NCBI GenBank assembly: GCA_037305845.1 | Contig: CP147778.1 | Coordinates: forward strand, 1,536,001-1,600,000 | Reading direction: 5' to 3' | Length of the DNA: 64,000 nucleotides | DNA from: Candidatus Freyarchaeum deiterrae | GTDB taxonomy: Archaea; Asgardarchaeota; Jordiarchaeia; Jordiarchaeales; Jordiarchaeaceae | Part shown: piece by piece, positions 1 to 64,000 of the stretch | How the letters are laid out: every line of letters begins with the position of its first letter | How positions within the stretch are numbered: the first letter of the stretch is position 1 | Notes under the pieces: generated by a model | The model's input: the letters and a program-made list of their open reading frames with translations, nothing else | Database searches by the model: none | What the model was told of the DNA's origin: nothing | Program-made: the position numbers and the translations under genes

Positions 1-582
1 TTTCTAATAGAGGGCAAAAAACGCTGGCAAAGTGCAGTTACAGGTCTAAAAAACCTTTACAAAGCCTCCGATACCATGATAATCATCCCCAACGAAAGAC
101 TATTGGAAGTCTCAACCAAAGTCTCCCTCACCGAGGCGTTTAAACATGCAGACGAAATTCTAACAAAAGGAATCAAATCATTGGCTGAGCTGGTTGTCAA
201 ACCTGGACTTGTAAACGTCGATCTCGCCGATGTCAGAACTGTCATTAAGAACAGTGGAATTGCTTTCATAGGTGTTGGAGAATCAGAAGGCAATGACAGG
301 GCGAGCAAGGCGGTTGAAAACGCACTGGCAAACCCCATAGTGGATGTAGATATCCAGAATGCAAGGGCAGCACTTATAAACATATGCGGCGACCAAAGTC
401 TAACACTGGGAGAAGCAGAATTAGTCGTAAGAAAAGTATACGAAAGAGTAAATAAGAACTCAGAAATCATCTGGGGCGCGGTCATTAACCCAAATTTAAA
501 AAACACTCTACGCGTAACATTAGTAGTCGGCTCTGTATCATTCCCCTATGTCGAACAATTAATCAAAAACGTAGAGGGCTAA
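1..582 (+). CDS. ftsZ: Cell division protein FtsZ, C-terminal part (5' end outside window)
   Basis: Frame open from base 1; motifs IIIPNERLL, GLVNVDLADVRTV, A(L)ANPIVDVDI, IIWGA..LRVTLVV; sits upstream of secE-nusG as usual in archaea. Confidence 0.95.
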   Translation, partial: FLIEGKKRWQSAVTGLKNLYKASDTMIIIPNERLLEVSTKVSLTEAFKHADEILTKGIKSLAELVVKPGLVNVDLADVRTVIKNSGIAFIGVGESEGNDRASKAVENALANPIVDVDIQNARAALINICGDQSLTLGEAELVVRKVYERVNKNSEIIWGAVINPNLKNTLRVTLVVGSVSFPYVEQLIKNVEG

Positions 583-912
583 AAATCATGGAATAAACAA
601 GACAGGGAAGCCCTCAAATATCGGAGCGGAATAGGATTCCCCTTTAAAAGAGAGAACAATTGTTTCGTTTGCGATTTAACAAGTTTTCTTACTATTCACG
701 CGTTTTAGAGACTTATTTCAACCACATTTTTTTCAGAAAAATCCCATTAACCACAAGAAAGTGGATGAAATCTATCCATAGTACCAAAAATAACATCCTG
801 AGAGCAAGAAAGTCAATTAAGTTTAAAAGATATTAAGGTAAATTCCTATCTAGCTAATGCTAATCAAATCAAACACTATCGACGTATAGAACAGATTTGG
901 AGGCCTAACAAA

Positions 913-1113
913 TTGGGCATAATAAGTTTCCTTAAAAGATCTAGACGTGTATTCAAGCTAGCTAGGTATCCATCCCGAAAAGAAATGTGGGCAATAATCA
1001 GGGTTTGCATCTTAGGCATTCTCCTAATAGGATTTGTTGCATTCGTAATCACGTTACTCTTTGTTAACGGCTTACTTCCCATCATTAGACCGACTACTAC
1101 TGCTGTCTTATAA
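913..1113 (+). CDS. secE: Protein translocase subunit SecE/Sec61-gamma
   Basis: RRVFKLARYPSRKE motif followed by one TM helix; ftsZ-secE-nusG synteny. Confidence 0.9.
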   Translation: MGIISFLKRSRRVFKLARYPSRKEMWAIIRVCILGILLIGFVAFVITLLFVNGLLPIIRPTTTAVL

Positions 1114-1142
1114 TCTTGAAAAATAAAGTATAGGTGGGGTAA

Positions 1143-1625
1143 ATGTCTAAAAAAACAAGCATATTCGCGCTCAGGACAACCATTGGACAAGAAAAGAGTG
1201 TTGCCACACTAATAGAGAAAAGAGTAGATAGCAATCCTCAAGCGGAAATTAAGGTTATACTGGTGCCCGAGGCTCTCAGCGGATATGTTTTCATTGAAGC
1301 CCCCAGCCAGAGGGAAATTAACAGAATAATAACAGGCTTACCCCACGTTAGAGGAAAAGTGGTAGGCAAAATAGACATTGGTGAATTAAATGATTTCCTA
1401 ATTCCAAAACCCTCAACAGAAGGAATTAGTAGAGGAGACATAGTGGAAATAACTGGAGGCCCCTTCAAGGGTGAAAAAGCGAAAGTGACCCGAATAGACC
1501 CAGACAAGGGAGACGTAGTCCTAGAACTAATAGAATCACAGTTTCCAATTCCGGTGAAAGTTCATGCTGACTATGTTAAGCTTGTGGAGAAGGGAGAGGG
1601 TGAAGGAGAAGGCGAGAACGAATAA
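1143..1625 (+). CDS. nusG: Transcription elongation factor Spt5/NusG
   Basis: FALRTTIGQE, GYVFIEA, KOW motif GDIVEITGGPFKGE. Confidence 0.97.
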   Translation: MSKKTSIFALRTTIGQEKSVATLIEKRVDSNPQAEIKVILVPEALSGYVFIEAPSQREINRIITGLPHVRGKVVGKIDIGELNDFLIPKPSTEGISRGDIVEITGGPFKGEKAKVTRIDPDKGDVVLELIESQFPIPVKVHADYVKLVEKGEGEGEGENE

Positions 1626-1885
1626 TTTTTAATAAATAAAATTATTCATATAAGATTTATGTTATGCAAATTATACTGACTTGCTAAAGAAGTCATTAAT
1701 CGCAAAAAATTTTTAAACTTGCGGCAAGATGTGTTTCGATGCATAGATTTAATTAAAAAAGTTTAAGGTAACAGCTAGATAAATTATAAATCCCGTAAAG
1801 GGGTATCTCTACAAGTGAAATGTTAAAGAACTATAACAGATCCCCGCCCTATTATGAAATGAGATGTTAAAGAAGGAGAACTAAA

Positions 1886-2374
1886 ATGGTACAAAAAGTA
1901 ATCGTAAGCGCATTGGTCGATGGAGGCAAGGCGTCTGCAGGGCCTCCTATTGGACCGGCTTTGGGTCCTACTGGTGTTAATCTTTACCAAGTGGTTCAGA
2001 AAATTAATGAAATGACTGCTAACTTTAAAAATTTGAAAGTTCCGGTGAAGATACTTGTTAATCCTGAGGATAAATCCTTTGAGGTTGAGGTGGGGACGCC
2101 TCCTACATCTGCCCTGATACTCAGTGAATTGGGTGTAGAGAAAGGTAGTAAGGAGCCGAACAAGAGTAAAGTTGGAGACATTAGCATTGATGCCGTGGTG
2201 AAGATAGCTAAAATGAAAATTGATAACCTTGCGGCGAATAGTTTAGAGAAAGCTACACGCACGATTTTGGGAACCTGTGTATCTGTGGGTGTCACAGTTA
2301 ATGGAAAGGATCCCAAGGAAGTGCAGAAAGAAATCTCGGAAGGAAAGTATAGTGAATTATTATCCAAAGCGTAA
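1886..2374 (+). CDS. rpl11: 50S ribosomal protein L11
   Basis: GGKASAGPPIGPALGPTG, ILGTCVSVGV. Confidence 0.97.
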   Translation: MVQKVIVSALVDGGKASAGPPIGPALGPTGVNLYQVVQKINEMTANFKNLKVPVKILVNPEDKSFEVEVGTPPTSALILSELGVEKGSKEPNKSKVGDISIDAVVKIAKMKIDNLAANSLEKATRTILGTCVSVGVTVNGKDPKEVQKEISEGKYSELLSKA

Positions 2375-2478
2375 TTTTCTATTGGTTTAAATGTGTTGGG
2401 GTGATTCGTAGCCTCTTTTATGATTTGAAAAATGGACTTAATTGTGTCTAGCTGATTGTTATTTAGAAGGGAATTGTT

Positions 2479-3120
2479 ATGCCTTTAGATGATAAGAAAG
2501 TCTTGGAAGCTATCAAGAAGGTTAAGCAGAATTCGAAGAAGAGAAAATTTGTTCAGTCGATTGAGTTAGCAATCAATATGAAAGATGTTGACTTGAAAAA
2601 ACCGGAGAATCGTGTAAATACAGAGCTAACTCTCCCGAATGAGACTGGTAAAGATCCAAAGGTTTGTGTAATTGCAGCGGGAGACCTTGCGGTTAAGGCG
2701 AAGAATGCGGGAGCTTATGTGATAGATAAAGATGAGCTAAGCGAGGTTGCACGAAATAAGAAAACTGTGAAAAAACTTGCTCAGGAATATGATTTTTTTA
2801 TTGCCCGAGCTGATGTAATGCCTCAGATTGGTAAAACTCTTGGTTCCGTACTCGGTCCAAGGGGTAAAATGCCAAAGCCGGTTCCTCCAAATGCGGATAT
2901 TAAAACTCTTCTTGATCAGTACAAAAGAAATGCGCGTGTTAGAATGAGAGAGAATCAGGTTATACACTTAAGGATTGGCAACGAGGAGATGGATGAGAAG
3001 AAAATGGTGGATAATGTTCAGAGTGTTATCAACTTTTTAGAGGGTAAATTTGAAAAGGGGTCCAGAAATATTAAATCTGTTTATCTAAAAACTACTATGG
3101 GCCCGGCAGTAAAAGTGTAA
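2479..3120 (+). CDS. rpl1: 50S ribosomal protein L1
   Basis: KRKFVQSIELAIN, LGPRGKMPKP, KTTMGPAVKV. Confidence 0.97.
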   Translation: MPLDDKKVLEAIKKVKQNSKKRKFVQSIELAINMKDVDLKKPENRVNTELTLPNETGKDPKVCVIAAGDLAVKAKNAGAYVIDKDELSEVARNKKTVKKLAQEYDFFIARADVMPQIGKTLGSVLGPRGKMPKPVPPNADIKTLLDQYKRNARVRMRENQVIHLRIGNEEMDEKKMVDNVQSVINFLEGKFEKGSRNIKSVYLKTTMGPAVKV

Positions 3121-3129
3121 TAGGAAGCT

Positions 3130-3948
3130 TTGAAAATGGCGGTAACTGCTAGAGGAAGACCTGTACCAGGGTACAAGGTGGAAAAGAAAAGCGAGTTAAA
3201 GAGTTTATTAGAAAAGTATAAGGTTATAGGCATAACTACCATGCAAGGAATAGGTGCTAAACAACTTCAGGGTCTGAGGAAGAAACTGAAGGGTACTGCA
3301 CTGATAAGAATGGATAAAAACACGATTATCACGCGTAGTCTTAGTGAAATTAAGGATAAAAAGAAAAATGCCGATAAGCTAGCAGACTACGTGAGAGGGT
3401 CAGTAGCATTAATACTTACGGACATGGATCCATTCAAATTAAGCAACATCCTTGCCAAGAACAAAACCCGAACCACTGCCAAGCCGGAAACCGTGAGCCC
3501 CGTTGAAATTATGGTGCCAGCAGGAAACACTGGTTTTCCACCCGGCCCAGTAATTGGTGAGTTAGGTGAAGCAGGACTTCCAACCCGTGTAGAATCAGGA
3601 ACAATATGGATAACGAAAGACACAGTTGTAGCGAAGCAGGGAGACCTTATTAACAAAAAATTAGCGCTGGTTCTTAAAAGAATCGGCATTGAACCCATAG
3701 AGGTTGGTTTATCACTTTATGCAGCTCTCGATGACGGCTTAATATTAACGGAGGATGTTTTAGCTGCGGATCCTGAAAAATATGTAAAGAGAATTCAAGA
3801 AGCATATATCCAGGCATTAAATCTTGCAATATACGCAGGAATAATTACGCCGGAAACAATACCTTTGCTATTAAGAAAAGCCTATGCAGAAGCCTCAAAT
3901 ATAGCGATAAAAGCTAAGCTGGATATACCTGAACTCTCTCAAAAGTAA
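3130..3948 (+). CDS. rpl10: 50S ribosomal protein L10/P0 (no acidic C-terminal tail)
   Basis: KNT motif, VPAGNTGFPPGP, GIEPIEVGL; operon position. Confidence 0.95.
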   Translation: MKMAVTARGRPVPGYKVEKKSELKSLLEKYKVIGITTMQGIGAKQLQGLRKKLKGTALIRMDKNTIITRSLSEIKDKKKNADKLADYVRGSVALILTDMDPFKLSNILAKNKTRTTAKPETVSPVEIMVPAGNTGFPPGPVIGELGEAGLPTRVESGTIWITKDTVVAKQGDLINKKLALVLKRIGIEPIEVGLSLYAALDDGLILTEDVLAADPEKYVKRIQEAYIQALNLAIYAGIITPETIPLLLRKAYAEASNIAIKAKLDIPELSQK

Positions 3949-4008
3949 TAAAAAATAAAAAAATCAAAAAATGGAAAATTATGATAAACCTATGAGGTGA
4001 AAGCAATG

Positions 4009-4311
4009 ATGGAATACGTGTATGCTTCGATGCTTCTCCACAAGGCAGGAAAAAAAATAACTGAAGAAAGCGTTTCTAAGGTTCTGGAAGCGGCTGGAGT
4101 GAAAACTGATTCGGCTAAAGCCAAGTCTCTAGTCGCCGCATTGGAAACAGTGAATATCGAGGAGGCAATCAAAACCGCAGCTCCAGTAGCAGCGGCAGCA
4201 CCAACAGCAGAAACTCCAGGAGCAAAACCAGGTAAAGAAGAGAAGAAGAAGAAAGAAGAGAAGAAGGAAGAAAAGGAAGAAGTGGCAGGTCTAGGAGCGC
4301 TCTTTGGTTAG
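4009..4311 (+). CDS. rpl12: 50S ribosomal protein L12/P1
   Basis: [11 protein letters not shown]...AGLGALFG; GAGGTGA ribosome-binding site upstream. Confidence 0.97.
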
Positions 4312-4425
4312 AGAGCTTAAAAAGTCTGGAAACTTGCCATAAACCATTAACTTTGTAGCGCGTCTTTCACTTCTCTTTGAGTTTATAGTAAAAAGAACAG
4401 TACACTGAATATTGGAAGCCTCTTG

Positions 4426-7161
4426 TTAGTTTTCACTCTGTTTTATGAGGCTTTCTATCTTTTTTAGCATTTCTTTCATTTTCTCTATTTTTGGACCGCC
4501 CCCTCTAGCAAATCTGCCTTTTCCTCCGCCGCTGCCACCTACTATTTTTGAAGCTTCTTTAATGATCTCGCTAATATTTATGTTAGTGGATTCGCCAACC
4601 ATGCCTATGACATCCACTTTATCGTTCGTCATCGCTAAAACCACCACCGCGTTTGGCCTTTCGTCTGTTATTTTGCTAGCAACTTTTATTGCCTCATCCA
4701 TGCCTAACTTTGTTTTTTCGATGATTAATTCGTATTCTCCAAATTTTTCTATTTTATTCGTAATTTCTCTTGCTTCAGTTTCTGCTATATCTCCACGTAG
4801 TCTTTCTATTTCTTTTCCCCTTTGCTTCCATTCTTCAAAAAAACGTTCAGCTGTTTTAGGCAACTGAGTAGGAGGAGTACGGAAGATGTTGGCGGTTTCC
4901 TCTAAAAGGGCATCCATTTTTTGAACATATTCAATTGCAGGCATACCCGCACTAAACTCCAGCCTGACAACTCCGTCCTGTATTCTCTCAGCCCCTTTAA
5001 TCTTAATTAGACCAACTTCACCCGTATTTTTAAGGTGGGTGCCGCCACATGCTTCCACATCCCAGTTTTCTATATTAATAATTCTAAGGGTACTTCCAGG
5101 TACGACTCCCCCCTGGTAAATTTGAAAACCGTATTTTTTTTCCGCTTCGTCTCTTCGCATCCACTTTGCGCTAACTGGTCTACTCTCCATAACTATCTCA
5201 TTTGCTTTCTTTTCGATTGCTCTAATTTCCTCTGTACTTAGCGCCTTATAGTGTGTGATGTCTAATCGCGCACCTTCAGGGGTTTTTTCCGCTCCCGCTT
5301 GCCAAATATGAGAACCAAGACATTTTTTCGCAGCGCCGTTTACTATATGCGTGGCGGTATGGTGTCTCATGAGTGCGATTCTTCTGTCCCAATCTATTAT
5401 TCCCTTAATCTGCTGAGGCGGTTTTAGGTCAAAGGGTTTATCGAGCTTATGTACTATTACGTTACCCAATTTTTGTACATCAAGAACCCTGTATCCATTT
5501 AGACTTCCAGTATCGTTCGCTGCTCCACCACCCGTTGGATAGAACAAGGTTTGATCTAATACTACGCCGGAATCGACTGCCTTCAAAACTCTAGCTTCGA
5601 ATTCTTTCTCGTAAGGTTTTTCATAATATAGAGTTTTAGTTGCCGGTAAATCCTTGATTGCATCTGTTAGCTCATCCTTGGCAGCAGAAACAGTAATCTT
5701 TTCCTTTTTACTACCTAATTGTACATAGAAATCTCCAGGGATTTCGAGCTTTATCCCGGACTCCTCCGCAATTTCTTGAACCATCTCTGGAGAGATTCCT
5801 TTTGATTCATAAAGCTCAATTAAGGTGCTTAGATCCAGTTTCTTCTGTTTTTTGAAAAGCCCTGCTACGTGTTTTTTACCCTTTTCCAATGTTTGGTAAT
5901 ATCTTTCTCGCTCAGTAGTGAATATATCATCAATAATATCCGAAGCGGCTTCTACCCGTTTGTAAGTTTTCTTCAAATAATTAATGTGTTTATGGAGAAG
6001 CTCCAAGAAATCCAACTCAAAATGATATAAATCGTTCAAACTTAATACGCGTCTAAGTATTATGCGCAGATTATAGCCTCCGCCAACATTTGAGGGAATT
6101 CCACCGTCAGCAGTTGCAAAAACCAGTGTTCTTGTATGGTCTGAAATAGCGTAAAGCGCTTCCAATGGCCCCAAGGTTTTTTCCAAGTCTTCTTGGGAGA
6201 TGCCTAGTTTTGTGGCAACTTCGCTTCTAGCCTTATCGATATTTTCCACCTCATCCACATTAAGAAGACCCGAAAGAACAGTATAACGCTCCAAAAGGGA
6301 TTGATCCACAGATACTCCAGTGCTCTTCTTCAGCCAGTCCAACACAGGGCCGAATGTTGCCTCATAAATAGTTGGGGAACCCTGAGTGAACCATCCTACA
6401 CGTTCCACTCCCCAACCCACATCAATAACCTTGATGTCTAACTCTCGATAAGCACCATCAGGAGTAACCGCGTATTGCATAAACACGTTATTGACGATTT
6501 CTAAACCTCCACCGAAAGCCTCCAGGCAAGGGCCGAAGTTTCCACCGCCCATCCAAATGTCCTCTTTATAGCTAACCTCATCGCGATTCAGTTTAAGGCA
6601 CTTGGTAAGAAACTCAAAATTGAGTTCAATGCAACGGTCCATCCAGTAACCATTTCCATTATAATTGAAAGCATGTTGACCGCCCATAATAAATAGGCTT
6701 AAATGCCTTCCCGTTTTCCCGACATTATCTATGTCGTTGAACCCCTTGCCGCCGAACCTTATACACGGCTGAGGCACCACTAAAGGATTCGCTGGAGGCT
6801 CAATAACTCCTTCAACCACGTAGGGCTGAAAATCGGCAATGGAGGCAATGGTGAATGGAATATCCTCTCTCCACCTAGCAACAACAGGATACTCGCCTAT
6901 CCTTGTGTGACCTCTCTTCTCAAAGAAACTACACCAATTCTTAACTGCTTGGTGAAAATCCCAACCTCCATCCATCTTGCGCCCAATAAATTTGTATCCC
7001 CCAACACACTTCGTGTCTCCGCAGAGTTCACTTTCACCGGTAGTCCAGTACCAATCACCACAAGACTGACAGCGTCTTCTGTCAAATCCTTCTCTCTTAA
7101 ACAATTCTACCTCATAGCTTTCTCTGCTAAACTTACTCCGAAGTTCATCTTTAGAAATCAT
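4426..7161 (-). CDS. alaS: Alanine--tRNA ligase (archaeal type)
   Basis: YPVVARWR, IASIADFQP, HTATH editing motif, EACGGTH, GGSGGGKG C-Ala. Confidence 0.97.
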   Translation of the reverse strand: MISKDELRSKFSRESYEVELFKREGFDRRRCQSCGDWYWTTGESELCGDTKCVGGYKFIGRKMDGGWDFHQAVKNWCSFFEKRGHTRIGEYPVVARWREDIPFTIASIADFQPYVVEGVIEPPANPLVVPQPCIRFGGKGFNDIDNVGKTGRHLSLFIMGGQHAFNYNGNGYWMDRCIELNFEFLTKCLKLNRDEVSYKEDIWMGGGNFGPCLEAFGGGLEIVNNVFMQYAVTPDGAYRELDIKVIDVGWGVERVGWFTQGSPTIYEATFGPVLDWLKKSTGVSVDQSLLERYTVLSGLLNVDEVENIDKARSEVATKLGISQEDLEKTLGPLEALYAISDHTRTLVFATADGGIPSNVGGGYNLRIILRRVLSLNDLYHFELDFLELLHKHINYLKKTYKRVEAASDIIDDIFTTERERYYQTLEKGKKHVAGLFKKQKKLDLSTLIELYESKGISPEMVQEIAEESGIKLEIPGDFYVQLGSKKEKITVSAAKDELTDAIKDLPATKTLYYEKPYEKEFEARVLKAVDSGVVLDQTLFYPTGGGAANDTGSLNGYRVLDVQKLGNVIVHKLDKPFDLKPPQQIKGIIDWDRRIALMRHHTATHIVNGAAKKCLGSHIWQAGAEKTPEGARLDITHYKALSTEEIRAIEKKANEIVMESRPVSAKWMRRDEAEKKYGFQIYQGGVVPGSTLRIINIENWDVEACGGTHLKNTGEVGLIKIKGAERIQDGVVRLEFSAGMPAIEYVQKMDALLEETANIFRTPPTQLPKTAERFFEEWKQRGKEIERLRGDIAETEAREITNKIEKFGEYELIIEKTKLGMDEAIKVASKITDERPNAVVVLAMTNDKVDVIGMVGESTNINISEIIKEASKIVGGSGGGKGRFARGGGPKIEKMKEMLKKIESLIKQSEN

Positions 7162-7324
7162 CGTTATAAAGCCTCCTTTGAATAAAATAATAATGTATCT
7201 AAGACTTTGCGTGGAAATTCTAAAAACTTTGTGTATAAGAAAAACACAGAAAAAAGAAAACGCTGAATAAATAATAATTTATGCAAAAAATCTTTTCTGA
7301 TGGTGGTTAAAAGAGGTTAGCATA

Positions 7325-7987
7325 GTGTTCACTAATCAAAGAATATTGGAAGCAGCAGAGGACCTACGATATCTTCTGAACCGAAAGTATAACAGAGATC
7401 AAGCATTAAACTTTGTTGGAGACCGTTACAAACTAAATAAAGAGGAACGGTTTGTCCTCTACAGAGCGATATACAGCCAAACGGAAGTAAAAGAAAGAAA
7501 AGAAAAAGCTTTAACATTTATAGAACTCGGAGACAAAACACTGACCATAGACGCATACAACGTAATAATAGTTCTTGAAACAATGCTCCAAGGAAAAAAT
7601 CTAATCGACGCCGACGACGCGTTTGTAAGAGACATTTCCGGAGTATTCGGTAAACACAAAATAACAAAAACAACAATCCAAGCAATTGACATAATAATGC
7701 AAACACTGAAACAAACCCCCCCAAAAGAAACACTTATATTTTTTGACAGCCCAGTAAGCAAAAGCGGTGAACTGGCCGCAATCACAAGAAAAAAAATGGA
7801 ACAATACAGCATACACGGCACAGCACAAGTAGCAAAACAAACAGACAACGCAGTCCTGAGAAGAGGACAAGTTGCAGCCACCAGCGACAGCGTCATACTA
7901 CAAAAAGCAAAAAAAACCTTTGACTTAGCAGGATACATCGTAAGAAAAAGGAATTACAAGCATCTATACCCAATAAGGAAAACATAA
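7325..7987 (+). CDS. DUF434-family (PIN-like) protein
   Basis: AAEDLRYLLNRKY, IDAYNVII, D.FVRD, DSPVSKSGELA, ATSDSVIL. Confidence 0.8.
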   Translation: MFTNQRILEAAEDLRYLLNRKYNRDQALNFVGDRYKLNKEERFVLYRAIYSQTEVKERKEKALTFIELGDKTLTIDAYNVIIVLETMLQGKNLIDADDAFVRDISGVFGKHKITKTTIQAIDIIMQTLKQTPPKETLIFFDSPVSKSGELAAITRKKMEQYSIHGTAQVAKQTDNAVLRRGQVAATSDSVILQKAKKTFDLAGYIVRKRNYKHLYPIRKT

Positions 7988-8067
7988 CGGATAAACATTT
8001 TAAAGAATCCGATAAACATAATAAATGAAAAGAAAATCTTAAACCTACACTATATGAGACAAGAGTC

Positions 8068-8210
8068 GGGTACGTCACCTAGCCAGGATTTCAGAAACCT
8101 GAAAGGGTGCCGACGTTTAAGGCATAAGCCCTCTAATCCTGGAGGTAAGCCGGAAAGCCAATAACTATTTGGTCCGGATTTCGAGAGTTCAAACCTCTCC
8201 GTACCCGCCA
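8068..8210 (+). tRNA. tRNA-Arg(UCU) with four BHB introns (20a/21: 8090-8103; 29/30: 8113-8127; 37/38: 8136-8147; 45/46: 8156-8179)
   Basis: Removing the four introns gives a 78-nt cloverleaf: GGGTACG TC ACCT AGCCAGGATA GGGT G CCGGC CCTCTAA GCCGG AATTC GAGAG TTCAAAC CTCTC CGTACCC G CCA; A20 Arg identity element; central helices CAGG/CCTG, GTGC/GCAT, CCTC/GAGG, CCGG/CCGG, each with 3-nt bulges. Confidence 0.9.
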
Positions 8211-8223
8211 ATTCCTCTTTTGT

Positions 8224-9210
8224 TCATTTTCGAAAGTGTTCGTAACCTTTGGGTTCTATTCTTTTTTCAGCTTGACTCGGTAGGCGTAGAACCACGTATT
8301 TTTCTTCTGTGACAGTTCCTATCGGATACAGAGTGCCGCCAACCATTTTCACCGCGTCCACGGCTCTATTCCACTTTGTTGAAGGAACTGTAACAACGAG
8401 CTCAAATTCTTCACCACCATACAAAGCTAGATCTAGGTAGTTAAGATCGTGGCTCTCTGAAAATGTTCGCACCTCTTTCGGAACAGGTATCGAATCGATA
8501 ATGAATCCAACCTCGCTCATTTTGGAAAGTTCGTATAGCGACCAGGCTAAACCGTCGCTGCTGTCTATACTGGATGTTGCGAGATTACGCTCAGATAGAA
8601 CTATTCCTTCCTTCATTCTAGCCTGAGGTTCGTACACGGCACGTAAACCCAGTTCCTTAGATTGAGGATCAGCGCTCAAGTTTTCAAGCAGTATCTTAAA
8701 CCCCATGGCAGTTAAGCCGAATGGACCAGTTACTGCAACAACATCCCCAGGCTTTGCTCCCTTGCGTGACACAACTTTATTCTGCCCAACAAGCCCAAAA
8801 ACAGCTCCTGAAACCACAAGATCAGAACACTCTCCAGTATCGCCTCCTAGGTAATATAAACCGTATTCTCTGCAGCCTGAGTTCAATCCTTTAACTAAAT
8901 CCCCCGCCTGATCAATAGTTGTACTAGGTGGGAAACCTAAGGAAAAAACGGCGCCAATGGGCTTCGCGCCCTTAGCGACAACATCGCTTACATTCATAAC
9001 AGCTGCCTTTCTCCCTGCATGCCAGTAAGACATACCCGGCGGAACGTCAGTACTACCCACAAGCATATCAGTTTTAATGATGAGAGCGTCATTCCCAAAA
9101 GGTATCCCTACAGCATCATCACCAAATGGCAAAACCTCACGTGGAAATCTATCAATTAAAGTGAAAAAGAAATCAATTAATCCACGCTCACCAATGTCAC
9201 TTACACTCAT
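8224..9210 (-). CDS. thiL: Thiamine-monophosphate kinase
   Basis: IGERGLI, GDDAV, NVSDVVAKGA, GGDT, DSSDGL, GGEEFELV, GYEHF. Confidence 0.95.
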   Translation of the reverse strand: MSVSDIGERGLIDFFFTLIDRFPREVLPFGDDAVGIPFGNDALIIKTDMLVGSTDVPPGMSYWHAGRKAAVMNVSDVVAKGAKPIGAVFSLGFPPSTTIDQAGDLVKGLNSGCREYGLYYLGGDTGECSDLVVSGAVFGLVGQNKVVSRKGAKPGDVVAVTGPFGLTAMGFKILLENLSADPQSKELGLRAVYEPQARMKEGIVLSERNLATSSIDSSDGLAWSLYELSKMSEVGFIIDSIPVPKEVRTFSESHDLNYLDLALYGGEEFELVVTVPSTKWNRAVDAVKMVGGTLYPIGTVTEEKYVVLRLPSQAEKRIEPKGYEHFRK

Positions 9211-9247
9211 AAAAACTACCATCCAGAACACTGTAAAAAAGATAAGT

Positions 9248-9409
9248 TGGAGCCCCGGACGGGGGTTTCAGAGTCACACTAAAAGTGCAAGCTCTATCGA
9301 ACCCGCGACCTACAACTCACTCGGACCACATTTGGAATCTGTGGTTGTACGAGGCTGCCGCTCTACCACTGAGCTTTCTCGCCTCTTACTTCACTGGAGG
9401 AACCGAGGC
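9248..9409 (-). tRNA. tRNA-Thr(CGU) with three BHB introns (8/9: 9376-9401; 37/38: 9318-9347; 59/60: 9265-9295)
   Basis: Spliced 75-nt cloverleaf: GCCTCGG TA GCTC AGTGGTA GAGC G GCAGC CTCGTAA GTTGT AGGTC GCGGG TTCGATC CCCGT CCGGGGC T CCA; helices CTCG/CGAG, CTCG/CGAG, TTCG/TGAA. Confidence 0.92.
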
Positions 9410-9580
9410 TCACCGAAGGCTCCAATATTCTTGAAATTCGAAACAGACCTTAATAATTTTTGCTATGCGTCAATACCATTTCAAAAGAATATTTTAACGC
9501 TTTTCCATGAACACAAGAAAGAACCTCAAATTCAGGAGACGCATCGTAAGTAAGTTAGAGTTTAAAAATAGTATTAGTGA

Positions 9581-9739
9581 TGGTGCTCCGGACGGGAGTT
9601 TCAAATTAAGTAATCACTTAGTTATTCAATAAAGTAATCACTTAATATTTTGAACCCGTGTCTAGGGATCGATTGGGCTGATGTACATGAGCCCCTTATG
9701 CTTGGCCCTTATCTTGTTTGGCCGCTACACTACCGGAGC
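9581..9739 (-). tRNA. tRNA-Glu(CUC) with three BHB introns (21/22: 9702-9717; 34/35: 9673-9688; 59/60: 9598-9648)
   Basis: Spliced 76-nt cloverleaf: GCTCCGG TA GTGT AGCGGCCAA GCAT A AGGGG CTCTCGA TCCCT AGAC ACGGG TTCAAAT CCCGT CCGGAGC A CCA; helices GGCC/GGCC, GGGC/GCCC, TTCA/TGAA. Confidence 0.9.
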
Positions 9740-9776
9740 GCTTTTATAGAATTTTTGAAAGCCATGCTTTTAAATT

Positions 9777-10256
9777 TTATTCAAAAGTCCAATATGTATC
9801 TCCCACGTAATGTAGATTCTTTACTGCGGGCCCTTTGCTGGAACTTTTTATGGTTCCTGCGTCCATGAGTGCGAGTCCCACAGATAGAGGTTTACCGTGT
9901 TTTTCGTCCGTAACCTCAACTAAGGAGAATTGCTTCACATTGTCGTCGACTCTAACAATTCCAGGAATCATGATGTCCGCTCCCTTAGTAACAAAACCCA
10001 CTGCCCCCATATCCACTGTAACTCTTGGCAGTTGTACAGCTCCATTTAAAATAGCTTTCAGACTCGGGATAAGCAAATCCACCATACGTATAAAATAAGG
10101 AACGCCGTTCACAAGATACAATTGAACATCGTCATTCATTATCCCGAACTCGACCTTATCCTTAATAGAAAAGGTCTCCCCTAAAGCTCCTTTGAGTTCT
10201 CCTTCCAATTTCTTAATGTCCCTATCACGCAGAAAATGACGATTCTTCAACTTCAC
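9777..10256 (-). CDS. PUA-domain RNA-binding protein (MCT-1/Tma20-like, DUF1947+PUA)
   Basis: VTVDMGAVGFVTKGADIMIPGI, GPAVKNLHYVGD; GTG start inferred. Confidence 0.9.
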   Translation of the reverse strand: MKLKNRHFLRDRDIKKLEGELKGALGETFSIKDKVEFGIMNDDVQLYLVNGVPYFIRMVDLLIPSLKAILNGAVQLPRVTVDMGAVGFVTKGADIMIPGIVRVDDNVKQFSLVEVTDEKHGKPLSVGLALMDAGTIKSSSKGPAVKNLHYVGDTYWTFE

Positions 10257-10599
10257 GCAAACCGCCTCAACACAACCTCTAAAACCAAGCCATTTCTCCA
10301 CCTTTTTACCGCATTTAAGTTATTTAAAAAAATCTGAAAATGATACCTACCTTAAAAAGAACAATTCGTAATATTTCAAAATTACGGAAAAAGAAATAAG
10401 CCCAAAAAACCTATTACGGAAAACACCGTCTTGAATAAGACGCATTTATAAAGAGACAACTCAAAAAAAATATAATATCCAAATAAGTACAGTAAAATAA
10501 AGTATATTGGAAGACAGAAATCCGATATACTTAAATACTCACTAAATTCCACAAAAGGATGCAATAGTATATTTTTTTGAAAAAGGAGAGAAAAAAGCA

Positions 10600-10845
10600 A
10601 TGAGCGAACCAAGCGTAACAAGACCTCTTGACCTGCTCAACAGATCATTAGAAGCGAAAGTACTCGTTAAACTAAAAGGAGGACGAGAACTAAGAGGCAA
10701 ACTCAAAGGATTCGACCTCCATATGAATCTCATACTAGATGAAGCAGAAGAGATATTAGACAAAGACACAAACAGACCCGTAGGAACCGTAATAGTAAGA
10801 GGAGACAACGTGATCCTACTCAGCCCCGCAATAAAAACAGGATAA
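10600..10845 (+). CDS. Sm-like (Lsm) protein
   Basis: RPLDLL, LKGGRELRGKLKGFDLHMNLIL, IVRGDNV; upstream of L37e as usual in archaea. Confidence 0.95.
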   Translation: MSEPSVTRPLDLLNRSLEAKVLVKLKGGRELRGKLKGFDLHMNLILDEAEEILDKDTNRPVGTVIVRGDNVILLSPAIKTG

Positions 10846-10884
10846 AAGAGCTAAAAAACAACCAAAAAGGGGGAAACAGAAAAA

Positions 10885-11073
10885 ATGACCAAAGGAACGC
10901 CAAGCAGGGGCAAAAAAAACAAAAAAACACACATAAGATGCCGTAGATGCGGAAAACACTCCTACAATGTCACGGAAAAATACTGCGCAGCCTGCGGATA
11001 CGGAAGATCAAAAAGAATGCGACGATACAGCTGGCAAACCAAGAAAAATGGCGGAAAAAACAGAGCATACTAA
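10885..11073 (+). CDS. rpl37e: 50S ribosomal protein L37e
   Basis: [27 protein letters not shown]. Confidence 0.97.
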
Positions 11074-11140
11074 AAACCAATCACCCGCGAATAGTGAATA
11101 CACTGACGGAAAATATAGAATAAAGTATAAAAAATATTGG

Positions 11141-11326
11141 GGGCCCCTAGCTCAGCCTGGTATGAGCGCCGCGTTACCCATACCTTATCACTAGAGGAAT
11201 GGGAGCGAAGGCAACTTGATACCAAAATCGCGGAGGCCGCGGGAAACCCCTAACAATAAGTAAGGGTTCGCGAATTCGAATCCGCTGAGAATCCTCTCAA
11301 CGGCGGAGCTCCCGCGGGGTCCACCA
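11141..11326 (+). tRNA. tRNA-Ala(GGC) with four BHB introns (33/34: 11176-11209; 37/38: 11214-11227; 53/54: 11244-11274; 59/60: 11281-11309)
   Basis: Spliced 78-nt cloverleaf: GGGCCCC TA GCTC AGCCTGGTAT GAGC G CCGCG TTGGCAT CGCGG AGGCC GCGGG TTCGAAT CCCGC GGGGTCC A CCA; G3:U70 Ala identity agrees with the reconstructed GGC anticodon. Confidence 0.92.
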
Positions 11327-11485
11327 ATTAACCTTACAAAACTAGTGTTTCCGCAAAATTAAAGCTCTAAAGAAAATTTTAGAGTCCGGCTTCGACCGCT
11401 GTTATTCTGGTTTCTTTTGCCCCTAAAAGTTAGCAATGCGAAAAATTTAATTATTTTAAAACAACTCCAATTTTAACACTACAAA

Positions 11486-11561
11486 GGGCGAGTAGTCTAG
11501 CGGTTATGACGTCGCCTTGACGTGGCGAAGGTCGCAGGTTCGAATCCTGCTTCGCCCACCA
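11486..11561 (+). tRNA. tRNA-Val(GAC), intronless
   Basis: GGGCGAG acceptor, TCGCC TTGACGT GGCGA anticodon arm, GGTTCGAATCC, encoded CCA. Confidence 0.97.
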
Positions 11562-11647
11562 ATCCAATTAGTTGTAAAAACAAAAGATTTAATAGGTTGA
11601 ATAAAAAACTTAATTTCTGCCGTCGTCCGAAATCTCCCAGAATAGGT

Positions 11648-11842
11648 GCCGTCGTAACTATTCACCAAGAAGAATAGCGACAAGCTTAGCCCGGGAGAGC
11701 GCCGGATACTGCCATAAGCATTGCAGAAGGCGAAACTGAAGATCCGGCTGTCGCTGGATCCTGCCAGAACCATTGACAGGAGGCGAATTCAAAGGGAATA
11801 GTGTTTGAAACACTATTCCTGAAACTCCGGCCGACGGCACCA
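11648..11842 (+). tRNA. tRNA-Phe(GAA) with four BHB introns (9/10: 11657-11683; 30/31: 11706-11734; 53/54: 11758-11787; 59/60: 11794-11825)
   Basis: Spliced 77-nt cloverleaf: GCCGTCG TA GCTT AGCCCGGGA GAGC G CCGGA CTGAAGA TCCGG CTGTC GCTGG TTCAAAT CCGGC CGACGGC A CCA; helices GTCG/CGAC, CGCC/GGCG, CGCT/GGCG, TTCA/TGAA. Confidence 0.93.
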
Positions 11843-12046
11843 AAATGTTTATTTATTAGTATAAATATTTATTTTAAATATATTAACGAGGGTGGAGGTT
11901 AGGTAATTATCTATTTCTGGGAAATTTGCATACCTTACTTATTTTCTGCCAAAAAGGGTCGAGGAAATTATATTTTTGAATTTTAAATGATTGGTGCTTT
12001 CTTGGATTGTTGTACTTTTTTGTGATGTGTTTTTTAAAAGTAGGCT

Positions 12047-12153
12047 TGGTGCGGCTGCCGGGATTTTCAGAAAAGTGATTTTTCACTTTTTATTTGAACC
12101 CGGGTAACAAGCTTGGAGGGCTTGTGTCCTAGACCAGTCTGGACTACAGCCGC
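12047..12153 (-). tRNA. tRNA-Gly(UCC) with one BHB intron at 59/60 (12064-12092)
   Basis: GCGGCTG/CAGCCGC A CCA; CAAGC CCTCCAA GCTTG anticodon arm; TTCA/TGAA helix with hairpin intron; 78 nt spliced. Confidence 0.92.
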
Positions 12154-12247
12154 ATTTTTTGATATTCTTGCGTTTTTCACTAGCACTTGAGTTTTTCTGG
12201 ATATCTGGTTTGGCCCGTTGTTTGGGGGTGTTTGGGTTTTTTTGTGT

Positions 12248-12604
12248 TTATGTTATGTTTAGGTATATGGTTCGCATTGGTGTTAGTAGTTTTTGTTCTT
12301 TTGGTGTTTCTATTTTCATTTGTAGTCCGCCGAATGAGGCTAGATATACGTATTTGTTTTCGGATTTTGTTTTTCGGTGTACTTTTCCTTCTAGGGCGAT
12401 TTTGGTGTTTTTTGTTTCTAGGGGTTGGTCGCTGATTTGGATGGTAACTTTATTTTTTTCTTCTAGTGGAATTAGTTCTTTTGGGAGTTCTATTGTGATT
12501 TTTAGTTGTTCTTCTTCGGATGTTAGGTGGTATTCTTGTACTTTGGTTGATTCTTCTATTGGTTCTATTTTTGTGAGTGTTAATTCGGTTTTGAGGTCTG
12601 CCAT
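12248..12604 (-). CDS. rpoG: DNA-directed RNA polymerase subunit G (Rpo8/Rpb8 homolog)
   Basis: 118 aa from MADLKTEL; C-terminal YLASFGGLQMKI matches the Rpb8 SFGGL motif; the upstream part of the tracked ORF is a frame overlap. Confidence 0.8.
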   Translation of the reverse strand: MADLKTELTLTKIEPIEESTKVQEYHLTSEEEQLKITIELPKELIPLEEKNKVTIQISDQPLETKNTKIALEGKVHRKTKSENKYVYLASFGGLQMKIETPKEQKLLTPMRTIYLNIT

Positions 12605-12699
12605 TTGTTGTATCGCCTCTTGGGCTTGCTTCTTTCTGAGATATACTAATTGGATTAAGTTTTTCCCTTTTGGGGTGTTATTTTTGATTGTCTGGGTGG

Positions 12700-13041
12700 C
12701 TATGTTGGTACAAAGGCTACGCCGAGTGCTAGGAGTATGCCGCCCAGTACTATGGCTACGGTCCACCAGTGGAAGTAGTGCTTCCAAGCCTGGGGGGTGT
12801 CTTTGATGAGTTTGCCTGTGGCCCAGGATACTCCCCAGAAGTAAATCGCCATTATCATCATTGCTGAGGTTTGATAGTCTATGGTTACGTCTGAGAGTAG
12901 TATCACTGCTGCGAAGACCACTATTAAGGTGACTAAAGATCCCCAGCCTGTCCATTCCAGTATTGTTTCGAAGCGTCTTTGCTGGAAGTTTTCTTCGTAG
13001 TCATATTTTTTGTCTTTGGTTTCTAATTCTTTTTTGGGCAT
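12700..13041 (-). CDS. Small membrane protein (3 predicted TM segments)
   Basis: Hydrophobic segments; ATG at 13041 after GAGG. Confidence 0.65.
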   Translation of the reverse strand: MPKKELETKDKKYDYEENFQQRRFETILEWTGWGSLVTLIVVFAAVILLSDVTIDYQTSAMMIMAIYFWGVSWATGKLIKDTPQAWKHYFHWWTVAIVLGGILLALGVAFVPT

Positions 13042-13164
13042 TGCTATCCCTCGATATTGAATGGGGAGTGGTATTAAAATTTTTCTTCTCATTGAGCTTT
13101 TATTATTTTAATTTTGTTGTTAGTTTTCTGTGTTTTTGTTCTAATAATAGTGTTGTGATTTGTG

Positions 13165-14391
13165 TTAGGGGGTTGTAATTATTTTTATGCGGGTACCGAT
13201 TATTGCGTCTATTTTTTGTTCTAGTTTTTGGATATAGGTGTCTATTCTGTTTATGCTTTTTTGGTAGTCTGTTTCAACTCTATAGATTGCAGTATTTATG
13301 TCTTCTTTTTTTTGGTCTAGTTCTTCTACTGCGGTTTCGAGGTGTTTTTGTTTTTGTGTTAGTCCTTTCTCGTGTATTTGGATTTTAAGCGAGTCTCTTT
13401 CTGAGAGTAGTTTCAAGTATTTATTTTTTAGGGGGGTTAGTGCATCATTCTCGCAGATTTTGCTGATTTGGTCCTTTGCTTTTTTATTCCTGCTGCCTTT
13501 GAGTCCGAGAGTCTCCTCTGCTAAAGCATCATTTAACTGTGTTAGTAGAGACTTGATTTGGGAGCAATTATCGTCCTCTGATAGGAATGCAGCTAGGGGG
13601 GTGCCTAGATAGTTTCTTAATACTCTTAGGTTCTCGGCACTGAGGTGAACCGTGTCGTCGCTAACTAGCCTGTCTAGTTTTCGGAAGGGCTTCTCAAAAA
13701 AGCGTAGCTCTCGCAGTATGTTGTCTTCGACTGATTTTAATTCTTTTTCCACATCTGTGATGTCTCTTACCAAAGTTTTCTCTTTGAGTTCCTTCAGTTC
13801 ACCATGCTTTTCTTTCTTAGCTTCCTCAAATTTGTTTAGACTTTTTGACAACTCTTTTTTCTGTTTAATGAGATTATTTGCAATTTTTTGTTCCTTTCCG
13901 ATTTCTTCCACCGCATCAGAAATTGATTCGTAATCTTTAATTTTTGGATATCTGTTAATTAGTATTTCTTGCAGGTCTTGGTACTCTTTTCCTAACTTTC
14001 TCAGGTAAAGGTCTATTTCCGCGATTTCTGTCTTATACCAAGGTTTCATTTTTGGAACCCATCTTTGTCCATATTCGCCGATTAACTTTAGGGTTCTTTC
14101 TAAATCGTTTTTTAAAGTTTCTAAATTATTATATGTTATTTCGTGCGGGACTGAAAATTTTTCAACAGCGGGGGCAGTTTTCTCTACGAAACGGGCGGCG
14201 GATTTTGTGGCGAGTTCACTTGCTCCTCTCTCTTCTTTGTTTTCCAAGTCTTGGAGGGCGTCCTTCAGATCACTTATGAGCTGGCTAACTCTGTCGCAAG
14301 ATTTCTGTCCATCTCGCCTAAATGATTCCAATTTTTTCCCAAAATTAATCTCTAACCACTCAGATAAATCCTCTAATTGCACATCTTCCAT
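13165..14391 (-). CDS. Coiled-coil hypothetical protein
   Basis: 408-aa ORF rich in E/K/L heptads; GGAGGAG ribosome-binding site. Confidence 0.75.
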   Translation of the reverse strand: MEDVQLEDLSEWLEINFGKKLESFRRDGQKSCDRVSQLISDLKDALQDLENKEERGASELATKSAARFVEKTAPAVEKFSVPHEITYNNLETLKNDLERTLKLIGEYGQRWVPKMKPWYKTEIAEIDLYLRKLGKEYQDLQEILINRYPKIKDYESISDAVEEIGKEQKIANNLIKQKKELSKSLNKFEEAKKEKHGELKELKEKTLVRDITDVEKELKSVEDNILRELRFFEKPFRKLDRLVSDDTVHLSAENLRVLRNYLGTPLAAFLSEDDNCSQIKSLLTQLNDALAEETLGLKGSRNKKAKDQISKICENDALTPLKNKYLKLLSERDSLKIQIHEKGLTQKQKHLETAVEELDQKKEDINTAIYRVETDYQKSINRIDTYIQKLEQKIDAIIGTRIKIITTP

Positions 14392-14638
14392 TGGAAAACT
14401 CCTCCGGTCGCCCGTATATCACGTAGTTATTCGGATTAATGACAGTAATGATAAGATGTATCTACCTTATTAAGGAAATCATTTTGGCATTGATATTTGT
14501 TTCATAAATTTAACATCGGTTATCATTAACTAGATTAATAAGTATTTTTATTTTTTATTTAGCTTTGTTAAACCAAAACTTTAAAAAAATAATTAAACGC
14601 CAAAAAAATAGGTAGTCCTACTCATCTGAGAATTATGT

Positions 14639-15430
14639 TCAAACTTTGAATCTTTTGAAGGTTTTGTGTGGTTTTAATTCTTCGGACCAGATAGTATGAG
14701 CGGTGTCAACATTGTCATAGTGGAGTATGTAGTTGAGGTATTTTAGGTGATTTTTTATGCAAAGCATTACAATGTTATAAGGAATTTTATCGATGCCTTT
14801 TGATGCAAACAACGTTTTTAGAACGTCTAGAGGGGGTTTCCAGTAATGCTCTAAGCAAATGACCCTAACTTCATAATTAGGGAGGAGCATACTCTTGAGA
14901 TTTTTTACAAAAGCAAAGCCAGCACAAATGACGACTGGATTTTTATGATTCATAGCTTTTTCTAGAATATTTTCAGCTATCTTTTCCTCCAATTTTTTAC
15001 CAGTCTCTAATTCTTCACGGAGTATGATGCGCCATTCATCTGCATCTAACTTTCCCGTGGCGCGGGATTTAAATTCTAGCAAAAGCTGCCGTTCAGTAAG
15101 GCCTTTTAATCGTATATGTTGTTGAAGGTTTTCAAAGCAATAAATTTCGAAATCATGTTCAAGTTTGATTGAGGGTAATTTATTGATAAGAGGCCCTAGC
15201 TTATATCTTAAAGCGTTCGCAAAAGGTGTTGATAATCCGGTAAGAGTTGTGTAGTCATTCCAAAATTCGTCTTCGCTTATATCCCCCACGCTGTAAAGAT
15301 TCAAACTTTCTCCAAGTTCCTCTGGTAAACTAAAAAAAATGGAATCGAAGCCCAGATTCTCTAGCAAAAGACTAGCATGCTCGCTTGATGATCTGAATCT
15401 GGAGGCCACTATCAGAATGATTCGCAGCAT
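14639..15430 (-). CDS. Hypothetical protein
   Basis: 263-aa ORF with GAAGGT-like RBS; family not recognised. Confidence 0.65.
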   Translation of the reverse strand: MLRIILIVASRFRSSSEHASLLLENLGFDSIFFSLPEELGESLNLYSVGDISEDEFWNDYTTLTGLSTPFANALRYKLGPLINKLPSIKLEHDFEIYCFENLQQHIRLKGLTERQLLLEFKSRATGKLDADEWRIILREELETGKKLEEKIAENILEKAMNHKNPVVICAGFAFVKNLKSMLLPNYEVRVICLEHYWKPPLDVLKTLFASKGIDKIPYNIVMLCIKNHLKYLNYILHYDNVDTAHTIWSEELKPHKTFKRFKV

Positions 15431-15556
15431 AGTTCATACCTTCAACGTTTTGTCGAAGGGTTAGGGGAGAGAAGAGCGTTTTTAGGGCGAAAATTAATTT
15501 TTATTAATAAGTTCGATTTATCAGACTTACAATTTTTAGTCGAAAAAATAATAGTT

Positions 15557-16393
15557 TTAAAGGCCTAGTAATCTCTCCACTTCCTCTAATACTTTAGGAA
15601 GTATCTCTCCCGCTTTTCCTTCAATTAGATAATCAGAAACAATACCAGTAAGGGGTGTTGGTTCAGCATTAATTTCAATTACTTTGGCGCCCTTTTTATA
15701 ATCCAATGCTCTCTGCAATTCATGAAACCCGAAGTAACTTGCACGGTATCCACCGCGTTCCTTAGCAATTCTCGGTAATTCGGCAGCGGGGTAGACTACA
15801 GCAGATGTGCCGACGACTATCATTAGGTCACAGTTTCTAGCCTCTTCCAGCGACCTGTCCAGAGCGTATCTGGGGATTGGTTCTTCAAATAAAACTGCAT
15901 CAGGTTTTAGTACCCCCTTGCAGTGGTCACATCTGGGCGGCAGTTCTCCATTACTCGCCTTTTCGATAGCCAAATCGTGAGGAAAGCGTTCCCCACAGGA
16001 GATGCACACAACCCTACGAAGATTTCCATGAAACTCTATAACATCAGTGTTTCCTGCAACTTGGTGCATCCCATCCACGTTTTGAGTTATAACGCATCTT
16101 AATCTACCCAGTTCTTCTAATCTGGCAAGTGCTAAATGTGCAGGGTTTGGCTTCGGCTCTAAAGATAGAAGTAACTCGCTTAATTCAAGAGACATTTTCC
16201 AGTAATTTGCCGGATCCCTTAGAAATTTTGAATAGGTAAAATCATCAGGATCATATTTTGTCCATATACCGTCTGTACCTCTGAAATCGGGGATGCCGCT
16301 CTCAGTAGAGATCCCAGCTCCAGTCAGAGCAACAATTTTTCCCGCACCCACAATGTCCTTTGCGGCTCTTTTTATTTCTTCTTCGGTATACAA
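15557..16393 (-). CDS. cobB: NAD-dependent protein deacylase (Sir2 family)
   Basis: TGAGISTESGIPDFRG, ITQNVDGMH, EFHG, CxxC...CxxC, VGTSAVVYPAA. Confidence 0.95.
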   Translation of the reverse strand: MYTEEEIKRAAKDIVGAGKIVALTGAGISTESGIPDFRGTDGIWTKYDPDDFTYSKFLRDPANYWKMSLELSELLLSLEPKPNPAHLALARLEELGRLRCVITQNVDGMHQVAGNTDVIEFHGNLRRVVCISCGERFPHDLAIEKASNGELPPRCDHCKGVLKPDAVLFEEPIPRYALDRSLEEARNCDLMIVVGTSAVVYPAAELPRIAKERGGYRASYFGFHELQRALDYKKGAKVIEINAEPTPLTGIVSDYLIEGKAGEILPKVLEEVERLLGL

Positions 16394-16910
16394 TTCTCTC
16401 CGCTCCTTGGATAAAAATTATGAATTACTTAAGTATACTAATTTATTATTTCTTAAAAATGTGCCCAAAAAAAGAATTTCAAACAAAAACCCATCTATTA
16501 AATACGAAATTTAATGAATCTGGTGAGTTTATGGAAATTCAATTTTGTAAAGGAGTATAGAATTGAAAGAATTTTTGATTTAAAAAAGAGATTCACGAAA
16601 GATTTAAATTATTCATCCAATCATCTGTCAAAATATAAAAGCGTACTCATACTCGCGAAAGGAAAGCAAGTTTTTACTCCGCTTACCCTAAAAATTACTA
16701 TACTGATTAAATCAGTGCTGCAATAACCATTTGGTAAGCAGTAGTTTATCGCCTTGAAATAATAGTAAAAATGAAGACTGAAAAATAGCTGTGTGAACTG
16801 CGATAAAGAGTGAAATTTTAATTTTAGTGAAGAGTCCAACAAGTCACTCAATTCAATCTAAAATTAGGGGGACATACCGTCTACCTAATATTAGATAATG
16901 AGGAAATCGT

Positions 16911-18200
16911 ATGCCGACTGAGGAAAATCCGATAGATATTAACGGTTTCAAGATTTGTCTTTCCAGCCATTCATTTTACCCATATGTAGGCGGGGTTTCG
17001 TATTATCTTTATTACCTTTCTCAAGAATTTTTGAGAAGGAAATATGAGGTTTATGAGGTACATCTAGGAAACCACTCGATGCCCTCTGAGGAATTGGTGG
17101 AGGGTGTGAAGGTATATAGAGTGGGGGTGGGTAGTAAAAAGGAGGATTGGAATCGCTACTCTATTTTTAAGGAAAGACTTTATGAACAAATCCACGGATT
17201 GAGAACCGAAGGAGGATGGAGCAGAGAAGGGTGCAAAGAGTTCGTTAAATTTAATAAAGCAGTAGCTTCAAAGATTACGCAGCTTTGTTCTGATAAAAAA
17301 ATAAATATAGTTAACCCTAATGATTGGCAGCTCTATCTGACACCGGATTATTTAGACTTTTCAGTTCCTGTAGTTTATACATGGCACGTTCCATTCACTA
17401 GTAATATGGGAGACGATTTAGGGAGACAGGCAGCGACTCGATTGAAGAAGTGTGATAAAGTAGTTTTTTCAATTCATGAGTATTTGGACCATGCTAAATC
17501 TTTAGGCGTACCAGAAGAAAAACTGGTTTGTATTCATCCATTTGTTGACCCGAGTAGATTTGACCTAGATGAAAAGGAAGGTTACAAATACAAAAAGGAA
17601 AAAGGCATTCCTTTAGAGTCAGAGATAGTACTATGCGTTGCAAGAATAGATCCAGTCAAAAGCCATGAAGAGCTTCTAAAAGCGTTCTCTATAATTAAAA
17701 AAGAACGCCAAAATGCCAAACTTGTTTGTGTGGGAAATGGATCCATTAGCAATGATGTTCTAGGAATTAGAACGCAAAGAAAGGAGAAGATCCTGAAATT
17801 AATGAGAGAATTTGACTTGGAAGGTGACACAATTTTTCTAGGGCATGTTCCTCACGAGGACATTCCTAAGATTTATAAAATGGCAGACGTGGTCGTTCTT
17901 CCCTCAAAGATGGAAGGATTTGGATTGTCACTCACAGAAGCTATGGCTGCGGAGAAACCAGTTGTCGCATACAACGTAGGAGGAGTAGGTGTACAGATTG
18001 AAGACGGTTTCAACGGATTTCTAATAGAGCAAGGAGATTTTGTGGGATTAGCAGAAAAAACTTGTGAAGTACTCTCTGACAAGGAACTTAACAAGGTAAT
18101 GGGCGAGAGAGCGAAACAAGTTGTCAAGGAGAAGTTCAATGTAAGAAAAGCGGCGGAGGAGTATCTGAGATTATATCAAGAGGTTATTAATGCGAGGTAA
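16911..18200 (+). CDS. GT4 glycosyltransferase
   Basis: GGVSYY, VARIDPVKS, PSKMEGFGLSLTEAMA. Confidence 0.9.
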   Translation: MPTEENPIDINGFKICLSSHSFYPYVGGVSYYLYYLSQEFLRRKYEVYEVHLGNHSMPSEELVEGVKVYRVGVGSKKEDWNRYSIFKERLYEQIHGLRTEGGWSREGCKEFVKFNKAVASKITQLCSDKKINIVNPNDWQLYLTPDYLDFSVPVVYTWHVPFTSNMGDDLGRQAATRLKKCDKVVFSIHEYLDHAKSLGVPEEKLVCIHPFVDPSRFDLDEKEGYKYKKEKGIPLESEIVLCVARIDPVKSHEELLKAFSIIKKERQNAKLVCVGNGSISNDVLGIRTQRKEKILKLMREFDLEGDTIFLGHVPHEDIPKIYKMADVVVLPSKMEGFGLSLTEAMAAEKPVVAYNVGGVGVQIEDGFNGFLIEQGDFVGLAEKTCEVLSDKELNKVMGERAKQVVKEKFNVRKAAEEYLRLYQEVINAR

Positions 18201-19449
18201 GATAATGAGGATCTGTCTTCTGAGCTACAGAGGAAACATGTACTGCGGTGGACAAGGCGTTTACCTTTACAACCTCTCAAAAGCGTTAGCTGAATTAGGG
18301 AATGAGGTTCATGTAATAGTGGGGCCCCCTTATCCCTTCAAAATGAAATGGGCTACAGTGCACAAAATCAAAACGCCTAGATTTAATGAACTTAACGGAG
18401 ACAGAATAACCTCAGAAAACTTATCCCCTCTAACATTTTACGAGTATATGGCCGCCAAATTTGGAAACTTTCCTGAGATATTTGGTTTCAGTATCCGAGC
18501 GTTTTTTAAGATCAAAGAATTGATTAAGGATTATCCGTTTGACATTATTCACGACAACCAGTGTATAGGTTACGGCCTTCTCTTAATGAAAGCTCTACAC
18601 ATCCCATTAGTGGCTACAATACATCACCCGCTACCAATTGATAGGCAAATAGCAATGTACCTGTCTGAAGACGCAAAGACGAAGTTAAAACAGATACTAT
18701 TCTATCCACAATTTATGCAGAAGATAGTAGCGAAGAGAATTGACAGAATAATAACGGTCTCAGAGTTTTCTAAAAACGAGATAGTTAAGCACTTCAAAGT
18801 ACCTGGGGATAGAATAAGTGTTGTTCATAACGGGGTGGATACAGAGTTATTCCACGTAAGAGAAAAACCAAATAAAAACTCCGGCAGCGACGATTACAAT
18901 ATAACTTTCGTTGGCAATTGTGAGAACCGTGTCAAGGGCCTACCGCTCCTTCTTAAAACTATGAGGTATCTTAAAGATAATTCGGGAATGAAAATTAAGC
19001 TGACCATAGTCGATAAGTGGAAGGAAGAGGGAATCGCGCCTCCGCTAATAAAAAGATACGGCTTAGGAGAGGATATAGAATTCACGGGATTTCTAACCTT
19101 TGAAGAATTATCGAAACAATACGCAATAACAGATCTAATAATAATTCCCTCGCTTTTCGAAGGATTCTGCTTCCCTTCAGTTGAAGCAATGGCTTGCGGA
19201 ACCCCGGTAGTAGCATTCAAGGTGGGGGCACTCCCACAGGTTATGGAGAACGGAACGACTGGAATACTGGTGGATCCCGGTGATTGGAGAGCTATGGCTA
19301 ATGCTGTAGCAAAAATCCTAAAGAACAAAGAACTTAGAGAAAGCATGGGAAAAAAAGGCAGAGAAAGAGTTGAGAAACTCTTCACTTGGAAAAACTCCGC
19401 GGAACAGGTTATAGAAATTTACAGAGGGATCATAAATGCTCACCGTTAA
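18190..19449 (+). CDS. GT4 glycosyltransferase
   Basis: RICLLSYRG..CGGQGVY, HDNQCIGYG, PSLFEGFCFPSVEAMACG. Confidence 0.9.
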   Translation: MRGKIMRICLLSYRGNMYCGGQGVYLYNLSKALAELGNEVHVIVGPPYPFKMKWATVHKIKTPRFNELNGDRITSENLSPLTFYEYMAAKFGNFPEIFGFSIRAFFKIKELIKDYPFDIIHDNQCIGYGLLLMKALHIPLVATIHHPLPIDRQIAMYLSEDAKTKLKQILFYPQFMQKIVAKRIDRIITVSEFSKNEIVKHFKVPGDRISVVHNGVDTELFHVREKPNKNSGSDDYNITFVGNCENRVKGLPLLLKTMRYLKDNSGMKIKLTIVDKWKEEGIAPPLIKRYGLGEDIEFTGFLTFEELSKQYAITDLIIIPSLFEGFCFPSVEAMACGTPVVAFKVGALPQVMENGTTGILVDPGDWRAMANAVAKILKNKELRESMGKKGRERVEKLFTWKNSAEQVIEIYRGIINAHR

Positions 19450-20140
19450 ATTAAATCTCTTGCAGATCTTGGAGAATGATATAGTTCTGGATGCGGGGTG
19501 CGGCACCGGTCGGCACACCATGGAAGCCGGCAAGTGGCACGATTCCAAATTTGTAGCAGTCGATAGATTACTAAGTGAATTAAAAAGACTGAAATATGTC
19601 CTAGACCTTATGGCAGTAAAGGGTGAATTAAAGGGAAACATGGTTCTAATTGTGGGAGATGTTCTTCAGCTTCCCTTCAAAGATGAAGCTTTCACAAAAA
19701 TAATCTGCACCGAAGTTTTAGAGCACTTGTACAAAGATAGAGAGGGGATAAAGGAACTAGTAAGAGTTCTGAAAAACCATGAGGAAATGGCGGTTAGTGT
19801 TCCAACACCATACACCGAACATCTATTTGGCAGCCTTTCATACGACTACTTTAGAACACCAGGCGGCCATGTCAGAATCTTTAAGAAAAGGGAGTTATTA
19901 CAAAAACTACGAAAAGGCGGCTTGAAAATACAATACGTCTGTCACGAACACGCTTTCCATTCTATTTTCTGGATGCTAAAATGCCTATGCGACCTGAAAA
20001 ATCAAAAGGCTTTAATTCCTGCTTTCTGGGAAAAAATAATAATCTTCTCTATGCGGATTAAATTACTTAAAAAAATCGAAAACTTCTGGAATAATCTCTT
20101 CCCAAAAAGTATAGTAGTCTATACTAGAAAGGAAATTTAA
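19436..20140 (+). CDS. Class I SAM-dependent methyltransferase
   Basis: VLDAGCGTGRH, LPFKDEAF, EVLEH, GGHVRIF. Confidence 0.9.
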   Translation: MLTVKLNLLQILENDIVLDAGCGTGRHTMEAGKWHDSKFVAVDRLLSELKRLKYVLDLMAVKGELKGNMVLIVGDVLQLPFKDEAFTKIICTEVLEHLYKDREGIKELVRVLKNHEEMAVSVPTPYTEHLFGSLSYDYFRTPGGHVRIFKKRELLQKLRKGGLKIQYVCHEHAFHSIFWMLKCLCDLKNQKALIPAFWEKIIIFSMRIKLLKKIENFWNNLFPKSIVVYTRKEI

Positions 20141-20237
20141 AACAGAAAAGTTACGCTTAATTTTACATGAGAGAATTTAGATTCGGAACTAATTCTCGCA
20201 CAAATAATTATTTTTCCGAGAGGGCGATGAAACCGCA

Positions 20238-20993
20238 ATGGAATCATCTAAAAACAAAAAAATCCAAGACAAAAACTTTTGGAATATCTGGTTTAAAGTG
20301 GTGCATAAAAGTTACGTACCACACAGTCACATTTTTCAACAAATCCTCAATCAACTCAATTACAATGTAAAAGGATTAAAAATTTTAGAGATTGGTGCAG
20401 GAACAGGTAGAGACAGTTGGCTTTTAGCCAAGTATGGAGCGCAATCTTACGCACTAGACTATGCCACATCAAAAATGATCAAAAAAAAATTCTATTCAGA
20501 TAATCTACCTTTAATTTGTATTCAGGCCGATGGGGAAAATCTACCGTTCAAAGATAAATTCTTTGACTTTGTATTTTCACAGGGTTTAATTGAGCATTTC
20601 CGAGATCCAGAAAAACTGATTAAAGAACAAATCCGCGTGCTTAAAAATCAAGGGTATATTATAATTGATGCACCACAAACATATTCTCTGTATAACATAT
20701 ACAAAACCGTTTTAATCTTTTTTGACAATTGGCCCATGGTATGGGAGAGGAGTTACTCTGTTCAAGACATGAAAAAAATTGGTAGGAAATACGCCCTCAA
20801 ACTGGTAAAGCTCACGGGATGGGATATCTGGCCTTTATTCATCAGAAACTTGCACAAAACAGAAATTGGGAAAAAAAGCATTTTCCCAAAAAAGCTGAAA
20901 CAACAAATAGAAACACATTGGAGGAGATTTGAAAACACCAAACCCGCAGCGTACACAGCTATGAATATAACGGCTATATTCCAAAAAATATGA
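20238..20993 (+). CDS. Class I SAM-dependent methyltransferase
   Basis: ILEIGAGTG, LPFKDKFFDFVFSQGLIEHF. Confidence 0.88.
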   Translation: MESSKNKKIQDKNFWNIWFKVVHKSYVPHSHIFQQILNQLNYNVKGLKILEIGAGTGRDSWLLAKYGAQSYALDYATSKMIKKKFYSDNLPLICIQADGENLPFKDKFFDFVFSQGLIEHFRDPEKLIKEQIRVLKNQGYIIIDAPQTYSLYNIYKTVLIFFDNWPMVWERSYSVQDMKKIGRKYALKLVKLTGWDIWPLFIRNLHKTEIGKKSIFPKKLKQQIETHWRRFENTKPAAYTAMNITAIFQKI

Positions 20994-21064
20994 ACCTAAA
21001 ACATAAACATTACGGCATTTTAACTCGCACCCTTTGAATACCAAAAAATTAATACAAGAGAATA

Positions 21065-22462
21065 TTAGTTTGAGAATTTTTTCAAAATTTGCCCATACTG
21101 AGCCAAATGCGCTAGAGCTTTTGCGCCTCTTTCGGGAGTGGGGTATACTGGTATTCCACCTTTTTCTAGTTTAGCTAAGTCTTCATCCAGTGTATTCCTA
21201 GGTCCGTTTAGCACCACTACAATCGGCTTTTCATATTCTTTACTGAACTGGATGAGTTCCTCGCAAGGGCATCCCATCATTGGAAAGTATAATTGAAAGA
21301 AGATAAGAGCATCGATGTTTTTATCCTCAAGAGCTAGCTTAGAAGCCTTCGCCTTCATTTCAGGAAGCGAAGCAAATGCCAAGTCAACTGGATTTGTTCT
21401 AATGGTATAGGGGGGCAGAATCTCCTCGAACTTTTTGTTAGTCTCCTCAGTAAATGGAGTTACAATTAGTCCGTTCATAGCGCATACATCACATAAAACT
21501 AAACCGGCTCCGGCTTGCTGGGTGAGCACAGCAATTCTATTTCCAGCAGGAGCATGTTGAAATGCAAGCGCTTTAGCCGCGTCCAAAAGTTCAATAGGAT
21601 CGTCAACAGGGATAACTCCTGCTTGTTTAAACATAGCATTGTAAAGTTTATAATCCCCCGCCAGCGAACCAGTGTGGGAATAGGCGGCTTTATTTATATC
21701 CGTTTTTCCCACTTTGTAGGCGACTATAGGTTTCTCTTTCACCACTTTCTTGGCGACTTCCATAAAAGATCTTGTATTGTTTAGTCCTTCTATATGTATA
21801 GCTATCACATCAGTCTCATCGTCATATAATAAGTATTCCAAAATTTCTGGGAAATCAACGTTAACTCGATTACCCAGACTCGCAATTTTGCTTATGCCGA
21901 TGTTCTCATCCAAAGCCATATTGCATAATATTGAGGAAATCCCACCACTCTGACAGAAAACGGCTATATTACCCTTCTTCAAATTGCCGAAGAAGGGATT
22001 AAACGAGGCATTTAAGCCTCTGTGTATATTTGCAAAACCAATTGTGTTCGGACCGATTATCTTTATTCCTGCCTCGTTTGCAACTGACGCCATCTCTTCC
22101 TGTAGTTTTTCACCTTCAGCACCAATTTCTTTGAAAAGTGCAGTGATTATTGAAGCAGCTTTTACTCCCTTCTGAGCGCATTCTCTCAAAACATCAAGTA
22201 TCATCCCAGCCGGAACAACTATAATTGCTAAATCAATATCCTCTGGAACGTCGCTGATTGAAGGGTACACCTTTCTTCCTTCTAATTCCTTGAAACGGGG
22301 ATTGACTAGAAACACTTTGCCATTGTAGTTTAACATAGAATACATGGCGTAAAATCCGAGTTTTGTAAAGTCAGAAGTTGCACCAATCACAGCCACGGAA
22401 TCAGCATAAAAAAGCTTCCTGAATTCTTCAACGATTCTATTTTTCATGCTATCATCTTCCAT
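21065..22462 (-). CDS. ADP-forming acyl-CoA synthetase alpha subunit
   Basis: SVAVIGAT, IIGPNTIG, QSGG, LGNRVNV, SHTGSLAG, NPVDL. Confidence 0.92.
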   Translation of the reverse strand: MEDDSMKNRIVEEFRKLFYADSVAVIGATSDFTKLGFYAMYSMLNYNGKVFLVNPRFKELEGRKVYPSISDVPEDIDLAIIVVPAGMILDVLRECAQKGVKAASIITALFKEIGAEGEKLQEEMASVANEAGIKIIGPNTIGFANIHRGLNASFNPFFGNLKKGNIAVFCQSGGISSILCNMALDENIGISKIASLGNRVNVDFPEILEYLLYDDETDVIAIHIEGLNNTRSFMEVAKKVVKEKPIVAYKVGKTDINKAAYSHTGSLAGDYKLYNAMFKQAGVIPVDDPIELLDAAKALAFQHAPAGNRIAVLTQQAGAGLVLCDVCAMNGLIVTPFTEETNKKFEEILPPYTIRTNPVDLAFASLPEMKAKASKLALEDKNIDALIFFQLYFPMMGCPCEELIQFSKEYEKPIVVVLNGPRNTLDEDLAKLEKGGIPVYPTPERGAKALAHLAQYGQILKKFSN

Positions 22463-22911
22463 TTTAAAACCAATAATTATTAATTTCAGTGTATTGCGCC
22501 ATCTCGTAGAAATTAATTGATATTTATATCCTTTAGACGAGCTACTTTATAATTAAGAATACTAGCGATTAGTACTTGGTTAACAATTTACACTCAAATC
22601 AAAGACTTATTCTAACTTTTTTATCTTTCTCAACGATTTATTTTTTTAAATCTCAAGAGGGATAATATGCAAATCGCTGGGTTCCATAAAAGCTTAGAAA
22701 TATATTTATAGCAATTTTAAAATTAAAAGAAAAATTTACCAAAAGGAAACACAAAATTAATTTGTGCTAAATATCAGGTCGACTATTTTGTTGTTGAGAA
22801 CCCTAAGAAAATAGCGTAACACAAAGTAATAATTGAAAGTCAATGTTCAAATTTCATCGTGGGTGAAGAGAAGAGTGGAAGCAGCATTAAAACGTAAGTT
22901 TATCAAATTTG

Positions 22912-23358
22912 TTATTTTTCCCAATAGCTTTCTTTTTCTTTTGAAATCCACTCAAATCCATAGGTTTTTAATGCCTCATTTACTGCGCCCCAAACTTCTT
23001 TCCCTAAATATGTTTTTGGTTTAATTATAATTTTATCACCTGTTAATTCAAAATTCAGCATAAGCTGGTACTCGCTAAGCTCCTCCTTTACCGCTTCCAA
23101 GATCAAGTCCCTTTTCTCGCCGGAATCGATGATCTTCTTTATTCTCTCTTCTTGAACGCGTTTAACATAGTCGTCCCACATATATACGGGGGGAGAAGAA
23201 GTTAGCAGAGCCGCTATTAGTTGCGCCTCATCTTTTATTCCAGGTTTGGGTTCCTTGAAAACTTCACGTATAGCCTTCCGAGCTATTTTGATAAGACTTA
23301 CATATCTTTGCGCAGCAAAGTTAACAAACCCCTTATCTTCATAATCCATTTGCATCAC
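22912..23358 (-). CDS. Hypothetical protein
   Basis: 148-aa ORF with GGAGAGG(TG) RBS. Confidence 0.65.
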   Translation of the reverse strand: MMQMDYEDKGFVNFAAQRYVSLIKIARKAIREVFKEPKPGIKDEAQLIAALLTSSPPVYMWDDYVKRVQEERIKKIIDSGEKRDLILEAVKEELSEYQLMLNFELTGDKIIIKPKTYLGKEVWGAVNEALKTYGFEWISKEKESYWEK

Positions 23359-23687
23359 CTCTCCTTTTTGGAAAATTTTACCCCATATTAATTTATCACT
23401 ATAATTTATTACTTTTTTTACTCTTATTCTTCAAACCCGATTCATCAATTATTTACCAAATTTTTCATAGTAATGCGATAACAGTTTATTAACATTGAAC
23501 AAAAAGAAAGAGATATAACTCGTCTGTGAAAACCAGAAAAGAAAAATAGAAGGGTATATCCTCTGCATCAAAGGCGCGAATGCGCTGCTTTATCCTCCCC
23601 TGGGCATCTCAACTAGTTATATTCTTTCAATGGCTGTTAGTTACCTAGGCTCAGTATTCGTGTAAGTCTGCCGGTTTGACAGCCCTA

Positions 23688-23870
23688 TTAACTCATGGCA
23701 AGGTCTTCTGCTTTTACGGTCTTCCGACCATTTTTCTGAGCGTTCGCAATGCCAGTATCTATAATTTTTTCCACATATTTGTTAATAACATCGAAAGCGT
23801 CGGAAGCGCAAAGCATTCCTTTTTTGTTTACTTCTTCTTTTACAGCTTTTTTCACAACGAAATCCGCCAT
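23688..23870 (-). CDS. Histone-fold protein
   Basis: 60 aa; C-terminal A.KNGRKTVKAEDL histone-fold signature; GGTGA RBS. Confidence 0.85.
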   Translation of the reverse strand: MADFVVKKAVKEEVNKKGMLCASDAFDVINKYVEKIIDTGIANAQKNGRKTVKAEDLAMS

Positions 23871-24249
23871 ACTCTCACCACACAATTGAGTGCTTTTTTA
23901 TATTATTAAAAATTTTTTAAATTTGCGACACTTACCCATATATGAATAGACGTATAGTATAAATATTTTACGCTATTAATTCTATATCAAAAATTATGCT
24001 AGTAATATAAAGGAAGGTAATATTTTACAAAATTACTCATCTCAAAAAATATATTCATTCAGCTTAGTGTATTCCTAGGCTATTTCATATCTGGCCCTAT
24101 ACTGAAAGCTTTCTTCCTAATTAATAAATTTTAATATTTTTTATAATTATTAATTATTATTTAATTTTATTCTGGACTATCAAAAAAGTAATCTCTAAAG
24201 GAAATGGAGATATTCTTTAGAATAGAATTTTCCCCCGGTTGGAGACGTC

Positions 24250-25125
24250 ATGTTTCATATAAAGCGAATTGAAAACCCGGAACAATTCGAAAAATGTAGT
24301 GAGCTTGAGAGACTTGTCTGGGGTACTGAGGAATCGACCCCAACACCTTTGCTTATTGCGCTTCAACATAATGGAGGGTTGCTACTTGGTGCATTTGACA
24401 ATGAAAACTTAGTAGGGTTTTGTCTCGGATTCACGGGGCGTAAAGGTAAACAGTTGTACTTTTACTCTCATCAAACAGGGGTTTTGCCTGAACTTCAAAA
24501 TGCGGGTATTGGCTATCAGTTGAAGATGAAGCAAAGAGAGTGTGTAATAAGAATGGGTTTAAAGCTGATGGAGTGGACTTTTGATCCTTTGCGGGGGTTG
24601 AATGGGAACTTTAACTTTAGAAAGTTGGGTGTAATCTGCCGAACCTATATCCCCAACTATTATGGTATTATGAGAGACGAATTAAACGCAGGGATGCCAA
24701 GCGACAGATTCATGGTGGAATGGTGGCTAAAATCTAAGAGGGTTGTAGACAGAGAGCGTGGCAAGACCCCGGCTCCCCATTTTAAACAATTTTTATCAAA
24801 AGGAACAGAATTCGCAAATGAAACCGAAATGTTGGAAAAAGGAATTAGAAGGTTCACAAAAACCAATTTTAATTTAAATTCAAGTTTTATACTTCTCGAA
24901 ATCCCGGAAAACATTAGAAAGATCAAAGAGACCAATATGAATTTGGCTATAGAATGGTGCGAAAAAATCAGACCCACATTTTTAAATTATTTCAGTAAAG
25001 GATACGCGGTCAGTGACTTCATTTCAGAAAAGATTGAAGGCGAGAGGCGTAACTTCTATTTGCTTTCGAAGTACCATTTATTGGAAGATGAGCTAAAAGA
25101 AATTAAAGTATCTTTTAACAGGTAA
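24250..25125 (+). CDS. GNAT acyltransferase (putative D-amino acid N-succinyltransferase)
   Basis: YSHQTGV, GIGYQLK, WTFDPL, NYYG, SDRF; paired with the OSBS/NAAAR gene. Confidence 0.85.
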   Translation: MFHIKRIENPEQFEKCSELERLVWGTEESTPTPLLIALQHNGGLLLGAFDNENLVGFCLGFTGRKGKQLYFYSHQTGVLPELQNAGIGYQLKMKQRECVIRMGLKLMEWTFDPLRGLNGNFNFRKLGVICRTYIPNYYGIMRDELNAGMPSDRFMVEWWLKSKRVVDRERGKTPAPHFKQFLSKGTEFANETEMLEKGIRRFTKTNFNLNSSFILLEIPENIRKIKETNMNLAIEWCEKIRPTFLNYFSKGYAVSDFISEKIEGERRNFYLLSKYHLLEDELKEIKVSFNR

Positions 25126-25131
25126 GGATTA

Positions 25132-26238
25132 ATGTTTATAGACAAGGTTGAACTCAGAGAAATACAAATGGAGTATGTCTCCCCTTTCGAAACAAGTCTA
25201 GGAAGGGAATACCACAAAAGGGCGATAATTGTTAGAATTGAGGCGCAAGGGTCTGAGGGATTCGGGGAGTGCGTAGCGGAAAAGAGTCCTTGGTACTCGT
25301 ATGAAACTATTGAAACTGCCTGGCATGTTTTATCCCAGTTTATGATTCCAATAATCCTAAAAAAGGATGTGGTGGGCCCTGAAGCTTTCTTGTCTATGTT
25401 GCGCCGGATCCGGGGGCATAACATGGCGCTTGCGGCAATCGAAGAAGCGTTTATTGATGCTTATGCAAAGGTTGGAAAAACTTCTCTCTCAAAATTACTA
25501 GGCGGAGTGAGAAACAGAATTGAGAGCGGAGTAAGTATAGGAATACAGGATAACGTTGAAAAATTATTAAAAACCATTGGAAACTACTTGGAACAGCGCT
25601 ATCGTAGGATAAAAATAAAAATAAAGCCGCAATGGGACCTCGAGATAGTTGGAAAAGTGAGAGAAGTCTATCCTAACATAAGTCTAATGGTGGATGCTAA
25701 CGGTGCTTACACAATCAAGGATACGAAGCATCTCAAAGAACTTGACAAGTATAATCTTTTAATGATAGAACAACCCCTAGATTATGACGACTTAATCGAC
25801 CACGCCGAACTCCAGAGCAAAATGGAAACCCCCATATGCCTCGATGAAAGCATCCCCAATCTGAACAGTGCTCAAGCTGCACTCAAACTAGGTAGTTGCA
25901 GAATAATCAACATAAAAGTGGGAAGGATTGGAGGATTGCAAAAAGCAAAGAGAATTCACGATTACTGCCAAGAAAGAGGTGTACCCGTGTGGTGTGGTGG
26001 AATGTTGGAGACGGGTATAGGACGAGCAATTAACGTAGCAATAGCAAGTTTACCCAATTATAAGTTACCCAATGATATATCAGCCAGCAATCGTTACTAC
26101 TCCGAAGACTTAGTTGAACCGCCGTTTCAGCTTAACCATGATGGAACCATAACAGTCCCCCAAAAACCAGGGATAGGAGTAGAAGTAGTAAAAGAACGCT
26201 TAGAAAAAGTAACTAAAAAAATGAGAATCTTCAACTAG
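25132..26238 (+). CDS. menC: o-succinylbenzoate synthase / N-acylamino acid racemase (enolase superfamily)
   Basis: PFETSLG, KIKIKP, VDAN, IEQP, LDES, WCGGMLETGIGRA, DISAS. Confidence 0.9.
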   Translation: MFIDKVELREIQMEYVSPFETSLGREYHKRAIIVRIEAQGSEGFGECVAEKSPWYSYETIETAWHVLSQFMIPIILKKDVVGPEAFLSMLRRIRGHNMALAAIEEAFIDAYAKVGKTSLSKLLGGVRNRIESGVSIGIQDNVEKLLKTIGNYLEQRYRRIKIKIKPQWDLEIVGKVREVYPNISLMVDANGAYTIKDTKHLKELDKYNLLMIEQPLDYDDLIDHAELQSKMETPICLDESIPNLNSAQAALKLGSCRIINIKVGRIGGLQKAKRIHDYCQERGVPVWCGGMLETGIGRAINVAIASLPNYKLPNDISASNRYYSEDLVEPPFQLNHDGTITVPQKPGIGVEVVKERLEKVTKKMRIFN

Positions 26239-26435
26239 AATTCTTAAATCCTATTTTCAAAGTTTTGGATCATTCTCAAGCTAAACTTTGATACTGGAGG
26301 CGTCTGGAGAAATTTTTGGCAAAATTTTATTCACAATATAACGCATACCTGACTCCATATTAATAGTATTTTAATAAATATTTAGTTAGTACACAACTTG
26401 AAAAAGCCTATGTAAGAAAAAGAGTCCTGGTTACT

Positions 26436-27224
26436 TTAATTTTTAGTTTTGACAAAGTCCTTAACTTTTGCAGGGTCTACTGGGTTTTCCGTGATTTCGT
26501 TTTTTTTAAGCGCCGTGCCCACGATTATCCCATCGCATAGGGTAAGGTACTTTTGAAGATTATTTTTATTAACACCGCTTCCAGCTAAAACTTTTGATTC
26601 GGGAATTTTTTCTTTGATTTTTTTGATTTTATTTATATCCGCTTCCATGCCGGTGCTTTCTCCCGTTACTATTAACGCGTCTGCCAAGGAACGGTTTAGA
26701 AGCTCGTAAGCCTCTAGTTCTACTGGTCGTTCCTCTAACCTTATAGCGTGTTTAACATGAACATCAGCGAATAGTTTAACATCTCCCGCCCCCAGGGCTT
26801 TTCTGAAACGTAGCACCTTACAAGCCTCGGATTCAACTAAGCCCTGATCAGTTATCACTATACCGCTGAGTACGTTTACTCTCACAAATTTCCCACCTAC
26901 CACGTAAGCGATTGAAAGTGCTGCAAAGGTATCGTTCCGCAAAACGTTAATTCCTAAGGGTAAATCGATTTTCTCAATCAATCTTGTGGCGATATAAGTC
27001 ATTGATGCCACTGTTTCAATGCCTACCCTGTTAGGATAGAAGGGAGCATCACCATAGTTTTCAATGATTAATCCATTCATTCCTCCCGTTGAATAAGCCT
27101 CTGCATCCTTCAGCGCTCTTTCATAAATCTCCTTAAGAGAAAGCTCATGTCGCGGAGAACCCGGAAGAGGCGGAAGATGGATCACACCGATTAGAGGTTT
27201 ATCACACTTGAAAACATCCCACAT
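26436..27224 (-). CDS. BtpA/SgcQ family TIM-barrel protein
   Basis: IGVIHLPPLPGSP, IENYGDAPF, GINVLRND, DVHVKHA, ADALIVTG.STG. Confidence 0.92.
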   Translation of the reverse strand: MWDVFKCDKPLIGVIHLPPLPGSPRHELSLKEIYERALKDAEAYSTGGMNGLIIENYGDAPFYPNRVGIETVASMTYIATRLIEKIDLPLGINVLRNDTFAALSIAYVVGGKFVRVNVLSGIVITDQGLVESEACKVLRFRKALGAGDVKLFADVHVKHAIRLEERPVELEAYELLNRSLADALIVTGESTGMEADINKIKKIKEKIPESKVLAGSGVNKNNLQKYLTLCDGIIVGTALKKNEITENPVDPAKVKDFVKTKN

Positions 27225-27402
27225 AAAACGACCTCAAATGATTTTATTATTTAACCTGTTTTAGATTTTAGTTTAAAAATATAATTATTTAAGTTACCTT
27301 AATAAAGAGTTGAAGCCTCTAAAATTATTTGTATCTTTTAAAGTTACGCCCCGAGAACAGATTGGATAAAAATGGAATTAAAAGAAATTTGAGGTGTGGA
27401 TT

Positions 27403-27858
27403 ATGTCTATTAAACTTGAGGACATTATGGTTAAGGATGTTTTAACTATTGATGTTTCTGAAAGCGTATTAAACGCAACCAAAAAAATGAATGATAGAAA
27501 GGTTGGCAGTATAATTGCAGTTGACAAAGAAAAACCGCTAGGAATTATAACTGAAAGAGACGTACTAAGCAAAATTGTTGTAGAAAGAAGGGATGCGGAA
27601 AAGACCAAGGTTAAAGAAGTGATGTCCAGTCCTCTCATTTCCGGCAAGCCTGAAATGAAACTTGAAGACGTTATCAAAATCATGGTTTTGAAAAGAATTA
27701 AAAAATTACCGATTCTAAAAAATGGAAAACTAGTTGGTATAATAACTCTTTTTGACATTGTTAGATGGAGTCCTATTGCATCTAATCTTCTCAGAGAAGC
27801 CTGCGAAACACAAGAAGTGCCCGAAAACATTAAGAAATATCTTATATCCGTTGAATGA
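27403..27858 (+). CDS. CBS-domain pair protein
   Basis: GIITERD, VKEVMSSP, LVGIIT. Confidence 0.9.
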   Translation: MSIKLEDIMVKDVLTIDVSESVLNATKKMNDRKVGSIIAVDKEKPLGIITERDVLSKIVVERRDAEKTKVKEVMSSPLISGKPEMKLEDVIKIMVLKRIKKLPILKNGKLVGIITLFDIVRWSPIASNLLREACETQEVPENIKKYLISVE

Positions 27859-27943
27859 AAAAAGAGTTCCCAAAAGGTTAAATTAACATAGAAAACACGG
27901 CAATTTTGAGAGAGAACTAAAAAGGATATAAGTAATGTTCGGT

Positions 27944-28357
27944 TCAGCTTTCCTCGCTTTTTTCTTGTGATTTTTCTTCCTCACCCTCAAACATTTCGGC
28001 TTCCTTAGATTTAAACCCGAACCATTTCTGAGCCTTCCCTTCAAACAAATCGTTTATGGCGCTCTCTATCTCTTTGCAGAGACCAGGCGATGAGACGGTA
28101 CAAGGACTACCGTCATACTGTTTACTTAAAGGGCAATTAAAGCAACTAACCGGTACATCTTTAACCAATCTCTCCTTCTCTCTGGCAATGTCTAGTAACT
28201 CATTCGGAAAAACAGACAGTGACGCCGCCGCATCAGTTTCACCACGAGTTTCACGTTTTTTAATCTCTTCCTTCATCTTTGGAACAGCCTTACGTGTTTC
28301 ACGCAGGAATTTCTTAGTGTCCTCCTCTTCTTTTTTCTTGTCAGGCATATTCCGCAC
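27944..28357 (-). CDS. Hypothetical protein with Cys cluster (CFNC..C..C)
   Basis: 137-aa ORF, charged termini. Confidence 0.6.
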   Translation of the reverse strand: MRNMPDKKKEEEDTKKFLRETRKAVPKMKEEIKKRETRGETDAAASLSVFPNELLDIAREKERLVKDVPVSCFNCPLSKQYDGSPCTVSSPGLCKEIESAINDLFEGKAQKWFGFKSKEAEMFEGEEEKSQEKSEES

Positions 28358-28568
28358 CCGCTGAAATCATGATAAAAGATGTAAAAATAAGGCAGATAAT
28401 CATAAAAATAGGGCATTTCAATTCCTTTAAATCTATTCCTTAATGCAAATATAGGAGAAAAAAGGCAACTTTAATTTTTCAGGAATACAATAATTTTAAA
28501 CCAAAAAAACAAGACAAAAGACTTAACTTTTTTAAACAAAATAAAAGGAGCAAAAAAAGGAAAAGAAA

Positions 28569-29969
28569 TCACTGAGCGGCGAACGAGTACTTCTTATTCT
28601 GACGAGCCCAATTCACAGTTTCGGGGTCAACACGCTTAAGCTCACCCTCAGGGAACATACTCAACAAGTCCCAAGCCAGGTCAAGAGTCTGCTCAATGCT
28701 ACGCTCCTCATACTCACCCTGATTAATGAATTGCTTCTCAAAGCGGTCGGCAAAATCCAAAAACGTCCTATCACGAGGCAACAAAGCCTCCTCACCAACC
28801 ACAGCCACCAGAGCACGAAGGTCACACCCCTCACTATAGCCGTAGTACAACTGGTCACTAACCTCACGATGGTCAAAACGAGTGTGCTCCTTACCAATAC
28901 CCTCCTTCATCAACCGGCTGAGGGAAGGCCTAGGATCAATAGGGGGGTAGATTCCTCTCCTGTGCATAGCCTGATCAACAATGAGCTGACCCTCAGTAAT
29001 ATAGCCAGTCAAATCTGGAATGGGATGAGTGAGGTCGTAGTTGGGCATGGAGAGTACGGGCATTTGTGTGATTGTCCCTTTTCTTCCTTGTATTCTTCCT
29101 GCTCTTTCATATATTGATGCTAGGTCGGTGTATAGGTATCCGGGGTATCCTCTTCTTCCGGGTACTTCTTCTCGGGCGGCGGATATTTCTCGGAGTGCTT
29201 CTGCGTAGTTTGTCATGTCTGTGAGTATTACTAGCAGGTGTAGGTCTAGTTCGTATGCTAGGTATTCTGCGGCTGTTAGTGCGCATCGGGGGGTGATTAT
29301 TCGCTCGATTGCGGGGTCGTCTGCTAAGTTTAGGAACATTACTACGTTTTCTAGGGCGCCTGTTTTTTCGAAGTCTTGCCTGAAGTATCGGGCTTCTTCT
29401 GCAGTTATTCCCATGGCGGTGAATACCACTGCGAATTCTTCTTCTTTTCCCAGGACCTTTGCTTGTCTTGCTATTTGTGCCGCTATTCTGTTGTGGGGGA
29501 GTCCTGCTCCGGAGAATAGTGGTAGTTTTTGTCCTCTTACTAGGGAGTTCATTCCGTCTATTGAGCTGATTCCTGTTTGTATGAATTCTCGGGGGTATGC
29601 TCGGGCGTAGGGGTTGATTGGGGCGCCGTTTATGTCGAGTTCTGTTTCGCCTATTATGGGAGGCCCGCCGTCTATTGGTCGTGCTGAGCCGTCGAATACT
29701 CTTCCTAGGATATTTGTTGATAGGGATATTTTGAGGGGTTCTCCGGTGAATCTAACTGATGTTAGATCAGCATCGAGGCCGCGAGTGCCCTCAAATACTT
29801 GTATTATGGCTTTTCCACGTCCTACTTCTAATACGGTTCCTCTTCGTTTTTCTCCACTGGGGGTTTCAATGTTTACTACTTCGTTGTATGAGACGCCTTC
29901 TACTCCTTCTACTATTATCAGGGGGCCAGCCACTTCTGTGACTGTACGATAGATTCTTTGGGTGTACAT
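28569..29969 (-). CDS. atpB: A/V-type ATP synthase subunit B (stand-alone)
   Basis: [56 protein letters not shown]. Confidence 0.97.
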
Positions 29970-30135
29970 TTTCAACCTTCCATTTTTTGATTTTTTAACT
30001 TTTTTGGGGGTTTTAAGCATTAAGTGATTTTATGTGTTAATAATTTAGTTTTTGCGGGTTTGAGGGGGGTGGTGTTTCGTTTGGGTATTAGTTATTTTGG
30101 GTTTTAAAGCTTTGTGTTTTTATTTTTGTTGAGTG

Positions 30136-31146
30136 TTATAATGATTGTCTTAATGCAGCTTGGGCTATGGGGCGTCCTGCCTCGGCTATTGTTTCCATAG
30201 CGTCAAGTATTATTTGGAGGGTGACTACTCCTGGCATGTTGGTTTCTTTATCCATTTTGATTTCTGTTTCCCTTTTCTTTTCTTTTATTTTGGTTATTGT
30301 ATTTAGAGTGTCAACGGCATCTTGCACTTTGTGGAATAGGAAAGCTCCTGTTGCTTGTTGGATTAGTTGTAGTGTTTGTTTAAGTAACTCTATGGTTGCT
30401 TGATGGTGCTCGTTTTTTGGGGGGTGGGGTTGTTTGAGTACGGCTCGGCTCATGGTTTCTATGTTTTCGGCTATGTCGTTTATGGTTGTTACATAGGTTG
30501 TATAGTCTAATGTGTCCTGAGCCGTGAGTTCCATTTGTGTGAGGAGTGCAGGGTATTGGAGAGCTTTTCGAAGTTGTCGTACGATTCGCATGTGGTACTT
30601 GTATATGTTGTCGCGGCTCTGGATGATGGAGTCGGCGAGCGTTGTGTTGTTTTCTTGTAGAGCTTGGATGAGATTTTCTAGGAGTTCCAAGGTGGTTCTG
30701 CTGATTATGCGTATGAGTAAGGTGAGGTTTGTTTGCTGTATGCTCATAACATCCTGGAGGGTTATTTGGTTAGGGGTTTTGCTTATGATTTCGAAGCCCA
30801 AGAGGTTTTGTGTAATTTGGGTGATTTCTTGATATCTTTTTTGAGTGAAAGCTTGTTTTGAAGAGATATTAATTAAATCATGCCCACTGAGGTATCTGGT
30901 TTGTATTATCTGGTCTAAGAATTCTTTTGTAGGGTATTTCTGGCTATCAATAGTTGCGCTTAGTACACTTTGTTCGGCCACTACAGCGGGAGGGAGTAAG
31001 AGAAGTGAGCCATCAGAATTTTCCATGATGCTGATTTCCTGATCACTAGTGAGCTGGTTTCTTTTTGTCCACTCTCGTGGGAGGCTGATTATTAGAGTGT
31101 TACTAGACCCCCAACGAACCAGTTTACGGGTTTGCTTTTTTAACAA
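30136..31146 (-). CDS. AbrB-PhoU domain regulator
   Basis: RKLVRWGSSNTLIISLPREW AbrB N-terminus; YLSGHD, LLGFEII; PhoU-like helical repeats. Confidence 0.85.
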   Translation of the reverse strand: MLKKQTRKLVRWGSSNTLIISLPREWTKRNQLTSDQEISIMENSDGSLLLLPPAVVAEQSVLSATIDSQKYPTKEFLDQIIQTRYLSGHDLINISSKQAFTQKRYQEITQITQNLLGFEIISKTPNQITLQDVMSIQQTNLTLLIRIISRTTLELLENLIQALQENNTTLADSIIQSRDNIYKYHMRIVRQLRKALQYPALLTQMELTAQDTLDYTTYVTTINDIAENIETMSRAVLKQPHPPKNEHHQATIELLKQTLQLIQQATGAFLFHKVQDAVDTLNTITKIKEKKRETEIKMDKETNMPGVVTLQIILDAMETIAEAGRPIAQAALRQSL

Positions 31147-31594
31147 AATTATAACCTCAGGGGTGAAAAATTTGTTATTCAGATATCTTTTTGTTAGGTT
31201 TAGTTACATGCTTTTGTTACAATTTTATAAATCCTTTAGGTTTTCTGAAATTTTTAACGAAATAAATGAAAATATTTATGTTTCAGTAATAAAAAATAAT
31301 GCTTTTTATGTAAATAAAAGTATTGAAAATACACCGTAAAGGTGGATGTAAATAACTAGTTTGGAAATTGTATGGAGCGAAGGTTTCCATATAGGAGGAG
31401 GACTGAGAGGAAAAAAAAGGTAACCTTCGCTCCAATTGAACATTTATAAAGAAACTTTTTGAATTTTTTGGAGAGTGCAACAGTTTTTTAATTATACAAT
31501 TATAACCTCGAAAAGGTTTCTAGTTATATTATGTGTGATGCGTAGAGGTGTTACTTGAAATTAGCCTTTTTTTGGGTTGCTGAGCTCTTTAGGT

Positions 31595-31816
31595 TTACTT
31601 TGAGGTTAGATAAAAAATAAAAATTTTTAAATCTGTTTTCCGGGAAACCGTTTTTTCTTCTTTTAATTTTAGGTTTAAAGCATCAATAAACATGTCAAGG
31701 TTTTCTGTATTTGGAATTAGATAATTTATTTCGCTTTTTAGCCAAGCGAGTTCTGACAAGTGGGGGGCGGCTTTGTTATAAGATTCCCAAACTTTGCCGA
31801 TGGACTTTTCATCCAA
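31595..31816 (-). CDS. Small hypothetical protein
   Basis: 73-aa ORF with GAGGT RBS and TTG start. Confidence 0.5.
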   Translation of the reverse strand: MDEKSIGKVWESYNKAAPHLSELAWLKSEINYLIPNTENLDMFIDALNLKLKEEKTVSRKTDLKIFIFYLTSK

Positions 31817-32053
31817 TTTATTACCTCTCTTTTTATTATTCTTTTGGCAAGCGAAAGGGCTTTATTAAATGTGTTTGAACAGATTTAAAAGAGAGTAAGC
31901 AGGAATTTTAGAAACTCCTCATTTTAATAGAAGAATTATTTCTCTTCTGCCTCAATTATTGAGTAAGCTATAATAAAAATTATGGTAAGTAGCCCCAGTA
32001 ATATTAATAGGTTTTGTATAAAGTAGATATCAATGGTCATGGTATACACCAAT

Positions 32054-32482
32054 TCATTTTTTTTCTTTCTTTATTTTATTTTCTTTAGAGCTTCTTATGT
32101 CTAGAGTCTTCAATTTCTGCATAAGTTTTTCGTAACTATCATCCGTTTGAGTGTAACTGGTATATAGGTCTAGTGCTTCGGCAAGTCTTTTAGCTAAAAT
32201 ATGATAGCAGGCTTTAATTTTTTTCCGTACAACTACGTTCAGGTAGAAATCATCACATGTACAATAAAAATCAGAAATTATTAGGTAATCCCTATTTTTA
32301 CCAGAAACTATCCAAATCTGTTTATTGCTAGGTTTAAAAATGTGTTTTGTCACTTTTTTTTCTGTGATTGTTTTTAGAGCTTTCCACAGACGTTCCCCGA
32401 AATTAGTCGCTAGCGTTTCTAGATTTTCCCCACTAATGCACTTGTTGGCGTAGATCTGTTCAATTATTTCCATAATTAGCAC
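32054..32482 (-). CDS. SWIM zinc-finger protein
   Basis: YCTCDDF...CYHILA. Confidence 0.85.
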   Translation of the reverse strand: MLIMEIIEQIYANKCISGENLETLATNFGERLWKALKTITEKKVTKHIFKPSNKQIWIVSGKNRDYLIISDFYCTCDDFYLNVVVRKKIKACYHILAKRLAEALDLYTSYTQTDDSYEKLMQKLKTLDIRSSKENKIKKEKK

Positions 32483-32727
32483 CTAGCAAATTCTATCCCT
32501 AACAAATAGTTAACACACTTTATAAAGGGAACATATTGCCCTTGTTAGCTCAGCTTTATTGCTAAAGTCTGCCTCCGCGATAATTTTTATAGATTTGTTG
32601 AGACTGCGATTAACTATTGTTTAGAAAGGTTTTTCACCAAGGGTATTTTATGTATAGTCGTGAATTGTATTTAGAATCTTCTCCAATAATGTGAATGGTT
32701 CTATTGCATTGAAAGAGGCGTTCTAGA

Positions 32728-33579
32728 TTGGTTCAGCCGGTTTTTCCCATTGTTGATGAACCTGCACTTCTTGTTAATTTTTCGGATAAAAAAATTTTAT
32801 GTATTTCGGACTTGCACTTGGGTTACGAATTTCTTTTGGCACAAAAAGGAGTTGTAATTCCCTCACAAGCAGAAGAAATGAAGTATAGGATTTTAAATCT
32901 AATAGAACGAACAAATGCGGATAACCTAATTATCATTGGAGATGTCAAACATAATATTTTCAGAGTTTCTCAAACGGAATGGCGGGGGGTTACAAGACTT
33001 CTAGAAGATATTTCAAAAAAAGTCGATGTTCAAATAACCTTAGGAAATCATGACACTAATCTTGATTTACTATTACCAAAAAATACCTTGGTTCATTCTT
33101 CAAAGGGATTCCTAATCGAGAATGATGATATTAAAATAGGATTTATTCACGGACATGCTTGGCCTAAACCTGATTTACTTCAAGCAGACTACATTATTAT
33201 TGGACATAATCATCCCGTAATTGAAATGAGGGATGAAATGGGGGGAAAGTGGTTTGAACGTGCATGGATAGAACTGAGGGGGAATAGAGAAAAATTCGCA
33301 TCTTCATTCGCTAATCACCTTGGCTCACGAGAGACTTCGAACACTGTAGAAGATTTGAAAAAGACATCTATTCAAATGGAATACACAAAAATCATTATAG
33401 TCCCAGCATTTAATTCCCTTTTAGGGGGGGTAGCACTTAACAGGCCAGACACAAAATTTCTTGGACCCATATTGTCGTCAAACATAGTAGAAAAAAACAC
33501 AGCCAAAGTTAAATTGTTAGATGGAACATATCTGGGAAGCTTAGAAAATTGTAGTAGTCTAGTTAGACAGAAGGAATAA
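32728..33579 (+). CDS. Metallophosphoesterase (Lhr-associated)
   Basis: SDLHLG, GDVKH, GNHD, HGH, GHNHP, VPAFN. Confidence 0.9.
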   Translation: MVQPVFPIVDEPALLVNFSDKKILCISDLHLGYEFLLAQKGVVIPSQAEEMKYRILNLIERTNADNLIIIGDVKHNIFRVSQTEWRGVTRLLEDISKKVDVQITLGNHDTNLDLLLPKNTLVHSSKGFLIENDDIKIGFIHGHAWPKPDLLQADYIIIGHNHPVIEMRDEMGGKWFERAWIELRGNREKFASSFANHLGSRETSNTVEDLKKTSIQMEYTKIIIVPAFNSLLGGVALNRPDTKFLGPILSSNIVEKNTAKVKLLDGTYLGSLENCSSLVRQKE

Positions 33580-33706
33580 GTGTTTTAATCAGCAAAAATA
33601 CATCCGAAATTCTTGATTATAAATACACATAATCTGAATTATTTTAATGTCAAAAAGTATTAATCTCACCGCGCGATTGTTTCGTTGACTTTTAGAGGTA
33701 TGATTT

Positions 33707-36577
33707 TTGGCGAACGCGTTTGATTTACTTTCTAGTGAAGTTAAGAATGTAATTCAGAAAAAGGGTTATTTAGAGGCGACTCCACCTCAGGTTCTAGCAA
33801 TCCCTCGAATTCTTAATGGGGAAAATGTTTTATTAGTCGCTCCCACAGGAAGCGGCAAAACAGAAGCGGTATTTTTCCCTATCTTCCATAAACTATTAGA
33901 ATTGCAGTCCAAAGAGAAAGGTATTTTTGTGTTGTACATCACACCTCTGCGAGCCTTGAACCGTGACATTTTGAAACGAATGGAGGAAATTGCTCAAGAA
34001 CTCGGTATTAAAATGTCCGTTAGACATGGAGATACAACCAGTTATGAGCGTATGAAGCAACTCCATGAACCACCATCTTTGCTAATAACAACACCTGAAA
34101 CTCTTCAAGCCATATTGCCCGCAAGAAAGATGGGTAAACATCTAAAGTGCTTACGTTTTGTGGTTGTAGATGAGATTCATGAACTTGTAACAGACGAGAG
34201 AGGTGCTCAACTCTCATTGGCAATTGAAAGGCTTCGTGAAATCACAAATCAGAATTTCCAGAGAATAGGACTTTCTGCCACAATAGGTAGCATACAAGAA
34301 GTGGCAAAATTTTTAGGAGGTACTGAAGAAGAGGTCAATATTATTTCGGCAAATGAGATGAGAGGTTTCCAAGTAAACGTTGAAACAGTTCCTCCAACTC
34401 CTGAAGATGTCGCTTTGTCTAAAAAACTTAGAACATCAGAAGAGGTTGTAGCTAAATTAAGGCGAATTAAAGAATTAATAGAGGAACACGGCTCGGTTCT
34501 AATTTTCGTCAATACTCGTGAAATGTCAGAGATTCTTGGTTCCAGACTTAGTCTTCTTAATCCAAGTTTCAACTTTGATATACATCATGGCTCACTTTCC
34601 AGAGAGATGAGAGTACAAGCAGAGGAAGATTTTAAAAAAGAAGAGATTAAAGCCGTTATTTGTACCTCTTCTCTCGAGTTAGGTATAGATGTGGGAACGA
34701 TCGACTACGTTATACAATATTTATCGCCCAGACAGGTAACACGTTTAGTTCAGAGAGTTGGTAGAAGTGGGCATAGAATAGGCCTAACCGCACGAGGAAC
34801 AATACTTTCAACGGGCTTAGACGATACCTGCGAATCAGGGGTTATCGCAAAAGATGCTATTAACAACAATTTGGAAAGCGTAATTACGCACAGTATGGCG
34901 CTTGATGTGTTGGCTCACCAAATTGCGGGAGTACTTCTAGATAAGGGTGATACAACCATACAGGAACTTCAAAATATTTTCAGGAGATCTTGGCTCTATA
35001 GAGACATTGATTATGAAACAATTTATGACGTTGCAAATTTGATGAAAGAACTATGGCTCATTAGACTGGAGGGGGATAATCTAAGTAGAAGAGTAAGAAC
35101 ATGGAAGTACTACTATGAAAATCTCTCCATGATTCCTGATGTTAAACATTATAAAATATTTGATATAATATCAGGGAAAAATATTGGAACATTGGACGAA
35201 GAGTTCGTTTCTACAAAAGCAGAAAAAGGACTAAAATTCATTATTCATGGGCAACCATGGAAAATAGTGAGCATCGAGGAGGATAGAATAAATGTGGAGA
35301 GAGTTAACAGCATACTGGGTGCGGTGCCTTCTTGGGTAGGCGAACTTATACCTGTTCCCTTCGCGGTTGCCCAGAAGGTGGGGAAGCTTAGAGAGAGTAT
35401 GGTTAACTGGTTTAATCAGAATGATTCTGATCCCTTTGAGGGCTATCCAATAAGTGAAGAAGCTAAAAAGATGGTGGTAGAAAAAATTAAGGAACAATTG
35501 GAAATTGTAGAGGAGGTACCAACACATGATAGAATCCTAATAGAAAGCGCGGGAGAATTCGTCGTTATACATGCTTGTTTTGGGAGTAATGTTAATGAAA
35601 CTTTAGGTAGAGTAATCTCAGATCTTATAACAACACGTATAGGGGCTTCCATTGGTATGAGAAGTACTCCATACTACATACTTTTTCAAGTACCCAAGAA
35701 TATAGATCCAGAAATAGTTACTAGTGTGTTAGGAGAACTGGATCCAGAACTCATTTATCATATATTGAAAATAACTCTTAAAAGATCAAACTTGTACCAG
35801 TATCGACTTACATACGTTGCAAAAAGGTTTGGAGCCGTTGAGAAGAACAGAGAAGGCTATCAGATTAGTCCCCGAAAACTTGCAAAAATATTTAGCGATA
35901 CACCTATAGAAGATGAAACCATAAGGGAACTACTTACGGAAAAACTCGATGTTAAGGAGACAGAAAATGTTCTAAAGTCGATAAAAGATGGAAGAATTCA
36001 AGTCAACTTCATCAAAAGTGAAAAACCCAGCCCACTCACCGAAATGGCTATACAATGGGAAGCCAGAGAAATCGTTTCCCCCGAAATCCCCATCTCTGAG
36101 CTACTAAAGACAGTAAAGGAACGTTTGCTGAACAAAAGAGTCAAGCTTGTGTGCGTGTGGGCGCCTTGTGAGGGGTGGGAAACTGTTAGAACTGTGGAAA
36201 CACTGCCTGAACAACCACAGTGCCCGAAATGCAAATCACGCTTATTAGCGGTAGTGTCTCCAGAAGACGCGGAATTTGTTAGAATACTAAAAATTAGAAA
36301 ACGCGGAGAGAAACTTTCAAAGGAAGAAGAAAAAATATTAGAGAGAGGCATTAAAACCGCTAATTTAGTAATCAATTACGGAAAACGAGCCATAATTTGC
36401 CTAGCGGGGAGAGGAGTAGGCCCAACGACAGCTAACCGCATTTTTTCTAAGGAGCTAAAAACGGAAAACGATTTGTACCGGGCAATTCTTGATGCGGAAA
36501 AAGAATTTGTAAGAACGAGAGAGTTTTGGGACAAAAAGCCTAATAATCTAAACAAGATCATCGGGAGAAGTAAATGA
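33707..36577 (+). CDS. lhr: Lhr-family SF2 helicase
   Basis: APTGSGKT, TTPETL, DEIH, LSAT, HHGSLS, SSLELGIDVG, QRVGRSGH. Confidence 0.95.
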   Translation: MANAFDLLSSEVKNVIQKKGYLEATPPQVLAIPRILNGENVLLVAPTGSGKTEAVFFPIFHKLLELQSKEKGIFVLYITPLRALNRDILKRMEEIAQELGIKMSVRHGDTTSYERMKQLHEPPSLLITTPETLQAILPARKMGKHLKCLRFVVVDEIHELVTDERGAQLSLAIERLREITNQNFQRIGLSATIGSIQEVAKFLGGTEEEVNIISANEMRGFQVNVETVPPTPEDVALSKKLRTSEEVVAKLRRIKELIEEHGSVLIFVNTREMSEILGSRLSLLNPSFNFDIHHGSLSREMRVQAEEDFKKEEIKAVICTSSLELGIDVGTIDYVIQYLSPRQVTRLVQRVGRSGHRIGLTARGTILSTGLDDTCESGVIAKDAINNNLESVITHSMALDVLAHQIAGVLLDKGDTTIQELQNIFRRSWLYRDIDYETIYDVANLMKELWLIRLEGDNLSRRVRTWKYYYENLSMIPDVKHYKIFDIISGKNIGTLDEEFVSTKAEKGLKFIIHGQPWKIVSIEEDRINVERVNSILGAVPSWVGELIPVPFAVAQKVGKLRESMVNWFNQNDSDPFEGYPISEEAKKMVVEKIKEQLEIVEEVPTHDRILIESAGEFVVIHACFGSNVNETLGRVISDLITTRIGASIGMRSTPYYILFQVPKNIDPEIVTSVLGELDPELIYHILKITLKRSNLYQYRLTYVAKRFGAVEKNREGYQISPRKLAKIFSDTPIEDETIRELLTEKLDVKETENVLKSIKDGRIQVNFIKSEKPSPLTEMAIQWEAREIVSPEIPISELLKTVKERLLNKRVKLVCVWAPCEGWETVRTVETLPEQPQCPKCKSRLLAVVSPEDAEFVRILKIRKRGEKLSKEEEKILERGIKTANLVINYGKRAIICLAGRGVGPTTANRIFSKELKTENDLYRAILDAEKEFVRTREFWDKKPNNLNKIIGRSK

Positions 36578-36617
36578 ACTAAGTTTCTGGAAACGGATAG
36601 TAGAGGATTAGAGAGAA

Positions 36618-37604
<987 letters not shown>

Positions 37605-37661
37605 TTAACTATTGGAAATTCGAAGAGGCAGTGAAATTAGTATTTAAAGGAATTCGACTTT

Positions 37662-38666
37662 TTATACGGAATTATTGGAATTTCTGTAGAAAAGAATGTT
37701 TTCGTTCTCTATAGTTGTAGATATTTTTCCTTCACTTTTTAGGTATTCCAGGTGCGCTAACGTTTCGAAGGTGGCTAGTCTTCGATCCAAATTCTGAAGC
37801 TTATTCCAAGAGCCTGCGTGCCAAGTGATTTCTTGCGCGATTTGATAACCGGTTTTAGGAGTTTTTATAACACTCGAAATTTCTTCAAGCCTCTTTTCAT
37901 GATGTTCTTTTATCTCTAAGAGTCTTTTTTTAAAATTTTTAAATGTATACTCATGAGCTGGAAGTGCACTTTTCACTTTGAGGTTACTGACTTTTTTGAG
38001 AGATTCCAAGTAATCCTTTAATGGATTTCCTGAATCTTTCGTTTGAAGACTAATGTTAGGAGTTATAACGGGTAATACATGATCACCAGAAAAAATAAAT
38101 TTTTTAGAAGGCTCGTAGAGACAAATATGGTCCGGTGTGTGCCCCGGAGTAAAAATAACCTCGAAGTTAAAATTACCCAAATCTAAATTTTCACCATCAG
38201 TAAGAAGATTATCAGGTTCAGGTGGTTCGAAAAATCTTATTGTGGACACACTTTGTTTTATCAGGCCTTCTAGTTCACTGTCAGGGGTTCCGTTTATTTT
38301 TAACCATTCTATGATTTTACTAAAATAGGCAGAAGTATTTTTTGATTGCTTTACGAGTTCATTCGTTTTAGTGTACACTAAAATTTTTGCCTTAGATATC
38401 TTTCGTATTTTATCAGCCAAACCAAAATGGTCTGGATGAAGATGAGTTACCAAAATTAAAGATATGTCAGCCAAGTTCACGTTAATTTCGGAAAGTTGTT
38501 TTTCAAGAACACCAAAGGTTTCCGTTGAATTCCAACCAGGATCTATTAGCAAATATTCGTTTTTACCTGTTACGAGGTATGATAACGAATAAGACAAATC
38601 AAAAGAGGGGAGTGGTAGTTTAATTTGATAGATTCCTTCGAATATCATTTTCGATTTCTCTGACAA
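37662..38666 (-). CDS. MBL-fold metallo-hydrolase
   Basis: THLHPDH, TPGHT, GDH, PAH. Confidence 0.9.
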   Translation of the reverse strand: MSEKSKMIFEGIYQIKLPLPSFDLSYSLSYLVTGKNEYLLIDPGWNSTETFGVLEKQLSEINVNLADISLILVTHLHPDHFGLADKIRKISKAKILVYTKTNELVKQSKNTSAYFSKIIEWLKINGTPDSELEGLIKQSVSTIRFFEPPEPDNLLTDGENLDLGNFNFEVIFTPGHTPDHICLYEPSKKFIFSGDHVLPVITPNISLQTKDSGNPLKDYLESLKKVSNLKVKSALPAHEYTFKNFKKRLLEIKEHHEKRLEEISSVIKTPKTGYQIAQEITWHAGSWNKLQNLDRRLATFETLAHLEYLKSEGKISTTIENENILFYRNSNNSV

Positions 38667-38908
38667 TTGTTCTGATTTTATTTCAATTTTCTTAAGATAA
38701 GATTTAAATTATTTAAATTTTTTGAAAAAAGTTCTATAAGCAGGTTAAAAGCTAATTGGGTTGGCTATCTTTTTTTTATTTTCTTTTAGATTCTAATCAC
38801 ATTTTAAGCAATATTAAATTATTAACCTTAAAATATGGAATTCCGTATAATGTATTTCTATCTATAATAAAACATTTTAATTTCGTTTACTTTGAGTTAT
38901 AGTTAGAA

Positions 38909-39262
38909 GTGATTTACTTGAGTGATGAAAATATTAAGAAAATGGCAGACCTACTGCGGCGAGGCGCTTCCCTCCTCTCTCAGAGTTGTCCTCAGTGTGG
39001 GTCGCCTCTCTTCAAAATTAAGGACGAGATATATTGCCCTACTTGTGGAAAAAGGGTGATAATTGTTAAGGAGGGCGAGCCGATTCCCTCGAATGTTGAG
39101 GGGAGTACTTTATCTGATGTATCAAGTGTTCTGCATAATAAACTGCGAGAAACTGTAGAATCTATAAAAAACGAAACTGATCCTAGTAGACTACAAGAAT
39201 TGCTTAGAATTATTACTGGGATATTAGACGCTCTGGAGCGTCTTAGACGGATTTCTCAGTAG
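38909..39262 (+). CDS. UPF0148 / SSSCA1-like zinc-ribbon protein
   Basis: KMADLLRRGASLL..CPQCGSPLF...CPTC. Confidence 0.85.
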   Translation: MIYLSDENIKKMADLLRRGASLLSQSCPQCGSPLFKIKDEIYCPTCGKRVIIVKEGEPIPSNVEGSTLSDVSSVLHNKLRETVESIKNETDPSRLQELLRIITGILDALERLRRISQ

Positions 39263-41537
39263 ATGGGTTATTATCAAGGTATTTGGAAGTTATAACCTTC
39301 CTTATTTTTTCCGCTTTCTTTTTACCAAGCCCCTTAACCTCGGAGAGCCCTTCTTCACTCGTTGTGAAAATCGCCTCTAGCGTGTTAAAAGTATCAAGCA
39401 GCCTTTTTGATAATATTTGATCCACTCCTGGAAGCCCTGTTAGGACTCGTTCTTGTACATCTTTCAAGCTTCCAGGGGTCTTCTCAGCAACGTAAATTCT
39501 TGTTTCTCTTTCTGTTTGTTCTCTTCGAGCTACTGTATGTATCATTCTTGCGGTTTCCTGGGAGTTTGATGTCCATATTATTGGTAACCTAAAATCATTG
39601 GCCACACTTATTAGTGCACCTCTGATGGCTTCTGGATGTATTGCGCGTCTTCCATACAAATCCTGCCCCTCTATAATAAGTAGGGGTTTTTCGTACTTCG
39701 ACGTGATTTCTTTAACTTGTGGGAATAGTCTTTTATCGACTATTGATTGTAAGAAGTCTTCGGCTGTTTTCCGTTCTATGGCAACGCTTTCTGAGACGAG
39801 ATAATCCGCAACCTGTAACTGCATCGGAACAATTTTGACGTTTAATCTTGTGAGTTCCCGTACAACATCAGAACCGATTTCTCGATTATCTACATAAACA
39901 ACTATTTTTTCTTCTTCCTTTTCTTCTTCTTTTCCTTCTTGTAGATAGTTTTCTAATTTGATCTGCTGTTTATCTGCTTCTTTTGCAGGTTCCAATTGTT
40001 TTTTAGCCATACTTTTTATGGTACTTCTCATTTCTTGTTCCTTTTTCTTTGCCGACCAGTAATAAGCTTCATCTCTTGTTCCCTTTGTAATAAGTAATGC
40101 TACACGCCCAGGTCTTTTTCTACCTGTTCTTCCTCTTCTCTGTATGTACCTTATGGCACTTGGTACTGTTTCATAAAATACGACCAAGTCGCATTCGCTA
40201 ATGTCCAAGCCTTCTTCAGCAACACTGGTAGCGACTAAGACATTATAAACACCTTGTTTGAATTTGTCAATAATTTCTGCCTGTTGTTTTTGGGATAGTC
40301 CTTTGTCTCCGATTTTGTTTGATTGACCTACGAATCTTTCTACGCGGTATTCTTCTCCTTGTAAAATTTCACTTATTTTACTTGCAGAGTCTCTATACTG
40401 GGTAAAAATTATTATTCTTGAGTTTGCTTTTTCAGAGAGTTGTTCCTTAACTATTTGAAGCATTTTTTCGATTTTGGGGTGTTTTACTTGGCTTTCAATC
40501 AGATTCTTTATTTTAACTCGTGCGATGACGACATCGTCGTCCATAAGTAAATTCTTAATCCCTTTGGGAGAACCAGTTATTTTTGTTCTCTCCTCCAACT
40601 TGTAAAAAAAGTTTTGGAGGGCTTCCAAACCCTGCGTTTCCAAAAGTTCAAGTGCATGAGATAGTCTTATGGCGGCTGCAACTTTAGCCATTAATTCGAA
40701 TGCTTCTGGCGGGTTCTCCCTACCTTTTGCTAATTGATTTTGAATTTGTATTAATTGCTTTCTAGAAATTGTTTTAGTGTTATAAGATTCAATGAGCCCT
40801 TTTTCTTTTATGGTTTTTAAGCGGTTTGCAAGAGCGGTTTCTAAAATTTTTTTAATTTCCAAAATGCTTGGAGGAAGACTAACTAATATCCAATCCATTT
40901 TAATTTCCATTACATAGGGAAGTACATCAGGGCTTTTCTCTGTTCTGATTTCAATGTTACTTACACCAAGATTTTTACAAACCTCTTCTATCTTTTCTCT
41001 CTCGACCCCGGGTGATGCAGTCAACCCCAGAATCAAAGGTTTGTTGGCTTGTTTTAAATATTGTTCTGCGACAAAAACATATGAATAGTTTCCAACCGCT
41101 CTATGCGCTTCGTCTAATATTAGAAGAGCACATTTTTTGAGATCAACTCTACCAGTAATTATATCATTTTCCACAATTTGTGGTGTAGCCAAAACGACTT
41201 TTGCGTTCCTCCATTTTTCTATCCTTCCTTCGGGGGGAACTTCACCAGTAAAAACCACGATCTCTTTTTCATCCACGTTTAAAATGGATTTAAAAGTTTC
41301 AGCATGTTGAAGCGCTAGAGGTCGAGATGGCGCCAAAAAAATTACAAATGTATCATTAAACATCTGAAGACGGAAAGCAGTAATCATACCCGCAATTAAT
41401 GTCTTGCCTAGGCCTGTGGGGAGTATAACAAGAGAATTTTTGTCAACACAACTCGCTGTAATAGTTTCTTGGTAGAGCCTCTGTTCGATGGCATTCTCTC
41501 TAAGATATGGATGATTGATGTATTTTTTTTCCTCCAT
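39243..41537 (-). CDS. hef: Hef (FANCM/XPF-like) helicase-nuclease
   Basis: PTGLGKT, DEAH, TASPG, QRRGRTGR; ERCC4 nuclease VDNRE...ERKT; HhH. Confidence 0.95.
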   Translation of the reverse strand: MEEKKYINHPYLRENAIEQRLYQETITASCVDKNSLVILPTGLGKTLIAGMITAFRLQMFNDTFVIFLAPSRPLALQHAETFKSILNVDEKEIVVFTGEVPPEGRIEKWRNAKVVLATPQIVENDIITGRVDLKKCALLILDEAHRAVGNYSYVFVAEQYLKQANKPLILGLTASPGVEREKIEEVCKNLGVSNIEIRTEKSPDVLPYVMEIKMDWILVSLPPSILEIKKILETALANRLKTIKEKGLIESYNTKTISRKQLIQIQNQLAKGRENPPEAFELMAKVAAAIRLSHALELLETQGLEALQNFFYKLEERTKITGSPKGIKNLLMDDDVVIARVKIKNLIESQVKHPKIEKMLQIVKEQLSEKANSRIIIFTQYRDSASKISEILQGEEYRVERFVGQSNKIGDKGLSQKQQAEIIDKFKQGVYNVLVATSVAEEGLDISECDLVVFYETVPSAIRYIQRRGRTGRKRPGRVALLITKGTRDEAYYWSAKKKEQEMRSTIKSMAKKQLEPAKEADKQQIKLENYLQEGKEEEKEEEKIVVYVDNREIGSDVVRELTRLNVKIVPMQLQVADYLVSESVAIERKTAEDFLQSIVDKRLFPQVKEITSKYEKPLLIIEGQDLYGRRAIHPEAIRGALISVANDFRLPIIWTSNSQETARMIHTVARREQTERETRIYVAEKTPGSLKDVQERVLTGLPGVDQILSKRLLDTFNTLEAIFTTSEEGLSEVKGLGKKKAEKIRKVITSKYLDNNPSTEKSV

Positions 41538-41891
41538 TTATATCAACATTCCAATGAGGCTTATAAAACAGAGTTACTCGGTGTAACTTGTAATTTTCGT
41601 AGTTTTAACTACTTCTGACTTTTTAAACCTCTCTAGTTTAAGGATTGAATTTCTTTTTGCTTGTTATTTAGGTATAAAGAAAATCGAATTATTCTATAAT
41701 TTTAGTGGAGCTGAGGTTAAAAATAGGAAGCGTTTTTAAACTAGAGGATTCTCCTAATGTAGCTCAACACTTATATTACAGGGGATATTTCTATCTATTA
41801 TCTGAGTATTACTACATAATATTACTTTCTTCAGAAGAGGGAAAAATAGTTAAAGCATGCAAACTTATTATTTAAATTACTTATCTTTAGA

Positions 41892-42248
41892 ATGATGGAG
41901 GTAGTACGAGTGGTTCAAGATGAGCTAACCCCAGGTGCGGAATCAGAACTATATGAGCTAATAATACCCGGTCAACTGGTTGGAAAAGTAGTTGTAGACT
42001 CTGCGGCCCGTATGGTGGGAATTATTAGAAGTATACGTGTCAGCCTTCCTCCGCTTCGAGTCGAATTAGTGATTAAAGGATTAGAAGTTGAATTCCCAAT
42101 CGACGTGTCCAACGTTACCGCCGTGGGCTCTGTAGTGCAGCTAAAGAATGTAGCAAAGGAGGCAGAAACCGTTGAGCTTAGAGATGTGCAGCGGCTGCGT
42201 AAAGAGCTTGTAGAAGAGATACGTTCGATTGTGGGAAAGGCACCATGA
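41892..42248 (+). CDS. PRC-barrel-like protein
   Basis: LVGKVVVDSAARMVG...VTAVGSVVQL. Confidence 0.65.
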   Translation: MMEVVRVVQDELTPGAESELYELIIPGQLVGKVVVDSAARMVGIIRSIRVSLPPLRVELVIKGLEVEFPIDVSNVTAVGSVVQLKNVAKEAETVELRDVQRLRKELVEEIRSIVGKAP

Positions 42249-42261
42249 TTATGTTTATTTT

Positions 42262-44202
42262 TTAGTGATTAGCGTACAAAGCACTGCAGGGAGCCTCCAA
42301 ACAATGTGAACAGTGGATGCATTTATTTTCAATAATTTTCAACCTTCCACCTTTTAACGAAAATGCATTACAAGAGCTAAACCACGGGATACATGAGCCG
42401 CACCCTAGGCATCTCATTGCCCTAATGATGGTTGAAGTCACATTTTCGCAGATTTTCTCTGCCTTTTCAGCATCTTTTGTTCTTAACACAAGATTGCCAT
42501 CTTGAAAAATATCACAAAATGAATCCTTCATATCTATTTTAATAGTTCCTAATTCTGGTGCATAAGTCACTTTTCCTAAAATGTTTGAAAGATTGGCAAT
42601 TAGCTCCATGTCAAAAGCACTATTAAACACCACTTGCAAGCAGGTTTCTTCTGATTTAGGATCTGACGGTGTAATTTCAATTTCAAAGCGAAGTTTTTCT
42701 TTTGTGAGGGGTCTTTCTTTGATAGTTTCACTTATTTTAAGCTCTTTCATAAGTTTTAGTTGTCCATCTGGGAGGTTTTTCCATCTCCAAAAGCCATATT
42801 CTATCCATTCTTTTGGAAAATTGTACTTTTTCCTCCATTTTTCAAGCGCTTTTTGCAATTTATCCCATAGTTCGGGGTGTTCCTTCTTGAGCATTTCAAA
42901 TTCTGCTAATTTTGATGCAGGGCATGGCCAACATCCTATTCTGACAAGCCCTTTCTCATACAGAGGGTTGAAGGGAACTTTTTGTTGAAAAATGTAAAGC
43001 CAAACATGTAAAGCAGTCCAGTCTTGTATTGGTGTGGCTGATATCTGATTTGGAACCCAAGGATTTACGCTTACTCTTTTTTCTTTGGCTCTGGTTTCTG
43101 ATTCGTATCTCCTTTGACCGATAAATGTTACACAACCGTTTGGGAAATTTTCTTCAATTAATAGGCTGGTCGGCCCAAGTTTGACACTTTTACAGCATAT
43201 CCTATAGTCTCGTCCAGGTGGGCCGAATTTTTCTGTTAAATTCCAAAAAGTGTTTGGGTCTACTTTCTTTTCTAAAAGTTTTTCGGTGAGCCCCAATTTC
43301 TCTAAAACGCAGTGTGTGTAATCGGTGGTTTCCTTGAATTCTACTCCTGTATCTACGAACAATATCTGGAAGTTATCTCCTAAGGCTTTCATGGTTAATA
43401 GAAGTGTTACCAGCGAATCTTTTCCTCCAGAGAAAGCAACTGTTGAAGGTTTATCATAGGATTTAGAGACATTGCGAATAAAATTTACTGCATTTTGCTC
43501 GTATATTCTTAAAATTTCTTCATTGGCTTTAACAGCATCTTCCCAGTTTTGACCTCCCTTAAGTAAAAATAGCTCTCCTGGTGGCCCGTGCTCTCTTGGT
43601 TTAAGTACGGTTCCTTTTCTTTTCATCAGTATATCGGCGGCGTCTCTTTTCACAGTCCCCGTAGCTATAACTTCGTTCTCGGGGGAAAGGACTATGGCAT
43701 GATCATTTTTTTTAATGTCCTTACTACAATCAATTACGCCGGGTCCTAAAATGTTGGCGCCTTCAATAATAGGTTTTATGGCGCCCGTATCAATTTTTAT
43801 CCACTTGCTACTACCGGCTTTCCAAAGTCTTCTTGCGCCTATCAGTTTAGGGAAGAATTGCCAACTTTTGGAAGAAGGTTCAAATCGAATATTACCTATA
43901 ACCTTTCCATCAATTATTATCTCGTCCATATGGTCCGAGTAAGAGACCTTGTTTAGTAGAATAACCTTATCATCCGGAATCAATTGTTCTCCGATTTTTT
44001 CGCCGTATTGTTCGTCGATTACTCTTCTTATTAATTGTATTTCTTTTCTAAAACCTGGACGGATGTCACCTGGTGGAGATATTTGAACTTTCTTAGCTTT
44101 GTTTCCACAAATTTGGCATGGCGTTTCATCCAAGAGTGGTAAATTACAAGAAATACACCAGCCTAGCTTAATCTTTCCAAGGTAAATGGATCTTTTGCTC
44201 AA
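42262..44202 (-). CDS. PAPS-reductase-family protein with PUA and 4Fe-4S domains
   Basis: AFSGGKDS, VDTG, RICC, RIGCWPCP, C-terminal CxxCxxC. Confidence 0.9.
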   Translation of the reverse strand: MSKRSIYLGKIKLGWCISCNLPLLDETPCQICGNKAKKVQISPPGDIRPGFRKEIQLIRRVIDEQYGEKIGEQLIPDDKVILLNKVSYSDHMDEIIIDGKVIGNIRFEPSSKSWQFFPKLIGARRLWKAGSSKWIKIDTGAIKPIIEGANILGPGVIDCSKDIKKNDHAIVLSPENEVIATGTVKRDAADILMKRKGTVLKPREHGPPGELFLLKGGQNWEDAVKANEEILRIYEQNAVNFIRNVSKSYDKPSTVAFSGGKDSLVTLLLTMKALGDNFQILFVDTGVEFKETTDYTHCVLEKLGLTEKLLEKKVDPNTFWNLTEKFGPPGRDYRICCKSVKLGPTSLLIEENFPNGCVTFIGQRRYESETRAKEKRVSVNPWVPNQISATPIQDWTALHVWLYIFQQKVPFNPLYEKGLVRIGCWPCPASKLAEFEMLKKEHPELWDKLQKALEKWRKKYNFPKEWIEYGFWRWKNLPDGQLKLMKELKISETIKERPLTKEKLRFEIEITPSDPKSEETCLQVVFNSAFDMELIANLSNILGKVTYAPELGTIKIDMKDSFCDIFQDGNLVLRTKDAEKAEKICENVTSTIIRAMRCLGCGSCIPWFSSCNAFSLKGGRLKIIENKCIHCSHCLEAPCSALYANH

Positions 44203-44404
44203 AATTTTAACCTTCTATTTTTGAAAGTGGGATAAAGTTTTGACGGTTCACATCTAAAAGTTTGACAATTGACTTTTTAAAAGTTTCAGAAACGAGTTAA
44301 ACTACTAAATGATAATCAACATTATTTTTAAAAATTATTTTCATTTTTTGACTATTTTGCAACTATATTCAGAAAAAAAGAAATTAAAGAAAAAGTAAAC
44401 CTTC

Positions 44405-44824
44405 TTAACCGCTTTCCTTAAGAGCTTTCTCTACAATTTCAGCGTATTGTTCGGCGGTGAGTAGACTTTCCTTTTCCTCGTCGAGGTTTGATGCTTTGAT
44501 TACTACCATCCATCCTTTTTTGTATGGGTCCTCGTTTACAAGTTCTGGTGCGTCCTCTAATTCACTGTTAACCTCGACTATCTCACCACTAATTGGTGCA
44601 TATAATTCAGAGACTGCTTTCACTGACTCTATACTACCGAATTCGCTCATTTTTTGTACTTCTGCTCCTGATTCCGGAAGTTCTACGTATACTATATCAC
44701 GTAGTGCCTTTTGAGCGTAGTCAGTTATTCCTACTCGAACATTTTCGCCTTCGATCTTTGCCCACTGGTGTTCCGCTAAGTACATAAGATCATCGGGTAT
44801 GTTCACATCTTCGACTCTAACCAT
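44405..44824 (-). CDS. gcvH: Glycine cleavage system H (lipoyl carrier) protein
   Basis: VGITDYAQ, IESVKAVSELYAP, NEDPY. Confidence 0.96.
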   Translation of the reverse strand: MVRVEDVNIPDDLMYLAEHQWAKIEGENVRVGITDYAQKALRDIVYVELPESGAEVQKMSEFGSIESVKAVSELYAPISGEIVEVNSELEDAPELVNEDPYKKGWMVVIKASNLDEEKESLLTAEQYAEIVEKALKESG

Positions 44825-45280
44825 TTTTTTTCCTCCATCTATTCTAAACTCGAAGGATAGATTTCTGTTATTAAATTTTTTGGCTTCTTTTGTCTCGCTA
44901 AATAATTGTTTCTTTCTATATCGCCAGCTCGTGCCCTTTTTTAAGGGCGTAAAAATTATTCTACTTCCCCATCCTATATTTTTTTCCCCTTTAAAGTATG
45001 GTTATGGTTGAAGACTGGTTGACCAAAAGACGGAGTGAGGGTTGAAGATGAACAAGAGCAAAGTGAACTATGGAGCTATAATAATATTTGTTGTATTTAT
45101 GTCTGCAGAAAAATAATTTTTAAGAAAATTTTTTTGATATTCCAAAAGGTCGAAGTATTATGAATTTATTTTTTCTTTATTCAGGTAAGGTATATAAAAT
45201 TTCCAGTATATTGATGAATATCTGTGAACTAAATTAATCCCGCTTGTATCTCTTTGATATTAAAAAATTAGCGGAAAAAC

Positions 45281-47395
45281 GTGGGGTGCAGTGGAACGAG
45301 TTATACGTTGTTGATTACTGAGAAACCAAGTGCTGCTAAACGTATTGCAGAAGCGTTAAATGATGAGAAATCACCAGTAAAATACGAAAAGTACGGTGTG
45401 CCCTATTATGATATTGTGAGAAATGGGGGGAGAATTAGAGTAGTCCCTACCATCGGGCATCTTTATTCGGTTGCTCAAGAAGGGAAGGGGTGGACTTATC
45501 CCATATTTCAAACAAAATGGGTTCCTTCATATACGGTAAGCAAGAAATCAAAAAATACAGAGAACTTTATAAGGGTTATATCCAAACTTGCAGAGGAAGC
45601 TAAAGACTTTATTTCTGCTACAGATTTTGATATTGAGGGTAGTCAGATAGCTTACTGTGTTTTAAAGTATGCTTGTGGTGAACCAAGTCTCAAGAAAGCT
45701 CACAGAATGAAATTTTCGACTTTGACTAATCTCGACATAACTGAAGCTTTTAATTCATTGTCAACCACACTGGACTGGGGGTTAATAGAAGCGGGGCGCA
45801 CACGTCACGAGATAGATTGGATTTATGGCATCAATCTCTCTAGAGCAATGATACTATCATTAAAAAAGGCCTCGGGCATGTATAAAGCATTAAGTACTGG
45901 TCGCGTGCAAGGACCTACTCTAGCCTTTATAGAGAATAGAGAGAGAAAAATTCGAAGCTTCGTTCCGAAACCGTACTGGGCAATTAATGCGGTGGCATTA
46001 ATAAATGACGAGAGATACCCCCTTGAATATTCCCAGAAAAAAATTTGGATAAAGAAAGAAGCTGAAACGATTCTAAACGAGTGCGTTAACAGGAATGGTG
46101 TAATTTCCCAAATTCAGACCAGAAAATCTGTACAGAAGCCTCCCATACCATTTGACATAGGGACTCTACAATCAGAGGCATATAGTAACTTCAGATTTGC
46201 GCCTAGCCGCACACTAAGAATCGCTGAAAGACTTTATCTCGACGCATTAATTTCTTATCCTCGGACTGGCAGTCAAAAGTTTCCGCCATCCATTGACACT
46301 CGGACTATTCTGAAATCATTATCGGGTATTAAACAGTATTCCGAAATGATTAATGAACTTTTATCAAAAGAAAAACTAGTTCCCACACAAGGCAAAAAGG
46401 AAGACTCCGCACACCCGCCTATTCACCCAACTGGGAATCTACCCGAAAGGAAATTAAATGATAACGAGAGAAAAATTTTTGACCTCGTAGTCCGACGATT
46501 TTTAGCGATTTTTGGTGAACCTTCTATTCGAGAAAGTATAATGGTAGAGGTAAATATTAATGAACAGCTTTTTTATATGCATGGACGCCGAATTCTAGAA
46601 CCAGGTTGGCAGAAATATTACGCACCCTATATTAAGAGCGAGGAACTAATTTTACCACGATTGAATAGAGGTCAAGAAATCGGATTGGATTCAATAGAGA
46701 TCACTGAGGGCTACACTTCTCCTCCTTCACGGTACAATCCTAGAAGCATTCTGAATTTAATGGAGAATCAACACATTGGCACCAAGGCTACCAGAGCAGA
46801 TATGATTGATACTCTATACAATAGAGGTTACATCACAGGAGAAAGAATAGTTATGACCACACTTGGTTTTTCGGTAATTAACCTGTTATCAAAATTTTGT
46901 TCAGAAGTTTTATCGGTGGAACTCACCCGCGAACTTGAACAGGAAATGGATGAAATTGAGATACAGAAAAAGACCAGACAAGAAGTAATTATTGACGCTG
47001 TGGATAAACTCACTCCGATTTTGAAGGAATTCAAGCTAAAAGAAGAAGTAATCGGCCAAGGACTGTCAGAAGCAATAACCTCTTTAAGAAATGAACAACG
47101 TACAATAGGTACATGTCCTAAATGTAAGGACGGAGTGCTCACCATAACCTACTCGAGAAAAACGCGTAAAAGGTTCATAGGATGCTCCAATTATTGGGTA
47201 GGAAAGTGCAATTTCAGTGCTCCTATACCTCAAAAAGGAAATATAGATGTAACGGGAAAAAATTGCCCACATTGCGACTATCCAATAATACGCATTAGAG
47301 GGGCTAGAAGGAGACCTTGGAACATGTGTATAAACTGGCAGAATTGCCCCGGAAGAAAAGATAAAGAAGTTCAAAAAGAAGGAGAAGCTGAATGA
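45281..47395 (+). CDS. topA: DNA topoisomerase IA
   Basis: ITEKP, ATDFDIEG, STGRVQ, ISYPRT, AHPPIHPT, GTKATR; C-terminal Zn ribbons. Confidence 0.96.
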   Translation: MGCSGTSYTLLITEKPSAAKRIAEALNDEKSPVKYEKYGVPYYDIVRNGGRIRVVPTIGHLYSVAQEGKGWTYPIFQTKWVPSYTVSKKSKNTENFIRVISKLAEEAKDFISATDFDIEGSQIAYCVLKYACGEPSLKKAHRMKFSTLTNLDITEAFNSLSTTLDWGLIEAGRTRHEIDWIYGINLSRAMILSLKKASGMYKALSTGRVQGPTLAFIENRERKIRSFVPKPYWAINAVALINDERYPLEYSQKKIWIKKEAETILNECVNRNGVISQIQTRKSVQKPPIPFDIGTLQSEAYSNFRFAPSRTLRIAERLYLDALISYPRTGSQKFPPSIDTRTILKSLSGIKQYSEMINELLSKEKLVPTQGKKEDSAHPPIHPTGNLPERKLNDNERKIFDLVVRRFLAIFGEPSIRESIMVEVNINEQLFYMHGRRILEPGWQKYYAPYIKSEELILPRLNRGQEIGLDSIEITEGYTSPPSRYNPRSILNLMENQHIGTKATRADMIDTLYNRGYITGERIVMTTLGFSVINLLSKFCSEVLSVELTRELEQEMDEIEIQKKTRQEVIIDAVDKLTPILKEFKLKEEVIGQGLSEAITSLRNEQRTIGTCPKCKDGVLTITYSRKTRKRFIGCSNYWVGKCNFSAPIPQKGNIDVTGKNCPHCDYPIIRIRGARRRPWNMCINWQNCPGRKDKEVQKEGEAE

Positions 47396-47634
47396 AGTGC
47401 CCAATCTGTAATCTAAATAAATATGAAGAATTTGATTACTGCGAAAATCATCAATCTGCTTACCTTAAACTTATGGAGAGATATAATGATTGGAAAAAGG
47501 CCATTAATATTACTTGGCAAGAATACCTGAAAAAAATAATAGAAAATGAAAACACGGGAGAATGGGCAAGAGAAGTAGCTACGCATCTATTGGATGAAAA
47601 TTCAAAACAAGTACCACCAACCAATAGTTATTAA
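47392..47634 (+). CDS. Small Cys-containing hypothetical protein
   Basis: CPIC...CENH, TGEWAREVA; ATG overlaps the topA stop. Confidence 0.7.
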   Translation: MKCPICNLNKYEEFDYCENHQSAYLKLMERYNDWKKAINITWQEYLKKIIENENTGEWAREVATHLLDENSKQVPPTNSY

Positions 47635-47717
47635 CATTTGAGAGTAATTTATTTAAGTTAGAGTTGCTAAAAGTTCTTAGCCTATGTTGATTACAGGTAA
47701 AATATGGGTGCCTTGAA

Positions 47718-48110
47718 ATGAAAATACCAAAAATTGGGTTACCCGCCGGGCTCTCGCCTATATTAGCTTTTGGTATTGTTCTAGCCATTATTCTTTTTGT
47801 AATGGGTGGTGGAGTTTACGTTATTACTAGTAACCCTTCATTCAATAATCCTTCTGGCACATCAATCGTCAGTTCTAGCCTATCGGGTCAATATGGCATA
47901 GAAGCTGTATTATCCATTGCATTTATGTTCGTCGGTTTCGTAGGATTTTTGTTAATCTATGAATCCACAAAACATGTTTACAATGCAAGCTTAGCTACAA
48001 AATTGCTGGTTATGGGGATGGTATTGGTAGCTGTTTCGACCTTTTTGCTTTATTGGATGGTAATACCAAAAGCGCCATGGATATTCAGATTCGCTGGAAA
48101 TAGTGGATAA
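47718..48110 (+). CDS. OST3/OST6-OSTC(DC2)-like oligosaccharyltransferase accessory subunit
   Basis: 3 TM helices with GGGVY...P...GQYGIE...F..G..G pattern, recalled from OSTC/DC2. Confidence 0.6.
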   Translation: MKIPKIGLPAGLSPILAFGIVLAIILFVMGGGVYVITSNPSFNNPSGTSIVSSSLSGQYGIEAVLSIAFMFVGFVGFLLIYESTKHVYNASLATKLLVMGMVLVAVSTFLLYWMVIPKAPWIFRFAGNSG

Positions 48111-48301
48111 TAGGGAAGTCTCCTTATACCCTTTGTTCAAGTCGTACTGGCTCAAACTTTTTTCATAGTGGAATTATTAAAAAGTAATAACATACACACG
48201 ATCTCAACTAATCTTGTTAATTGTTTGCATGCATGAAAAGGCTTTAAAGAAATTGTTATCCTCGGGTCAGTTAATGTCCAAAAGCTGTTTTTAAGTAGTT
48301 T

Positions 48302-48985
48302 TTACCAAGGTTCCTTTTTGAGTCTTAGTTTATAACCAATTATATTTGCAGCCAAGTGTATTATTGGTGTCAAAACAACTAGTACTATGATAATTTCTAT
48401 TGGTGGAATGAAATCGATAAATGAGAATAGTAACGCTCCTATTATAAAGTCTAATTGGTCTAATGGCGGGGCGGGGCGGCCCCTTTCGAGGTTAAGCCTT
48501 CTTTTTATAAAGGAACCTATTAAATCACCTATTAAAGCACCAAATGATAAAAGAAAACCGTGAAAGATGGTTGGTGCTAATATTGCCTTGGAATTTGTTG
48601 GTAAGTTCATTAGAATAAAGAATAACGAACCGGAAGTTAACCATTGATAGATTATAAAGTCTAAAATGGCTTGAGAAGCTCCTAAGGTAGACGCGAGATA
48701 AAACCAATATACAATTGGTGCATTAGAGCTTATCCAGGGTAGCGCTATTTGTTGTCCGGAGATAAGTTGTAAAGCGCCTATTAGGGTTCCAAACGCGGTT
48801 CCTCCAATGAGCCCACGAACGGTCTTACCGTCTCCGAAGACACGCTTTTTATCTATAAAATTATGTCCAAAATCCAAAGGCTTATTTAATCTATTTCCTC
48901 TTCCAAAAACAACCGCAAGTCCATTTGCTGCATACGCAGGCAAAATAAACCAGAATGCCAGTATAATAGAGGGTAAGAGATCCAT
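48302..48985 (-). CDS. carS: CDP-archaeol synthase
   Basis: LPAYAAN, PLDFG, FGDGKT.RG, GDLIGSFIKRR, LDQLDF, KKEPW. Confidence 0.93.
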   Translation of the reverse strand: MDLLPSIILAFWFILPAYAANGLAVVFGRGNRLNKPLDFGHNFIDKKRVFGDGKTVRGLIGGTAFGTLIGALQLISGQQIALPWISSNAPIVYWFYLASTLGASQAILDFIIYQWLTSGSLFFILMNLPTNSKAILAPTIFHGFLLSFGALIGDLIGSFIKRRLNLERGRPAPPLDQLDFIIGALLFSFIDFIPPIEIIIVLVVLTPIIHLAANIIGYKLRLKKEPW

Positions 48986-49057
48986 GTCTTTATTGTGCCT
49001 CCGGATAATATAGTTATAGTATTTTGTCACATTTTTTAAACAACTTTGTTATAACGC

Positions 49058-49759
49058 TTACTGCTGTTGGTGTAATCCTTTTTCTGTCAGCAAAACATTA
49101 ATCGTATTTTTTTGGGCGATTTCGAGATTTTTAGTTATACTGATACGTCTTACTCCCATGTTAAGATATTCCAATTTTAAATCTAATGAGGACCAATATG
49201 ATATTATGGTTCCACCAGCAGGTTTGATTTGATTTTCACTCTCTTTGATACCCGCAGAAACTTGATTAGTTACCATAACGGATACGTTGTGTTCGCTAGC
49301 TAAATTTAACAGTTCTGCCATTTGTCTGTTAAGTTCACGGTTTAATGCAACATTTTTGGCTAGATAGTCTAATTCAGCTCTATACAATTTTGTTGCGGTA
49401 TCAATGACTATTAGTCTTACGTCTTTGGTTATGAATAATTCCATTTTGTCAATCAAATTGGATTGCTCGGCAAAAGATTTGGGTCTAATTATATTTAGGA
49501 ATTGTAGAAGGTTCTCAGAACTAGCCATTTGTAGTACTCTAGTAGGATGGACACCATTTTCAGTATCGATAAAGAAGGTTTTCATACCCTTTTTTGCTAT
49601 ACTTAATGCACATTGAATAGCTAGGGTAGTTTTTCCGGTTGCTGAGGCTCCAAAAACATGAGTTAATAAGCCAAGAGGTATTCCTCCGTCCAGCATATCA
49701 TCGAGAGGAGGTATGCCCGTAGAGATTCTGTGATGCCCTTTAGGATTTTCTGGAGCCAT
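49058..49759 (-). CDS. radB: RadB-like RecA-family protein
   Basis: STG...LD.MLDGG, GASATGKT, IDTE, VTNQV, PAGG. Confidence 0.85.
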   Translation of the reverse strand: MAPENPKGHHRISTGIPPLDDMLDGGIPLGLLTHVFGASATGKTTLAIQCALSIAKKGMKTFFIDTENGVHPTRVLQMASSENLLQFLNIIRPKSFAEQSNLIDKMELFITKDVRLIVIDTATKLYRAELDYLAKNVALNRELNRQMAELLNLASEHNVSVMVTNQVSAGIKESENQIKPAGGTIISYWSSLDLKLEYLNMGVRRISITKNLEIAQKNTINVLLTEKGLHQQQ

Positions 49760-50141
49760 TCCTGCCTCATCTTTTTCTAATTTTGCTAAGATCGTTTAAT
49801 GCTTTGAAAAACCTCTAAACAACATTGATCTACGCCCTATTATAAGCACTTATTTTAAACTCTTGAATATTTATGGGGGCATTCATTTAATGGAACCACT
49901 TTTACTTATAGATTTATCTTTTCTATTCTTGCCGAGTCGAGCAATATACTAATAAATATTTTTTCCAAAAATTTTATTTTGAATTGATTGAATGTTATTT
50001 CAATTGAATTATGGCTAGATCATGTTCCATTCTAGGGCCTTAGTGGTTATATATGGTTCATCAAAAATAATTTTACCGATAGGTTAATATCCAGAATTAT
50101 AGGGAAAAAGGGATAATCTTAATCTTTGGAGAAGTAATACC

Positions 50142-50912
50142 TTGGTTGAAATAGCAGTAGTAACAAGCAACATGCGGCTATATTATAAAGTTGTTAAGGA
50201 GCTTAAGGATGAAGGTATTGCCTTCATTAGCATGAAGCCCGGCGAGGTTATTCCCAAAGAAATAAAATGTGTCATAACGTCTAGTAGTGAGAGAGATTTG
50301 GTTACGCATACGAACATTTTAATTGTTGATAGTGAAGATTCCTCTCCCCTCATACAAAAATTGCGCCTTGTTTTAACTGAGGTTGAACCTCCTATTACTA
50401 TGGTGACCGTCGGTGTTGACCCGGGAAAAACTTATGGTATAGCAGTGCTTGTTAATGAAAATGTGCTTGATACTTACAAAGCATTTTCTTCAAAAAAAAC
50501 CGCTGAAATTATCAAAAATATATTGTTAACCTTTCCTGCGGCGAGAAAAATTATCCGTATTGGAACAGGTGTTCCACTTTACTATAATCAACTTTTAGAG
50601 CTTCTAACTGATGTGAATGCCGAGTTGGAGCTTGTGAATGAATTTGAAACTTCTAGTGGCCCGCGAGCAATAAAAGATACGAATGCGGCTTTAGCAATCG
50701 CAAAGAAAAAAGGATTAAAACCACAGGAATATGAAAAAGTACACAGAATAAAGAGGGGTACAATTAAGCACATTCAAAAAATGAGTCGTCAAGCATCCCA
50801 TGGCAAAATAACAATAAATGAGTCTAGTGCAAGAAAGGTTGCGGTAGGGGAAATTAGCCTTGACCTCGCTATCGCGTCACAAAAAAAGAAAGCTGCGAGG
50901 AAAGATTCGTGA
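50142..50912 (+). CDS. RNase H-like fold conserved protein
   Basis: VGVDPGKTYGIAV, RIGTG, VNEFETS. Confidence 0.7.
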   Translation: MVEIAVVTSNMRLYYKVVKELKDEGIAFISMKPGEVIPKEIKCVITSSSERDLVTHTNILIVDSEDSSPLIQKLRLVLTEVEPPITMVTVGVDPGKTYGIAVLVNENVLDTYKAFSSKKTAEIIKNILLTFPAARKIIRIGTGVPLYYNQLLELLTDVNAELELVNEFETSSGPRAIKDTNAALAIAKKKGLKPQEYEKVHRIKRGTIKHIQKMSRQASHGKITINESSARKVAVGEISLDLAIASQKKKAARKDS

Positions 50913-52195
50913 AAAAGGTAGTTGAGGCGAGACCAAATCAAACATTGCTTGTAAAAGGCCCGGCAAAAATAGATATTGTTAAAGGAGAGATTTCAATACT
51001 GGAGAACAATTTGGGGGAGGGAGAGAGTATAGTTATCACCAGAGGAAAAGCACTCCCCATTAAGGCTGTTTCGGAAACAGTATTGGATAGTTACATTGAT
51101 AATGATGACGCCGTCGAGCCCTTAGAGGAGCAATTTCCAAAAGAATGGATCGGTGTTACTAACCTTTTTGAGAATTTGGAATTACCCACACTAATACCCA
51201 TACTGGGGAGTGTAGATTCCGGTAAAACATCACTAACAACTTATTTAGCAAATAATGCTTTTAAAAAAGGTTACAGAGTTGCAATTGTTGATGCGGATGT
51301 TGGGCAAAGTAATATTGGCCAACCATGCTTCGTGAGTATGGGATTTATGGAGAAAACAGTTTCCATGCTTTCCGAGGTTAAATTGAAGGGGACTTACTTT
51401 ATTGGTTCAAATACTCCGTCTCGGTTACTTCATAGAACAATCACAGGAGTAGCAGTAATGGTAAAAAAGGCATTAGACAATAATGCAGAAATAGTTTTTG
51501 TAGACACGGCGGGTTGGGTTTATGGGAGAGGGGCGAGAGAACTTGAGGCATCCCTAATCTCAATGTTACAACCTAGAATTCTAATTGCGTTACAAAGAGG
51601 GAATGAAATAGAGCATCTACTAAGCCCATTCAATGAGTCTTTAGTTAATATTGTTCGACTCCCAGCCCCAAGAACTTATAAAAGAAGTAGAGAGAATAGA
51701 AAATTCCTTAGAGAAATCTCATATCAAAAAGGCCTGCAAGGAGGGCGAGACATAACTTTAAGCTTGGAGCAAATTAACTTGAGGTATACTCTTCTGGGTT
51801 CCGGCTCTCAAGTCAAACCCGAAAAATTCGAAGAAATAAAACGGATTTTAGGTTGTCTTCCCATTTATATTGAAGAATCCACAGATATTTTATACATTGT
51901 TCTGCCAGATTACGAAATTAGAATAAATAAAGACATAACAGAGTATTTAGAGGATCAGTTATATAAAACAGAAGTGTATCTCACCCAAAAAAGAGATTTC
52001 GAAAATGTCCTAGTTGCTTTCCAAGATGAAAACAATGAACCCCTCAACATAGGTATAATTAAAAGAATAGATTTTGAAAAACGTGAAATTACTTTCTATA
52101 CTTCTGCTGACAAAGAAAAAATAAGATCAGCACAATTTGGATTACTGAAGGTCAGCGAAGATGGAGAAGAACTAGGATATACGAAGATACTTTGA
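50909..52195 (+). CDS. Clp1/Grc3-family polynucleotide 5'-kinase
   Basis: GSVDSGKT, DADVGQ, VDTAGWV, R.RENRKFLRE. Confidence 0.9.
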   Translation: MKKVVEARPNQTLLVKGPAKIDIVKGEISILENNLGEGESIVITRGKALPIKAVSETVLDSYIDNDDAVEPLEEQFPKEWIGVTNLFENLELPTLIPILGSVDSGKTSLTTYLANNAFKKGYRVAIVDADVGQSNIGQPCFVSMGFMEKTVSMLSEVKLKGTYFIGSNTPSRLLHRTITGVAVMVKKALDNNAEIVFVDTAGWVYGRGARELEASLISMLQPRILIALQRGNEIEHLLSPFNESLVNIVRLPAPRTYKRSRENRKFLREISYQKGLQGGRDITLSLEQINLRYTLLGSGSQVKPEKFEEIKRILGCLPIYIEESTDILYIVLPDYEIRINKDITEYLEDQLYKTEVYLTQKRDFENVLVAFQDENNEPLNIGIIKRIDFEKREITFYTSADKEKIRSAQFGLLKVSEDGEELGYTKIL

Positions 52196-52259
52196 GTTTT
52201 CTTCTTAGTCAAGATCCCAATTTTTTATAACCAGTGAATTGGAAAGAAGTATTAACTAA

Positions 52260-53469
52260 TTACTTTCTTCCAATCCATCCTATCTCTTTTATAGTTTCGC
52301 CGGTTTCAATAACTTCAAAAGCCTTTTTCAATACATCTTTCTGTTCTTGTACGGTGACATCTCTGCCACCTAGACCTGCTATAAATTCCAGCACAGGCGG
52401 CCTCTTATCCTCTGTATATAGCGCAGCTTTAATCTCAGATGCTGATGCACCGCCTTTTCCTGCTGAAAGGTTTCTGTCTATTACTGAAATAGCTTTAACG
52501 CGACTAGCAATTCTGCGTATCTCCTCTTCAGGAAAAGGTCTAAAAGTCCTCAGCTTCACTGATCCTGCTCTGTAGCCTTCCTCTCTTAACTCGTCGACAG
52601 CTACCATAGCTTGGTCAGCAAGAGAACCCATACAGAAAATCACCGCGTCTGCATCTTGACACCGATATTCTTCGACCAAATCACCGTGATATCTTCCAAA
52701 TTTCTTTTTGAAATCAGAGGCAACCTCCACGATTTTTCTTTTAGCGTTTTCATGTGCTAAATGTATAAGATACTTGAACTCGTAAAACCAATCATCAGGG
52801 TTCTGTAGATTTCCATAAGTAATGGGGTTATCTATGTCTATACCTATATGCGTTGGATTATATGGAGGAATGAAAGCGTCAACCTCTTCTTGTTCTGGAA
52901 TCACGACTGGTTGAGAGGTATGACTAATAGTGAATCCCTCATAACAAACCATCATTGGTAGAAGAATCTCTTGATCTTCTGCAATTTTAAATGCTTGTAT
53001 AATTGAATCGAACGCGTCCTGATGATTGGCACAATAAACTTGCATCCAGCCAGTATCTCTTTGAGAAACCGAATCGTTGTGATCCGACCAGATGTTCCAA
53101 GGTGGTCCTAAAGCTCTATTAACTACAGCCATAACAATAGGCAAACGCGAAGACGCAGCCCAGTGAACCATCTCATGCATATAGATTAAACCGTGGGCAG
53201 AAGTAGCGGTAAACGTTCTAACCCCAGCGAGAGAAGCGCCGACGCAAGCTGCTAAAGCAGAATGCTCAGATTCGACACGCACAAATTTGGCATTCAATTC
53301 GCCACCATCAACAAGGTCCGACAACTTCTCTACAATACCAGTCTGCGGCGTTATTATCCCCGAACAAGAATCTTGCTCAGTTTGGATAAGCCGCTATAAC
53401 TGCGGGTCTCGATAAAGCAGCAGCGTAAGCCGCAGCATAATTTCCGGTTGTTATCACAGTTTTTGCCAT
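52260..53469 (-). CDS. porA: 2-oxoacid:ferredoxin oxidoreductase alpha subunit, split by a BHB intron: join(53382-53469, 52260-53353), 393 aa
   Basis: Exon 1 MAKTVITTGNYAAAYAAALSRPAVIAAYP; exon 2 continues ITPQTGIVEKL...ESEHSA, TATSAHG, GLGGRD; ATG overlaps the upstream gene's TAA (TAATG). Confidence 0.9.
53354..53381 (-). other. 28-nt BHB intron in porA mRNA
   Basis: Sense strand: gcggctt ATCC AA|A ctgagcaaga t tcttgttcgg GGAT AA|T aacgccgc, a full helix-bulge-helix-bulge-helix; cutting after the 2nd nt of each bulge restores TAT CCA ATA ACG CCG. Confidence 0.85.
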
Positions 53470-54398
53470 TACGCTTCCTCCTTTTCTCTAACTGAGTGCA
53501 TGTTCTTTTTTGGACAAACAGATGCACAAACGCCACAACCTTTACAATAGGTATAATTAATTACAGGATATCCTTCCTCGTCAACACTAATCGCGTTTTC
53601 TGGGCAGAACATCCAACAAGCCAAACAACCATTACATTCTTCTCGATCATAAACTGGTTTAAAAACTCTCCACTCACCAGTTATTCCCATACTTGCCTCT
53701 GAAGGTTTGGAAACTGGTATCGGCGGCAGATCACCCCAAGTCTGAAATTGTGAAACTCTCACCCGCCTGGAAACAGGCATACTGCCCTCAATGTACTGCT
53801 CCTCCGGCACAACATGTTCCACTGTCTTTTCATAAGCTTTTTCAACTGCCTTAAGATTCTTTTCGCCTTCACCACCACTAAATATGCCACTTAAGGCCTC
53901 CAACATAGAATCCAAACTGATTAACCCCGTAGCCTTCGCAAAAGCACCGAGCATGGGTGTGGCAGAAAGTGCCAGCCCCGCCACTTCCAAACCAAATTCT
54001 ATAGAAGTAGAAGTAGCGTCCACAGTAAAAATTTTGGCACCCTTAGGAAGTTTTCCAATCTTGCTAACGGTGTCAGAGTTACCTGGAGTATTAATCACAA
54101 GGATTCCGTCAGTTTTTAAACCATCAGTAATGTTAACCATACCAGATTCAAACAATGTGGGATCAACAACAATCACAATATCAGGAGTATATACATTAGA
54201 ATGGATTCGAATCGGCTCTTTTGAAAACCTTGTATAGGCTGCCACAGGAGCACCACGGCGTTCAGCGCCGAAAAAGGGTATTGTTTGGACTCCTTGGAAG
54301 CCTTCATGGAACGCTGCCTCAGCCAATGTTCTGGCAGCTGTTACTGTGCCCTGGCCACCGCGTCCATGCCATCGTGTCTCGTAAACTTTAGCAGGCAT
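53469..54398 (-). CDS. 2-oxoacid:ferredoxin oxidoreductase gamma-delta fusion
   Basis: HGRGGQG, FGAERRGAPV, then TGEWR and two CxxCxxxCP motifs. Confidence 0.92.
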   Translation of the reverse strand: MPAKVYETRWHGRGGQGTVTAARTLAEAAFHEGFQGVQTIPFFGAERRGAPVAAYTRFSKEPIRIHSNVYTPDIVIVVDPTLFESGMVNITDGLKTDGILVINTPGNSDTVSKIGKLPKGAKIFTVDATSTSIEFGLEVAGLALSATPMLGAFAKATGLISLDSMLEALSGIFSGGEGEKNLKAVEKAYEKTVEHVVPEEQYIEGSMPVSRRVRVSQFQTWGDLPPIPVSKPSEASMGITGEWRVFKPVYDREECNGCLACWMFCPENAISVDEEGYPVINYTYCKGCGVCASVCPKKNMHSVREKEEA

Positions 54399-54648
54399 TT
54401 ACGTACCTCCAAGCTGAAGTGTTCTTATCTTAAATTGTTTGATTTATTAGGGATACACAATTTTGTACTTAAAACAGTTTTGGGTAATAAAATTTAACTA
54501 GATAGGAGAGACACAAAACATTTTTAACACTTAAAATTTACGCAAGAGGGCTGAAAACAAATATGCAACCGTCATTACGCACTAACTTTTTAAGTAAACA
54601 ATCTTTTGTTTTACCACTCAAAAAGCTAAGAGAAAGGGAATTAGAAAA

Positions 54649-55560
54649 ATGGCATATAAAGCACTACATGCTGAAGCTTCTGAGGAGCTTTGGCTACCAG
54701 GAAGTTCCGCATGTCAAGGATGCGGGTCAACACTGGCTTTGAGATGGGTTCTAAAAGCTTTAGGAAAAAAAACCGTCGTGGTAGCACCCGCCTCCTGCGC
54801 GAACGTTTATGTCGGATGGTGGCCCCGTTCATCTGCGGGCGTGACATATTTCGACATGGCATTCGCCGCCGGCGGAGCCGCGGCTTCAGGAATTGCAGCA
54901 GCCCTAGACTATCTGAACAGGAAAGATATTACTGTATTAACATGGGCAGGCGACGGAGGATCGGTAGATATCGGGATTCAGGCGTTGAGCGGTGCCGCTG
55001 AGAGAGGTACTAATTTCATTTACATATGTTACGACAACGAAGCTTACATGAATACGGGAACTCAGAGAAGTGGCTCTACTCCACTAGGTGCTTGGACCAC
55101 TACGACGCCCTTCGGTAAAAAACAAAAAAAGAAGGACTTAGCCATGATCATGGCTGCTCACAATATTCCTTATGTTGCCACTGCAACGCCTAGCTATCCA
55201 AAGGACCTTTATGAAAAAGTGAAAAAGGCGAAGGATATAGAAGGCACTAAGTACATTCACATTCTGGCGCCTTGTCCTCCTGGCTGGCGGTTTGATACCG
55301 AGTTAATAGTGGATATTGGCAAATCAGCTGTAGAGACAGGTATGTGGGTTCTTTATGAGATTGAGAACGGCAAATTCAAATTGAGCTCTCCTAGTGAGCG
55401 ATTGTTAGATCCATCAAAAAGGAAACCAATTGAGGAATACATTAGACTTCAGGGTAGGTTCAAGGACATTAAGGACGAGGAAATCCAAGAACTCCAGCGT
55501 GGAGTTAATGAACAGTGGGAAAAGTATAAGAAAATGGAAGAAGGCTGCGGCACATTTTAA
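54649..55560 (+). CDS. porB: 2-oxoacid:ferredoxin oxidoreductase beta subunit
   Basis: ACQGCG, GDGG, YDNEAYMNTG, PCPPGW. Confidence 0.93.
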   Translation: MAYKALHAEASEELWLPGSSACQGCGSTLALRWVLKALGKKTVVVAPASCANVYVGWWPRSSAGVTYFDMAFAAGGAAASGIAAALDYLNRKDITVLTWAGDGGSVDIGIQALSGAAERGTNFIYICYDNEAYMNTGTQRSGSTPLGAWTTTTPFGKKQKKKDLAMIMAAHNIPYVATATPSYPKDLYEKVKKAKDIEGTKYIHILAPCPPGWRFDTELIVDIGKSAVETGMWVLYEIENGKFKLSSPSERLLDPSKRKPIEEYIRLQGRFKDIKDEEIQELQRGVNEQWEKYKKMEEGCGTF

Positions 55561-55779
55561 AACAAGTAGTTATTTTTTAGAGCAGCCTCTAACTTTGCCA
55601 CCTTTTTTGAGGTATATTTATTAGTAACATATATTCCAAATTTTATTATCCCAAAATTAACGGAATAGGCGAATCTATCTGCCGAATCAAAATATTAACT
55701 TATCGTACTCTTTATAGGATGTTTTACTCCAAATAATTTGGAGGCTCCTATAGCAGTAGGGTACTTTCAGAGGTGTACT

Positions 55780-56055
55780 GTGTTGTCTGAGGAAAATACA
55801 ATTTTCATTGGAAGTAAAGGTGTTATGGCTTATGTTTTAGCCTGCGTTACGCAGTTAAACAAGGGCAATAAGGACATTGTGTTAAAAGCAAGAGGTAGAG
55901 CTATTAGTCGAGCTGTTGATGTTGCAGAAATTTTGCGAACCAGATTCGTAAGCGATCTCAAGGTAAAGGAAATTAAAATAAGCACAGAGCAAATCAAAGA
56001 GTCCGAGGGAGGCACCGCGAACGTTTCTGCTATAGAGATCAGTCTGGGCAAGTAA
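55780..56055 (+). CDS. albA: DNA/RNA-binding protein Alba
   Basis: [33 protein letters not shown]; GAGGTG RBS. Confidence 0.96.
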
Positions 56056-56266
56056 AGAATTCAAATGCATTGACTAGGATTCAAGTATTTTTATTTCCAA
56101 CTGCTCTCATGATTGAATCAAGAGGTATATGGTCAGAGCAGCCAGTATAGAGATTTGAAAAAGTATAGGAAAACCTGCATGAAGAGCAGTTTTTTGTTTT
56201 CTTTTTTGTTAAGGAAGAAAAATCAAATAGGGAATTGTAGGTGCTGACTTTTCGTTTGTGGTCGGC

Positions 56267-57190
56267 TTAAGTTAAATTCTGTAATTTAATTAATTCTTCC
56301 CATTTTTTATCAACGTAGTCCTGCATCTCTTGTATTAATGATTCTTGACGTTTTGGCTTGAATAAGTGACTGAACTTACCCTGGTATTTTAGGTACTCTT
56401 CAACCGGCTTTTTCTTAACAATATCCTTCGTTATTTTGTACTTTCCGTTTTCAACCTCGTAAAGTGGCCAGTAACGGGTAAGTACAGCTTCTCTAGCTAT
56501 CTCTATTGTTAATTCTGATTCAGTTCTCCATCCTCTAGGACAGGGAGCCAAAATTATTATGAATGAGGGGCCTTCAACCGCAACCGCTTTACGAACTTTT
56601 TTTATCAAGTCTAAGGGGTAGGCCGGGTTCGCAGTAGCGGCGTAGGGGATGTCATGCGCAACCACAATTTTCATAATATCCTTCTGAAATCGAACTTTAC
56701 CTGGGGTTACTTTACCCGTAGGGCTGGTCGTTGTCCACCCAAACTTTGGTGTAGCACCGCTCTGTTGAATACCGGTGTTCATGTACGCTTCATTAGTATA
56801 ACAAATGTACGTAAAATTATGACCCCGCTCCAACGCACCAGACAAAGCCTGCAAACCGATATCATATGTGCCGCCGTCTCCAGCTATAGCGATTACACGA
56901 TTATTCGTCTTCGGAATTCTGCCTTTATGTTGTAGAACTTTAAGTCCCACTTCCACGCCGGATGCCGCCGCGGCGGTGCACTCGAAAGCGGTATGTATCC
57001 AAGGGACGCTCCATGCCGTGTAGGGGTAGGGCGTAGTTGCTACTTCAACGCAGCTTGTAGCGTTAACTATTATGGGGGGTTTTTCAAGAGCCGTGAATAC
57101 TTGTCTTAGTGTTATTGCAGCTCCACAACCCGAACACAATCTATGTCCTGGTGTAAAATATTCTTGTGTAGGTAAACTTTTTAGGGACAT
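56267..57190 (-). CDS. porB: Pyruvate/2-ketoisovalerate oxidoreductase beta subunit
   Basis: GHRLCSGCG, GDGG, NEAYMNTG, PCPRGW. Confidence 0.93.
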   Translation of the reverse strand: MSLKSLPTQEYFTPGHRLCSGCGAAITLRQVFTALEKPPIIVNATSCVEVATTPYPYTAWSVPWIHTAFECTAAAASGVEVGLKVLQHKGRIPKTNNRVIAIAGDGGTYDIGLQALSGALERGHNFTYICYTNEAYMNTGIQQSGATPKFGWTTTSPTGKVTPGKVRFQKDIMKIVVAHDIPYAATANPAYPLDLIKKVRKAVAVEGPSFIIILAPCPRGWRTESELTIEIAREAVLTRYWPLYEVENGKYKITKDIVKKKPVEEYLKYQGKFSHLFKPKRQESLIQEMQDYVDKKWEELIKLQNLT

Positions 57191-57195
57191 AGTTT

Positions 57196-58407
57196 TTACG
57201 CTCCATCATAAGTTACGTTTATACATCCTGGGCCTCTGCAGCCCACGATTTTGTAGTTCTCTTCAATCTTGTCTTTTTTGGCAACTTCGAGAAGTATTTC
57301 GGAAACTTTTTCGAAATGTTCGGTTCTTGTGTCTCTCCCGCCAAGGCCTGTGGGGAACCCCATAATATGGGGGCGGTCTTTGAGCTCATATAATGCGGAT
57401 CTTGCTTCCATACTCAGTGCGCCACCCATTGATCCGAAACTAATGTTTCGATCTATTACTCCAACAGCCTTTATGTTTTTGAGTGATTTTTGTAAGTCCT
57501 CGACTGGGAAGGGGCGGAATACTCGAAGTTTAAGGAGGCCTATCTTTTTCCCCTCTTTTCGCAGCTTATTAACTGCTTCTTGGGCGGTTCCTGCTAGTGA
57601 TCCTATGGTTAATAATGCGACTTCTGCGTCCTCCATTTTGTATTGAGAAATGACCTCGTAATTTGTGTCGAATCTGTTGTTGAAGTCGCTGAATACTTTT
57701 TTGATGACTTTTAGAGAGTTTTGTGTGGCTACTTCTTGTTGGACTTTGATTTCGGGGTAGTATTCGGGCCCGCCGACGCATCCAACTGTTACTGGGTTAT
57801 CTACATCTACTGAGGTATCTGCTTCTCGGAGGGGTAGAAAGTCGTCGATATCTTCTTGATCCAGAAGTTCTAAACCCTCTGTGGCGTGGCTTACGATGAA
57901 GCCGTCGTGGCAGGACATTACCGGTAGCAGGGTGCCTTTGTCTTCCGCTATTCTGTATGCCTGTATGATGGCGTGGTATGATTCTTGGGCGTTCTGGTTA
58001 TAGATTTGTATCCAGCCTGAGTCTCTCACTCCCATGGAGTCGCTCATGTCGTTCCAGATGCTCAGAGGGCTGTTCAATGCTCTGTTGGATACTCCCATAA
58101 CTATTGGTAGTCTAAAAGAAGAGGCGATAAACATCATCTCAAACATCAGAGCAATTCCTTGAGAGGCGGAGGCGGTGAATACTCTTGCTCCAGTCAGAGA
58201 GGCGCCTATACATGCTGCCATTGCTGAATGTTCGGATTCCGCGGATATAAGCTCGGCGTCGATTTCACCATTTGCATAATACTGAGCTAATTCTTCAACG
58301 ATCTGGGTTTGGGGAGTTATGGGGTACATGGCGATTACGTCCGGTCTGCATTGTTTTACCGAATGGGCTACAGCTTCATTTCCAGTTAATGCGGTTAGTT
58401 TTGCCAT
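57196..58407 (-). CDS. porA: Pyruvate/2-ketoisovalerate oxidoreductase alpha subunit (uninterrupted)
   Basis: TGNEAVA, YPITPQT, ESEHSA, GLGGRD. Confidence 0.95.
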   Translation of the reverse strand: MAKLTALTGNEAVAHSVKQCRPDVIAMYPITPQTQIVEELAQYYANGEIDAELISAESEHSAMAACIGASLTGARVFTASASQGIALMFEMMFIASSFRLPIVMGVSNRALNSPLSIWNDMSDSMGVRDSGWIQIYNQNAQESYHAIIQAYRIAEDKGTLLPVMSCHDGFIVSHATEGLELLDQEDIDDFLPLREADTSVDVDNPVTVGCVGGPEYYPEIKVQQEVATQNSLKVIKKVFSDFNNRFDTNYEVISQYKMEDAEVALLTIGSLAGTAQEAVNKLRKEGKKIGLLKLRVFRPFPVEDLQKSLKNIKAVGVIDRNISFGSMGGALSMEARSALYELKDRPHIMGFPTGLGGRDTRTEHFEKVSEILLEVAKKDKIEENYKIVGCRGPGCINVTYDGA

Positions 58408-58410
58408 TTT

Positions 58411-58701
58411 TTATTCTTCCTCCATTTCTATCGCTTTCACAGGGCATTCTTGGCAACATATTCCACAACCTTTGCAGTAAAAATAATTAATTTTGACCTT
58501 GTTTTCCTCTCTTTCTATGGCTCCTTCAGGGCAGTAAATCCAGCATAGTAGACAGTTGTTGCATTTGTTTTCTTTTAGTACAGGTTTTTTTCCTTCTCTC
58601 CAGTCGCCGGTTTTGTATTCTCTGGCATTACCTGACTCTGTGATGTACCCACCTTTGGGAATCTCGTTCCAAGATTTTAGTTTCTTTTCAGATTCGCTCA
58701 A
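58411..58701 (-). CDS. porD: Oxidoreductase delta subunit (ferredoxin-like)
   Basis: TGDWR, two CxxCxxxCP motifs. Confidence 0.93.
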   Translation of the reverse strand: MSESEKKLKSWNEIPKGGYITESGNAREYKTGDWREGKKPVLKENKCNNCLLCWIYCPEGAIEREENKVKINYFYCKGCGICCQECPVKAIEMEEE

Positions 58702-59255
58702 CCCATCTTTACCTCCTCATACGCCCTTTTTATCGCATTTATGTTTTTTTCCGCCAAGTCTTGTCTGAATCTTTCTTTGGTCACCTCAATGATGGTGTTC
58801 AAACTTACGATTCCTGTAGCTTTTGCTAAGGCTCCTAGGATGGAAGTATTGGTTATTGAATTGCCTAGGGTTTCCACTGCGATTTTTGTTGCGTTAATTG
58901 TTGCAACCTTGTTATTTACTTTCAACTCGGATTTTATTTGAGGGGGATTTTTATCGGTGTTAACGATTATGATTCCGTCTTTCTTCAGACCCTCTGTGAC
59001 TTTTTCAACTTTTAGTAGTGTGGGATCCAGTACAACAACGATATCAGGGTCGTAGATCTGCGATCTGTTAAGTATCGGCTCATCACTTACTTTGGTGAAT
59101 GCCTTTATTGGTGCCCCTTTTCTCTCTGCTCCAAAGCTCGGAAAACCTTGAGCCATTTTTCCTTCCTTTATAGCAGCTTCTGTAACCAGTCTACTTGCAG
59201 TGACTACTCCTTGTCCTCCTCTACCATGGAATCTAATTTTAATAACATCGCCCAA
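58698..59255 (-). CDS. porG: Oxidoreductase gamma subunit
   Basis: HGRGGQG, FGAERKGAP, ILGALAKATG. Confidence 0.93.
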   Translation of the reverse strand: MGDVIKIRFHGRGGQGVVTASRLVTEAAIKEGKMAQGFPSFGAERKGAPIKAFTKVSDEPILNRSQIYDPDIVVVLDPTLLKVEKVTEGLKKDGIIIVNTDKNPPQIKSELKVNNKVATINATKIAVETLGNSITNTSILGALAKATGIVSLNTIIEVTKERFRQDLAEKNINAIKRAYEEVKMG

Positions 59256-59491
59256 AGGGTTTCCTCCAACTTTTTTAGAATAATTTTCTTTGGTGTTATT
59301 CCCCTATGATTGTTAACTTCGAAGAGGTCTTTTGTTTATAATGAATTCAGATTATCGGGGGTATTAAATCGTTATGCTAAAAATGTGGGTTATGCATAGA
59401 ACAGTTTACGCTCACTTTTTTTAAGTATTACGCTTTTCATCATCTTTTTGGAGCATCTACTAGTGCGATTTTTATTTATTTAAATACCTTT

Positions 59492-61336
59492 TTATAAAAC
59501 AAAGAGCAAAAATTGAAGTAGGATGTTCAGTAAAGCCGCTGAGACTAATATTAAAAGTGATTTCTTCGCGGTTGAAACAGATTTTAATATTTGAGAAGTC
59601 AGAATTTCCATCTGTTTTTCGCCAACGATTTTGATTTTCTCCACATTTTTTATACTGTAAGCTACTTTCACTGGCTGAACTTTTACCAGTGCTTCTTTTA
59701 CCATGTTTGTGATGGTTTTTATCAGTTTTTTATGGTCCCCAACCAACCCTACAGGGTTATACCCCCTGGGATTTAGAGATACAGCATTAACAATGTGGGT
59801 ATCGCTGGTCATTGCTTCCGCTTCATCAACGCCTGTTTTTTTAACTACTTCAAGTATTTCTTCCCTTAACCCAGGAATCATATTATTACCATCGATTATA
59901 ATGTACGCAGTTTTTTGCCCTTCAACTTCAACCACATAAACTGTGGTGCCTGTAGGCCCTATACCCTCCCATTTATCAGAATCGCTGGGGGCTGATTGAA
60001 CAGCGTAAACTTTGAATTTTGTGCTCATTTTGGATTTTGCCTGTTTAACCGCCATTTTCGCAGCGTAAATCATCTTTTTTGCAGTTTCGGTGTTTGATGA
60101 AACAGCGTCCACGGTTTCGCCGCCACAATTATGGGCATCGATTAGAAAGGCGTCCTTTATCCCTTCACTTAAAGCCGCCTCTCTTATCTTTTCTCCTAAA
60201 TCTGGAGTTATATCATCAAAACTCATGGGTGCTAATGTAGCTACCAGCAGAGCAAGATTCCCAAAAATTTGACAGCCCATTTTCACTTCATCTTTTTCAT
60301 ATCTAACAAATTGACTGGCTTCCGATACAAAACTAGTTTGCTCTAAAGAACTCTCAACTGTTCTTAAAACCTTTTCAATTTCTTTAGCCGCGACCAAATT
60401 TTGTCCGTGTGTTGAAGGGCCGTGTGCTACGGAAGCAACAGCCCCCGTTTTTTTCTCTATCTGCTTTGCCACAATATATGGCATTTCGCTACTTCCGACA
60501 GTTTTGAATGGGCCTGGATGAATGTTTGGAACCACCAATACCCCCCTCAAGGCCTCCAAATCTTTGAATAATAATGTAAGCACTGGGAGCGACGTGGTTT
60601 CTCCAATCTTTTCAAAATTTTCTTCCATCAAATCTGATTTGTTTTCTATCCAGTCTAAAAGAAAGCCGTAAAAAAATCTTAATCCTTTTACCCCTAAACC
60701 CTTGAGTATAGGCCTGTTCACCAACCAAAGGTATACTAGGGTAGCCACACCAAATACAGCTGAAGTAATTGCAAACATTATTGCAATCTGGACTATTTCA
60801 GGAATTGAATAAGAAGGAAACATTTCAAAAAGTAAAAATGCAACTACGCAAATCACAGGCTGTGAAAAAGCCGCCGCTAGCGGTCTAAGAATACTAAACT
60901 CGGTCATTACGTAGAGTACCAAGAGCCTTACCATGAATATAAAAGAGACCCCGAAAATAAACGCTACAGAAACTATGATAGAGATATTTGTGAACCGAAA
61001 TAGTATAGCCCCAATGAAATAAGCTATTCCTAAAAAGAGTACGCATATAAAGGATAATGCAGTTAACCTCCGACTATCCCAAACACTTCTATTACCCCTC
61101 ATTAGAGAAAGCGTTATTGGAATCGATAGAATGGTAGGAATAAATAGTATAGAAGCCCCTTCAATGATCCCCACTAGTACATTACTTTCAAGCGGCAGAG
61201 CAAGGTAAACAATAACCCTAGCAATAACTCCGATAATTAGGGATGTCACTAAAGAAAATATCAACAATTTTTTCATCGAAGGCAATTGAAATAGCCACTT
61301 ATATAATGAAGCAGTTTGTTCTATAGAAGTACTCAT
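59492..61336 (-). CDS. DUF2070-family membrane protein
   Basis: N-terminal TMs; HPGPF, HGPSTH, DAHN, DGNNM, TSDTH. Confidence 0.85.
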   Translation of the reverse strand: MSTSIEQTASLYKWLFQLPSMKKLLIFSLVTSLIIGVIARVIVYLALPLESNVLVGIIEGASILFIPTILSIPITLSLMRGNRSVWDSRRLTALSFICVLFLGIAYFIGAILFRFTNISIIVSVAFIFGVSFIFMVRLLVLYVMTEFSILRPLAAAFSQPVICVVAFLLFEMFPSYSIPEIVQIAIMFAITSAVFGVATLVYLWLVNRPILKGLGVKGLRFFYGFLLDWIENKSDLMEENFEKIGETTSLPVLTLLFKDLEALRGVLVVPNIHPGPFKTVGSSEMPYIVAKQIEKKTGAVASVAHGPSTHGQNLVAAKEIEKVLRTVESSLEQTSFVSEASQFVRYEKDEVKMGCQIFGNLALLVATLAPMSFDDITPDLGEKIREAALSEGIKDAFLIDAHNCGGETVDAVSSNTETAKKMIYAAKMAVKQAKSKMSTKFKVYAVQSAPSDSDKWEGIGPTGTTVYVVEVEGQKTAYIIIDGNNMIPGLREEILEVVKKTGVDEAEAMTSDTHIVNAVSLNPRGYNPVGLVGDHKKLIKTITNMVKEALVKVQPVKVAYSIKNVEKIKIVGEKQMEILTSQILKSVSTAKKSLLILVSAALLNILLQFLLFVL

Positions 61337-61630
61337 AGACTACCCTTCCAAAGTTAATAATGAACGGGGGCGCAACCTTTTTTCTTTAGCCATTGAAGTC
61401 GGGGCATTATTAAATTTTGCCCAGACAATTCCTCTATATAAACAATGACCTCAATTGTTAGAAGTTCAAAAAGCTATGCACTCTAATAGTATAAAAGTTA
61501 ACTTTAGCCTCCTGCTCAAGAAGGTTTCAAAACTTTGAGGTAATTTTAATTAAATAGTTACTTTTATGAACCAAATTAGTTAAAAAAACATTAATTTACC
61601 AAGATGAAATATTAAATTGGAGGGATTTTA

Positions 61631-62059
61631 ATAGCCGGTTATCGTTTTCTGGGGCACACAGCAGATGTTAAAGTAGAAGCCTATGGTAAAACAATCAATG
61701 AAGCCTTTCAAGAAGCAGCCCTGGCGCTAACCGAAGTAATGACAGACACATCGAAAATACACCCAATAATAAAGCGAAAAATAGAAATTGAAGCCGAAGA
61801 TCCACAATCCTTACTCTACGAATGGCTAGAGGAATTCATTTATCTATTTGATTCCCAGGGACTAATTTTCTCAAAGTTTAACGTCGAAAACATCCAACAA
61901 ACAGAAGGAAAATTAAAACTAAACGGAGAAGCCGCCGGAGAAGAATACGATGAAGAGAAACACCCACAAAGAACCGCAATAAAAGCAGCAACATACCATG
62001 AAATGAAAATCAAACAATCCCCAAAAAAAACAATTTTAGAATTTGTATTGGACATTTAA
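61631..62059 (+). CDS. Archease (RtcB tRNA-ligase cofactor), probable ATA start
   Basis: In-frame N-terminal GYRFLGHTADVKVEAYG upstream of the tracked ORF; LLYEWLEE, IKAATYH, VLDI. Confidence 0.88.
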   Translation: MAGYRFLGHTADVKVEAYGKTINEAFQEAALALTEVMTDTSKIHPIIKRKIEIEAEDPQSLLYEWLEEFIYLFDSQGLIFSKFNVENIQQTEGKLKLNGEAAGEEYDEEKHPQRTAIKAATYHEMKIKQSPKKTILEFVLDI

Positions 62060-62106
62060 TTTATGCCAAATCCATGCTTTTGAAACTCAAATTTACAAGA
62101 AAGATA

Positions 62107-62203
62107 TGGCGCAGGGAGAGGGATTCGAACCCCCGCATCCCTTACGGGATACTGGCTCTCAAGGCCTACGCTTGAAGGAGATTCCTCATTCAATCAGCGC
62201 CGT
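62107..62203 (-). tRNA. 3' portion (nt ~21-76) of tRNA-Ser(UGA) with a 29/30 BHB intron (62166-62194); nt 1-20 absent
   Basis: ACGGC G CTGGC CTTGAGA GCCAG, long variable arm ATCCC GTAA GGGAT, GGGGG TTCGAAT CCCTC, TCCCTGC G CCA; no matching GCAGGG(A/G) acceptor strand upstream. Confidence 0.8.
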
Positions 62204-62390
62204 TTCCAGACACCTTTCCAGTGGATCCATAAAGATAGGGTTACATGAGGGGGTGTTCTAAAACTCAATCCTCCGGAAGCCTAGTACCTTAGCTTCGTTT
62301 TCTTTTTTTGAAATTAATTTAAATATAAGTTTAAAAATTTTTTAAAAAACCTTAAATATCCCATAAACAAAATCTTTATACATTGAATGA

Positions 62391-63419
62391 GTGTCATTTG
62401 AGGGATATCCGTTGGGAAGGGATGATTCTGATTTTTTTGAACAGCGGAAAGATTATGAAGAACCAGAACCAGAAGAACAAGAACCACCAGAACTAGAACC
62501 AGAAGAACAAGTTCAAGAAGAACCAGAAGAACAAGTTCAAGAAGAACCAGAAGAACAAGTTCAAGAAGAACCACCAGAACTAGAAGAAGAGAAAGTAGAC
62601 CATTATGAGGAAGATGCTAGAGATAGAGTTATAGAGATTGTTACAAATTTCAAGGCAGTAACTGCAAGAGAATTACAAGTACGACTTGAAAAAGAATTCT
62701 TCCCTTGGGTGGTTGGAAGAGCAACCATCGCTTTGTGGCGTGGGAGAAAACTACGTAGGCATGGATATAGAGGACGCAGACGCATAGGTAATAATAGCGT
62801 TCCTAATGTGTATTATAGTCTGCCTGGTACTCCATATACTGAGATAAAGAATATCATCAAAAGAAAACGTGAGGTAAGTGCACTCATTAATAATGAGCTA
62901 ACTCATGGATCCCCTGCGGGTTATCATGCAGAGAATATTTTTTTGGAAGCCCTAACTAGCTCTCTAAGCTTCAAACTTCATGTTCGAGATGCATCTGAAT
63001 TTAGAGGGCGCTCTGTTAAAGGCGAAGAGGGGAAGGAACCTCCGAATCTTGATTTCATTGTTGAAAGAGACGGAGTAGTATATGGAGTTGACGTTAAAAA
63101 CTGGATAAAATATGACACTGACGCAAAAAAAGAAATCGAAAAAAAGGTTTCTGTTGCCTTGGCTTTAGGGGTTGTACCTTTTATCATAGCTAGGTACGTT
63201 GATAAACAAACCATTTTTAAGGACGTTATACAAATGGGGGGGATAATCTATATTTATGGTACTCTTTTTTTGCAACCTGATTTGTTAAGTCTTGCTGAGC
63301 AGGCTAGAACACTTTTAGGATATCCCGTACTAGCTGTGGATTCGTTACCTGACTATAAAATTTCATGGATTGAAAAGATTCACAACAGCTATATACGTCG
63401 TCTTAACGAAAAAAGTTAA
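62391..63419 (+). CDS. Hypothetical protein: acidic repeat, wHTH-like region and PD-(D/E)xK nuclease-like domain
   Basis: E...LDFIVERDGVVYGVDVKNW nuclease-like motif. Confidence 0.6.
   Translation: MSFEGYPLGRDDSDFFEQRKDYEEPEPEEQEPPELEPEEQVQEEPEEQVQEEPEEQVQEEPPELEEEKVDHYEEDARDRVIEIVTNFKAVTARELQVRLEKEFFPWVVGRATIALWRGRKLRRHGYRGRRRIGNNSVPNVYYSLPGTPYTEIKNIIKRKREVSALINNELTHGSPAGYHAENIFLEALTSSLSFKLHVRDASEFRGRSVKGEEGKEPPNLDFIVERDGVVYGVDVKNWIKYDTDAKKEIEKKVSVALALGVVPFIIARYVDKQTIFKDVIQMGGIIYIYGTLFLQPDLLSLAEQARTLLGYPVLAVDSLPDYKISWIEKIHNSYIRRLNEKS
62481..62585 (+). repeat. In-frame tandem repeat: 3 x 24 bp (GAACCAGAAGAACAAGTTCAAGAA) flanked by GAACCACCAGAACTAGAA
   Basis: Directly visible; encodes EPEEQVQE repeats. 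Confidence 0.9.
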
Positions 63420-63598
63420 TTTTTGCCTTTTTTAATCCCTTTTTTTATTTTTTCAAGATTTATAATCGCTTCTTTTTAAATTTAAAGTAATCTGCATCTT
63501 GTAACCCTATGAATACTCACATTCCTATGTTCAGTTTAATAGGAGGGTTTATGTTTTTTATTTATTTGGTAAATTCGCAGAATAAATACAAAACGCTT

Positions 63599-64000
63599 TT
63601 ACAACTGGGCGTTTTCAGTTCTTTTTTTGAATAACTCTTCATGTGCCTTTATTAATTGTAGCGCCTCCTTAGCAGCTTTTTGAAGCGCTTTGTCCTCACT
63701 CAATGACGCCTTTTTGAGGGCTTCTATTGCGGGTTCTCCTATCTTTGCAAGAGAACTTGCTACCATCGTTCGAACATATTCTTTTTCGTCTTTTAGTGTT
63801 TGGATGAGGGGTTTAATCGCTCTATTATCTCCTATAGCTCCAAGAGCCTGTGCTACGTCCTTTCGAAATTCCCAGTCTTCATTTTTTAGTTCTTGTATTA
63901 GTGGTTCCACCGCCCTCTCATCTCTTATGTATCCAAGAGACAGGGCTGCTCGCCTTCGAATTTCTATGGGGGTCTCTTCATTTTTTAGTGCTTGTATTAG
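63599..64000 (-). CDS. PBS-lyase HEAT-repeat protein (5' end outside window)
   Basis: Repeats LIQALK.E...[25 protein letters not shown]; frame open to the window end. Confidence 0.88.

Follow-up and report, generated by a model that had tools for sequence, protein, structure and literature searches.

The tRNA-splicing enzymes of the Asgard archaeon Candidatus Freyarchaeum deiterrae appear to process messenger RNAs as a matter of routine, an interpretation drawn from more than 20 interrupted protein genes in its genome and from contigs of relatives that exactly lack two of the introns. We followed up a 64,000-nt stretch of this genome (contig CP147778.1, positions 1,536,001 to 1,600,000; hereafter the window) and extended the search to the whole genome and its relatives. 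We put the probability that one protein-only splicing system acts on tRNAs and mRNAs alike at about 0.88. Under this model, a two-subunit EndA would bind a 4-bp helix in which the 3′ end of the intron pairs with the final bases of the exon, and would cleave both 3-nt bulges after their second base; the exons would be ligated by RtcB together with archease. Up to four introns would be excised per tRNA gene, in an order that is sometimes forced, and at least 22 protein genes, including porA, would lose mostly 28–34-nt hairpin introns lying within conserved active-site motifs, a splice required for full protein because the introns break the frame. Such introns would be gained and lost over time, and may persist because a spliced intron is cheap and only base-exact loss is tolerated in these motifs.

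The tRNA loci of the window, all on contig CP147778.1 and numbered from the first letter of the window, are as follows.

8068–8210, plus strand: tRNA-Arg(TCT); introns 8090–8103 (20a/21), 8113–8127 (29/30), 8136–8147 (37/38) and 8156–8179 (45/46)
9248–9409, minus strand: tRNA-Thr(CGT); introns 9376–9401 (8/9), 9318–9347 (37/38) and 9265–9295 (59/60)
9581–9739, minus strand: tRNA-Glu(CTC); introns 9702–9717 (21/22), 9673–9688 (34/35) and 9598–9648 (59/60)
11141–11326, plus strand: tRNA-Ala(GGC); introns 11176–11209 (33/34), 11214–11227 (37/38), 11244–11274 (53/54) and 11281–11309 (59/60)
11486–11561, plus strand: tRNA-Val(GAC); intronless
11648–11842, plus strand: tRNA-Phe(GAA); introns 11657–11683 (9/10), 11706–11734 (30/31), 11758–11787 (53/54) and 11794–11825 (59/60)
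12047–12153, minus strand: tRNA-Gly(TCC); intron 12064–12092 (59/60)
62107–62203, minus strand: tRNA-Ser(TGA) 3′ remnant; intron 62166–62194 (29/30); edge of a ~20-kb integrated element

A recount (4+3+3+4+4+1+1) agreed with the 20 introns in seven of eight loci, at 12 position types, that an earlier note on this DNA had listed; three occupy the canonical 37/38 site and five the 59/60 site. Upon removal of the introns, six cloverleaves of 75–78 nt were recovered by ARAGORN (Arg-TCT, Thr-CGT, Glu-CTC, Ala-GGC, Phe-GAA and Gly-TCC; the Arg and Gly genes encode C33), and Rfam matched one tRNA only in the window. The note's uniform 4-bp helix holds for 19 of the 20 introns, which pair at all four positions, but not for Ala 33/34, which pairs at three; an arbitrary pair of cuts gives full pairing ~2% of the time. 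The helix of the Ala 37/38 intron spans the junction of the first (33/34) intron. Intronless duplicates of the six window tRNAs were found neither among 33 tRNA-like loci nor among the published 38, both being incomplete lists. Seven of the eight loci are entire genes; the Ser locus turned out to be a partial copy without the 5′ acceptor strand or D stem. An intact tRNA-Ser(TGA) lies 20 kb from it (G000:1618246–1618383) with the integrated element in between, and in congeners the entire gene adjoins archease. A split, trans-spliced tRNA was rejected for this piece: no complementary partner was found beside any 5′ half, and the intact gene is 20 kb away.

This tRNA half is already published, and the new part is the mRNA introns. 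Intron saturation of Freyarchaeia and Atabeyarchaeia tRNAs has been described (Valentin-Alvarado 2024, PMC11291895; Goswami 2026, bioRxiv 10.64898/2026.10.13.758758); these sources cover the same genome and report 92–95% of tRNAs interrupted, many non-canonical positions and repeated gains, along with BHB enrichment and two EndA paralogues. Our Arg, Thr and Gly intron coordinates equal those in the 2024 table (PMC11291895), from which Ala-GGC and Phe-GAA (8 introns) are missing and in which Glu-CTC is entered as Met-CAT. In the passages located, the 2024 paper treats tRNA introns only, and the word 'mRNA' is absent from the 2026 preprint.

A single mRNA intron, given without coordinates in the earlier note, was located in porA.

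53382–53469, minus strand: porA exon 1; 29 codons and one further base; shows purifying selection
53354–53381, minus strand: porA BHB mRNA intron; 28 nt; canonical BHB
52260–53353, minus strand: porA exon 2; 2-oxoacid:ferredoxin oxidoreductase alpha subunit; POR_N match from profile position 17

The intron combines an ATCC/GGAT helix with two 3-nt bulges, a 9-bp inner stem and a 7-bp exon stem (fold z = −4.7, 200 shuffles). Its retention causes a frameshift and an in-frame TGA; its excision restores YPITPQ and yields a product of 393 aa, compared with 392–394 aa in intact homologues. Six relatives carry an insert at the same site, 28 or 33 nt long and with a stop codon every time, and across six sequences the pairing holds in 99% of 120 cells versus 40–53% when slid, with no two-sided compensatory changes in the porA intron alignment. 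The porA orthologues examined from other families lack the intron and have YPITP intact; no full-length porA of this genus was found. Together, these features suggest that the porA transcript itself is spliced.

Scanning the genome returned 24 frame-breaking BHB introns in 22 protein genes, a lower bound; known motifs partly guided the curation of this list. In the strongest class (26–35 nt, energy ≤ −0.3 kcal/mol per nt), 17 matches had the true geometry and none the mirror geometry, and with four pairs at ≤ −0.25 the comparison was 15 to 1, the mirror-geometry control being approximate; in-frame, stop-free introns did not appreciably exceed the mirror control (122 versus 113). Pfam matches continue over the junctions (AIRS 1–48 then 49–111; NAD_synthase to 136 then 138; PCMT to 59 then 61; TsaD to 61 then 64). 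Hosts include porA, rtcB, kae1, tyrS, gatE, cbf5, ahcY, nadE, leuC, hdrC and hypD and, in the genome or its relatives, selD, ychF, oye, alba and mvhD. The rtcB and ychF introns have a relaxed helix (3/4 pairs), and the cbf5 intron (G000:1483446) interrupts the catalytic Asp codon after its first base. A candidate at G000:1958627 was dropped, motif support being absent, a 59-nt candidate with a BHB fit but an unconfirmed frame was left out of the count, and archease was discarded as a host, its reading frame being open. Homing-type mobile BHB introns were likewise set aside (introns of 12–191 nt; no LAGLIDADG_3 match in G000), as were group I/II self-splicing introns, whose ribozyme core of hundreds of bases could not fit.

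We give almost no credence to the interrupted protein genes being pseudogenes or assembly errors, with the tRNA introns alone real. Public databases do annotate these genes as truncated and the genome also holds intact porA paralogues, yet independently assembled genomes of several species carry the same inserts at an identical base position, their sequence altered and their pairing kept. Furthermore, purifying selection acts on both exons (in porA exon 1, codon differences over all pairs of seven sequences number 207 synonymous versus 27 non-synonymous), and the sole rtcB match is interrupted, as are kae1, tyrS, gatE and cbf5. Known translational bypass signals pair a stop codon with a hairpin at take-off, as in T4 gene 60, and most inserts place just these elements right after exon 1, which would suit ribosomes hopping or frameshifting across the hairpin of an uncut RNA. 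We consider such hopping very unlikely, however: the take-off and landing codons of porA differ, insert lengths cover all three frames, the geometry and A-rich 3′ bulge are like those of tRNA introns, and contigs lacking exactly the insert exist.

These contigs were found in Logan assemblies of relatives (assembled contigs; runs SRR28530378, 379, 382 and 383). For alba, L193 and L196 align over 13,185 columns with 0 mismatches and one 30-nt gap, and for mvhD, L203 and L204 align over 6,805 columns with 0 mismatches and one 31-nt gap. The intron-free alba junction also occurs in a second species of the same run series, and the BHB register alone fits all three intron-free junctions. The intron-free alba and mvhD contigs are, provisionally, best read as spliced cDNA. 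Their length (13 kb) and coverage of divergent genes are typical of DNA, and exact intron loss or absence does occur between congeners, so that splicing could be real and the contigs nonetheless stem from subpopulations with precise intron loss. This alternative seems unlikely to us, as a strain otherwise identical over 13 kb and 6.8 kb would have to have lost introns precisely from two genes, and the second species its alba intron. The alternative is also disfavoured by the porA contig of run 379, which retains its intron as expected if the assembler follows the more abundant form. The retained porA intron, present in porA contigs from other runs too, nevertheless counts against the one-system explanation, as do two exact scans of JGI contigs, in which neither the porA nor the alba junction turned up in spliced form.

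Returning to the one-system explanation, the enzymes it calls for are encoded. EndA comprises two subunits (genes at G000:1921033 and G000:1733162), a catalytic one with a Y-H-K triad and a second, structural paralogue; the loop of the catalytic subunit resembles the Crenarchaea-specific loop and points to the broad specificity that the earlier note had supposed. RtcB has a single, intron-interrupted match in the genome, and its cofactor lies in the window.

61616–62059, plus strand: archease (RtcB cofactor); N-terminus without ATG, GTG or TTG

Cutting is attributed, provisionally, to EndA and joining to RtcB.

Presence and absence of both tRNA and mRNA introns are patchy among congeners, a sign of intron turnover; the earlier note had inferred active intron gain. 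Relative G002 lacks the Thr 37/38 intron, both G003 and G005 lack Ala 53/54 and 59/60 as well as Phe 59/60, and the G003 copy of tRNA-Val(GAC) has a 59/60 intron; in tRNA-Glu of congeners, CTC and TCGA are constant and the intron between them is variable. Among protein genes, kae1 introns (13–29 nt, with differing helix partners) occur in the genus, the sister family and G011, and selD introns (30–34 nt) are order-wide; those of ychF and oye were seen in this species only among those searched, and those of nadE, mvhD and one unnamed gene are absent in several congeners. The suggested spill-over into coding genes is in extent larger than was seen, at 24 introns in 22 genes, but an origin from tRNAs was not borne out, as none of the mRNA introns could be traced to a tRNA intron as donor: a search among tRNA introns and the genome gave none convincing, the best being 17 nt of the cbf5 intron in unrelated sequence.

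A close known system is the cbf5 intron of Desulfurococcales and Sulfolobales, a short, ORF-less BHB intron of 16–44 nt in a catalytic motif (Watanabe 2002; Yokobori 2009, PMC2738675). A two-subunit EndA cleaves its bulges between bases 2 and 3, and the intron is subject to gain and loss (PMC2738675); introns in further genes were predicted there, unconfirmed. The cbf5 introns of Ca. Freyarchaeum deiterrae and of these orders share the Asp codon. That system concerns one gene, whereas here at least 22 unrelated genes are affected, in an Asgard lineage and with turnover within one genus; the porA intron, not being in cbf5, works alike but is a separate insertion. In Haloferax volcanii, EndA excises a BHB intron from the HVO_1309 5′ UTR, as shown by circular RNA and in vitro (PMC7714728); the likeness is a BHB intron in mRNA, but that single case lies outside coding sequence and involves another EndA type. 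Thermoproteales reportedly combine multiple non-canonical BHB introns per tRNA with a two-subunit EndA and some intron copying (Sugahara 2008 and Fujishima 2010, as cited in later work), and their cbf5 is intron-free (PMC2738675). Comparable copying between sites is seen here in the Phe 30/31 and 53/54 introns (25/30 identical); this genome differs in having up to four introns per gene and in a lower share of copying between tRNA types (1.5% versus 28%).

Whether such splicing also regulates is a further question, compatible with the one-system explanation. EndA/RtcB capacity might gate chosen genes, and rtcB might exert feedback on itself: rtcB, cbf5, kae1, gatE and tyrS all serve RNA maturation or charging, selD and kae1 introns are retained across families, and intron-free assembly is found for alba and mvhD but not porA. 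We hold this doubtful, given the varied functions of the hosts (porA, ahcY, nadE, leuC, hdrC, hypD) and given that the species-confined ychF and oye introns and the patchy nadE, mvhD and unnamed-gene introns are as expected of near-neutral passengers. A broader proposal, that in Freyarchaeia EndA/RtcB splicing forms a general, gene-specific control layer over dozens of mRNAs, with varying efficiency and a self-dependent ligase, is tentative and has perhaps a slim chance; if true, Freyarchaeia would be prokaryotes that already manage numerous frame-breaking introns although they have no nucleus.

Reviews up to 2020 count one spliced archaeal coding sequence, and in the literature open to search only cbf5 is reported with splicing inside a coding sequence. 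In eukaryotes, XBP1/HAC1 likewise carries a short, frame-shifting mRNA intron that is removed without the spliceosome and joined by tRNA ligase, but Ire1, not a tRNA endonuclease, cuts it, the sites being two stem-loops and not a BHB, and it is one regulated target; the likeness is in the short, frame-shifting, spliceosome-free mRNA intron, and we do not claim intron homology. The bearing on the prehistory of eukaryotic introns that the earlier note envisaged accordingly extends to protein-only splicing of the tRNA and XBP1/HAC1 types, not to the ancestry of spliceosomal introns, which have another chemistry. A complete Asgard genome with at least 22 interrupted coding sequences, core translation and energy genes among them, has consequences for how genes are called, completeness is estimated and metabolism is reconstructed in these lineages, since interrupted genes are called truncated. 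It would also offer a living test of a eukaryote-origins question, namely many frame-breaking introns in a presumably co-transcriptionally translating cell.

The single mRNA intron that the earlier note had placed in the window is present in porA:

Window, start 53469, minus strand: porA alpha subunit gene, interrupted by 28 nt at YP-ITPQ

With its flanks the insert folds at -24.6 kcal/mol (z = -4.7), and porA minus the insert encodes 393 aa. At this base, and with an unchanged ATCC/GGAT helix, an intron of 28 or 33 nt also interrupts porA in four congeners, in a further assembly and in a Logan contig (assembled from public sequencing runs); the pairing is 99% kept and the changes are all one-sided, while those orthologues from other Asgard families that could be read are intact. 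Exon 1 differs at 207 synonymous versus 27 non-synonymous codons, which shows that it is translated and selected, and database homologues at >=86% identity are all N-terminally truncated or in the wrong reading frame. Tail to tail with porA lies a Clp1-like RNA kinase gene (window 50909-52195).

Both strands of the whole genome (G000) were scanned for bulge-helix-bulge (BHB) motifs that disrupt the frame if kept and, once removed, leave one coding segment fused to another, with the same filters applied to mirror-image geometry as a control. True-geometry hits exceeded this control for lengths of 26-35 nt, by 17 to 0 among the most stable, and the curated list holds 24 introns in 22 genes, a lower bound; the Cys-rich, hypD and third ahcY sites entered it from separate leads, after checking.

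First bases of mRNA introns in G000 (whole-contig coordinates)
987065: HD-domain gene
1125569: alba
1145015: mvhD
1152345: hdrC
1452824: rtcB
1472189: gatE
1483446: cbf5
1500558: Cys-rich gene
1589381: porA
1619887: nadE
1863944: radical SAM gene
1873166: tyrS
1877066, 1876927 and about 1876393 (last one 191 nt): ahcY, three introns
2191720: ychF
2203742: kae1
2244134: pimt
2285374: PHP-like gene
2434719: unnamed gene
2458220: selD-like gene
2494680: flavin oxidoreductase
2580004: hypD
2636190: leuC-like gene

Among the first 21 introns, a length of 28-34 nt is seen in 19 and a terminal AA in 17. Pfam profiles run on over the tested junctions, exactly or within three residues, and removal of three introns gives a complete AhcY. 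All 24 introns fall within 0.98-2.64 Mb of G000, and nearly all tRNA genes lie at 1.11-1.89 Mb. At the 30-nt alba intron, gene-calling programs translate TAG as Gln and continue (L179 and L195), an error that might pass for a variant genetic code. The 1622-nt 16S rRNA (L003, G000:1804896-1806517) carries inserts of ~90 nt near model position 245 and ~30 nt near the 3' end; each can be placed in BHB registers and is probably an rRNA intron. A small histone-like ORF (window 23640-23870, minus strand) falls under the 80-aa cut-off.

Searching proteins with exon 2 of alba as the query brought up full-length Alba carrying the predicted junction. The alba contigs of runs SRR28530378 and 379 align with that of SRR28530383 across 13,185 columns free of mismatches, the only difference being a 30-nt gap; in a second species, runs 378 and 379 differ by the same gap and three mismatches, and the mvhD contigs of runs 379 and 383 are identical across 6,805 columns save one 31-nt gap. 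The three intron-free junctions allow registers of -2 to 0, 0 to 2 and -2 to 1, of which only 0, the BHB rule, is common to all. These intron-free contigs, which come from relatives of G000, are probably spliced cDNA. Since they are the relatives' and the intron is retained in the porA contigs of runs 379 and 382, splicing of the porA intron in the window itself is a prediction.

Intron presence among relatives is patchy. The selD-like intron is found throughout the order, those of porA and alba are genus-wide, and that of nadE occurs in two of five species; the ychF and flavin oxidoreductase introns were seen in this species only among those searched. The mvhD intron is shared with close relatives and absent from four other congeners, and the unnamed-gene intron occurs in the sister family and two species and is missing from four congeners. 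The kae1 intron measures 28-29 nt within the genus and 13-14 nt in the sister family, and is absent from G012-G014; it also occurs in G011 (L077), a complete 1.4-Mb genome from another family, as a 28-nt BHB intron at the base identical to that in G000, so the site is shared with a lineage outside the order. This distribution needs both gain and loss, in keeping with the active gain proposed in the earlier note, with tentative directions for individual introns.

The twenty tRNA introns claimed for the window, one of them within a Ser piece, were borne out: cutting after the second bulge base at the sites given in the earlier note yields mature tRNAs, each 75-78 nt long, for Arg-TCT, Thr-CGT, Glu-CTC, Ala-GGC, Phe-GAA and Gly-TCC. 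The uniform 4-bp helix held for 19 of the 20, fully paired (versus ~2% for arbitrary cut pairs), but not for the remaining one. Relatives without single introns confirm the boundaries of Phe 59/60, Ala 53/54, Ala 59/60 and Thr 37/38, and because the Ala 37/38 helix straddles the 33/34 junction, 33/34 must be spliced before 37/38. No intronless duplicates of these tRNAs were found among the tRNA-like loci of G000 or in the published tRNA table, and standard tools detected only Val-GAC plus a Leu mis-call in the window, missing the intron-bearing tRNAs. Copying between sites is visible in two cases, Phe 30/31 with Phe 53/54 (25/30 identical) and Val 59/60 of congener G003 with Phe 59/60 of G000 (23/33). 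Arg-TCT (window 8131) and Gly-TCC (window 12118) encode C33 in place of U33; this may be recent, since congeners have T33 (Gly-TCC in G003 and G005, Arg-TCT in G006).

The window takes up bases 1,536,001-1,600,000 of G000, a single contig of 3,576,204 bp. In its tRNA coordinates the genome agrees with SRVP_Freyarchaeota (Ca. Freyarchaeum deiterrae) as listed in the supplement to Valentin-Alvarado 2024 (PMC11291895), which bears out an Asgard organism; that paper gives 92-95% of tRNAs as interrupted. A 2026 preprint (bioRxiv 10.64898/2026.10.13.758758) takes a census of the introns and reports gains on repeated occasions, enriched BHB motifs and a pair of EndA paralogues, with no route of arrival identified. 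The tRNA half is already known from these two works. The 2024 table lacks Ala-GGC, Phe-GAA and Glu-TTC (G000:1790195) and lists Glu-CTC (intron at window 9673-9688) as Met-CAT, with an intron devoid of a BHB helix; congeners retain the Glu reading. The earlier note's calls add to it Ala-GGC, Phe-GAA and the retyped Glu-CTC.

Roughly the first 20 bases are missing from the Ser locus, an intact tRNA-Ser gene lies 20 kb away, and congeners carry a whole tRNA-Ser beside archease. Between the two copies lies:

Window 62107-64000 to G000:1618383: integrated element, ~20 kb, site tRNA-Ser(TGA); genes for a HEAT-repeat protein, a 1696-aa protein, a HerA-like ATPase and an SNF2 helicase, a split DUF1156 gene and a DUF499 gene

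Four congeners lack the element at this site, and the Ser locus is read here as an integration remnant. Archease (window 61616-62059) has a complete Pfam match, yet no ATG, GTG or TTG lies upstream of it; it probably begins at an unusual codon, for instance ATA.

Archease and the Clp1-like kinase are both encoded within the window, and G000 has a single, itself intron-interrupted, RtcB gene. One of its two EndA paralogues aligns with the Aeropyrum catalytic subunit (E = 9e-43) and has the Tyr-His-Lys triad and an extra loop; its paralogue, missing the His, appears to be a structural subunit. Extra EndA loops are associated with broad specificity in the literature, so the loop fits the broad-specificity endonuclease proposed earlier, the breadth itself being predicted from sequence. 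Most mRNA introns have merely 0-2 exon-exon pairs beyond the central helix and would therefore need a relaxed enzyme. No LAGLIDADG_3 gene was found in G000, nor a clear donor for any mRNA intron.

The observation is confirmed. Its closest known counterpart is the cbf5 intron of Crenarchaeota (PMC2738675); apart from it and an intron in a 5' UTR, a 2020 paper (PMC7714728) still lists no further case. In the literature searched, mostly open-access, no report of BHB introns within protein genes of Asgard archaea came up. The mRNA introns belong to a known kind, BHB pre-mRNA introns, and occur here on a scale absent from that literature, and it is on them, rather than on the tRNA introns, that the novelty rests.

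Follow-up and report, generated by a model that had tools for sequence, protein, structure and literature searches.

The locus analysed here very probably encodes a functional tRNA-Arg(UCU), present as a single copy and interrupted by four BHB introns that would be removed by proteins (EndA and RtcB) in ordered rounds of splicing, yielding a 78-nt product that reads AGA. It lies in a window of 64,000 nucleotides with 40.7% G+C (C1:1536001-1600000) on the single 3,576,204-bp contig of Candidatus Freyarchaeum deiterrae, a wetland-soil Asgard archaeon whose type genome is SRVP_Freyarchaeota_curatedFINAL (PMC11291895). The four-intron gene is real, correctly read and already known, and in this lineage genes of the kind are nothing unusual.

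Anatomy of the tRNA-Arg(UCU) gene

The exons, introns and neighbours of the gene are listed in Table 1. Upon removal of the four introns, 78 nt remain in which all stems are fully paired, with the anticodon UCU and an encoded CCA end, and this spliced sequence is called tRNA-Arg(tct) by ARAGORN. The original prediction, which had been made from the letters of the window, had described introns of 14, 15, 12 and 24 nt in the D-loop, anticodon stem, anticodon loop and variable loop and an exact 78-nt cloverleaf after their excision; lengths, positions and cloverleaf were all reproduced, and the predicted gene model holds at every nucleotide. The unspliced gene was missed by both ARAGORN and Rfam. 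When ARAGORN was run with one intron allowed and a lowered threshold, it returned 252 calls, mostly spurious, which were left out.

Table 1 Features of the tRNA-Arg(UCU) locus, with positions in the window (H, central helix of the BHB motif; h and h', outer helices).
Feature	Position	Strand	Remarks
Upstream neighbour, DUF434/DUF5616 protein	7325-7987	+	
Candidate archaeal BRE/TATA	8035-8046	+	Purine run and TTAAAC, ~25-30 nt upstream
tRNA-Arg(UCU) gene, 143 nt	8068-8210 (C1:1544068-1544210)	+	CCA encoded
Exon 1, 22 nt, tRNA nt 1-20a	8068-8089	+	
Intron 1, 14 nt, D-loop 20a/21	8090-8103	+	H = CAGG/CCTG; relaxed motif; same borders in PMC11291895
Exon 2, 9 nt, nt 21-29	8104-8112	+	
Intron 2, 15 nt, anticodon stem 29/30	8113-8127	+	H = GTGC/GCAT; hBH motif
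Exon 3, 8 nt, nt 30-37	8128-8135	+	C32, unusual C33 (8131), anticodon UCU (8132-8134)
Intron 3, 12 nt, anticodon loop, canonical 37/38	8136-8147	+	H = CCTC/GAGG; hBH motif, outer helix is the anticodon stem
Exon 4, 8 nt, nt 38-45	8148-8155	+	nt 40-43 shared by intron-4 helix and anticodon stem
Intron 4, 24 nt, variable loop 45/46	8156-8179	+	H = CCGG/CCGG; HBh' motif, 5-bp h'
Exon 5, 31 nt, nt 46-76	8180-8210	+	
Convergent downstream neighbour, AIRS/AIRS_C protein, probably ThiL	8224-9231	-	

All four introns have 4/4 central-helix pairs, the phase being set by two 3-nt bulges. The outer helices are 1 bp on either side for intron 1, h = 2 for intron 2, h = 2 (5 once intron 2 is removed) and h' = 1 bp for intron 3, and h' = 5 for intron 4. 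When the letters of the introns were shuffled with exons and borders fixed, none of 200,000 shuffles retained all four helices, and multiplication of the single-helix retention rates gave ~9e-9. Two solvers that were given the gene only both arrived at a four-intron parse, the first, to which the anticodon had been supplied, with identical borders, and the second with the fourth intron in a shifted register.

Other readings of the locus were discarded. A split or permuted tRNA gene is ruled out, as the five exons lie in order inside 143 nt. Reading the anticodon loop in a shifted frame as CUA was rejected because the stem would not pair, and a cut joining the 5' site of intron 1 to the CCTG of intron 3 would be useless, as it would remove the anticodon arm.

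Published record of the gene and of comparable systems

The same gene is listed as tRNA 11 (Arg TCT, 1544068-1544210) of SRVP_Freyarchaeota_curated in row 11 of Supplementary Data 4 of Valentin-Alvarado et al. 2024 (PMC11291895), where it was found via tRNAscan-SE/R2DT and carries four introns (1544090-103, 113-127, 136-147 and 156-179). Coordinates, anticodon and all eight borders agree with ours. BHB motifs, the order of splicing and C33 are not treated in that table. The four introns are thus not the novelty that had been considered, given this entry and the up to five introns per Asgard tRNA reported elsewhere (bioRxiv 10.64898/2026.10.13.758758). The maximum of three introns per tRNA given with the original prediction is the older figure for Thermoproteales. 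Database records of four-intron tRNAs, named there as what would remove the novelty, do exist: four introns are also listed for two more tRNA genes of this genome, Ile2(CAT) and Leu(GAG), and for Trp(CCA) of Atabeyarchaeia-2 (PMC11291895). According to the same source, introns interrupt 92-95% of tRNA genes, and more than half of the genes carry several.

The gene resembles those of Freyr-, Jordi- and Atabeyarchaeaceae in its short BHB introns, non-canonical sites, repeated gains and two-subunit EndA, and with four introns it lies above the mean of 2.2 per gene and below the reported maximum of five (bioRxiv 10.64898/2026.10.13.758758). Multiple cis BHB introns are likewise found in the three-intron tRNAs of Thermoproteales, such as tRNA-Glu(UUC) of Pyrobaculum calidifontis and tRNA-Pro(UGG) of P. 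islandicum (PMC4390854), and these organisms also share an EndA with a crenarchaeal-type loop and an ordered handling of nested introns (PMC3978253), which for the Freyarchaeum gene is predicted. In contrast, Thermoproteales belong to a different phylum with a literature maximum of three, and their introns recur across tRNA types, which Asgard introns mostly do not. As a record the gene is unimportant, four introns being published and five reported. Its practical use lies in being a compact 143-nt substrate with internal exons of 8-9 nt and a testable order of cuts, suited to in vitro work on Asgard tRNA splicing. Such a test is named as missing in the preprint, according to which splicing of its newly identified Asgard intervening sequences has not been demonstrated (bioRxiv 10.64898/2026.10.13.758758).

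Introns in orthologous genes

Orthologues of the tRNA-Arg(UCU) gene were found in four congeners and in five genomes of the sister family. Introns 1-3 are present in G003-G005 and also in G002, which has another insert in the D-arm and hence four introns of a different set. The orthologues of G006-G010 combine intron 2 with one intron in the D-loop and one in the T-loop, and those of G036 and G026 contain introns 1 and 3 only. Intron 2 is missing at the exact border in G036, G026 and G016, and so is intron 3 in G006-G010. Intron 4 was seen in this genome only and in none of the orthologues examined, and thus it was probably gained recently. Wherever introns 2, 3 or 4 are missing, the exon continues as predicted; the variable loop reads AATTC in G002, G006 and G010, just as it does in the Freyarchaeum gene after splicing. 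The intron-4-free orthologues of G003, G005 and G004 have a variable loop of 7 nt compared to 5 nt. Six genomes of another Asgard family have an intronless Arg(UCU) gene in which all four introns are absent and the D-loop is 1 nt shorter. Phylum-wide pattern searches give noisy results and overlook genes in which the stems differ, and only hits that had been checked individually were used.

In the helices of the BHB motifs, two double-sided compensatory changes were observed, one in the helix of intron 2 (U25-A compared to C25-G in orthologues) and one in that of intron 3 (C33-G compared to U33-A in G002). Overall, 96.9% of the cells were paired, compared to 14-43% with slid partners; the covariation score was matched by 17 of 500 shuffles, the genomes being few and related.

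Probable requirement for the gene and predicted splicing enzymes of the host

In a genome-wide spliced alignment, each of the five Arg anticodons was represented by a single gene, and a further UCU gene did not appear. A match to the U33 pattern at C1:111469 lacks a tRNA context and is no second UCU copy. AGA accounts for 45% of the Arg codons in long open reading frames, and by standard wobble rules it is read by UCU only, and so the gene should be essential.

It is exceedingly improbable that the locus is a pseudogene in decay, with AGA being decoded by a different tRNA. One might argue for decay from C33 and other departures from the consensus, from the modest Infernal score of 59.8 (PMC11291895) and from the incompleteness of the published tRNA list for this genome. 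All stems are, however, fully paired, the change to A10-U25 is compensated and also matched in the intron-2 helix, orthologues are kept in the four congeners and the five sister-family genomes, C33 occurs as well in six other genomes, the Arg(UCU) genes of which are intronless, and the only UCU gene found is this one.

Two genes with an EndA domain were found in the genome. The first product, EndA alpha of 211 aa, aligns to EndA alpha of Aeropyrum pernix with E 8e-43, and the loop lysine K44, which confers broad specificity (PMC3241643), is retained as K66. The second paralogue (198 aa) is beta-like and resembles structural subunits, and a two-subunit EndA layout is found in most Asgard genomes (bioRxiv 10.64898/2026.10.13.758758). 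RtcB is encoded as well. Judged by these sequences, the EndA pair and RtcB are the predicted machinery for the non-canonical sites.

Fold compatibility and predicted splicing order

The BHB motif at 45/46 had been said to use nt 40-43 (CCGG), which also form the anticodon stem, and the BHB motifs had therefore been thought to need mutually exclusive folds. The double use of nt 40-43 (8150-8153) is confirmed, but the conclusion goes too far: the cores of the four motifs, i.e. H plus bulges, share no base and do not cross, and clashes arise via the outer helices only, namely between introns 3 and 2 (8128-8130), 3 and 4 (8149-8150) and 1 and 2 (8105). As these clashes mainly concern the outer helix of the 37/38 intron, they point to an order of splicing rather than to four exclusive folds.

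Constrained folding was used to estimate the cost of each motif. The intron-4 motif costs 0.6 kcal/mol in the primary transcript, and the cost of the intron-1 motif drops from 6.4 to 0.8 kcal/mol. The intron-3 motif costs 7.4 kcal/mol, and 2.6-2.9 kcal/mol only after introns 2 and 4 have been removed. For intron 2, the cost is 6-8 kcal/mol in every intermediate, and thus the enzyme would have to capture a minor fold. In the favoured reading, the two-subunit EndA of the host would cut the transcribed precursor at each BHB motif and RtcB would join the exons again; this would take several rounds, the RNA refolding between them. According to the energy model, intron 4 would leave early, its motif being pre-formed in the primary transcript, and introns 4 and 2 would both precede intron 3, as the anticodon stem has to serve as outer helix of the 37/38 motif. 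Intron 3 would be removed last or nearly last, intron 1 at a flexible time, and the 78-nt end product would then be charged and read AGA.

The predicted order matches that of the C. merolae (Cyanidioschyzon) gene, for which RT-PCR shows that the 37/38 intron is removed last, and the ordered processing of nested introns in archaeal multi-intron pre-tRNAs (PMC3978253). The C. merolae gene differs in being eukaryotic and nuclear, with three introns and independently folding motifs. It appears unlikely that splicing is unordered, with a broad-specificity EndA acting on the four cores in no fixed sequence or on several simultaneously. The absence of shared bases and crossings among the cores would permit this, and an EndA with the CSL lysine cuts relaxed motifs; on the other hand, intron 3 with its 1-bp h' needs the anticodon stem, the formation of which clashes with introns 2 and 4, and 37/38 is the last substrate in Cyanidioschyzon and in the nested archaeal cases.

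The 5' part of intron 3 (8136-8141) is complementary to the D-loop (8084-8089), and this helix dominates the predicted fold of the precursor and is conserved in congeners. Its pair probability is 0.9-1.0 in Freyarchaeum, G004 and G005 and 0.2 in G002, and in a ranking of 1024 by stability of the precursor, the five free bases of intron 3 (8137-8141) come 5th. In the model, the helix competes with the motifs of introns 1 and 3; the test being post hoc, the result may be due to chance.

Cytidine at position 33

In the mature sequence, C33 and C60 replace the usual U33 and U60. U33 is near-universal in tRNA. C33 is common to the Arg(UCU) genes of Freyarchaeum and G003-G005 and to the intronless genes of the six genomes in another Asgard family, and thus it is independent of the intron. 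Among the tRNAs parsed in this analysis, C33 occurs in only 2. tRNA-Gly(UCC) also has C33 in this genome (window 12047-12153, minus strand) and in G009, and U33 in four congeners.

We consider it quite improbable that C33 preceding U34-C35, as in Arg(UCU) with its orthologues and in the two Gly(UCC), is converted to U33 once splicing is complete, by an Asgard C-to-U tRNA editor as yet undescribed. Besides the near-universality of U33 and the recurrence of C33 in the two Gly(UCC), such editing would fit the finding that the enzymes of E. coli and yeast are prevented by C33 from forming t6A37 (PMC8887486), as tRNA-Arg(UCU) reads ANN. Animal KEOPS, however, is not blocked, and C33 is tolerated in the initiator tRNA of animals and plants (PMC8887486); it has also been reported for tRNA-Cys of Sulfolobales. 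The small number of parsed tRNAs with C33 speaks against editing as well. A search for a CDAT8-like editor yielded no deaminase-THUMP fusion, and the sole PF00383 deaminase is a stand-alone frame of 150 aa without a THUMP domain. Tolerance of C33 by Asgard ribosomes and KEOPS, as in animals, is more likely than editing. C33 is a small point on the drift of an 'invariant' base in archaeal relatives of eukaryotes.

Other multi-intron tRNA genes of the genome

Besides tRNA-Arg(UCU), the genome contains at least seven tRNA genes with four introns, two of them in the window. Our own parse added the four-intron genes for Ala(GGC), Phe(GAA), Cys(GCA), His(GTG) and Ser(GCT) and the five-intron gene for Pro(GGG). 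In the window, tRNA-Ala(GGC) (11141-11326, plus strand) has introns at 33/34, 37/38, 53/54 and 58/59 and an exon of 4 nt, and its 37/38 helix forms only once the 33/34 intron is removed; tRNA-Phe(GAA) (11648-11842, plus strand) has four introns with 4/4 central helices throughout. Neither is listed in Supplementary Data 4 of PMC11291895. The published Met(CAT) at 9581-9739 (minus strand) parses as tRNA-Glu(CUC) with three introns, one of them inside the anticodon at 34/35. The tRNA-Thr(CGU) gene at 9248-9409 (minus strand), with three introns including one at 8/9, is already in the published table. At ~62107-62244 (minus strand), the 'tRNA-Leu(tag)' called by ARAGORN corresponds to the 3' portion of a tRNA-Ser(UGA)-like gene interrupted at 29/30; this second copy resembles C1:1618246-1618383, and its 5' end did not parse.

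Elsewhere on the contig, the gene published as Ser(AGA) with a score of 25 (C1:1326639-1326821) parses as a four-intron tRNA-Cys(GCA). Unpublished tRNA genes lie at C1:1921595 (plus strand), 1690305, 1790195 and 1501840 (all minus strand) and ~1631540 (plus strand); of these five loci, His(GTG) and Ser(GCT) have four introns each, Glu(TTC) and Pro(TGG) have three each, and the fifth, which is unparsed, is probably Leu(CAG). A second, near-identical Leu(GAG)-like copy with an unparsed 5' end was found at C1 ~1888900-1889092, ~800 nt past the published one. The tRNA-Pro(GGG) gene at C1:1798836-1799053, published with three introns, parses with five, including those at 24/25 and 25/26 that flank the single-nucleotide exon U25; this layout is conserved in three congeners, and G006 is without the 25/26 intron at that border.

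Follow-up and report, generated by a model that had tools for sequence, protein, structure and literature searches.

Pre-tRNAs with nested introns have been described in the Thermoproteales, for example the pre-tRNA-Pro of Thermofilum pendens, in which the motif of the last intron forms only after the others have been processed (PMC3978253, PMC3728597, PMC4033280; we cite Sugahara 2007 and 2008 and Tocchini-Valentini 2009 through these papers and PMC3241643, as excerpted there). The gene described below resembles these precursors in its nested motif and in being paired with an EndA of the alpha2-beta2 type carrying the crenarchaea-specific loop (PMC3241643), but the Thermoproteales genes have at most three introns and differ in lineage, tRNA and intron positions. 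In the red alga Cyanidioschyzon merolae, the removal of introns is likewise sequential, as shown by RT-PCR, with the 37/38 intron leaving last (Soma 2013, PMC3728597). This, however, is a eukaryote with at most three introns per gene, and because its motifs fold independently, the order is set by stability and not by nesting.

Within the Asgard archaea, heavily interrupted tRNA genes are known from Freyarchaeia and Atabeyarchaeia, for which Valentin-Alvarado et al. 2024 (PMC11291895) reported introns in 92-95% of tRNA genes. The genome considered here belongs to the intron-rich Freyarchaeia/Jordarchaeia lineage, and the positions of its tRNA genes agree with those in Supplementary Data 4 of that paper, which identifies it as the complete Freyarchaeia genome published there. 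The published table gives 38 tRNAs, three of them with four introns, Arg(UCU), Ile2(CAU) and Leu(GAG). A preprint (Goswami et al. 2026, bioRxiv 10.64898/2026.10.13.758758) finds genes with as many as five intervening sequences in three Asgard families, including the one studied here; its census excludes genes that tRNAscan-SE misses, and it states that splicing in Asgard cells has yet to be demonstrated for any of its newly identified intervening sequences. We found no treatment of splicing order in the accessible text of PMC11291895 or, by term search, in that of the preprint.

The window analyzed here is a stretch of 64,000 nt from the genome of Candidatus Freyarchaeum deiterrae (referred to as G000 in Table 1), which is a single contig of 3,576,204 bp. 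A locus of 186 nt on its forward strand (window 11141-11326, genome 1547141-1547326) consists of five exons of 35, 4, 16, 6 and 17 nt separated by four introns of 34, 14, 31 and 29 nt (Table 1). The five exons are colinear within the 186 nt, which distinguishes the locus from split and permuted tRNA genes. The unspliced locus received no tRNA call from ARAGORN and none from Rfam at the gathering score, but the predicted spliced product of 78 nt was recognized by ARAGORN as tRNA-Ala(ggc) with a complete cloverleaf and with the features of an archaeal tRNA-Ala, namely a GGC anticodon, G3:U70, A73 and an encoded CCA. A motif-aware parser, trained on the other tRNAs of this genome, gave the same four boundaries and all 21 of 21 stem pairs. 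Because this parser over-splits some other genes, the comparative evidence for the junctions, presented below, is the stronger support. The original prediction of a tRNA-Ala(GGC) with four introns is therefore borne out by ARAGORN, by the parser and by orthologues that lack single introns, and the positions it gave for the GGCA and TTCGAA exons, as well as its count of 108 intronic nucleotides among 186, are correct. The rarity that it implied was overstated, given the four-intron tRNAs already published for this genome, the up to five introns in three Asgard families and the nested, order-dependent introns of other archaea.

Two features of the predicted tRNA may be recorded here. Position 21 is U (window 11163), where A is usual, in all Freyarchaeia-type orthologues, and the U32.U38 apposition in the anticodon loop (position 38 is window 11228) is also common to intron-free relatives. 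Upstream lie two genes that we take, from their translations, to encode an Sm-like protein and L37e, and downstream is an intron-free tRNA-Val(GAC). When the whole closed genome was scanned with a profile that allows intron states, no other locus emerged as an Ala(GGC) candidate. The genome has no contiguous (intron-free) Ala(GGC) copy, and the published 38-gene table contains neither an Ala(GGC) nor an entry at these genome positions. Since there is no contiguous copy and since GCU and GCC together account for about 52% of the alanine codons in the long reading frames of this genome, the gene is probably needed by its host.

Table 1. Positions of the tRNA-Ala(GGC) exons and introns and of other features named in the text (window positions unless G000 or a locus handle is given).
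Feature	Position	Strand	Description or basis
Possible archaeal TATA-like element	11110..11117	+	About 24-31 nt upstream of G1; putative, by eye
Exon 1 (tRNA 1-33)	11141..11175	+	5' acceptor strand with G3, D-arm, 5' anticodon stem, U32 U33
C28-G31, exon strand of intron 1 central helix	11170-11173	+	Part of exon 1
Intron 1 at 33/34, 34 nt	11176..11209	+	Parse, comparison, folding
Exon 2 GGCA (34-37)	11210..11213	+	Entire anticodon and A37; spliced product and relatives
Intron 2 at 37/38, 14 nt	11214..11227	+	Bulge-helix-loop type; parse, comparison, folding
Exon 3 (38-53)	11228..11243	+	3' anticodon stem, variable region, 5' T-stem; spliced product, parse
Intron 3 at 53/54, 31 nt	11244..11274	+	Parse, folding; position recurs in sister family and Ala isoacceptors
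Exon 4 UUCGAA (54-59)	11275..11280	+	T-loop; spliced product, parse
Intron 4 at 59/60, 29 nt	11281..11309	+	Parse, folding, isoacceptor comparison
Exon 5 (60-76)	11310..11326	+	3' T-stem, 3' acceptor strand with U70, A73, encoded CCA; spliced product
tRNA-Arg(UCU)	8068-8210	+	Introns 20a/21, 29/30, 37/38, 45/46; exons 9, 8, 8 nt; in published table
tRNA-Thr(CGU)	9248-9409	-	Introns 8/9, 37/38, 59/60; published; missed by ARAGORN
tRNA-Glu(CUC), by parse	9581-9739	-	Introns 21/22, 34/35, 59/60; published as tRNA-Met(CAU)
tRNA-Gly(UCC)	12047-12153	-	59/60 intron; published; missed by ARAGORN
ARAGORN 'tRNA-Leu(tag)'	62107 to ~62205	-	5'-truncated, slightly diverged tRNA-Ser(UGA) copy, anticodon-stem intron included
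tRNA-Pro(GGG)	G000 1798836-1799053; L043:237-454	+	Outside window; five introns, 15/16, 24/25, 25/26, 37/38, 59/60
tRNA-Glu(UUC)	G000 1790195-1790046	-	34/35 intron; absent or mislabelled in published table
tRNA-Pro(UGG)	G000 1501840-1501690	-	Absent or mislabelled in published table
tRNA-Leu(CAG)	G000 1631535-1631720	+	Absent or mislabelled in published table
tRNA-Cys(GCA), by parse	G000 1326639-1326821	+	Published as 'Ser AGA'; four or five inserts
Catalytic EndA	G000 1921033-1921278 (L031:1147-1782)		Crenarchaea-specific loop, K44-equivalent lysine

At each of the four introns, the ends agree with an EndA cut after the second base of a 3-nt bulge located 3' of a 4-bp helix between exon and intron. 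The central helix of intron 1 is formed by CGCG and AGCG (11204-11207) with a G31.A mismatch, and the motif further comprises bulge UU|A, a 5-bp inner helix (CCCAU/AUGGG), bulge AA|G and an outer helix of 2 bp. Intron 2 has no inner helix; its CCAA (11222-11225) pairs with UUGG (U32 U33 G34 G35), its bulge is AA|U38, and the anticodon stem serves as the outer helix. In intron 3, C48-G51 pairs with CGCG (11269-11272), the inner helix is AACCC/GGGUU, the bulge is AA|U54, and there is no outer helix of exon sequence. The central helix of intron 4 (UUCG/CGGA, 11304-11307, including one G.U) takes its exon strand entirely from exon 4, and its outer helix is the T-stem, which is complete only once intron 3 is gone. 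U54 thus has a double role, as the third base of the 3' bulge of intron 3 and as the first base of the intron 4 central helix. The central helices of introns 1 to 4 contain 3/4, 4/4 (after removal of intron 1), 4/4 and 4/4 pairs. The strict bulge-helix-bulge form requires that the primary transcript already have four central pairs flanked by both outer helices. None of the introns has this form: all four are relaxed, by the mismatch in intron 1, by the missing inner helix and the as yet unformed central helix in intron 2, by the lack of an outer helix in intron 3, and by the dependence of the outer helix on intron 3 removal in intron 4.

Such relaxed motifs are compatible with the splicing enzymes of this organism. 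The genome encodes RtcB (near G000 1452798) and two EndA paralogues (near G000 1921033 and 1733422). The closest solved structures to the catalytic paralogue are those of Aeropyrum and other crenarchaeal-type catalytic subunits, and it retains the Tyr/His/Lys triad, the C-terminal Trp and a loop lysine equal to Aeropyrum K44; the other paralogue lacks the His. In PMC3241643, K44 of this loop is tied to the cleavage of relaxed and non-canonical introns, and the two-subunit type of EndA in these Asgards is also described in the preprint (bioRxiv 10.64898/2026.10.13.758758). The host thus has RtcB and an EndA of the broad-specificity type. Given this loop in the encoded protein, relaxed recognition would be expected and not surprising, and the mismatched 33/34 helix would fit a two-subunit enzyme bearing the crenarchaeal broad-specificity loop.

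Orthologues of the gene were found in all five congeners and in three genomes of a sister family, which we infer to be the Jordarchaeaceae, and eight metagenome loci were added to the comparison. The four-intron state occurs in this genome, in the congener G002 and at the loci L044 and L045/50/51, whereas both T-arm introns are absent from the other four congeners (G001, G003, G004 and G005), which, like L047, have only the 33/34 and 37/38 introns. Genes of the sister family are interrupted at 33/34, 53/54 and 58/59 without a 37/38 intron; in six of its loci, GGCA and then TCGCGG follow the 33/34 intron directly. Five more distant Asgard genomes contain the uninterrupted arm CGCG-TTGGCAT-CGCG, the loop of which is identical to that of the predicted product. 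In addition, there are Ala isoacceptors in which the 53/54 intron or the 59/60 intron occurs alone. The four introns are therefore insertions relative to orthologues lacking them, and orthologues with different subsets of introns lead to the same mature sequence. Across the two families, the exons are nearly invariant and the intron loops variable.

The comparison also bears on the individual motifs. The base opposite G31 is mismatched (A or G) in 11 of 11 Freyarchaeia-type loci, and the sister family has a perfect CGCG/CGCG helix; the inner helix of intron 1 shows a C-G to U-A swap among orthologues. The last six bases of intron 2, comprising CCAA and the AA of the bulge, are invariant at 11 loci representing seven distinct intron-2 sequences, the loops of which vary. 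The intron 4 strand is CGAG (4/4 pairs) or CGGC (3/4) in relatives. The exon strand of every central helix is invariant, which leaves no room for two-sided covariation in these helices. When intron 2 was shuffled, 7% of the shuffles could pair 4/4 with UUGG, G.U allowed; for that reason the helix in a single gene is weak evidence, and the case for it rests on conservation among related, and hence non-independent, genomes.

Within one genome, alanine isoacceptors have T-arm introns in common, and these introns appear to travel from one isoacceptor to another. Intron 4 is identical at 20 of 29 positions to the 59/60 intron of the tRNA-Ala(UGC) of this genome. In G002, the 53/54 and 59/60 introns of Ala(GGC) are nearly the same as those of Ala(UGC), and the 53/54 intron is found in Ala(CGC) as well (L002, L018 and L027). 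In congeners without T-arm introns, the Ala(GGC) and Ala(CGC) T-arms are the same (L003, L004 and L006); where it was seen, the intron-free T-arm of the four congeners equals that of their Ala(CGC) over 24 bases. The sharing of T-arm introns and this 24-base match suggest gene conversion between alanine isoacceptors. The Ala(UGC) copy at L018 is missing its 3' acceptor strand.

We computed folding energies for all 16 splice forms. As the original prediction had stated, the UUGG/CCAA helix spans the 33/34 junction: the precursor offers only AAGG opposite CCAA, which allows 2/4 pairs. With intron 1 present, the intron 2 motif cost +6.2 to +7.6 kcal/mol, and after its removal +0.3 to +1.3 kcal/mol. 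The pair probability of the helix was 0.0 in the precursor and rose to 0.82-0.91 once the exons were ligated. The idea that CCAA might hold the nicked ends together for RtcB was explored with a dimer model, which has no coaxial stacking; in it the nicked and unligated form showed almost no pairing across the nick. On the basis of this drop in cost and these pair probabilities, removal of intron 1 before intron 2 is a clear prediction that is well supported in silico, and intron 2 is, by computation and conservation, of the nested type, in that its motif forms only after an earlier removal. Intron 4 depends on intron 3 for its outer helix alone. Its motif cost +4.0 to +5.7 kcal/mol with intron 3 and +2.6 to +3.0 kcal/mol without it, and the cost of the intron 3 motif rose once intron 4 was removed. 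Because both motifs share U54, the T-arm introns would be cut one at a time, with a predicted bias of 3 before 4 that is not a rule. The claim of an obligatory order thus finds support for introns 1 and 2 as a prediction from folding, but the 6-nt exon imposes no order on introns 3 and 4. The accompanying claims of a single mismatch in the 33/34 helix (CGCG/AGCG, G31.A) and of relaxed recognition agree with the sequence and with the EndA loop, respectively. Intron 1 itself favored a slipped register (probability ~0.97), and its splice motif cost +6.5 kcal/mol; the enzyme would therefore have to capture a minor conformer, and the first step may be slow.

Our preferred explanation, which we regard as very likely, is that the locus is a functional single-copy Freyarchaeia tRNA-Ala(GGC) gene, the transcript of which is matured by EndA and RtcB with intron 1 removed before intron 2. 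We infer that the gene is expressed and that in the cell its precursor goes through repeated rounds in which the two-subunit, broad-specificity EndA cuts and RtcB joins. Intron 1 would be cut at its relaxed bulge-helix-bulge and U33 joined to G34. The UUGG thereby created would pair with the CCAA of intron 2 atop the anticodon stem, allowing removal of the canonical 37/38 intron second. The T-arm introns would be handled singly, with the 53/54 intron favored first, though not forced, because the T-stem, which closes the 59/60 motif, becomes available on its removal; the anticodon arm and T-arm introns would be independent of each other. Such a dependency would protect the 4-nt anticodon exon, as both of its flanks would never be cuttable together. 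One could envision instead a functional gene with the same four introns in which the order is a mere preference, with the relaxed EndA also cutting intron 2 out of a precursor containing intron 1, either at a 2-bp helix or by single-bulge nicks, and with ligation leading to the same product by either route. EndA of this type does cut relaxed motifs, weak central helices exist elsewhere in the genome (2/4 pairs at 37/38 of tRNA-Pro(GGG), for example), 37/38 introns of the red alga are removed even where they have no central helix (PMC3728597), and the intron 1 motif is itself costly in the energy model. However, CCAA is kept in 7/7 distinct intron-2 sequences, though it can pair fully only after ligation, and the G34-C and G35-C pairs have a probability of 0 in the precursor. 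We therefore think that a mere preference is unlikely.

We consider it considerably less likely still that the locus is a relic, either non-functional or left unspliced, and that GCU and GCC are decoded by tRNA-Ala(UGC) or by the product of a gene that escaped detection. The gene's absence from the published tRNA table (PMC11291895) would be in keeping with a relic, and our scan was not exhaustive, given that His, Phe, some Ser and initiator Met tRNAs were also unrecovered. Yet a relic would hardly have near-invariant exons next to variable loops across two families, 21 of 21 stem pairs intact, and a splice motif matching every intron end. Least probable of all, in our judgment, is a different set of boundaries, with either the first two or the last two introns leaving as one block or with the 59/60 site sliding by 1-3 nt. 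TCC begins both intron 4 and exon 5, and cuts at 60/61 to 62/63 would consequently give the same product, but among the sliding positions a 4/4 helix is available, by hand and by parse, at 59/60 only. Excision of a block would remove the anticodon or the T-loop, and the block helices pair poorly, with 1/4 pairs for site 1 with site 2 and 2/4 for site 3 with site 4; exon skipping by composite motifs was rejected on the same pairings. A composite motif that joins site 1 to the 3' end of intron 3 does reach 4/4 pairs, CGCG being palindromic, but it has no flanking helix.

The CCAA of intron 2 complements a junction that is absent from the DNA, and the sister family has the 33/34 intron without the 37/38 intron. 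This fit can be explained by selection acting on a random insertion, by an older intron 2 that was lost in the sister family, by independent gains of intron 1, or by insertion into spliced RNA. The last of these, in which intron 2 joined a gene already holding intron 1 by entering a spliced or part-spliced RNA that was then written back to DNA, strikes us as doubtful. It requires that the CCAA match was templated and not just selected, and that the neighboring intron 4 nt away was left un-erased. An allele with the 37/38 intron but not the 33/34 intron was not found by exact pattern in 400 Asgard genomes, and in a scan of all GTDB genomes with a shorter pattern, the matches listed look like chance bacterial ones. 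No donor of intron 2 was seen in the parses of the other tRNAs of this genome.

Among the 38 genes of this genome that we parsed for introns, two have exons of 5 nt or less that are backed by relatives, Ala(GGC) and tRNA-Pro(GGG). We counted only such exons because the parser invents micro-exons, with Arg(CCG), Arg(UCG) and Ser(UGA) as cases, and mis-parsed Pro(GGG). Junction-spanning helices are thus uncommon in this genome, and Ala(GGC) is not the extreme. Like Ala(GGC), tRNA-Pro(GGG) has a micro-exon between adjacent introns and a second helix that fits better on the spliced junction, but with five introns and a one-nucleotide exon (U25, at 1798918) it is the more extreme; the published table gives it three introns (PMC11291895). 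The helix variants of its 25/26 intron are a better match to UAUG, as present after splicing, than to the UACA of the unspliced form, and this intron is missing from one sister-family genome. In contrast, the published four-intron Arg(UCU) and Ile2(CAU) genes have internal exons of at least 7 nt, so their central helices span no junction.

Several further genes in Table 1 are absent from, or labeled differently in, the published table. The 34/35 intron of tRNA-Glu(CUC) sits inside the anticodon, with the helix GGGC/GCCC. The truncated tRNA-Ser(UGA) copy, which lies 20 kb from the full gene (G000 1618383-1618246), is possibly the attachment-site remnant of an integrated element. Genome scans did not find His, Phe, Ser(GCU), Ser(CGA) or initiator Met tRNAs, and none was found by two further scripts, the second of which yielded just 29 matches for 41 known genes.

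Taken with its precedents, the tRNA-Ala(GGC) gene would work like the nested pre-tRNAs and is one of the heavily interrupted Asgard tRNA genes, a class already published. There are precedents for its number of introns, for its relaxed motifs and for its nested order, and the gene does not establish a new mechanism; what may be new is the gene call itself and a CCAA that complements a junction absent from the DNA. The gene supplies the reader of GCU and GCC that was missing from the tRNAs published for a reference Asgard genome, and shows that whole genes are lost to standard annotation. Its natural two-, three- and four-intron orthologues offer a compact substrate for the study of splicing order by Asgard EndA and RtcB. 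If true, entry through RNA would give a direct clue to how Asgard tRNA introns arrive, and junction-spanning helices would then be a safeguard that renders exons of 1-4 nt viable.

Follow-up and report, generated by a model that had tools for sequence, protein, structure and literature searches.

Does a 195-nt locus that is mostly intron encode a working tRNA-Phe, and is it the tRNA-Phe absent from the published list of an otherwise complete genome? The locus lies in a 64,000-nt stretch of the Ca. Freyarchaeum deiterrae chromosome, which we refer to here as the window and whose positions are used below unless a larger coordinate is given. The genome is a complete 3.58-Mb Freyarchaeia genome from a soil Asgard archaeon and was curated and checked with long reads (Valentin-Alvarado et al. 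2024, PMC11291895). In that study, 92–95% of tRNA genes were intron-containing, mostly at non-canonical positions, and the published list for this genome already has four-intron Arg-TCT, Ile2-CAT and Leu-GAG genes; the 38 tRNAs of the list include no Phe, His, Cys, Glu or Ala-GGC (PMC11291895). Four introns per tRNA are already known from this genome, and what is new is its Phe gene, absent from the published list. Taken as a whole, we consider it very likely that the locus is a working, endonuclease-spliced gene and probably the sole tRNA-Phe(GAA) of Ca. Freyarchaeum deiterrae. The gene and its parts are as follows:

11648-11842, plus strand: tRNA-Phe(GAA) gene, 195 nt, with four introns and five exons
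11648-11656, plus strand: exon 1, tRNA positions 1-9; acceptor strand GCCGTCG, then TA
11657-11683, plus strand: intron 1, 27 nt, at 9/10
11684-11705, plus strand: exon 2, positions 10-30
11706-11734, plus strand: intron 2, 29 nt, at 30/31
11735-11757, plus strand: exon 3, positions 31-53; anticodon GAA at 11738-11740
11758-11787, plus strand: intron 3, 30 nt, at 53/54
11788-11793, plus strand: exon 4, the 6-nt micro-exon TTCAAA, positions 54-59
11794-11825, plus strand: intron 4, 32 nt, at 59/60
11826-11842, plus strand: exon 5, positions 60-73 and the encoded CCA; 3′ end of the gene CGACGGC-A-CCA
11847-11858, plus strand: T-rich trailer, a possible terminator judging by its composition

Excision of 27, 29, 30 and 32 nt leaves a mature product of 77 nt with its CCA encoded, as is the case in about 33 of the 37 published tRNA genes of this genome. 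The spliced 77-mer was called by ARAGORN as tRNA-Phe(gaa), with 21 stem pairs and no mismatches, so that the tRNA-Phe(GAA) with four introns of these lengths, as proposed in the initial annotation, gives a flawless cloverleaf. The same annotation had counted 118 of the 195 nt as intron and had placed all four introns at non-canonical sites, including 9/10; the exon and intron coordinates gave the same count (118/195 nt), and the sites are indeed 9/10, 30/31, 53/54 and 59/60. In the mature tRNA-Phe we read U8, A14, G15:C48, G18G19, G20, U33, G37, G53, C61 and A73, the last followed by CCA. The T-loop is TTCAAAT, the anticodon loop is CTGAAGA (7 nt, with U33 and G37), G20 lies in the D-loop AGCCCGGGA, and A is found as the discriminator base. 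U8, A14, G18G19, U33, G53, the T-loop and C61 are universal tRNA nucleotides, while G20, G37 and A73 are among the hallmarks of tRNA-Phe, with A73 and G20 being identity elements for the yeast and archaeal PheRS. The Freyarchaeum locus was identical in contigs from three DNA sequencing runs and is therefore no accident of assembly, and neither joints nor an intron-less DNA variant of it were found in contigs of four DNA runs.

We then examined the four introns for bulge-helix-bulge (BHB) signals, in which a 4-bp central helix is formed by four exon and four intron nucleotides that end 2 bases ahead of the 5′ and the 3′ cut, respectively, and either strand carries a 3-nt bulge. All four introns fitted this geometry, and among the registers yielding an identical mature RNA only one per intron did so. 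For intron 2, a placement at 31/32 gave the same mature RNA with no BHB motif, and 30/31 was chosen. Intron 1 has the central helix GTCG/CGAC, the bulges TAA and AAG, and an inner hairpin of 6 bp, with the outer helix absent; intron 2 has the central helix CGCC/GGCG, an outer helix of 2 bp and an inner helix of 1+4 bp. In intron 3, the central helix is CGCT/GGCG with one G-U pair, the inner helix is 5 bp and the outer helix 0 bp, and in intron 4 the central helix TTCA/TGAA is accompanied by an inner hairpin of 11 bp and an outer helix that is 0 bp in the precursor and becomes 5 bp (the T stem) once intron 3 is removed.

The introns had been described as each carrying a clean BHB and its own hairpin. 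The cores and the inner hairpins held in all four, whereas the outer helices are missing for introns 1 and 3, are 2 bp for intron 2 and are conditional for intron 4. A strict hBHBh′ motif, with flanking helices of at least 2 bp on both sides, is not what these introns have, since the outer helices measure 0, 2, 0 and 0 bp in the precursor. The Phe signals are therefore relaxed motifs with a strong inner helix, the type associated with alpha2beta2 enzymes. Among random sites of the same length within the window, a 4-bp central helix was present in 2.3%, and together with an inner helix of at least 5 bp in 0.09%. The chance of four such signals at sites dictated by the cloverleaf is approximately 3e-7 to 8e-13, and the four BHB cores far exceed chance. 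When all four central helices were enforced in one fold, its energy was -83.2 kcal/mol, 4.7 above the MFE of -87.9; the central helix of intron 2 was improbable in the thermodynamic folds (0.04–0.10) because the anticodon stem competes with it.

The genome encodes two paralogs of the splicing endonuclease EndA (PF01974, 98.9 and 70.8 bits; 211 and 198 aa) and a single gene for the RtcB ligase (571 bits). The first paralog retains the catalytic residues Tyr, His and Lys, and its nearest match is the catalytic subunit of the heterotetrameric Aeropyrum pernix enzyme (3p1z_B, E=8e-43), while the second is without the His at the aligned place; the best PDB matches of the two, 3p1z_B and 1a79_A, are archaeal EndA subunits. 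These sequences suggest that the splicing endonuclease is probably a crenarchaeal-type alpha2beta2 heterotetramer, and endonucleases of this kind accompany relaxed or non-canonical signals (review PMC4090602). The Thermoproteales tRNAs with several introns, as that review presents them, resemble the locus in having BHB or relaxed HBh′ signals at non-canonical positions, 30/31, 53/54 and 59/60 among them, and probably also in their heteromeric alpha2beta2 endonuclease (PMC4090602), and include the tRNA-Pro(UGG) of Pyrobaculum islandicum with three introns (Sugahara 2007, 2008, as reviewed in PMC4090602). The Freyarchaeum tRNA-Phe differs in having four introns, none of them canonical, and in belonging to an Asgard lineage. 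Position 9/10 is not among the intron positions named in the review text (PMC4090602).

To see how the introns are distributed among relatives, we looked for orthologs and found one in 4 of 5 congeneric genomes, and scans of metagenome and genome contigs with an exon-3 pattern gave further alleles. Three forms were identified:

Four-intron allele: G000 (the Freyarchaeum genome analysed here) and L029 (a 264-kb contig)
Three-intron allele, with exactly the 32 nt at 59/60 missing: G001, G003, G004, G005 and L033
Two-intron allele, with the introns at 30/31 and 59/60 only: L025, L035 and L037

Intron-less junctions were present at 59/60 in the four congeners of the three-intron form (G001, G003, G004 and G005) and at both 9/10 and 53/54 in L025, where exon 1 is contiguous with exon 2. 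These junctions confirm the boundaries at 9/10, 53/54 and 59/60 to the base. The intron at 9/10 is 24 nt in five relatives versus 27 nt here and is absent in L025, and the intron at 30/31 was found in every Freya ortholog as well as in both Atabeyarchaeia genes described below. Between G000 and the four congeners of the three-intron clade, 74 of the 77 exon positions are identical (96%), and two of the three differences make up a compensatory change from C27:G43 to T27:A43. Identity to the relatives is 69–80% in the introns, 71–82% in the leader and 21–27% in the trailer. In G005, the helix strand of intron 2 changed from GGCG to GACG, covarying with C27T in the exon, which supports the central helix of intron 2. 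When G000, L029 and L025 are compared, three base pairs in the hairpin of intron 4 have changed in a compensatory way, which supports this hairpin.

A private and recent gain of the 59/60 intron by the Freyarchaeum genome was considered and was overturned by its presence in L029 and L025. Judging from the allele sequences, a gain of the 59/60 intron is no likelier than its loss in the three-intron clade, whose 27:43 pair is also derived. The occurrence of two-, three- and four-intron forms suggests that the Phe introns have been gained or lost one at a time across the family. The exon-3 pattern had no match in the sister family or in G002, and a search of the sister family with a pattern of the Phe 3′ end returned tRNA-Glu-like genes and no Phe. 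These tRNA-Glu-like genes, found in L017-L022 (G006, G007, G008 and G009), read GGTGGTGTAG... and end in GAGGCACCA, with several inserts, and there are two such loci apiece in G006, G008 and G009.

Beyond the genus, the tRNA-Phe(GAA) genes of two complete Atabeyarchaeia genomes, with three introns each, offer a close comparison, at approximately 90% identity of the mature sequence by eye. They also have introns at 30/31 and 53/54, whose central helices are built in the matching way, GGCG with CGCC and TGCG with CGCA. In contrast to the gene studied here, their third intron is at 22/23 and none is found at 9/10 or 59/60, their introns are unrelated in sequence save for the helix-forming ends, and their 35-nt leaders hold no copy of the acceptor strand.

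In G000, introns 2 and 3 share 83% identity, while the maximum among 2000 shuffles was 77%. In three relatives their identity is 0.90–0.97, with only the last base differing between the two copies within G001 and within G004, and three bases within G005. The states of the loop are common to both copies lineage by lineage, namely CCCC in G001, TTCC in G004 and AATC in G005. The exon context at both 30/31 and 53/54 is CGCYGG, which pairs with the intron GGCG, and the 53/54 intron is absent from the two-intron allele. These patterns fit a history in which the 30/31 intron was copied to 53/54 and the two copies were then homogenised repeatedly in one clade.

We weighed this against the possibility that the likeness of introns 2 and 3 reflects an assembly error or a shared CGCYGG target, with no copying or conversion. 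The relatives are short-read metagenome bins, the two 30-nt repeats are separated by 23 nt, and both introns must end in GGCG-A-N to pair with similar exon sequence. On the other hand, the likeness extends through the unconstrained loop (CCCC in both copies of G001 and TTCC in both copies of G004), the G005 sequence is identical in the independent JGI contig L033, and G000, which was curated with long reads, has 83% identity versus the shuffled maximum of 77%. Error or convergence is an unlikely explanation, even if it is the one among the alternatives treated here that retains most weight, and an origin of the 53/54 intron by copying fits better.

The copying that we suggest would have taken place within one gene. 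Transposition of tRNA introns has been described in Thermoproteales (Fujishima et al. 2010, via PMC4090602), and, as that review outlines it, the two cases are alike in that similar introns lie at different tRNA positions with an exon context fitting the helix-forming end. They differ in that the Phe copies sit in one gene, 23 nt apart, are alike within genomes and have no further copy elsewhere in the genome. A blastn-short search of the genome with the four introns gave chance matches of 13–18 nt and no further copy of any of them, so that near-identical introns across different tRNA genes were not found for the Phe introns, and this argues against transposition between genes as in Thermoproteales. 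A recent preprint reported up to five intervening sequences per tRNA gene and tested intron copying between different tRNA types only, with almost none found (Goswami et al., 10.64898/2026.10.13.758758); the copies described here, in contrast, are within one gene. The census in that preprint was built on tRNAscan-SE gene calls (10.64898/2026.10.13.758758), and since it starts from these calls it is probably without the Phe gene too.

As a separate observation, introns 1 and 4 build their hairpin stems from one pair of 6-mers, CTATTC and GAATAG, whose order is swapped between the two introns in the manner expected of a circular permutation. Given how short these 6-mers are, coincidence is the probable explanation.

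Three elements were identified in the region upstream of the gene:

11589-11595, plus strand: TATA-like box TTTAATA, a likely promoter, within the block AAAAGATTTAATA conserved in five congeneric orthologs
11618-11625, plus strand: leader 8-mer TGCCGTCG, within which acceptor strand positions 1-7 are repeated; predicted to pair with the 3′ acceptor strand as a substitute
11633-11638, plus strand: leader TCTCCC, complementary to the D-arm GGGAGA, paired in the MFE fold and in the five-sequence consensus, and conserved in five orthologs

The TATA-like box is approximately 25 nt upstream of 11618, and approximately 25 nt is the usual archaeal spacing from TATA to start. It is thus probable, given this spacing from a conserved TATA-like box, that the 8-mer is at the 5′ end of the transcript. 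The 8-mer is invariant in all six orthologs with a 9/10 intron, and reads TGCTGTTG, still G-U-pairable, in the allele without it. In the ViennaRNA ensemble, it pairs with 11832-11839 (P=0.996), and the probability of the central helix of intron 1 was 0.002 when the leader was left out, 0.019 when it was present but for the 8-mer and 0.996 when it was complete. With the full leader, the helix of intron 3 rose from 0.22 to 0.84 and that of intron 4 from 0.25 to 0.47 (ViennaRNA). The RNAalifold consensus of five orthologs contains the same leader helix, in columns that are invariant and thus show no covariation. The folding models predict that the 8-mer is needed for the 9/10 cutting signal. The TCTCCC element may act through its predicted pairing with the D-arm.

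The upstream copy of the acceptor strand could instead be taken as the real 5′ exon (11619-11626), followed by a first intron of approximately 56 nt (11628-11683) in which the downstream copy is intronic; the transcript would then start at the first base of the tRNA and the same GTCG/CGAC helix would be used. The upstream copy can indeed form an identical 4-bp helix with a 3-nt bulge after it, transcription is predicted to start at this copy or right next to it, and in the predicted fold it is this copy, not the downstream one, that pairs with the 3′ acceptor strand. The product, however, would have C9 in G000, and C8 together with C9 in G001, G003 and G004, where the nearly universal U8 would be gone; the downstream copy, by contrast, reads GCCGTCGTA (U8 and A9) in all seven orthologs. 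Moreover, the allele without the 9/10 intron joins exon 1 to exon 2 at the downstream copy, and its upstream copy is degenerate. We regard an upstream exon as very improbable and take the downstream copy as exon 1.

With exon 1 at 11648-11656, a course of processing can be proposed, of which the transcription start, the splicing itself, the sequence of steps and what the 8-mer does are our inference, while the anatomy, the conservation, the covariation, the enzyme genes and the predicted folds were established directly. Transcription would begin downstream of the TATA-like box and give a leader of approximately 30 nt. The signal at 9/10 would borrow acceptor nucleotides 4-7, and the folds predict that the spare copy of the acceptor strand in the leader keeps the 3′ acceptor strand paired up to the removal of the 9/10 intron. 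The splicing endonuclease would cut the BHB signals at 9/10, 30/31, 53/54 and 59/60, RtcB would join the five exons, and RNase P would then take off the leader.

Whether the genome has another tRNA-Phe was examined in several ways. The published tRNA coordinates (Supplementary Data 4, PMC11291895) match this genome, e.g., Val-GAC at 1547486-1547561, and the published tRNAscan-SE/R2DT list of 38 tRNAs has no Phe and nothing at 1547648-1547842, the genome coordinates of the locus. ARAGORN, with introns allowed, gave no genuine second Phe. Its sole "Phe(aaa)" call, at 1729004-1729139, was rejected, as the same locus is published as a two-intron Ile-GAT. The Rfam tRNA model, with E up to 10, matched only loci of the published list and one unlisted locus at 1729369-1729443, which ARAGORN calls Trp. 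The Phe locus itself was missed both by ARAGORN (by default and with introns allowed) and by the Rfam tRNA model (at the gathering threshold and with E up to 10).

We also aligned the 74-nt mature sequence to the whole genome allowing introns of 10–200 nt at any position and assuming no motif. The score was 58 at the Phe locus versus 26.5 for the next best, and the halves and the core of the mature tRNA-Phe found no locus but this one. The alignment would miss a second Phe gene that is less than approximately 85% identical or has more than five introns; as the Phe tRNAs of Freyarchaeia and Atabeyarchaeia, which are separate classes, are approximately 90% identical by eye, a genuine second Phe should show in it. 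A structural finder, which took a 7-bp acceptor stem with U8 and CCA as its anchor and then built a GAA cloverleaf across relaxed signals, returned from the whole genome the Phe locus without mismatch and five AT-rich six-intron junk parses with mismatches. It recovered 10 of 30 published class-I genes, and a sensitivity of about one third makes it weak evidence for the absence of a second Phe. A strict multi-intron finder gave 10 real genes and 2 junk hits in the whole genome.

No other Phe tRNA was thus detected by the published list, ARAGORN, Rfam, the intron-tolerant alignment or the structural finder, and the locus is probably the sole tRNA-Phe detectable in the 3.58-Mb genome, which falls short of proof that there is no other. 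The proposal that it functions as a single-copy tRNA-Phe gains support from the conservation of the exons, the compensatory 27:43 change and the presence of EndA and RtcB genes. That the Phe locus is instead decaying or silent, with a working tRNA-Phe elsewhere as split halves, in permuted form or with introns lacking signals, is the least credible of the alternatives: standard tools miss even this gene, the structural finder is about one-third sensitive, and His, Cys and Glu are also absent from the published list, so that hidden tRNA genes clearly exist in the genome, but the cloverleaf has no mismatches and keeps all universal nucleotides, exon identity stays at 96%, with a compensatory stem change, against a background of diverging introns and flanks, the exact signals are kept in seven orthologous alleles, and nothing similar to the mature sequence, be it complete, halved or reduced to its core, turned up at another locus.

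Other tRNA loci were noted in the course of this work. The pair of introns at 53/54 and 59/60 had been reported as shared with the neighbouring tRNA-Ala, and we found the same: in tRNA-Ala(GGC) (11141-11326, plus strand), which is not in the published list, the two introns flank a 6-nt exon (TTCGAA), the 53/54 intron ends in GCGAA, and two more introns appear to lie in the anticodon loop. Downstream, tRNA-Gly(TCC) (12050-12153, minus strand) has one intron near 59/60, and its C33 in place of the near-universal U is the sole deviation noted by the finder. The locus at 9581-9739 (minus strand) is Met-CAT in the published table, and our own finder could not parse it as Glu(CTC); the list for the genome has no tRNA-Glu. 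Outside the window, an unlisted tRNA-like locus at 1729295-1729446 was called by ARAGORN as Trp(cca) with an intron, with an Rfam score of 25.8 bits at 1729369-1729443, and may be one of the missing tRNAs. Except for tRNA-Sec (at 0.81 Mb), the 37 published tRNA genes lie within 1114536-2337289 (1.11–2.34 Mb) of the 3.58-Mb chromosome and so occupy only some one third of it. Upstream of the run of tRNA-Ala, tRNA-Val and tRNA-Phe is a gene for a small zinc-ribbon ribosomal protein (10886-11074, plus strand), L37e-like by eye with a CxxC...CxxC pattern, and an Sm-like gene precedes it.

Three features of the Phe gene appear worth follow-up, namely the natural alleles with and without introns, the intron duplicate within the gene and the helper sequence in the leader. 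They could be joined in one account, in which an intron was copied within the gene from 30/31 to 53/54 and repeatedly converted, introns turned over singly between close relatives, and the 9/10 intron was tolerated only by means of the spare acceptor strand in the leader; the gene would then show archaeal tRNA intron turnover under way. We offer this account tentatively, as a plausible one that we do not yet favour as a whole. If it is true, the spread of tRNA introns in Asgard archaea would be guided by complementarity between the 3′ end of the intron and its target, and helper sequences would evolve outside the tRNA.

The locus supplies a missing essential tRNA-Phe for a complete reference genome of the Asgard archaea, a group used in reasoning on the origin of eukaryotes, and it indicates that whole tRNA genes, not just introns, can escape gene finders in such genomes. 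The natural alleles with two, three and four introns, together with the two copied introns and the 8-mer of the leader, make up a small testable system in which the arrival of introns, their persistence and the folding of a precursor that permits four cuts could be studied.

What the first reader, a model, noticed from the sequence alone, without database searches (positions are those of the whole stretch)
53354..53381. tRNA-type BHB intron inside a central-metabolism mRNA (porA)
Seen: the conserved YPITP motif is broken by a 28-nt insert that shifts the frame. The insert folds with its flanks into a complete BHB: inner hairpin CTGAGCAAGA/TCTTGTTCGG, bulge AAA, helix ATCC/GGAT, bulge AAT, exon-exon stem GCGGCTT/AA(C)GCCGC. 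Canonical EndA cuts restore Y-P-I-T-P-Q-T exactly. The ATG is coupled to the upstream stop, and the paralogue at 57196-58407 is intact at the same motif. Known: archaeal mRNA BHB introns are rare, the classic case being crenarchaeal cbf5. Inference: this lineage splices mRNAs with its tRNA machinery, so more such genes may be mis-annotated as frameshifted, and splicing may gate expression of this enzyme.
Basis: partly seen in the sequence, partly recalled or inferred. Interest (0 to 1): 0.93.

Follow-up and report, generated by a model that had tools for sequence, protein, structure and literature searches.

The report
tRNA-type intron in Asgard metabolic gene
A core energy-metabolism gene of an Asgard archaeon (a close relative of eukaryotes) is broken by a 28-base intron of the kind archaea cut out of tRNAs; it has to be removed from the messenger RNA to make the enzyme, about twenty more sites in this genome look the same, and the papers I could search document this for only one other archaeal coding sequence (cbf5).

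Summary
Confirmed, on the minus strand. A 28-nt insert (53381-53354) splits the substrate-binding YPITP motif of a 2-oxoacid:ferredoxin oxidoreductase alpha subunit (POR/VOR family; 'porA' is not certain). The genome is the complete Freyarchaeia/Jordarchaeia genome of PMC11291895. The insert forms a bulge-helix-bulge (BHB). Eight distinct orthologous versions carry it at the same site, 28, 29 or 33 nt long (all three frames), always with an in-frame stop. Only the canonical EndA cut restores YPITP in all eight. Sister-family and other Asgard orthologues lack it. Both exons are under strong purifying selection (dN/dS about 0.045). Assembly error, pseudogene and frameshifting are therefore rejected or unlikely. 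The genome encodes a crenarchaeal-type two-subunit EndA and RtcB. I found about 21 such inserts in 19 protein genes, 11 backed by homology tests. BHB shape alone is common by chance; the case rests on homology-defined boundaries. This scan noted the same phenomenon before, in this genome (rtcB, gatE, cbf5) and in other Asgard genomes.

The parts
53382..53469 (-). exon 1 of the 2-oxoacid:ferredoxin oxidoreductase alpha gene (29 codons + 1 nt); ATG overlaps the upstream TAA
   Evidence: dN/dS about 0.015 against four relatives
53354..53381 (-). 28-nt BHB intron, phase 1, in the Ile codon of YPITP
   Evidence: the only register giving YPITP in all 8 versions
52260..53353 (-). exon 2 (POR_N, PFOR_II domains)
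   Evidence: starts at position 30 of the PorA_Arch model
53388..53394 (-). outer exon-exon helix, 5' arm (pairs with 53345-53352, one bulged C)
   Evidence: 55/56 cells paired; partly fixed by my search pattern in L110 and L114
53384..53387 (-). central 4-bp helix, 5' strand ATCC (exonic)
   Evidence: 32/32 cells paired
53381..53383 (-). 5' 3-nt bulge AA|A; cut after the second base
   Evidence: same register as 57 tRNA introns of this genome
53360..53380 (-). inner intron hairpin, 9 bp with a 3-nt loop (loop 3-8 nt in relatives); contains the in-frame stop at 53377-53379
   Evidence: 71/72 cells paired; G-C, G-U and A-U alternate at two positions
53356..53359 (-). central helix, 3' strand GGAT (intronic)
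53353..53355 (-). 3' 3-nt bulge AA|T; cut after the second base
53345..53352 (-). outer helix, 3' arm (exon 2)
53469..54398 (-). upstream fused gamma-delta subunit gene, translationally coupled to exon 1
54649..55560 (+). divergent beta subunit gene (passes PRK11864, VorB-type)
57196..58407 (-). intron-less paralogous alpha subunit (44% identical), in a second gamma-delta-alpha-beta cluster

Best explanation
The insert is a protein-spliced BHB intron of the tRNA/cbf5 type. The gamma-delta/alpha pre-mRNA folds locally into outer helix, 4-bp central helix, two 3-nt bulges and an intron hairpin (shown in sequence, conserved). The genome's two-subunit splicing endonuclease cuts after the second base of each bulge (inferred from known EndA chemistry; the same register fits 57 tRNA introns here). 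RtcB rejoins the exons (inferred), restoring YPITP and the 393-aa subunit. Unspliced message yields only a 30-aa peptide. The intron was most parsimoniously gained once in the ancestor of this genus/family, as part of a spread of BHB introns from tRNA genes into about 19 protein genes. It persists because it is removable and sits in an essential motif. It is probably a tolerated passenger rather than a regulator; that last step is inference.
For: Same site in 5 species and 3 further distinct assemblies, with lengths 28, 29 and 33 nt. Only shift 0 gives YPITP in all 8. Central helix 32/32 and inner helix 71/72 cells paired while the loop varies; the one exon-1 change near the cut (L108) falls on an unpaired bulge base. 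Absent from 5 sister-family orthologues and 20 other Asgard homologues. dS 1.0-1.9, dN/dS about 0.045, exon 1 about 0.015. YPITP residues are essential for activity (PMC5020499). The EndA catalytic subunit is closest to Aeropyrum pernix EndA, with Y125/H133/K164 and CSL K44 aligned; a second EndA paralogue and one RtcB are present. Other genes show the same pattern with variable lengths in relatives: kae1 28/29/29/14/14/0, cbf5 32/32/31/29/27/41, alba 30/30/30/27/40/0, pcm 32/32/32/31/25/28, ahcY 29/27/30/0/23/0. Exon pairs are contiguous in family models: TsaD 61/64, PCMT 59/61, CBF5 69/71, GatE 88/90, SelD 90/91.
Against: The exact BHB conformer is 3.1 kcal/mol above the predicted minimum. 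Among five species there was no two-sided change against the commonest pair, and the shuffle control was not exceeded; covariation is through G-U intermediates only. An intact paralogue exists, so the gene is not proven essential.
Confidence: 0.93

Rival explanations
1. Translational recoding: the ribosome frameshifts or hops over the hairpin, with no RNA splicing.
For: A stable hairpin with an immediate stop resembles bypass signals (general knowledge). cbf5 introns were once mistaken for frameshifts (PMC2738675).
Against: Insert lengths of 28, 29 and 33 nt need three different frame changes at one conserved site. There are no matching take-off and landing codons (terminal repeats 0-3 nt). 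The conserved geometry is exactly the EndA substrate.
Confidence: 0.02
2. Regulated splicing: the intron is real and acts as a switch that gates expression of the enzyme. This is compatible with the best explanation.
For: An alternative pairing hides the 3' bulge. All in-frame-length introns checked contain a stop. The intron was retained across saturated dS.
Against: The competing pairing is weaker in relatives whose bulge ends in AT. The intron-bearing genes share no pathway (translation, Fe-S enzymes, amino-acid and cofactor metabolism). Sister-family orthologues do without it.
Confidence: 0.12
3. Inactivated gene or N-truncated protein: the insert is a hairpin/transposon scar, and either nothing or a protein from a downstream start (TTG 53324) is made, with the paralogue doing the work.
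For: An intact paralogue lies 3.7 kb away. Gene callers all start downstream.
Against: Exon 1 is more conserved than exon 2 (dN 0.016-0.024 at dS of 1 or more). There is no decay in 8 versions. A truncated protein would lack the essential YPITP. There is no target-site duplication and no other copy in the genome.
Confidence: 0.03
4. Assembly or sequencing artefact.
For: The genome is metagenome-assembled.
Against: The insert is present, with different sequences, in independent assemblies from GTDB, NCBI and JGI.
Confidence: 0.005

Closest known systems
cbf5 pre-mRNA BHB intron of Desulfurococcales/Sulfolobales (Yokobori et al. 2009, PMC2738675, citing Watanabe 2002 and Yoshinari 2006)
   Same: Short (16-44 nt) BHB-bounded insert in a coding sequence, phase 1, in a catalytically essential motif, patchy across lineages, with a hetero-oligomeric EndA. 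This genome also has an intron at the cbf5 catalytic-Asp codon.
   Different: Central-metabolism enzyme, Asgard host, gained recently at genus/family level, and one of about 21 sites in about 19 genes rather than a single gene. Splicing was shown by experiment for cbf5 but not here.
BHB intron in the 5' UTR of Haloferax volcanii HVO_1309 (Schwarz et al. 2020, PMC7714728)
   Same: mRNA substrate of the tRNA splicing endonuclease.
   Different: It lies in a UTR and does not interrupt a reading frame.
Non-canonical tRNA introns of Freyarchaeia/Atabeyarchaeia (PMC11291895; bioRxiv 10.64898/2026.10.13.758758)
   Same: Same genome, cut register, median length (28 nt) and A-rich bulges.
   Different: Those papers treat tRNA genes only. 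'mRNA' and 'cbf5' do not occur in the preprint and 'frameshift' does not occur in the genome paper. The insert is not a copy of any tRNA intron.

Membership tests
archaeal EndA-spliced BHB intron (cbf5 type) | 4-bp central helix flanked by two 3-nt bulges with outer and inner helices (hBHBh') | tested here: met
   caveat: the exact conformer is 3.1 kcal/mol above the predicted minimum
archaeal EndA-spliced BHB intron (cbf5 type) | cuts after the second base of each bulge restore the uninterrupted product | tested here: met
   the only register giving YPITP in all 8 versions
archaeal EndA-spliced BHB intron (cbf5 type) | orthologues exist with and without the insert at the same codon | tested here: met
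archaeal EndA-spliced BHB intron (cbf5 type) | host encodes EndA with the catalytic triad (broad-specificity type) and an RNA ligase | tested here: met
   two EndA paralogues, Tyr/His/Lys and CSL Lys aligned to A. pernix; one RtcB
archaeal EndA-spliced BHB intron (cbf5 type) | spliced mRNA or circular intron detected; cleavage by EndA in vitro | not testable with these tools
group I / group II self-splicing intron | catalytic RNA core of at least about 150-200 nt | tested here: not met
   the insert is 28-33 nt, a single hairpin; size limit from general knowledge
MITE / insertion-sequence footprint | target-site duplication and further copies in the genome | tested here: not met
   terminal repeat 0-3 nt and inconsistent; nearest other match has 7 mismatches
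archaeal pyruvate synthase PorA (NF040682) | score above the curated cut-off of 550 bits | tested here: inconclusive
   exon 2 alone scores 452, PorA-type best, VorA-type 408; the adjacent beta passes the VorB-type model PRK11864

The most novel reading that the evidence does not exclude
In this Asgard lineage, tRNA-endonuclease splicing is a routine, genome-wide step of mRNA maturation. About 20 BHB introns, which are gained and lost and change length freely, interrupt conserved motifs of translation, cofactor and central-metabolism genes. This amounts to a prokaryotic exon-intron gene architecture independent of group II introns and spliceosomes.
Probability: 0.85. Interest if true: 0.88.

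Novelty: new variant of a known kind. Interest (0 to 1): 0.82.

Why it matters
In the papers I could search, an intron inside an archaeal coding sequence is confirmed only for cbf5. A conserved intron in a central-metabolism enzyme, with about twenty more in the same genome, means protein-spliced mRNA introns can spread and persist in the archaeal group closest to eukaryotes. It bears on how intron-rich genes arise and on the origin of EndA-type mRNA splicing. It gives short, directly testable substrates. It also shows that gene calls in these genomes are systematically wrong: none of the 44 closest database proteins has the active-site N-terminus, and some are named only 'transketolase C-terminal domain-containing protein'.

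Tried and rejected
A pattern scan of metagenome contigs for spliced or unspliced forms found intron-less matches only in distant homologues (42-56% identity), so no cDNA-like copy; one earlier pattern was a syntax slip. A 392-aa database protein (P0002) looked full-length but is a mis-started read-through of the intron. Exact look-up of the truncated ORF found nothing. Using BHB shape alone as a genome-wide detector was rejected, because real and control sequences give similar counts; most rows of scans 23, 24, 38 and 39 are chance. A donor among tRNA introns was rejected (best score within the shuffle range). The covariation test on five species was uninformative. The tyrS site could not be aligned in the three distant genomes. 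ARAGORN at relaxed settings was noise. Literature searches found no report of coding-sequence BHB introns in Asgard archaea; subscription journals are not covered.

Full report
Observation. The gene lies on the minus strand. It starts at 53469, its ATG overlapping the TAA of a fused gamma-delta subunit gene, and after 88 nt is interrupted by 28 nt (53381-53354). Removing them gives a stop-free 393-aa protein containing YPITPQT; leaving them gives a 30-aa peptide. ViennaRNA prefers a slipped form in which the outer UU pairs with the AA of the 3' bulge; the exact BHB is 3.1 kcal/mol higher, while the central helix is formed with p about 0.97. BHB-like folds of comparable strength occur 84-97 times per strand and 65-79 times in reversed, complemented or shuffled controls. 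Shape alone is therefore not evidence. What counts is that the ends defined by protein homology coincide with the cut sites.

Host. The genome is one contig of 3,576,204 bp, the exact length of the complete Freyarchaeia genome of PMC11291895 (Jordarchaeaceae in NCBI names of close proteins). That paper reports introns in 92-95% of tRNA genes. The 57 tRNA introns I took from its Supplementary Data 4 follow the same cut register, have a median length of 28 nt and A-rich bulges. The genome encodes two EndA paralogues. One is closest to Aeropyrum pernix EndA (E 8e-43), with Tyr125, His133, Lys164 and the crenarchaeal-specific-loop Lys44 aligned. That loop confers broad substrate range (PMC3241643). 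One RtcB gene is present.

Comparative test. All four same-genus genomes in which the 5' end is assembled have an insert at the same point, 33 nt long and in frame but with a stop codon. All five sister-family orthologues and 20 other Asgard homologues have an uninterrupted YPITP. Further assemblies add 28-, 28- and 29-nt versions. Across eight distinct versions the central helix is paired in 32/32 cells and the inner helix in 71/72, with G-C, G-U and A-U alternating, while the loop varies from 3 to 8 nt. Only the canonical cut gives YPITP in all eight. Formal covariation on five species is not above shuffles, and exon invariance in two of the metagenome hits is imposed by my search pattern. 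The spliced genes have dS 1.0-1.9 and dN/dS about 0.045, and exon 1 about 0.015, so exon 1 is translated and the gene is not decaying. Lengths covering all three frames exclude a programmed frameshift. There is no target-site duplication and no second copy or tRNA-intron donor. The interrupted motif binds the substrate carboxylate and each residue is needed for activity (PMC5020499).

Which enzyme. Exon 2 scores best to archaeal PorA but below the cut-off, with VorA close behind; the divergent beta gene passes only the VorB-type model. 'POR/VOR-family alpha subunit' is the safe name. An intron-less paralogue (44%) lies in a second cluster at 56267-59255.

Not alone. A scan for BHBs whose removal restores a frame, filtered by homology, gives further introns (G000 C1, first intron base). 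Tested against relatives or family models: cbf5 -1483446, at the same Asp codon as in Crenarchaeota; kae1 -2203742; pcm +2244134; tyrS -1873166; alba +1125569; ahcY -1876927; gatE -1472189; selD +2458220; leuC/hacA -2636190; an HD protein +987065. Partly tested: hypD +2580004, TIGR00375 +2285374, a YchF-like GTPase -2191720. Judged from a restored motif only: ahcY -1877066 and -1876393, mvhD -1145015, hdrC +1152345, a radical SAM gene +1863944, rtcB -1452824 (3 of 4 central pairs) and a probable nadE +1619887. The positions of ahcY -1876393, mvhD, the radical SAM site and the 29-nt rtcB reading came as leads from earlier notes of this scan, which I then checked in the sequence. With the finding itself that makes about 21 sites in 19 genes, 11 with solid homology support. 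In relatives these introns keep their position and register but change length freely or are absent, and cbf5 and pcm introns also occur in a 2.8-Mb complete genome of another Asgard family. All seven in-frame-length orthologous introns checked, and the 33-nt versions here, contain an in-frame stop; only about four of these are independent, so this is suggestive only.

Mechanism. Shown: insert, conserved BHB geometry, register, selection on both exons, presence of the enzymes. Inferred: EndA cleaves both bulges of the pre-mRNA and RtcB ligates the exons (0.93). Not supported either way: regulation by splicing (0.12).

Relation to what is known. It works like, and meets every testable criterion of, the cbf5-type EndA intron. 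PMC7714728 (2020) lists cbf5 as the only earlier mRNA case and adds a 5' UTR intron in Haloferax; PMC2738675 mentions unconfirmed predictions for other genes. The genome paper and a 2026 preprint on Asgard tRNA introns do not deal with coding-sequence introns, and my searches found no such report. I class it as a new variant of a known kind: known chemistry, new target class and scale. Earlier AI notes of this scan describe the same phenomenon in this and other Asgard genomes; they are not independent evidence and did not set the score.

Noticed in passing
G000 C1 1452824 (minus), locus L046: The single rtcB ligase gene is itself interrupted by a 29-nt BHB-like insert just before AHQGYGFPIG; a 20-nt perfect BHB is nested inside it.
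   Followed up: partly
G000 C1 1483446 (minus), L038: cbf5 intron at the same catalytic-Asp codon as in Crenarchaeota; present in all five relatives tested, including another Asgard family (27-41 nt). Shared ancestry or repeated gain was not tested.
   Followed up: partly
G000 C1 1877066, 1876927, 1876393 (minus), L033: ahcY appears to carry three introns (56, 29 and 191 nt).
   Followed up: partly
G000 C1 1619887 (plus): 33-nt BHB insert whose removal restores a NAD-synthetase-like motif (GYFTKYGDGG), identified from memory only.
   Followed up: no
L060, L065, L066, L070-L072, L059: Every in-frame-length intron checked contains an in-frame stop, so unspliced mRNA cannot make a protein with an inserted peptide; few independent cases.
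   Followed up: partly
window 53469-54398 (minus) and 54649-55560 (plus): The gamma and delta subunits are fused and the beta gene is divergently transcribed; the same layout is seen in L108.
   Followed up: no
window 55738-56055 (plus): Intact alba paralogue between the two oxidoreductase clusters, whereas the alba at C1 1125569 has an intron.
   Followed up: no
window 8068-8210, 9248-9409, 9581-9739, 12047-12153: tRNA-Arg, -Thr, -Met and -Gly genes with 1-4 non-canonical BHB introns (listed in PMC11291895; register checked).
   Followed up: partly
window 62107-62200 (minus): ARAGORN calls a 94-nt tRNA-Leu(TAG) here that is not in the paper's tRNA table; it may be a mis-parsed intron-containing tRNA.
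   Followed up: no
G000 whole genome: About 180 chance-level strong BHB-like folds exist on the two strands, which raises the question how a broad-specificity EndA avoids cutting ordinary mRNAs.
   Followed up: no
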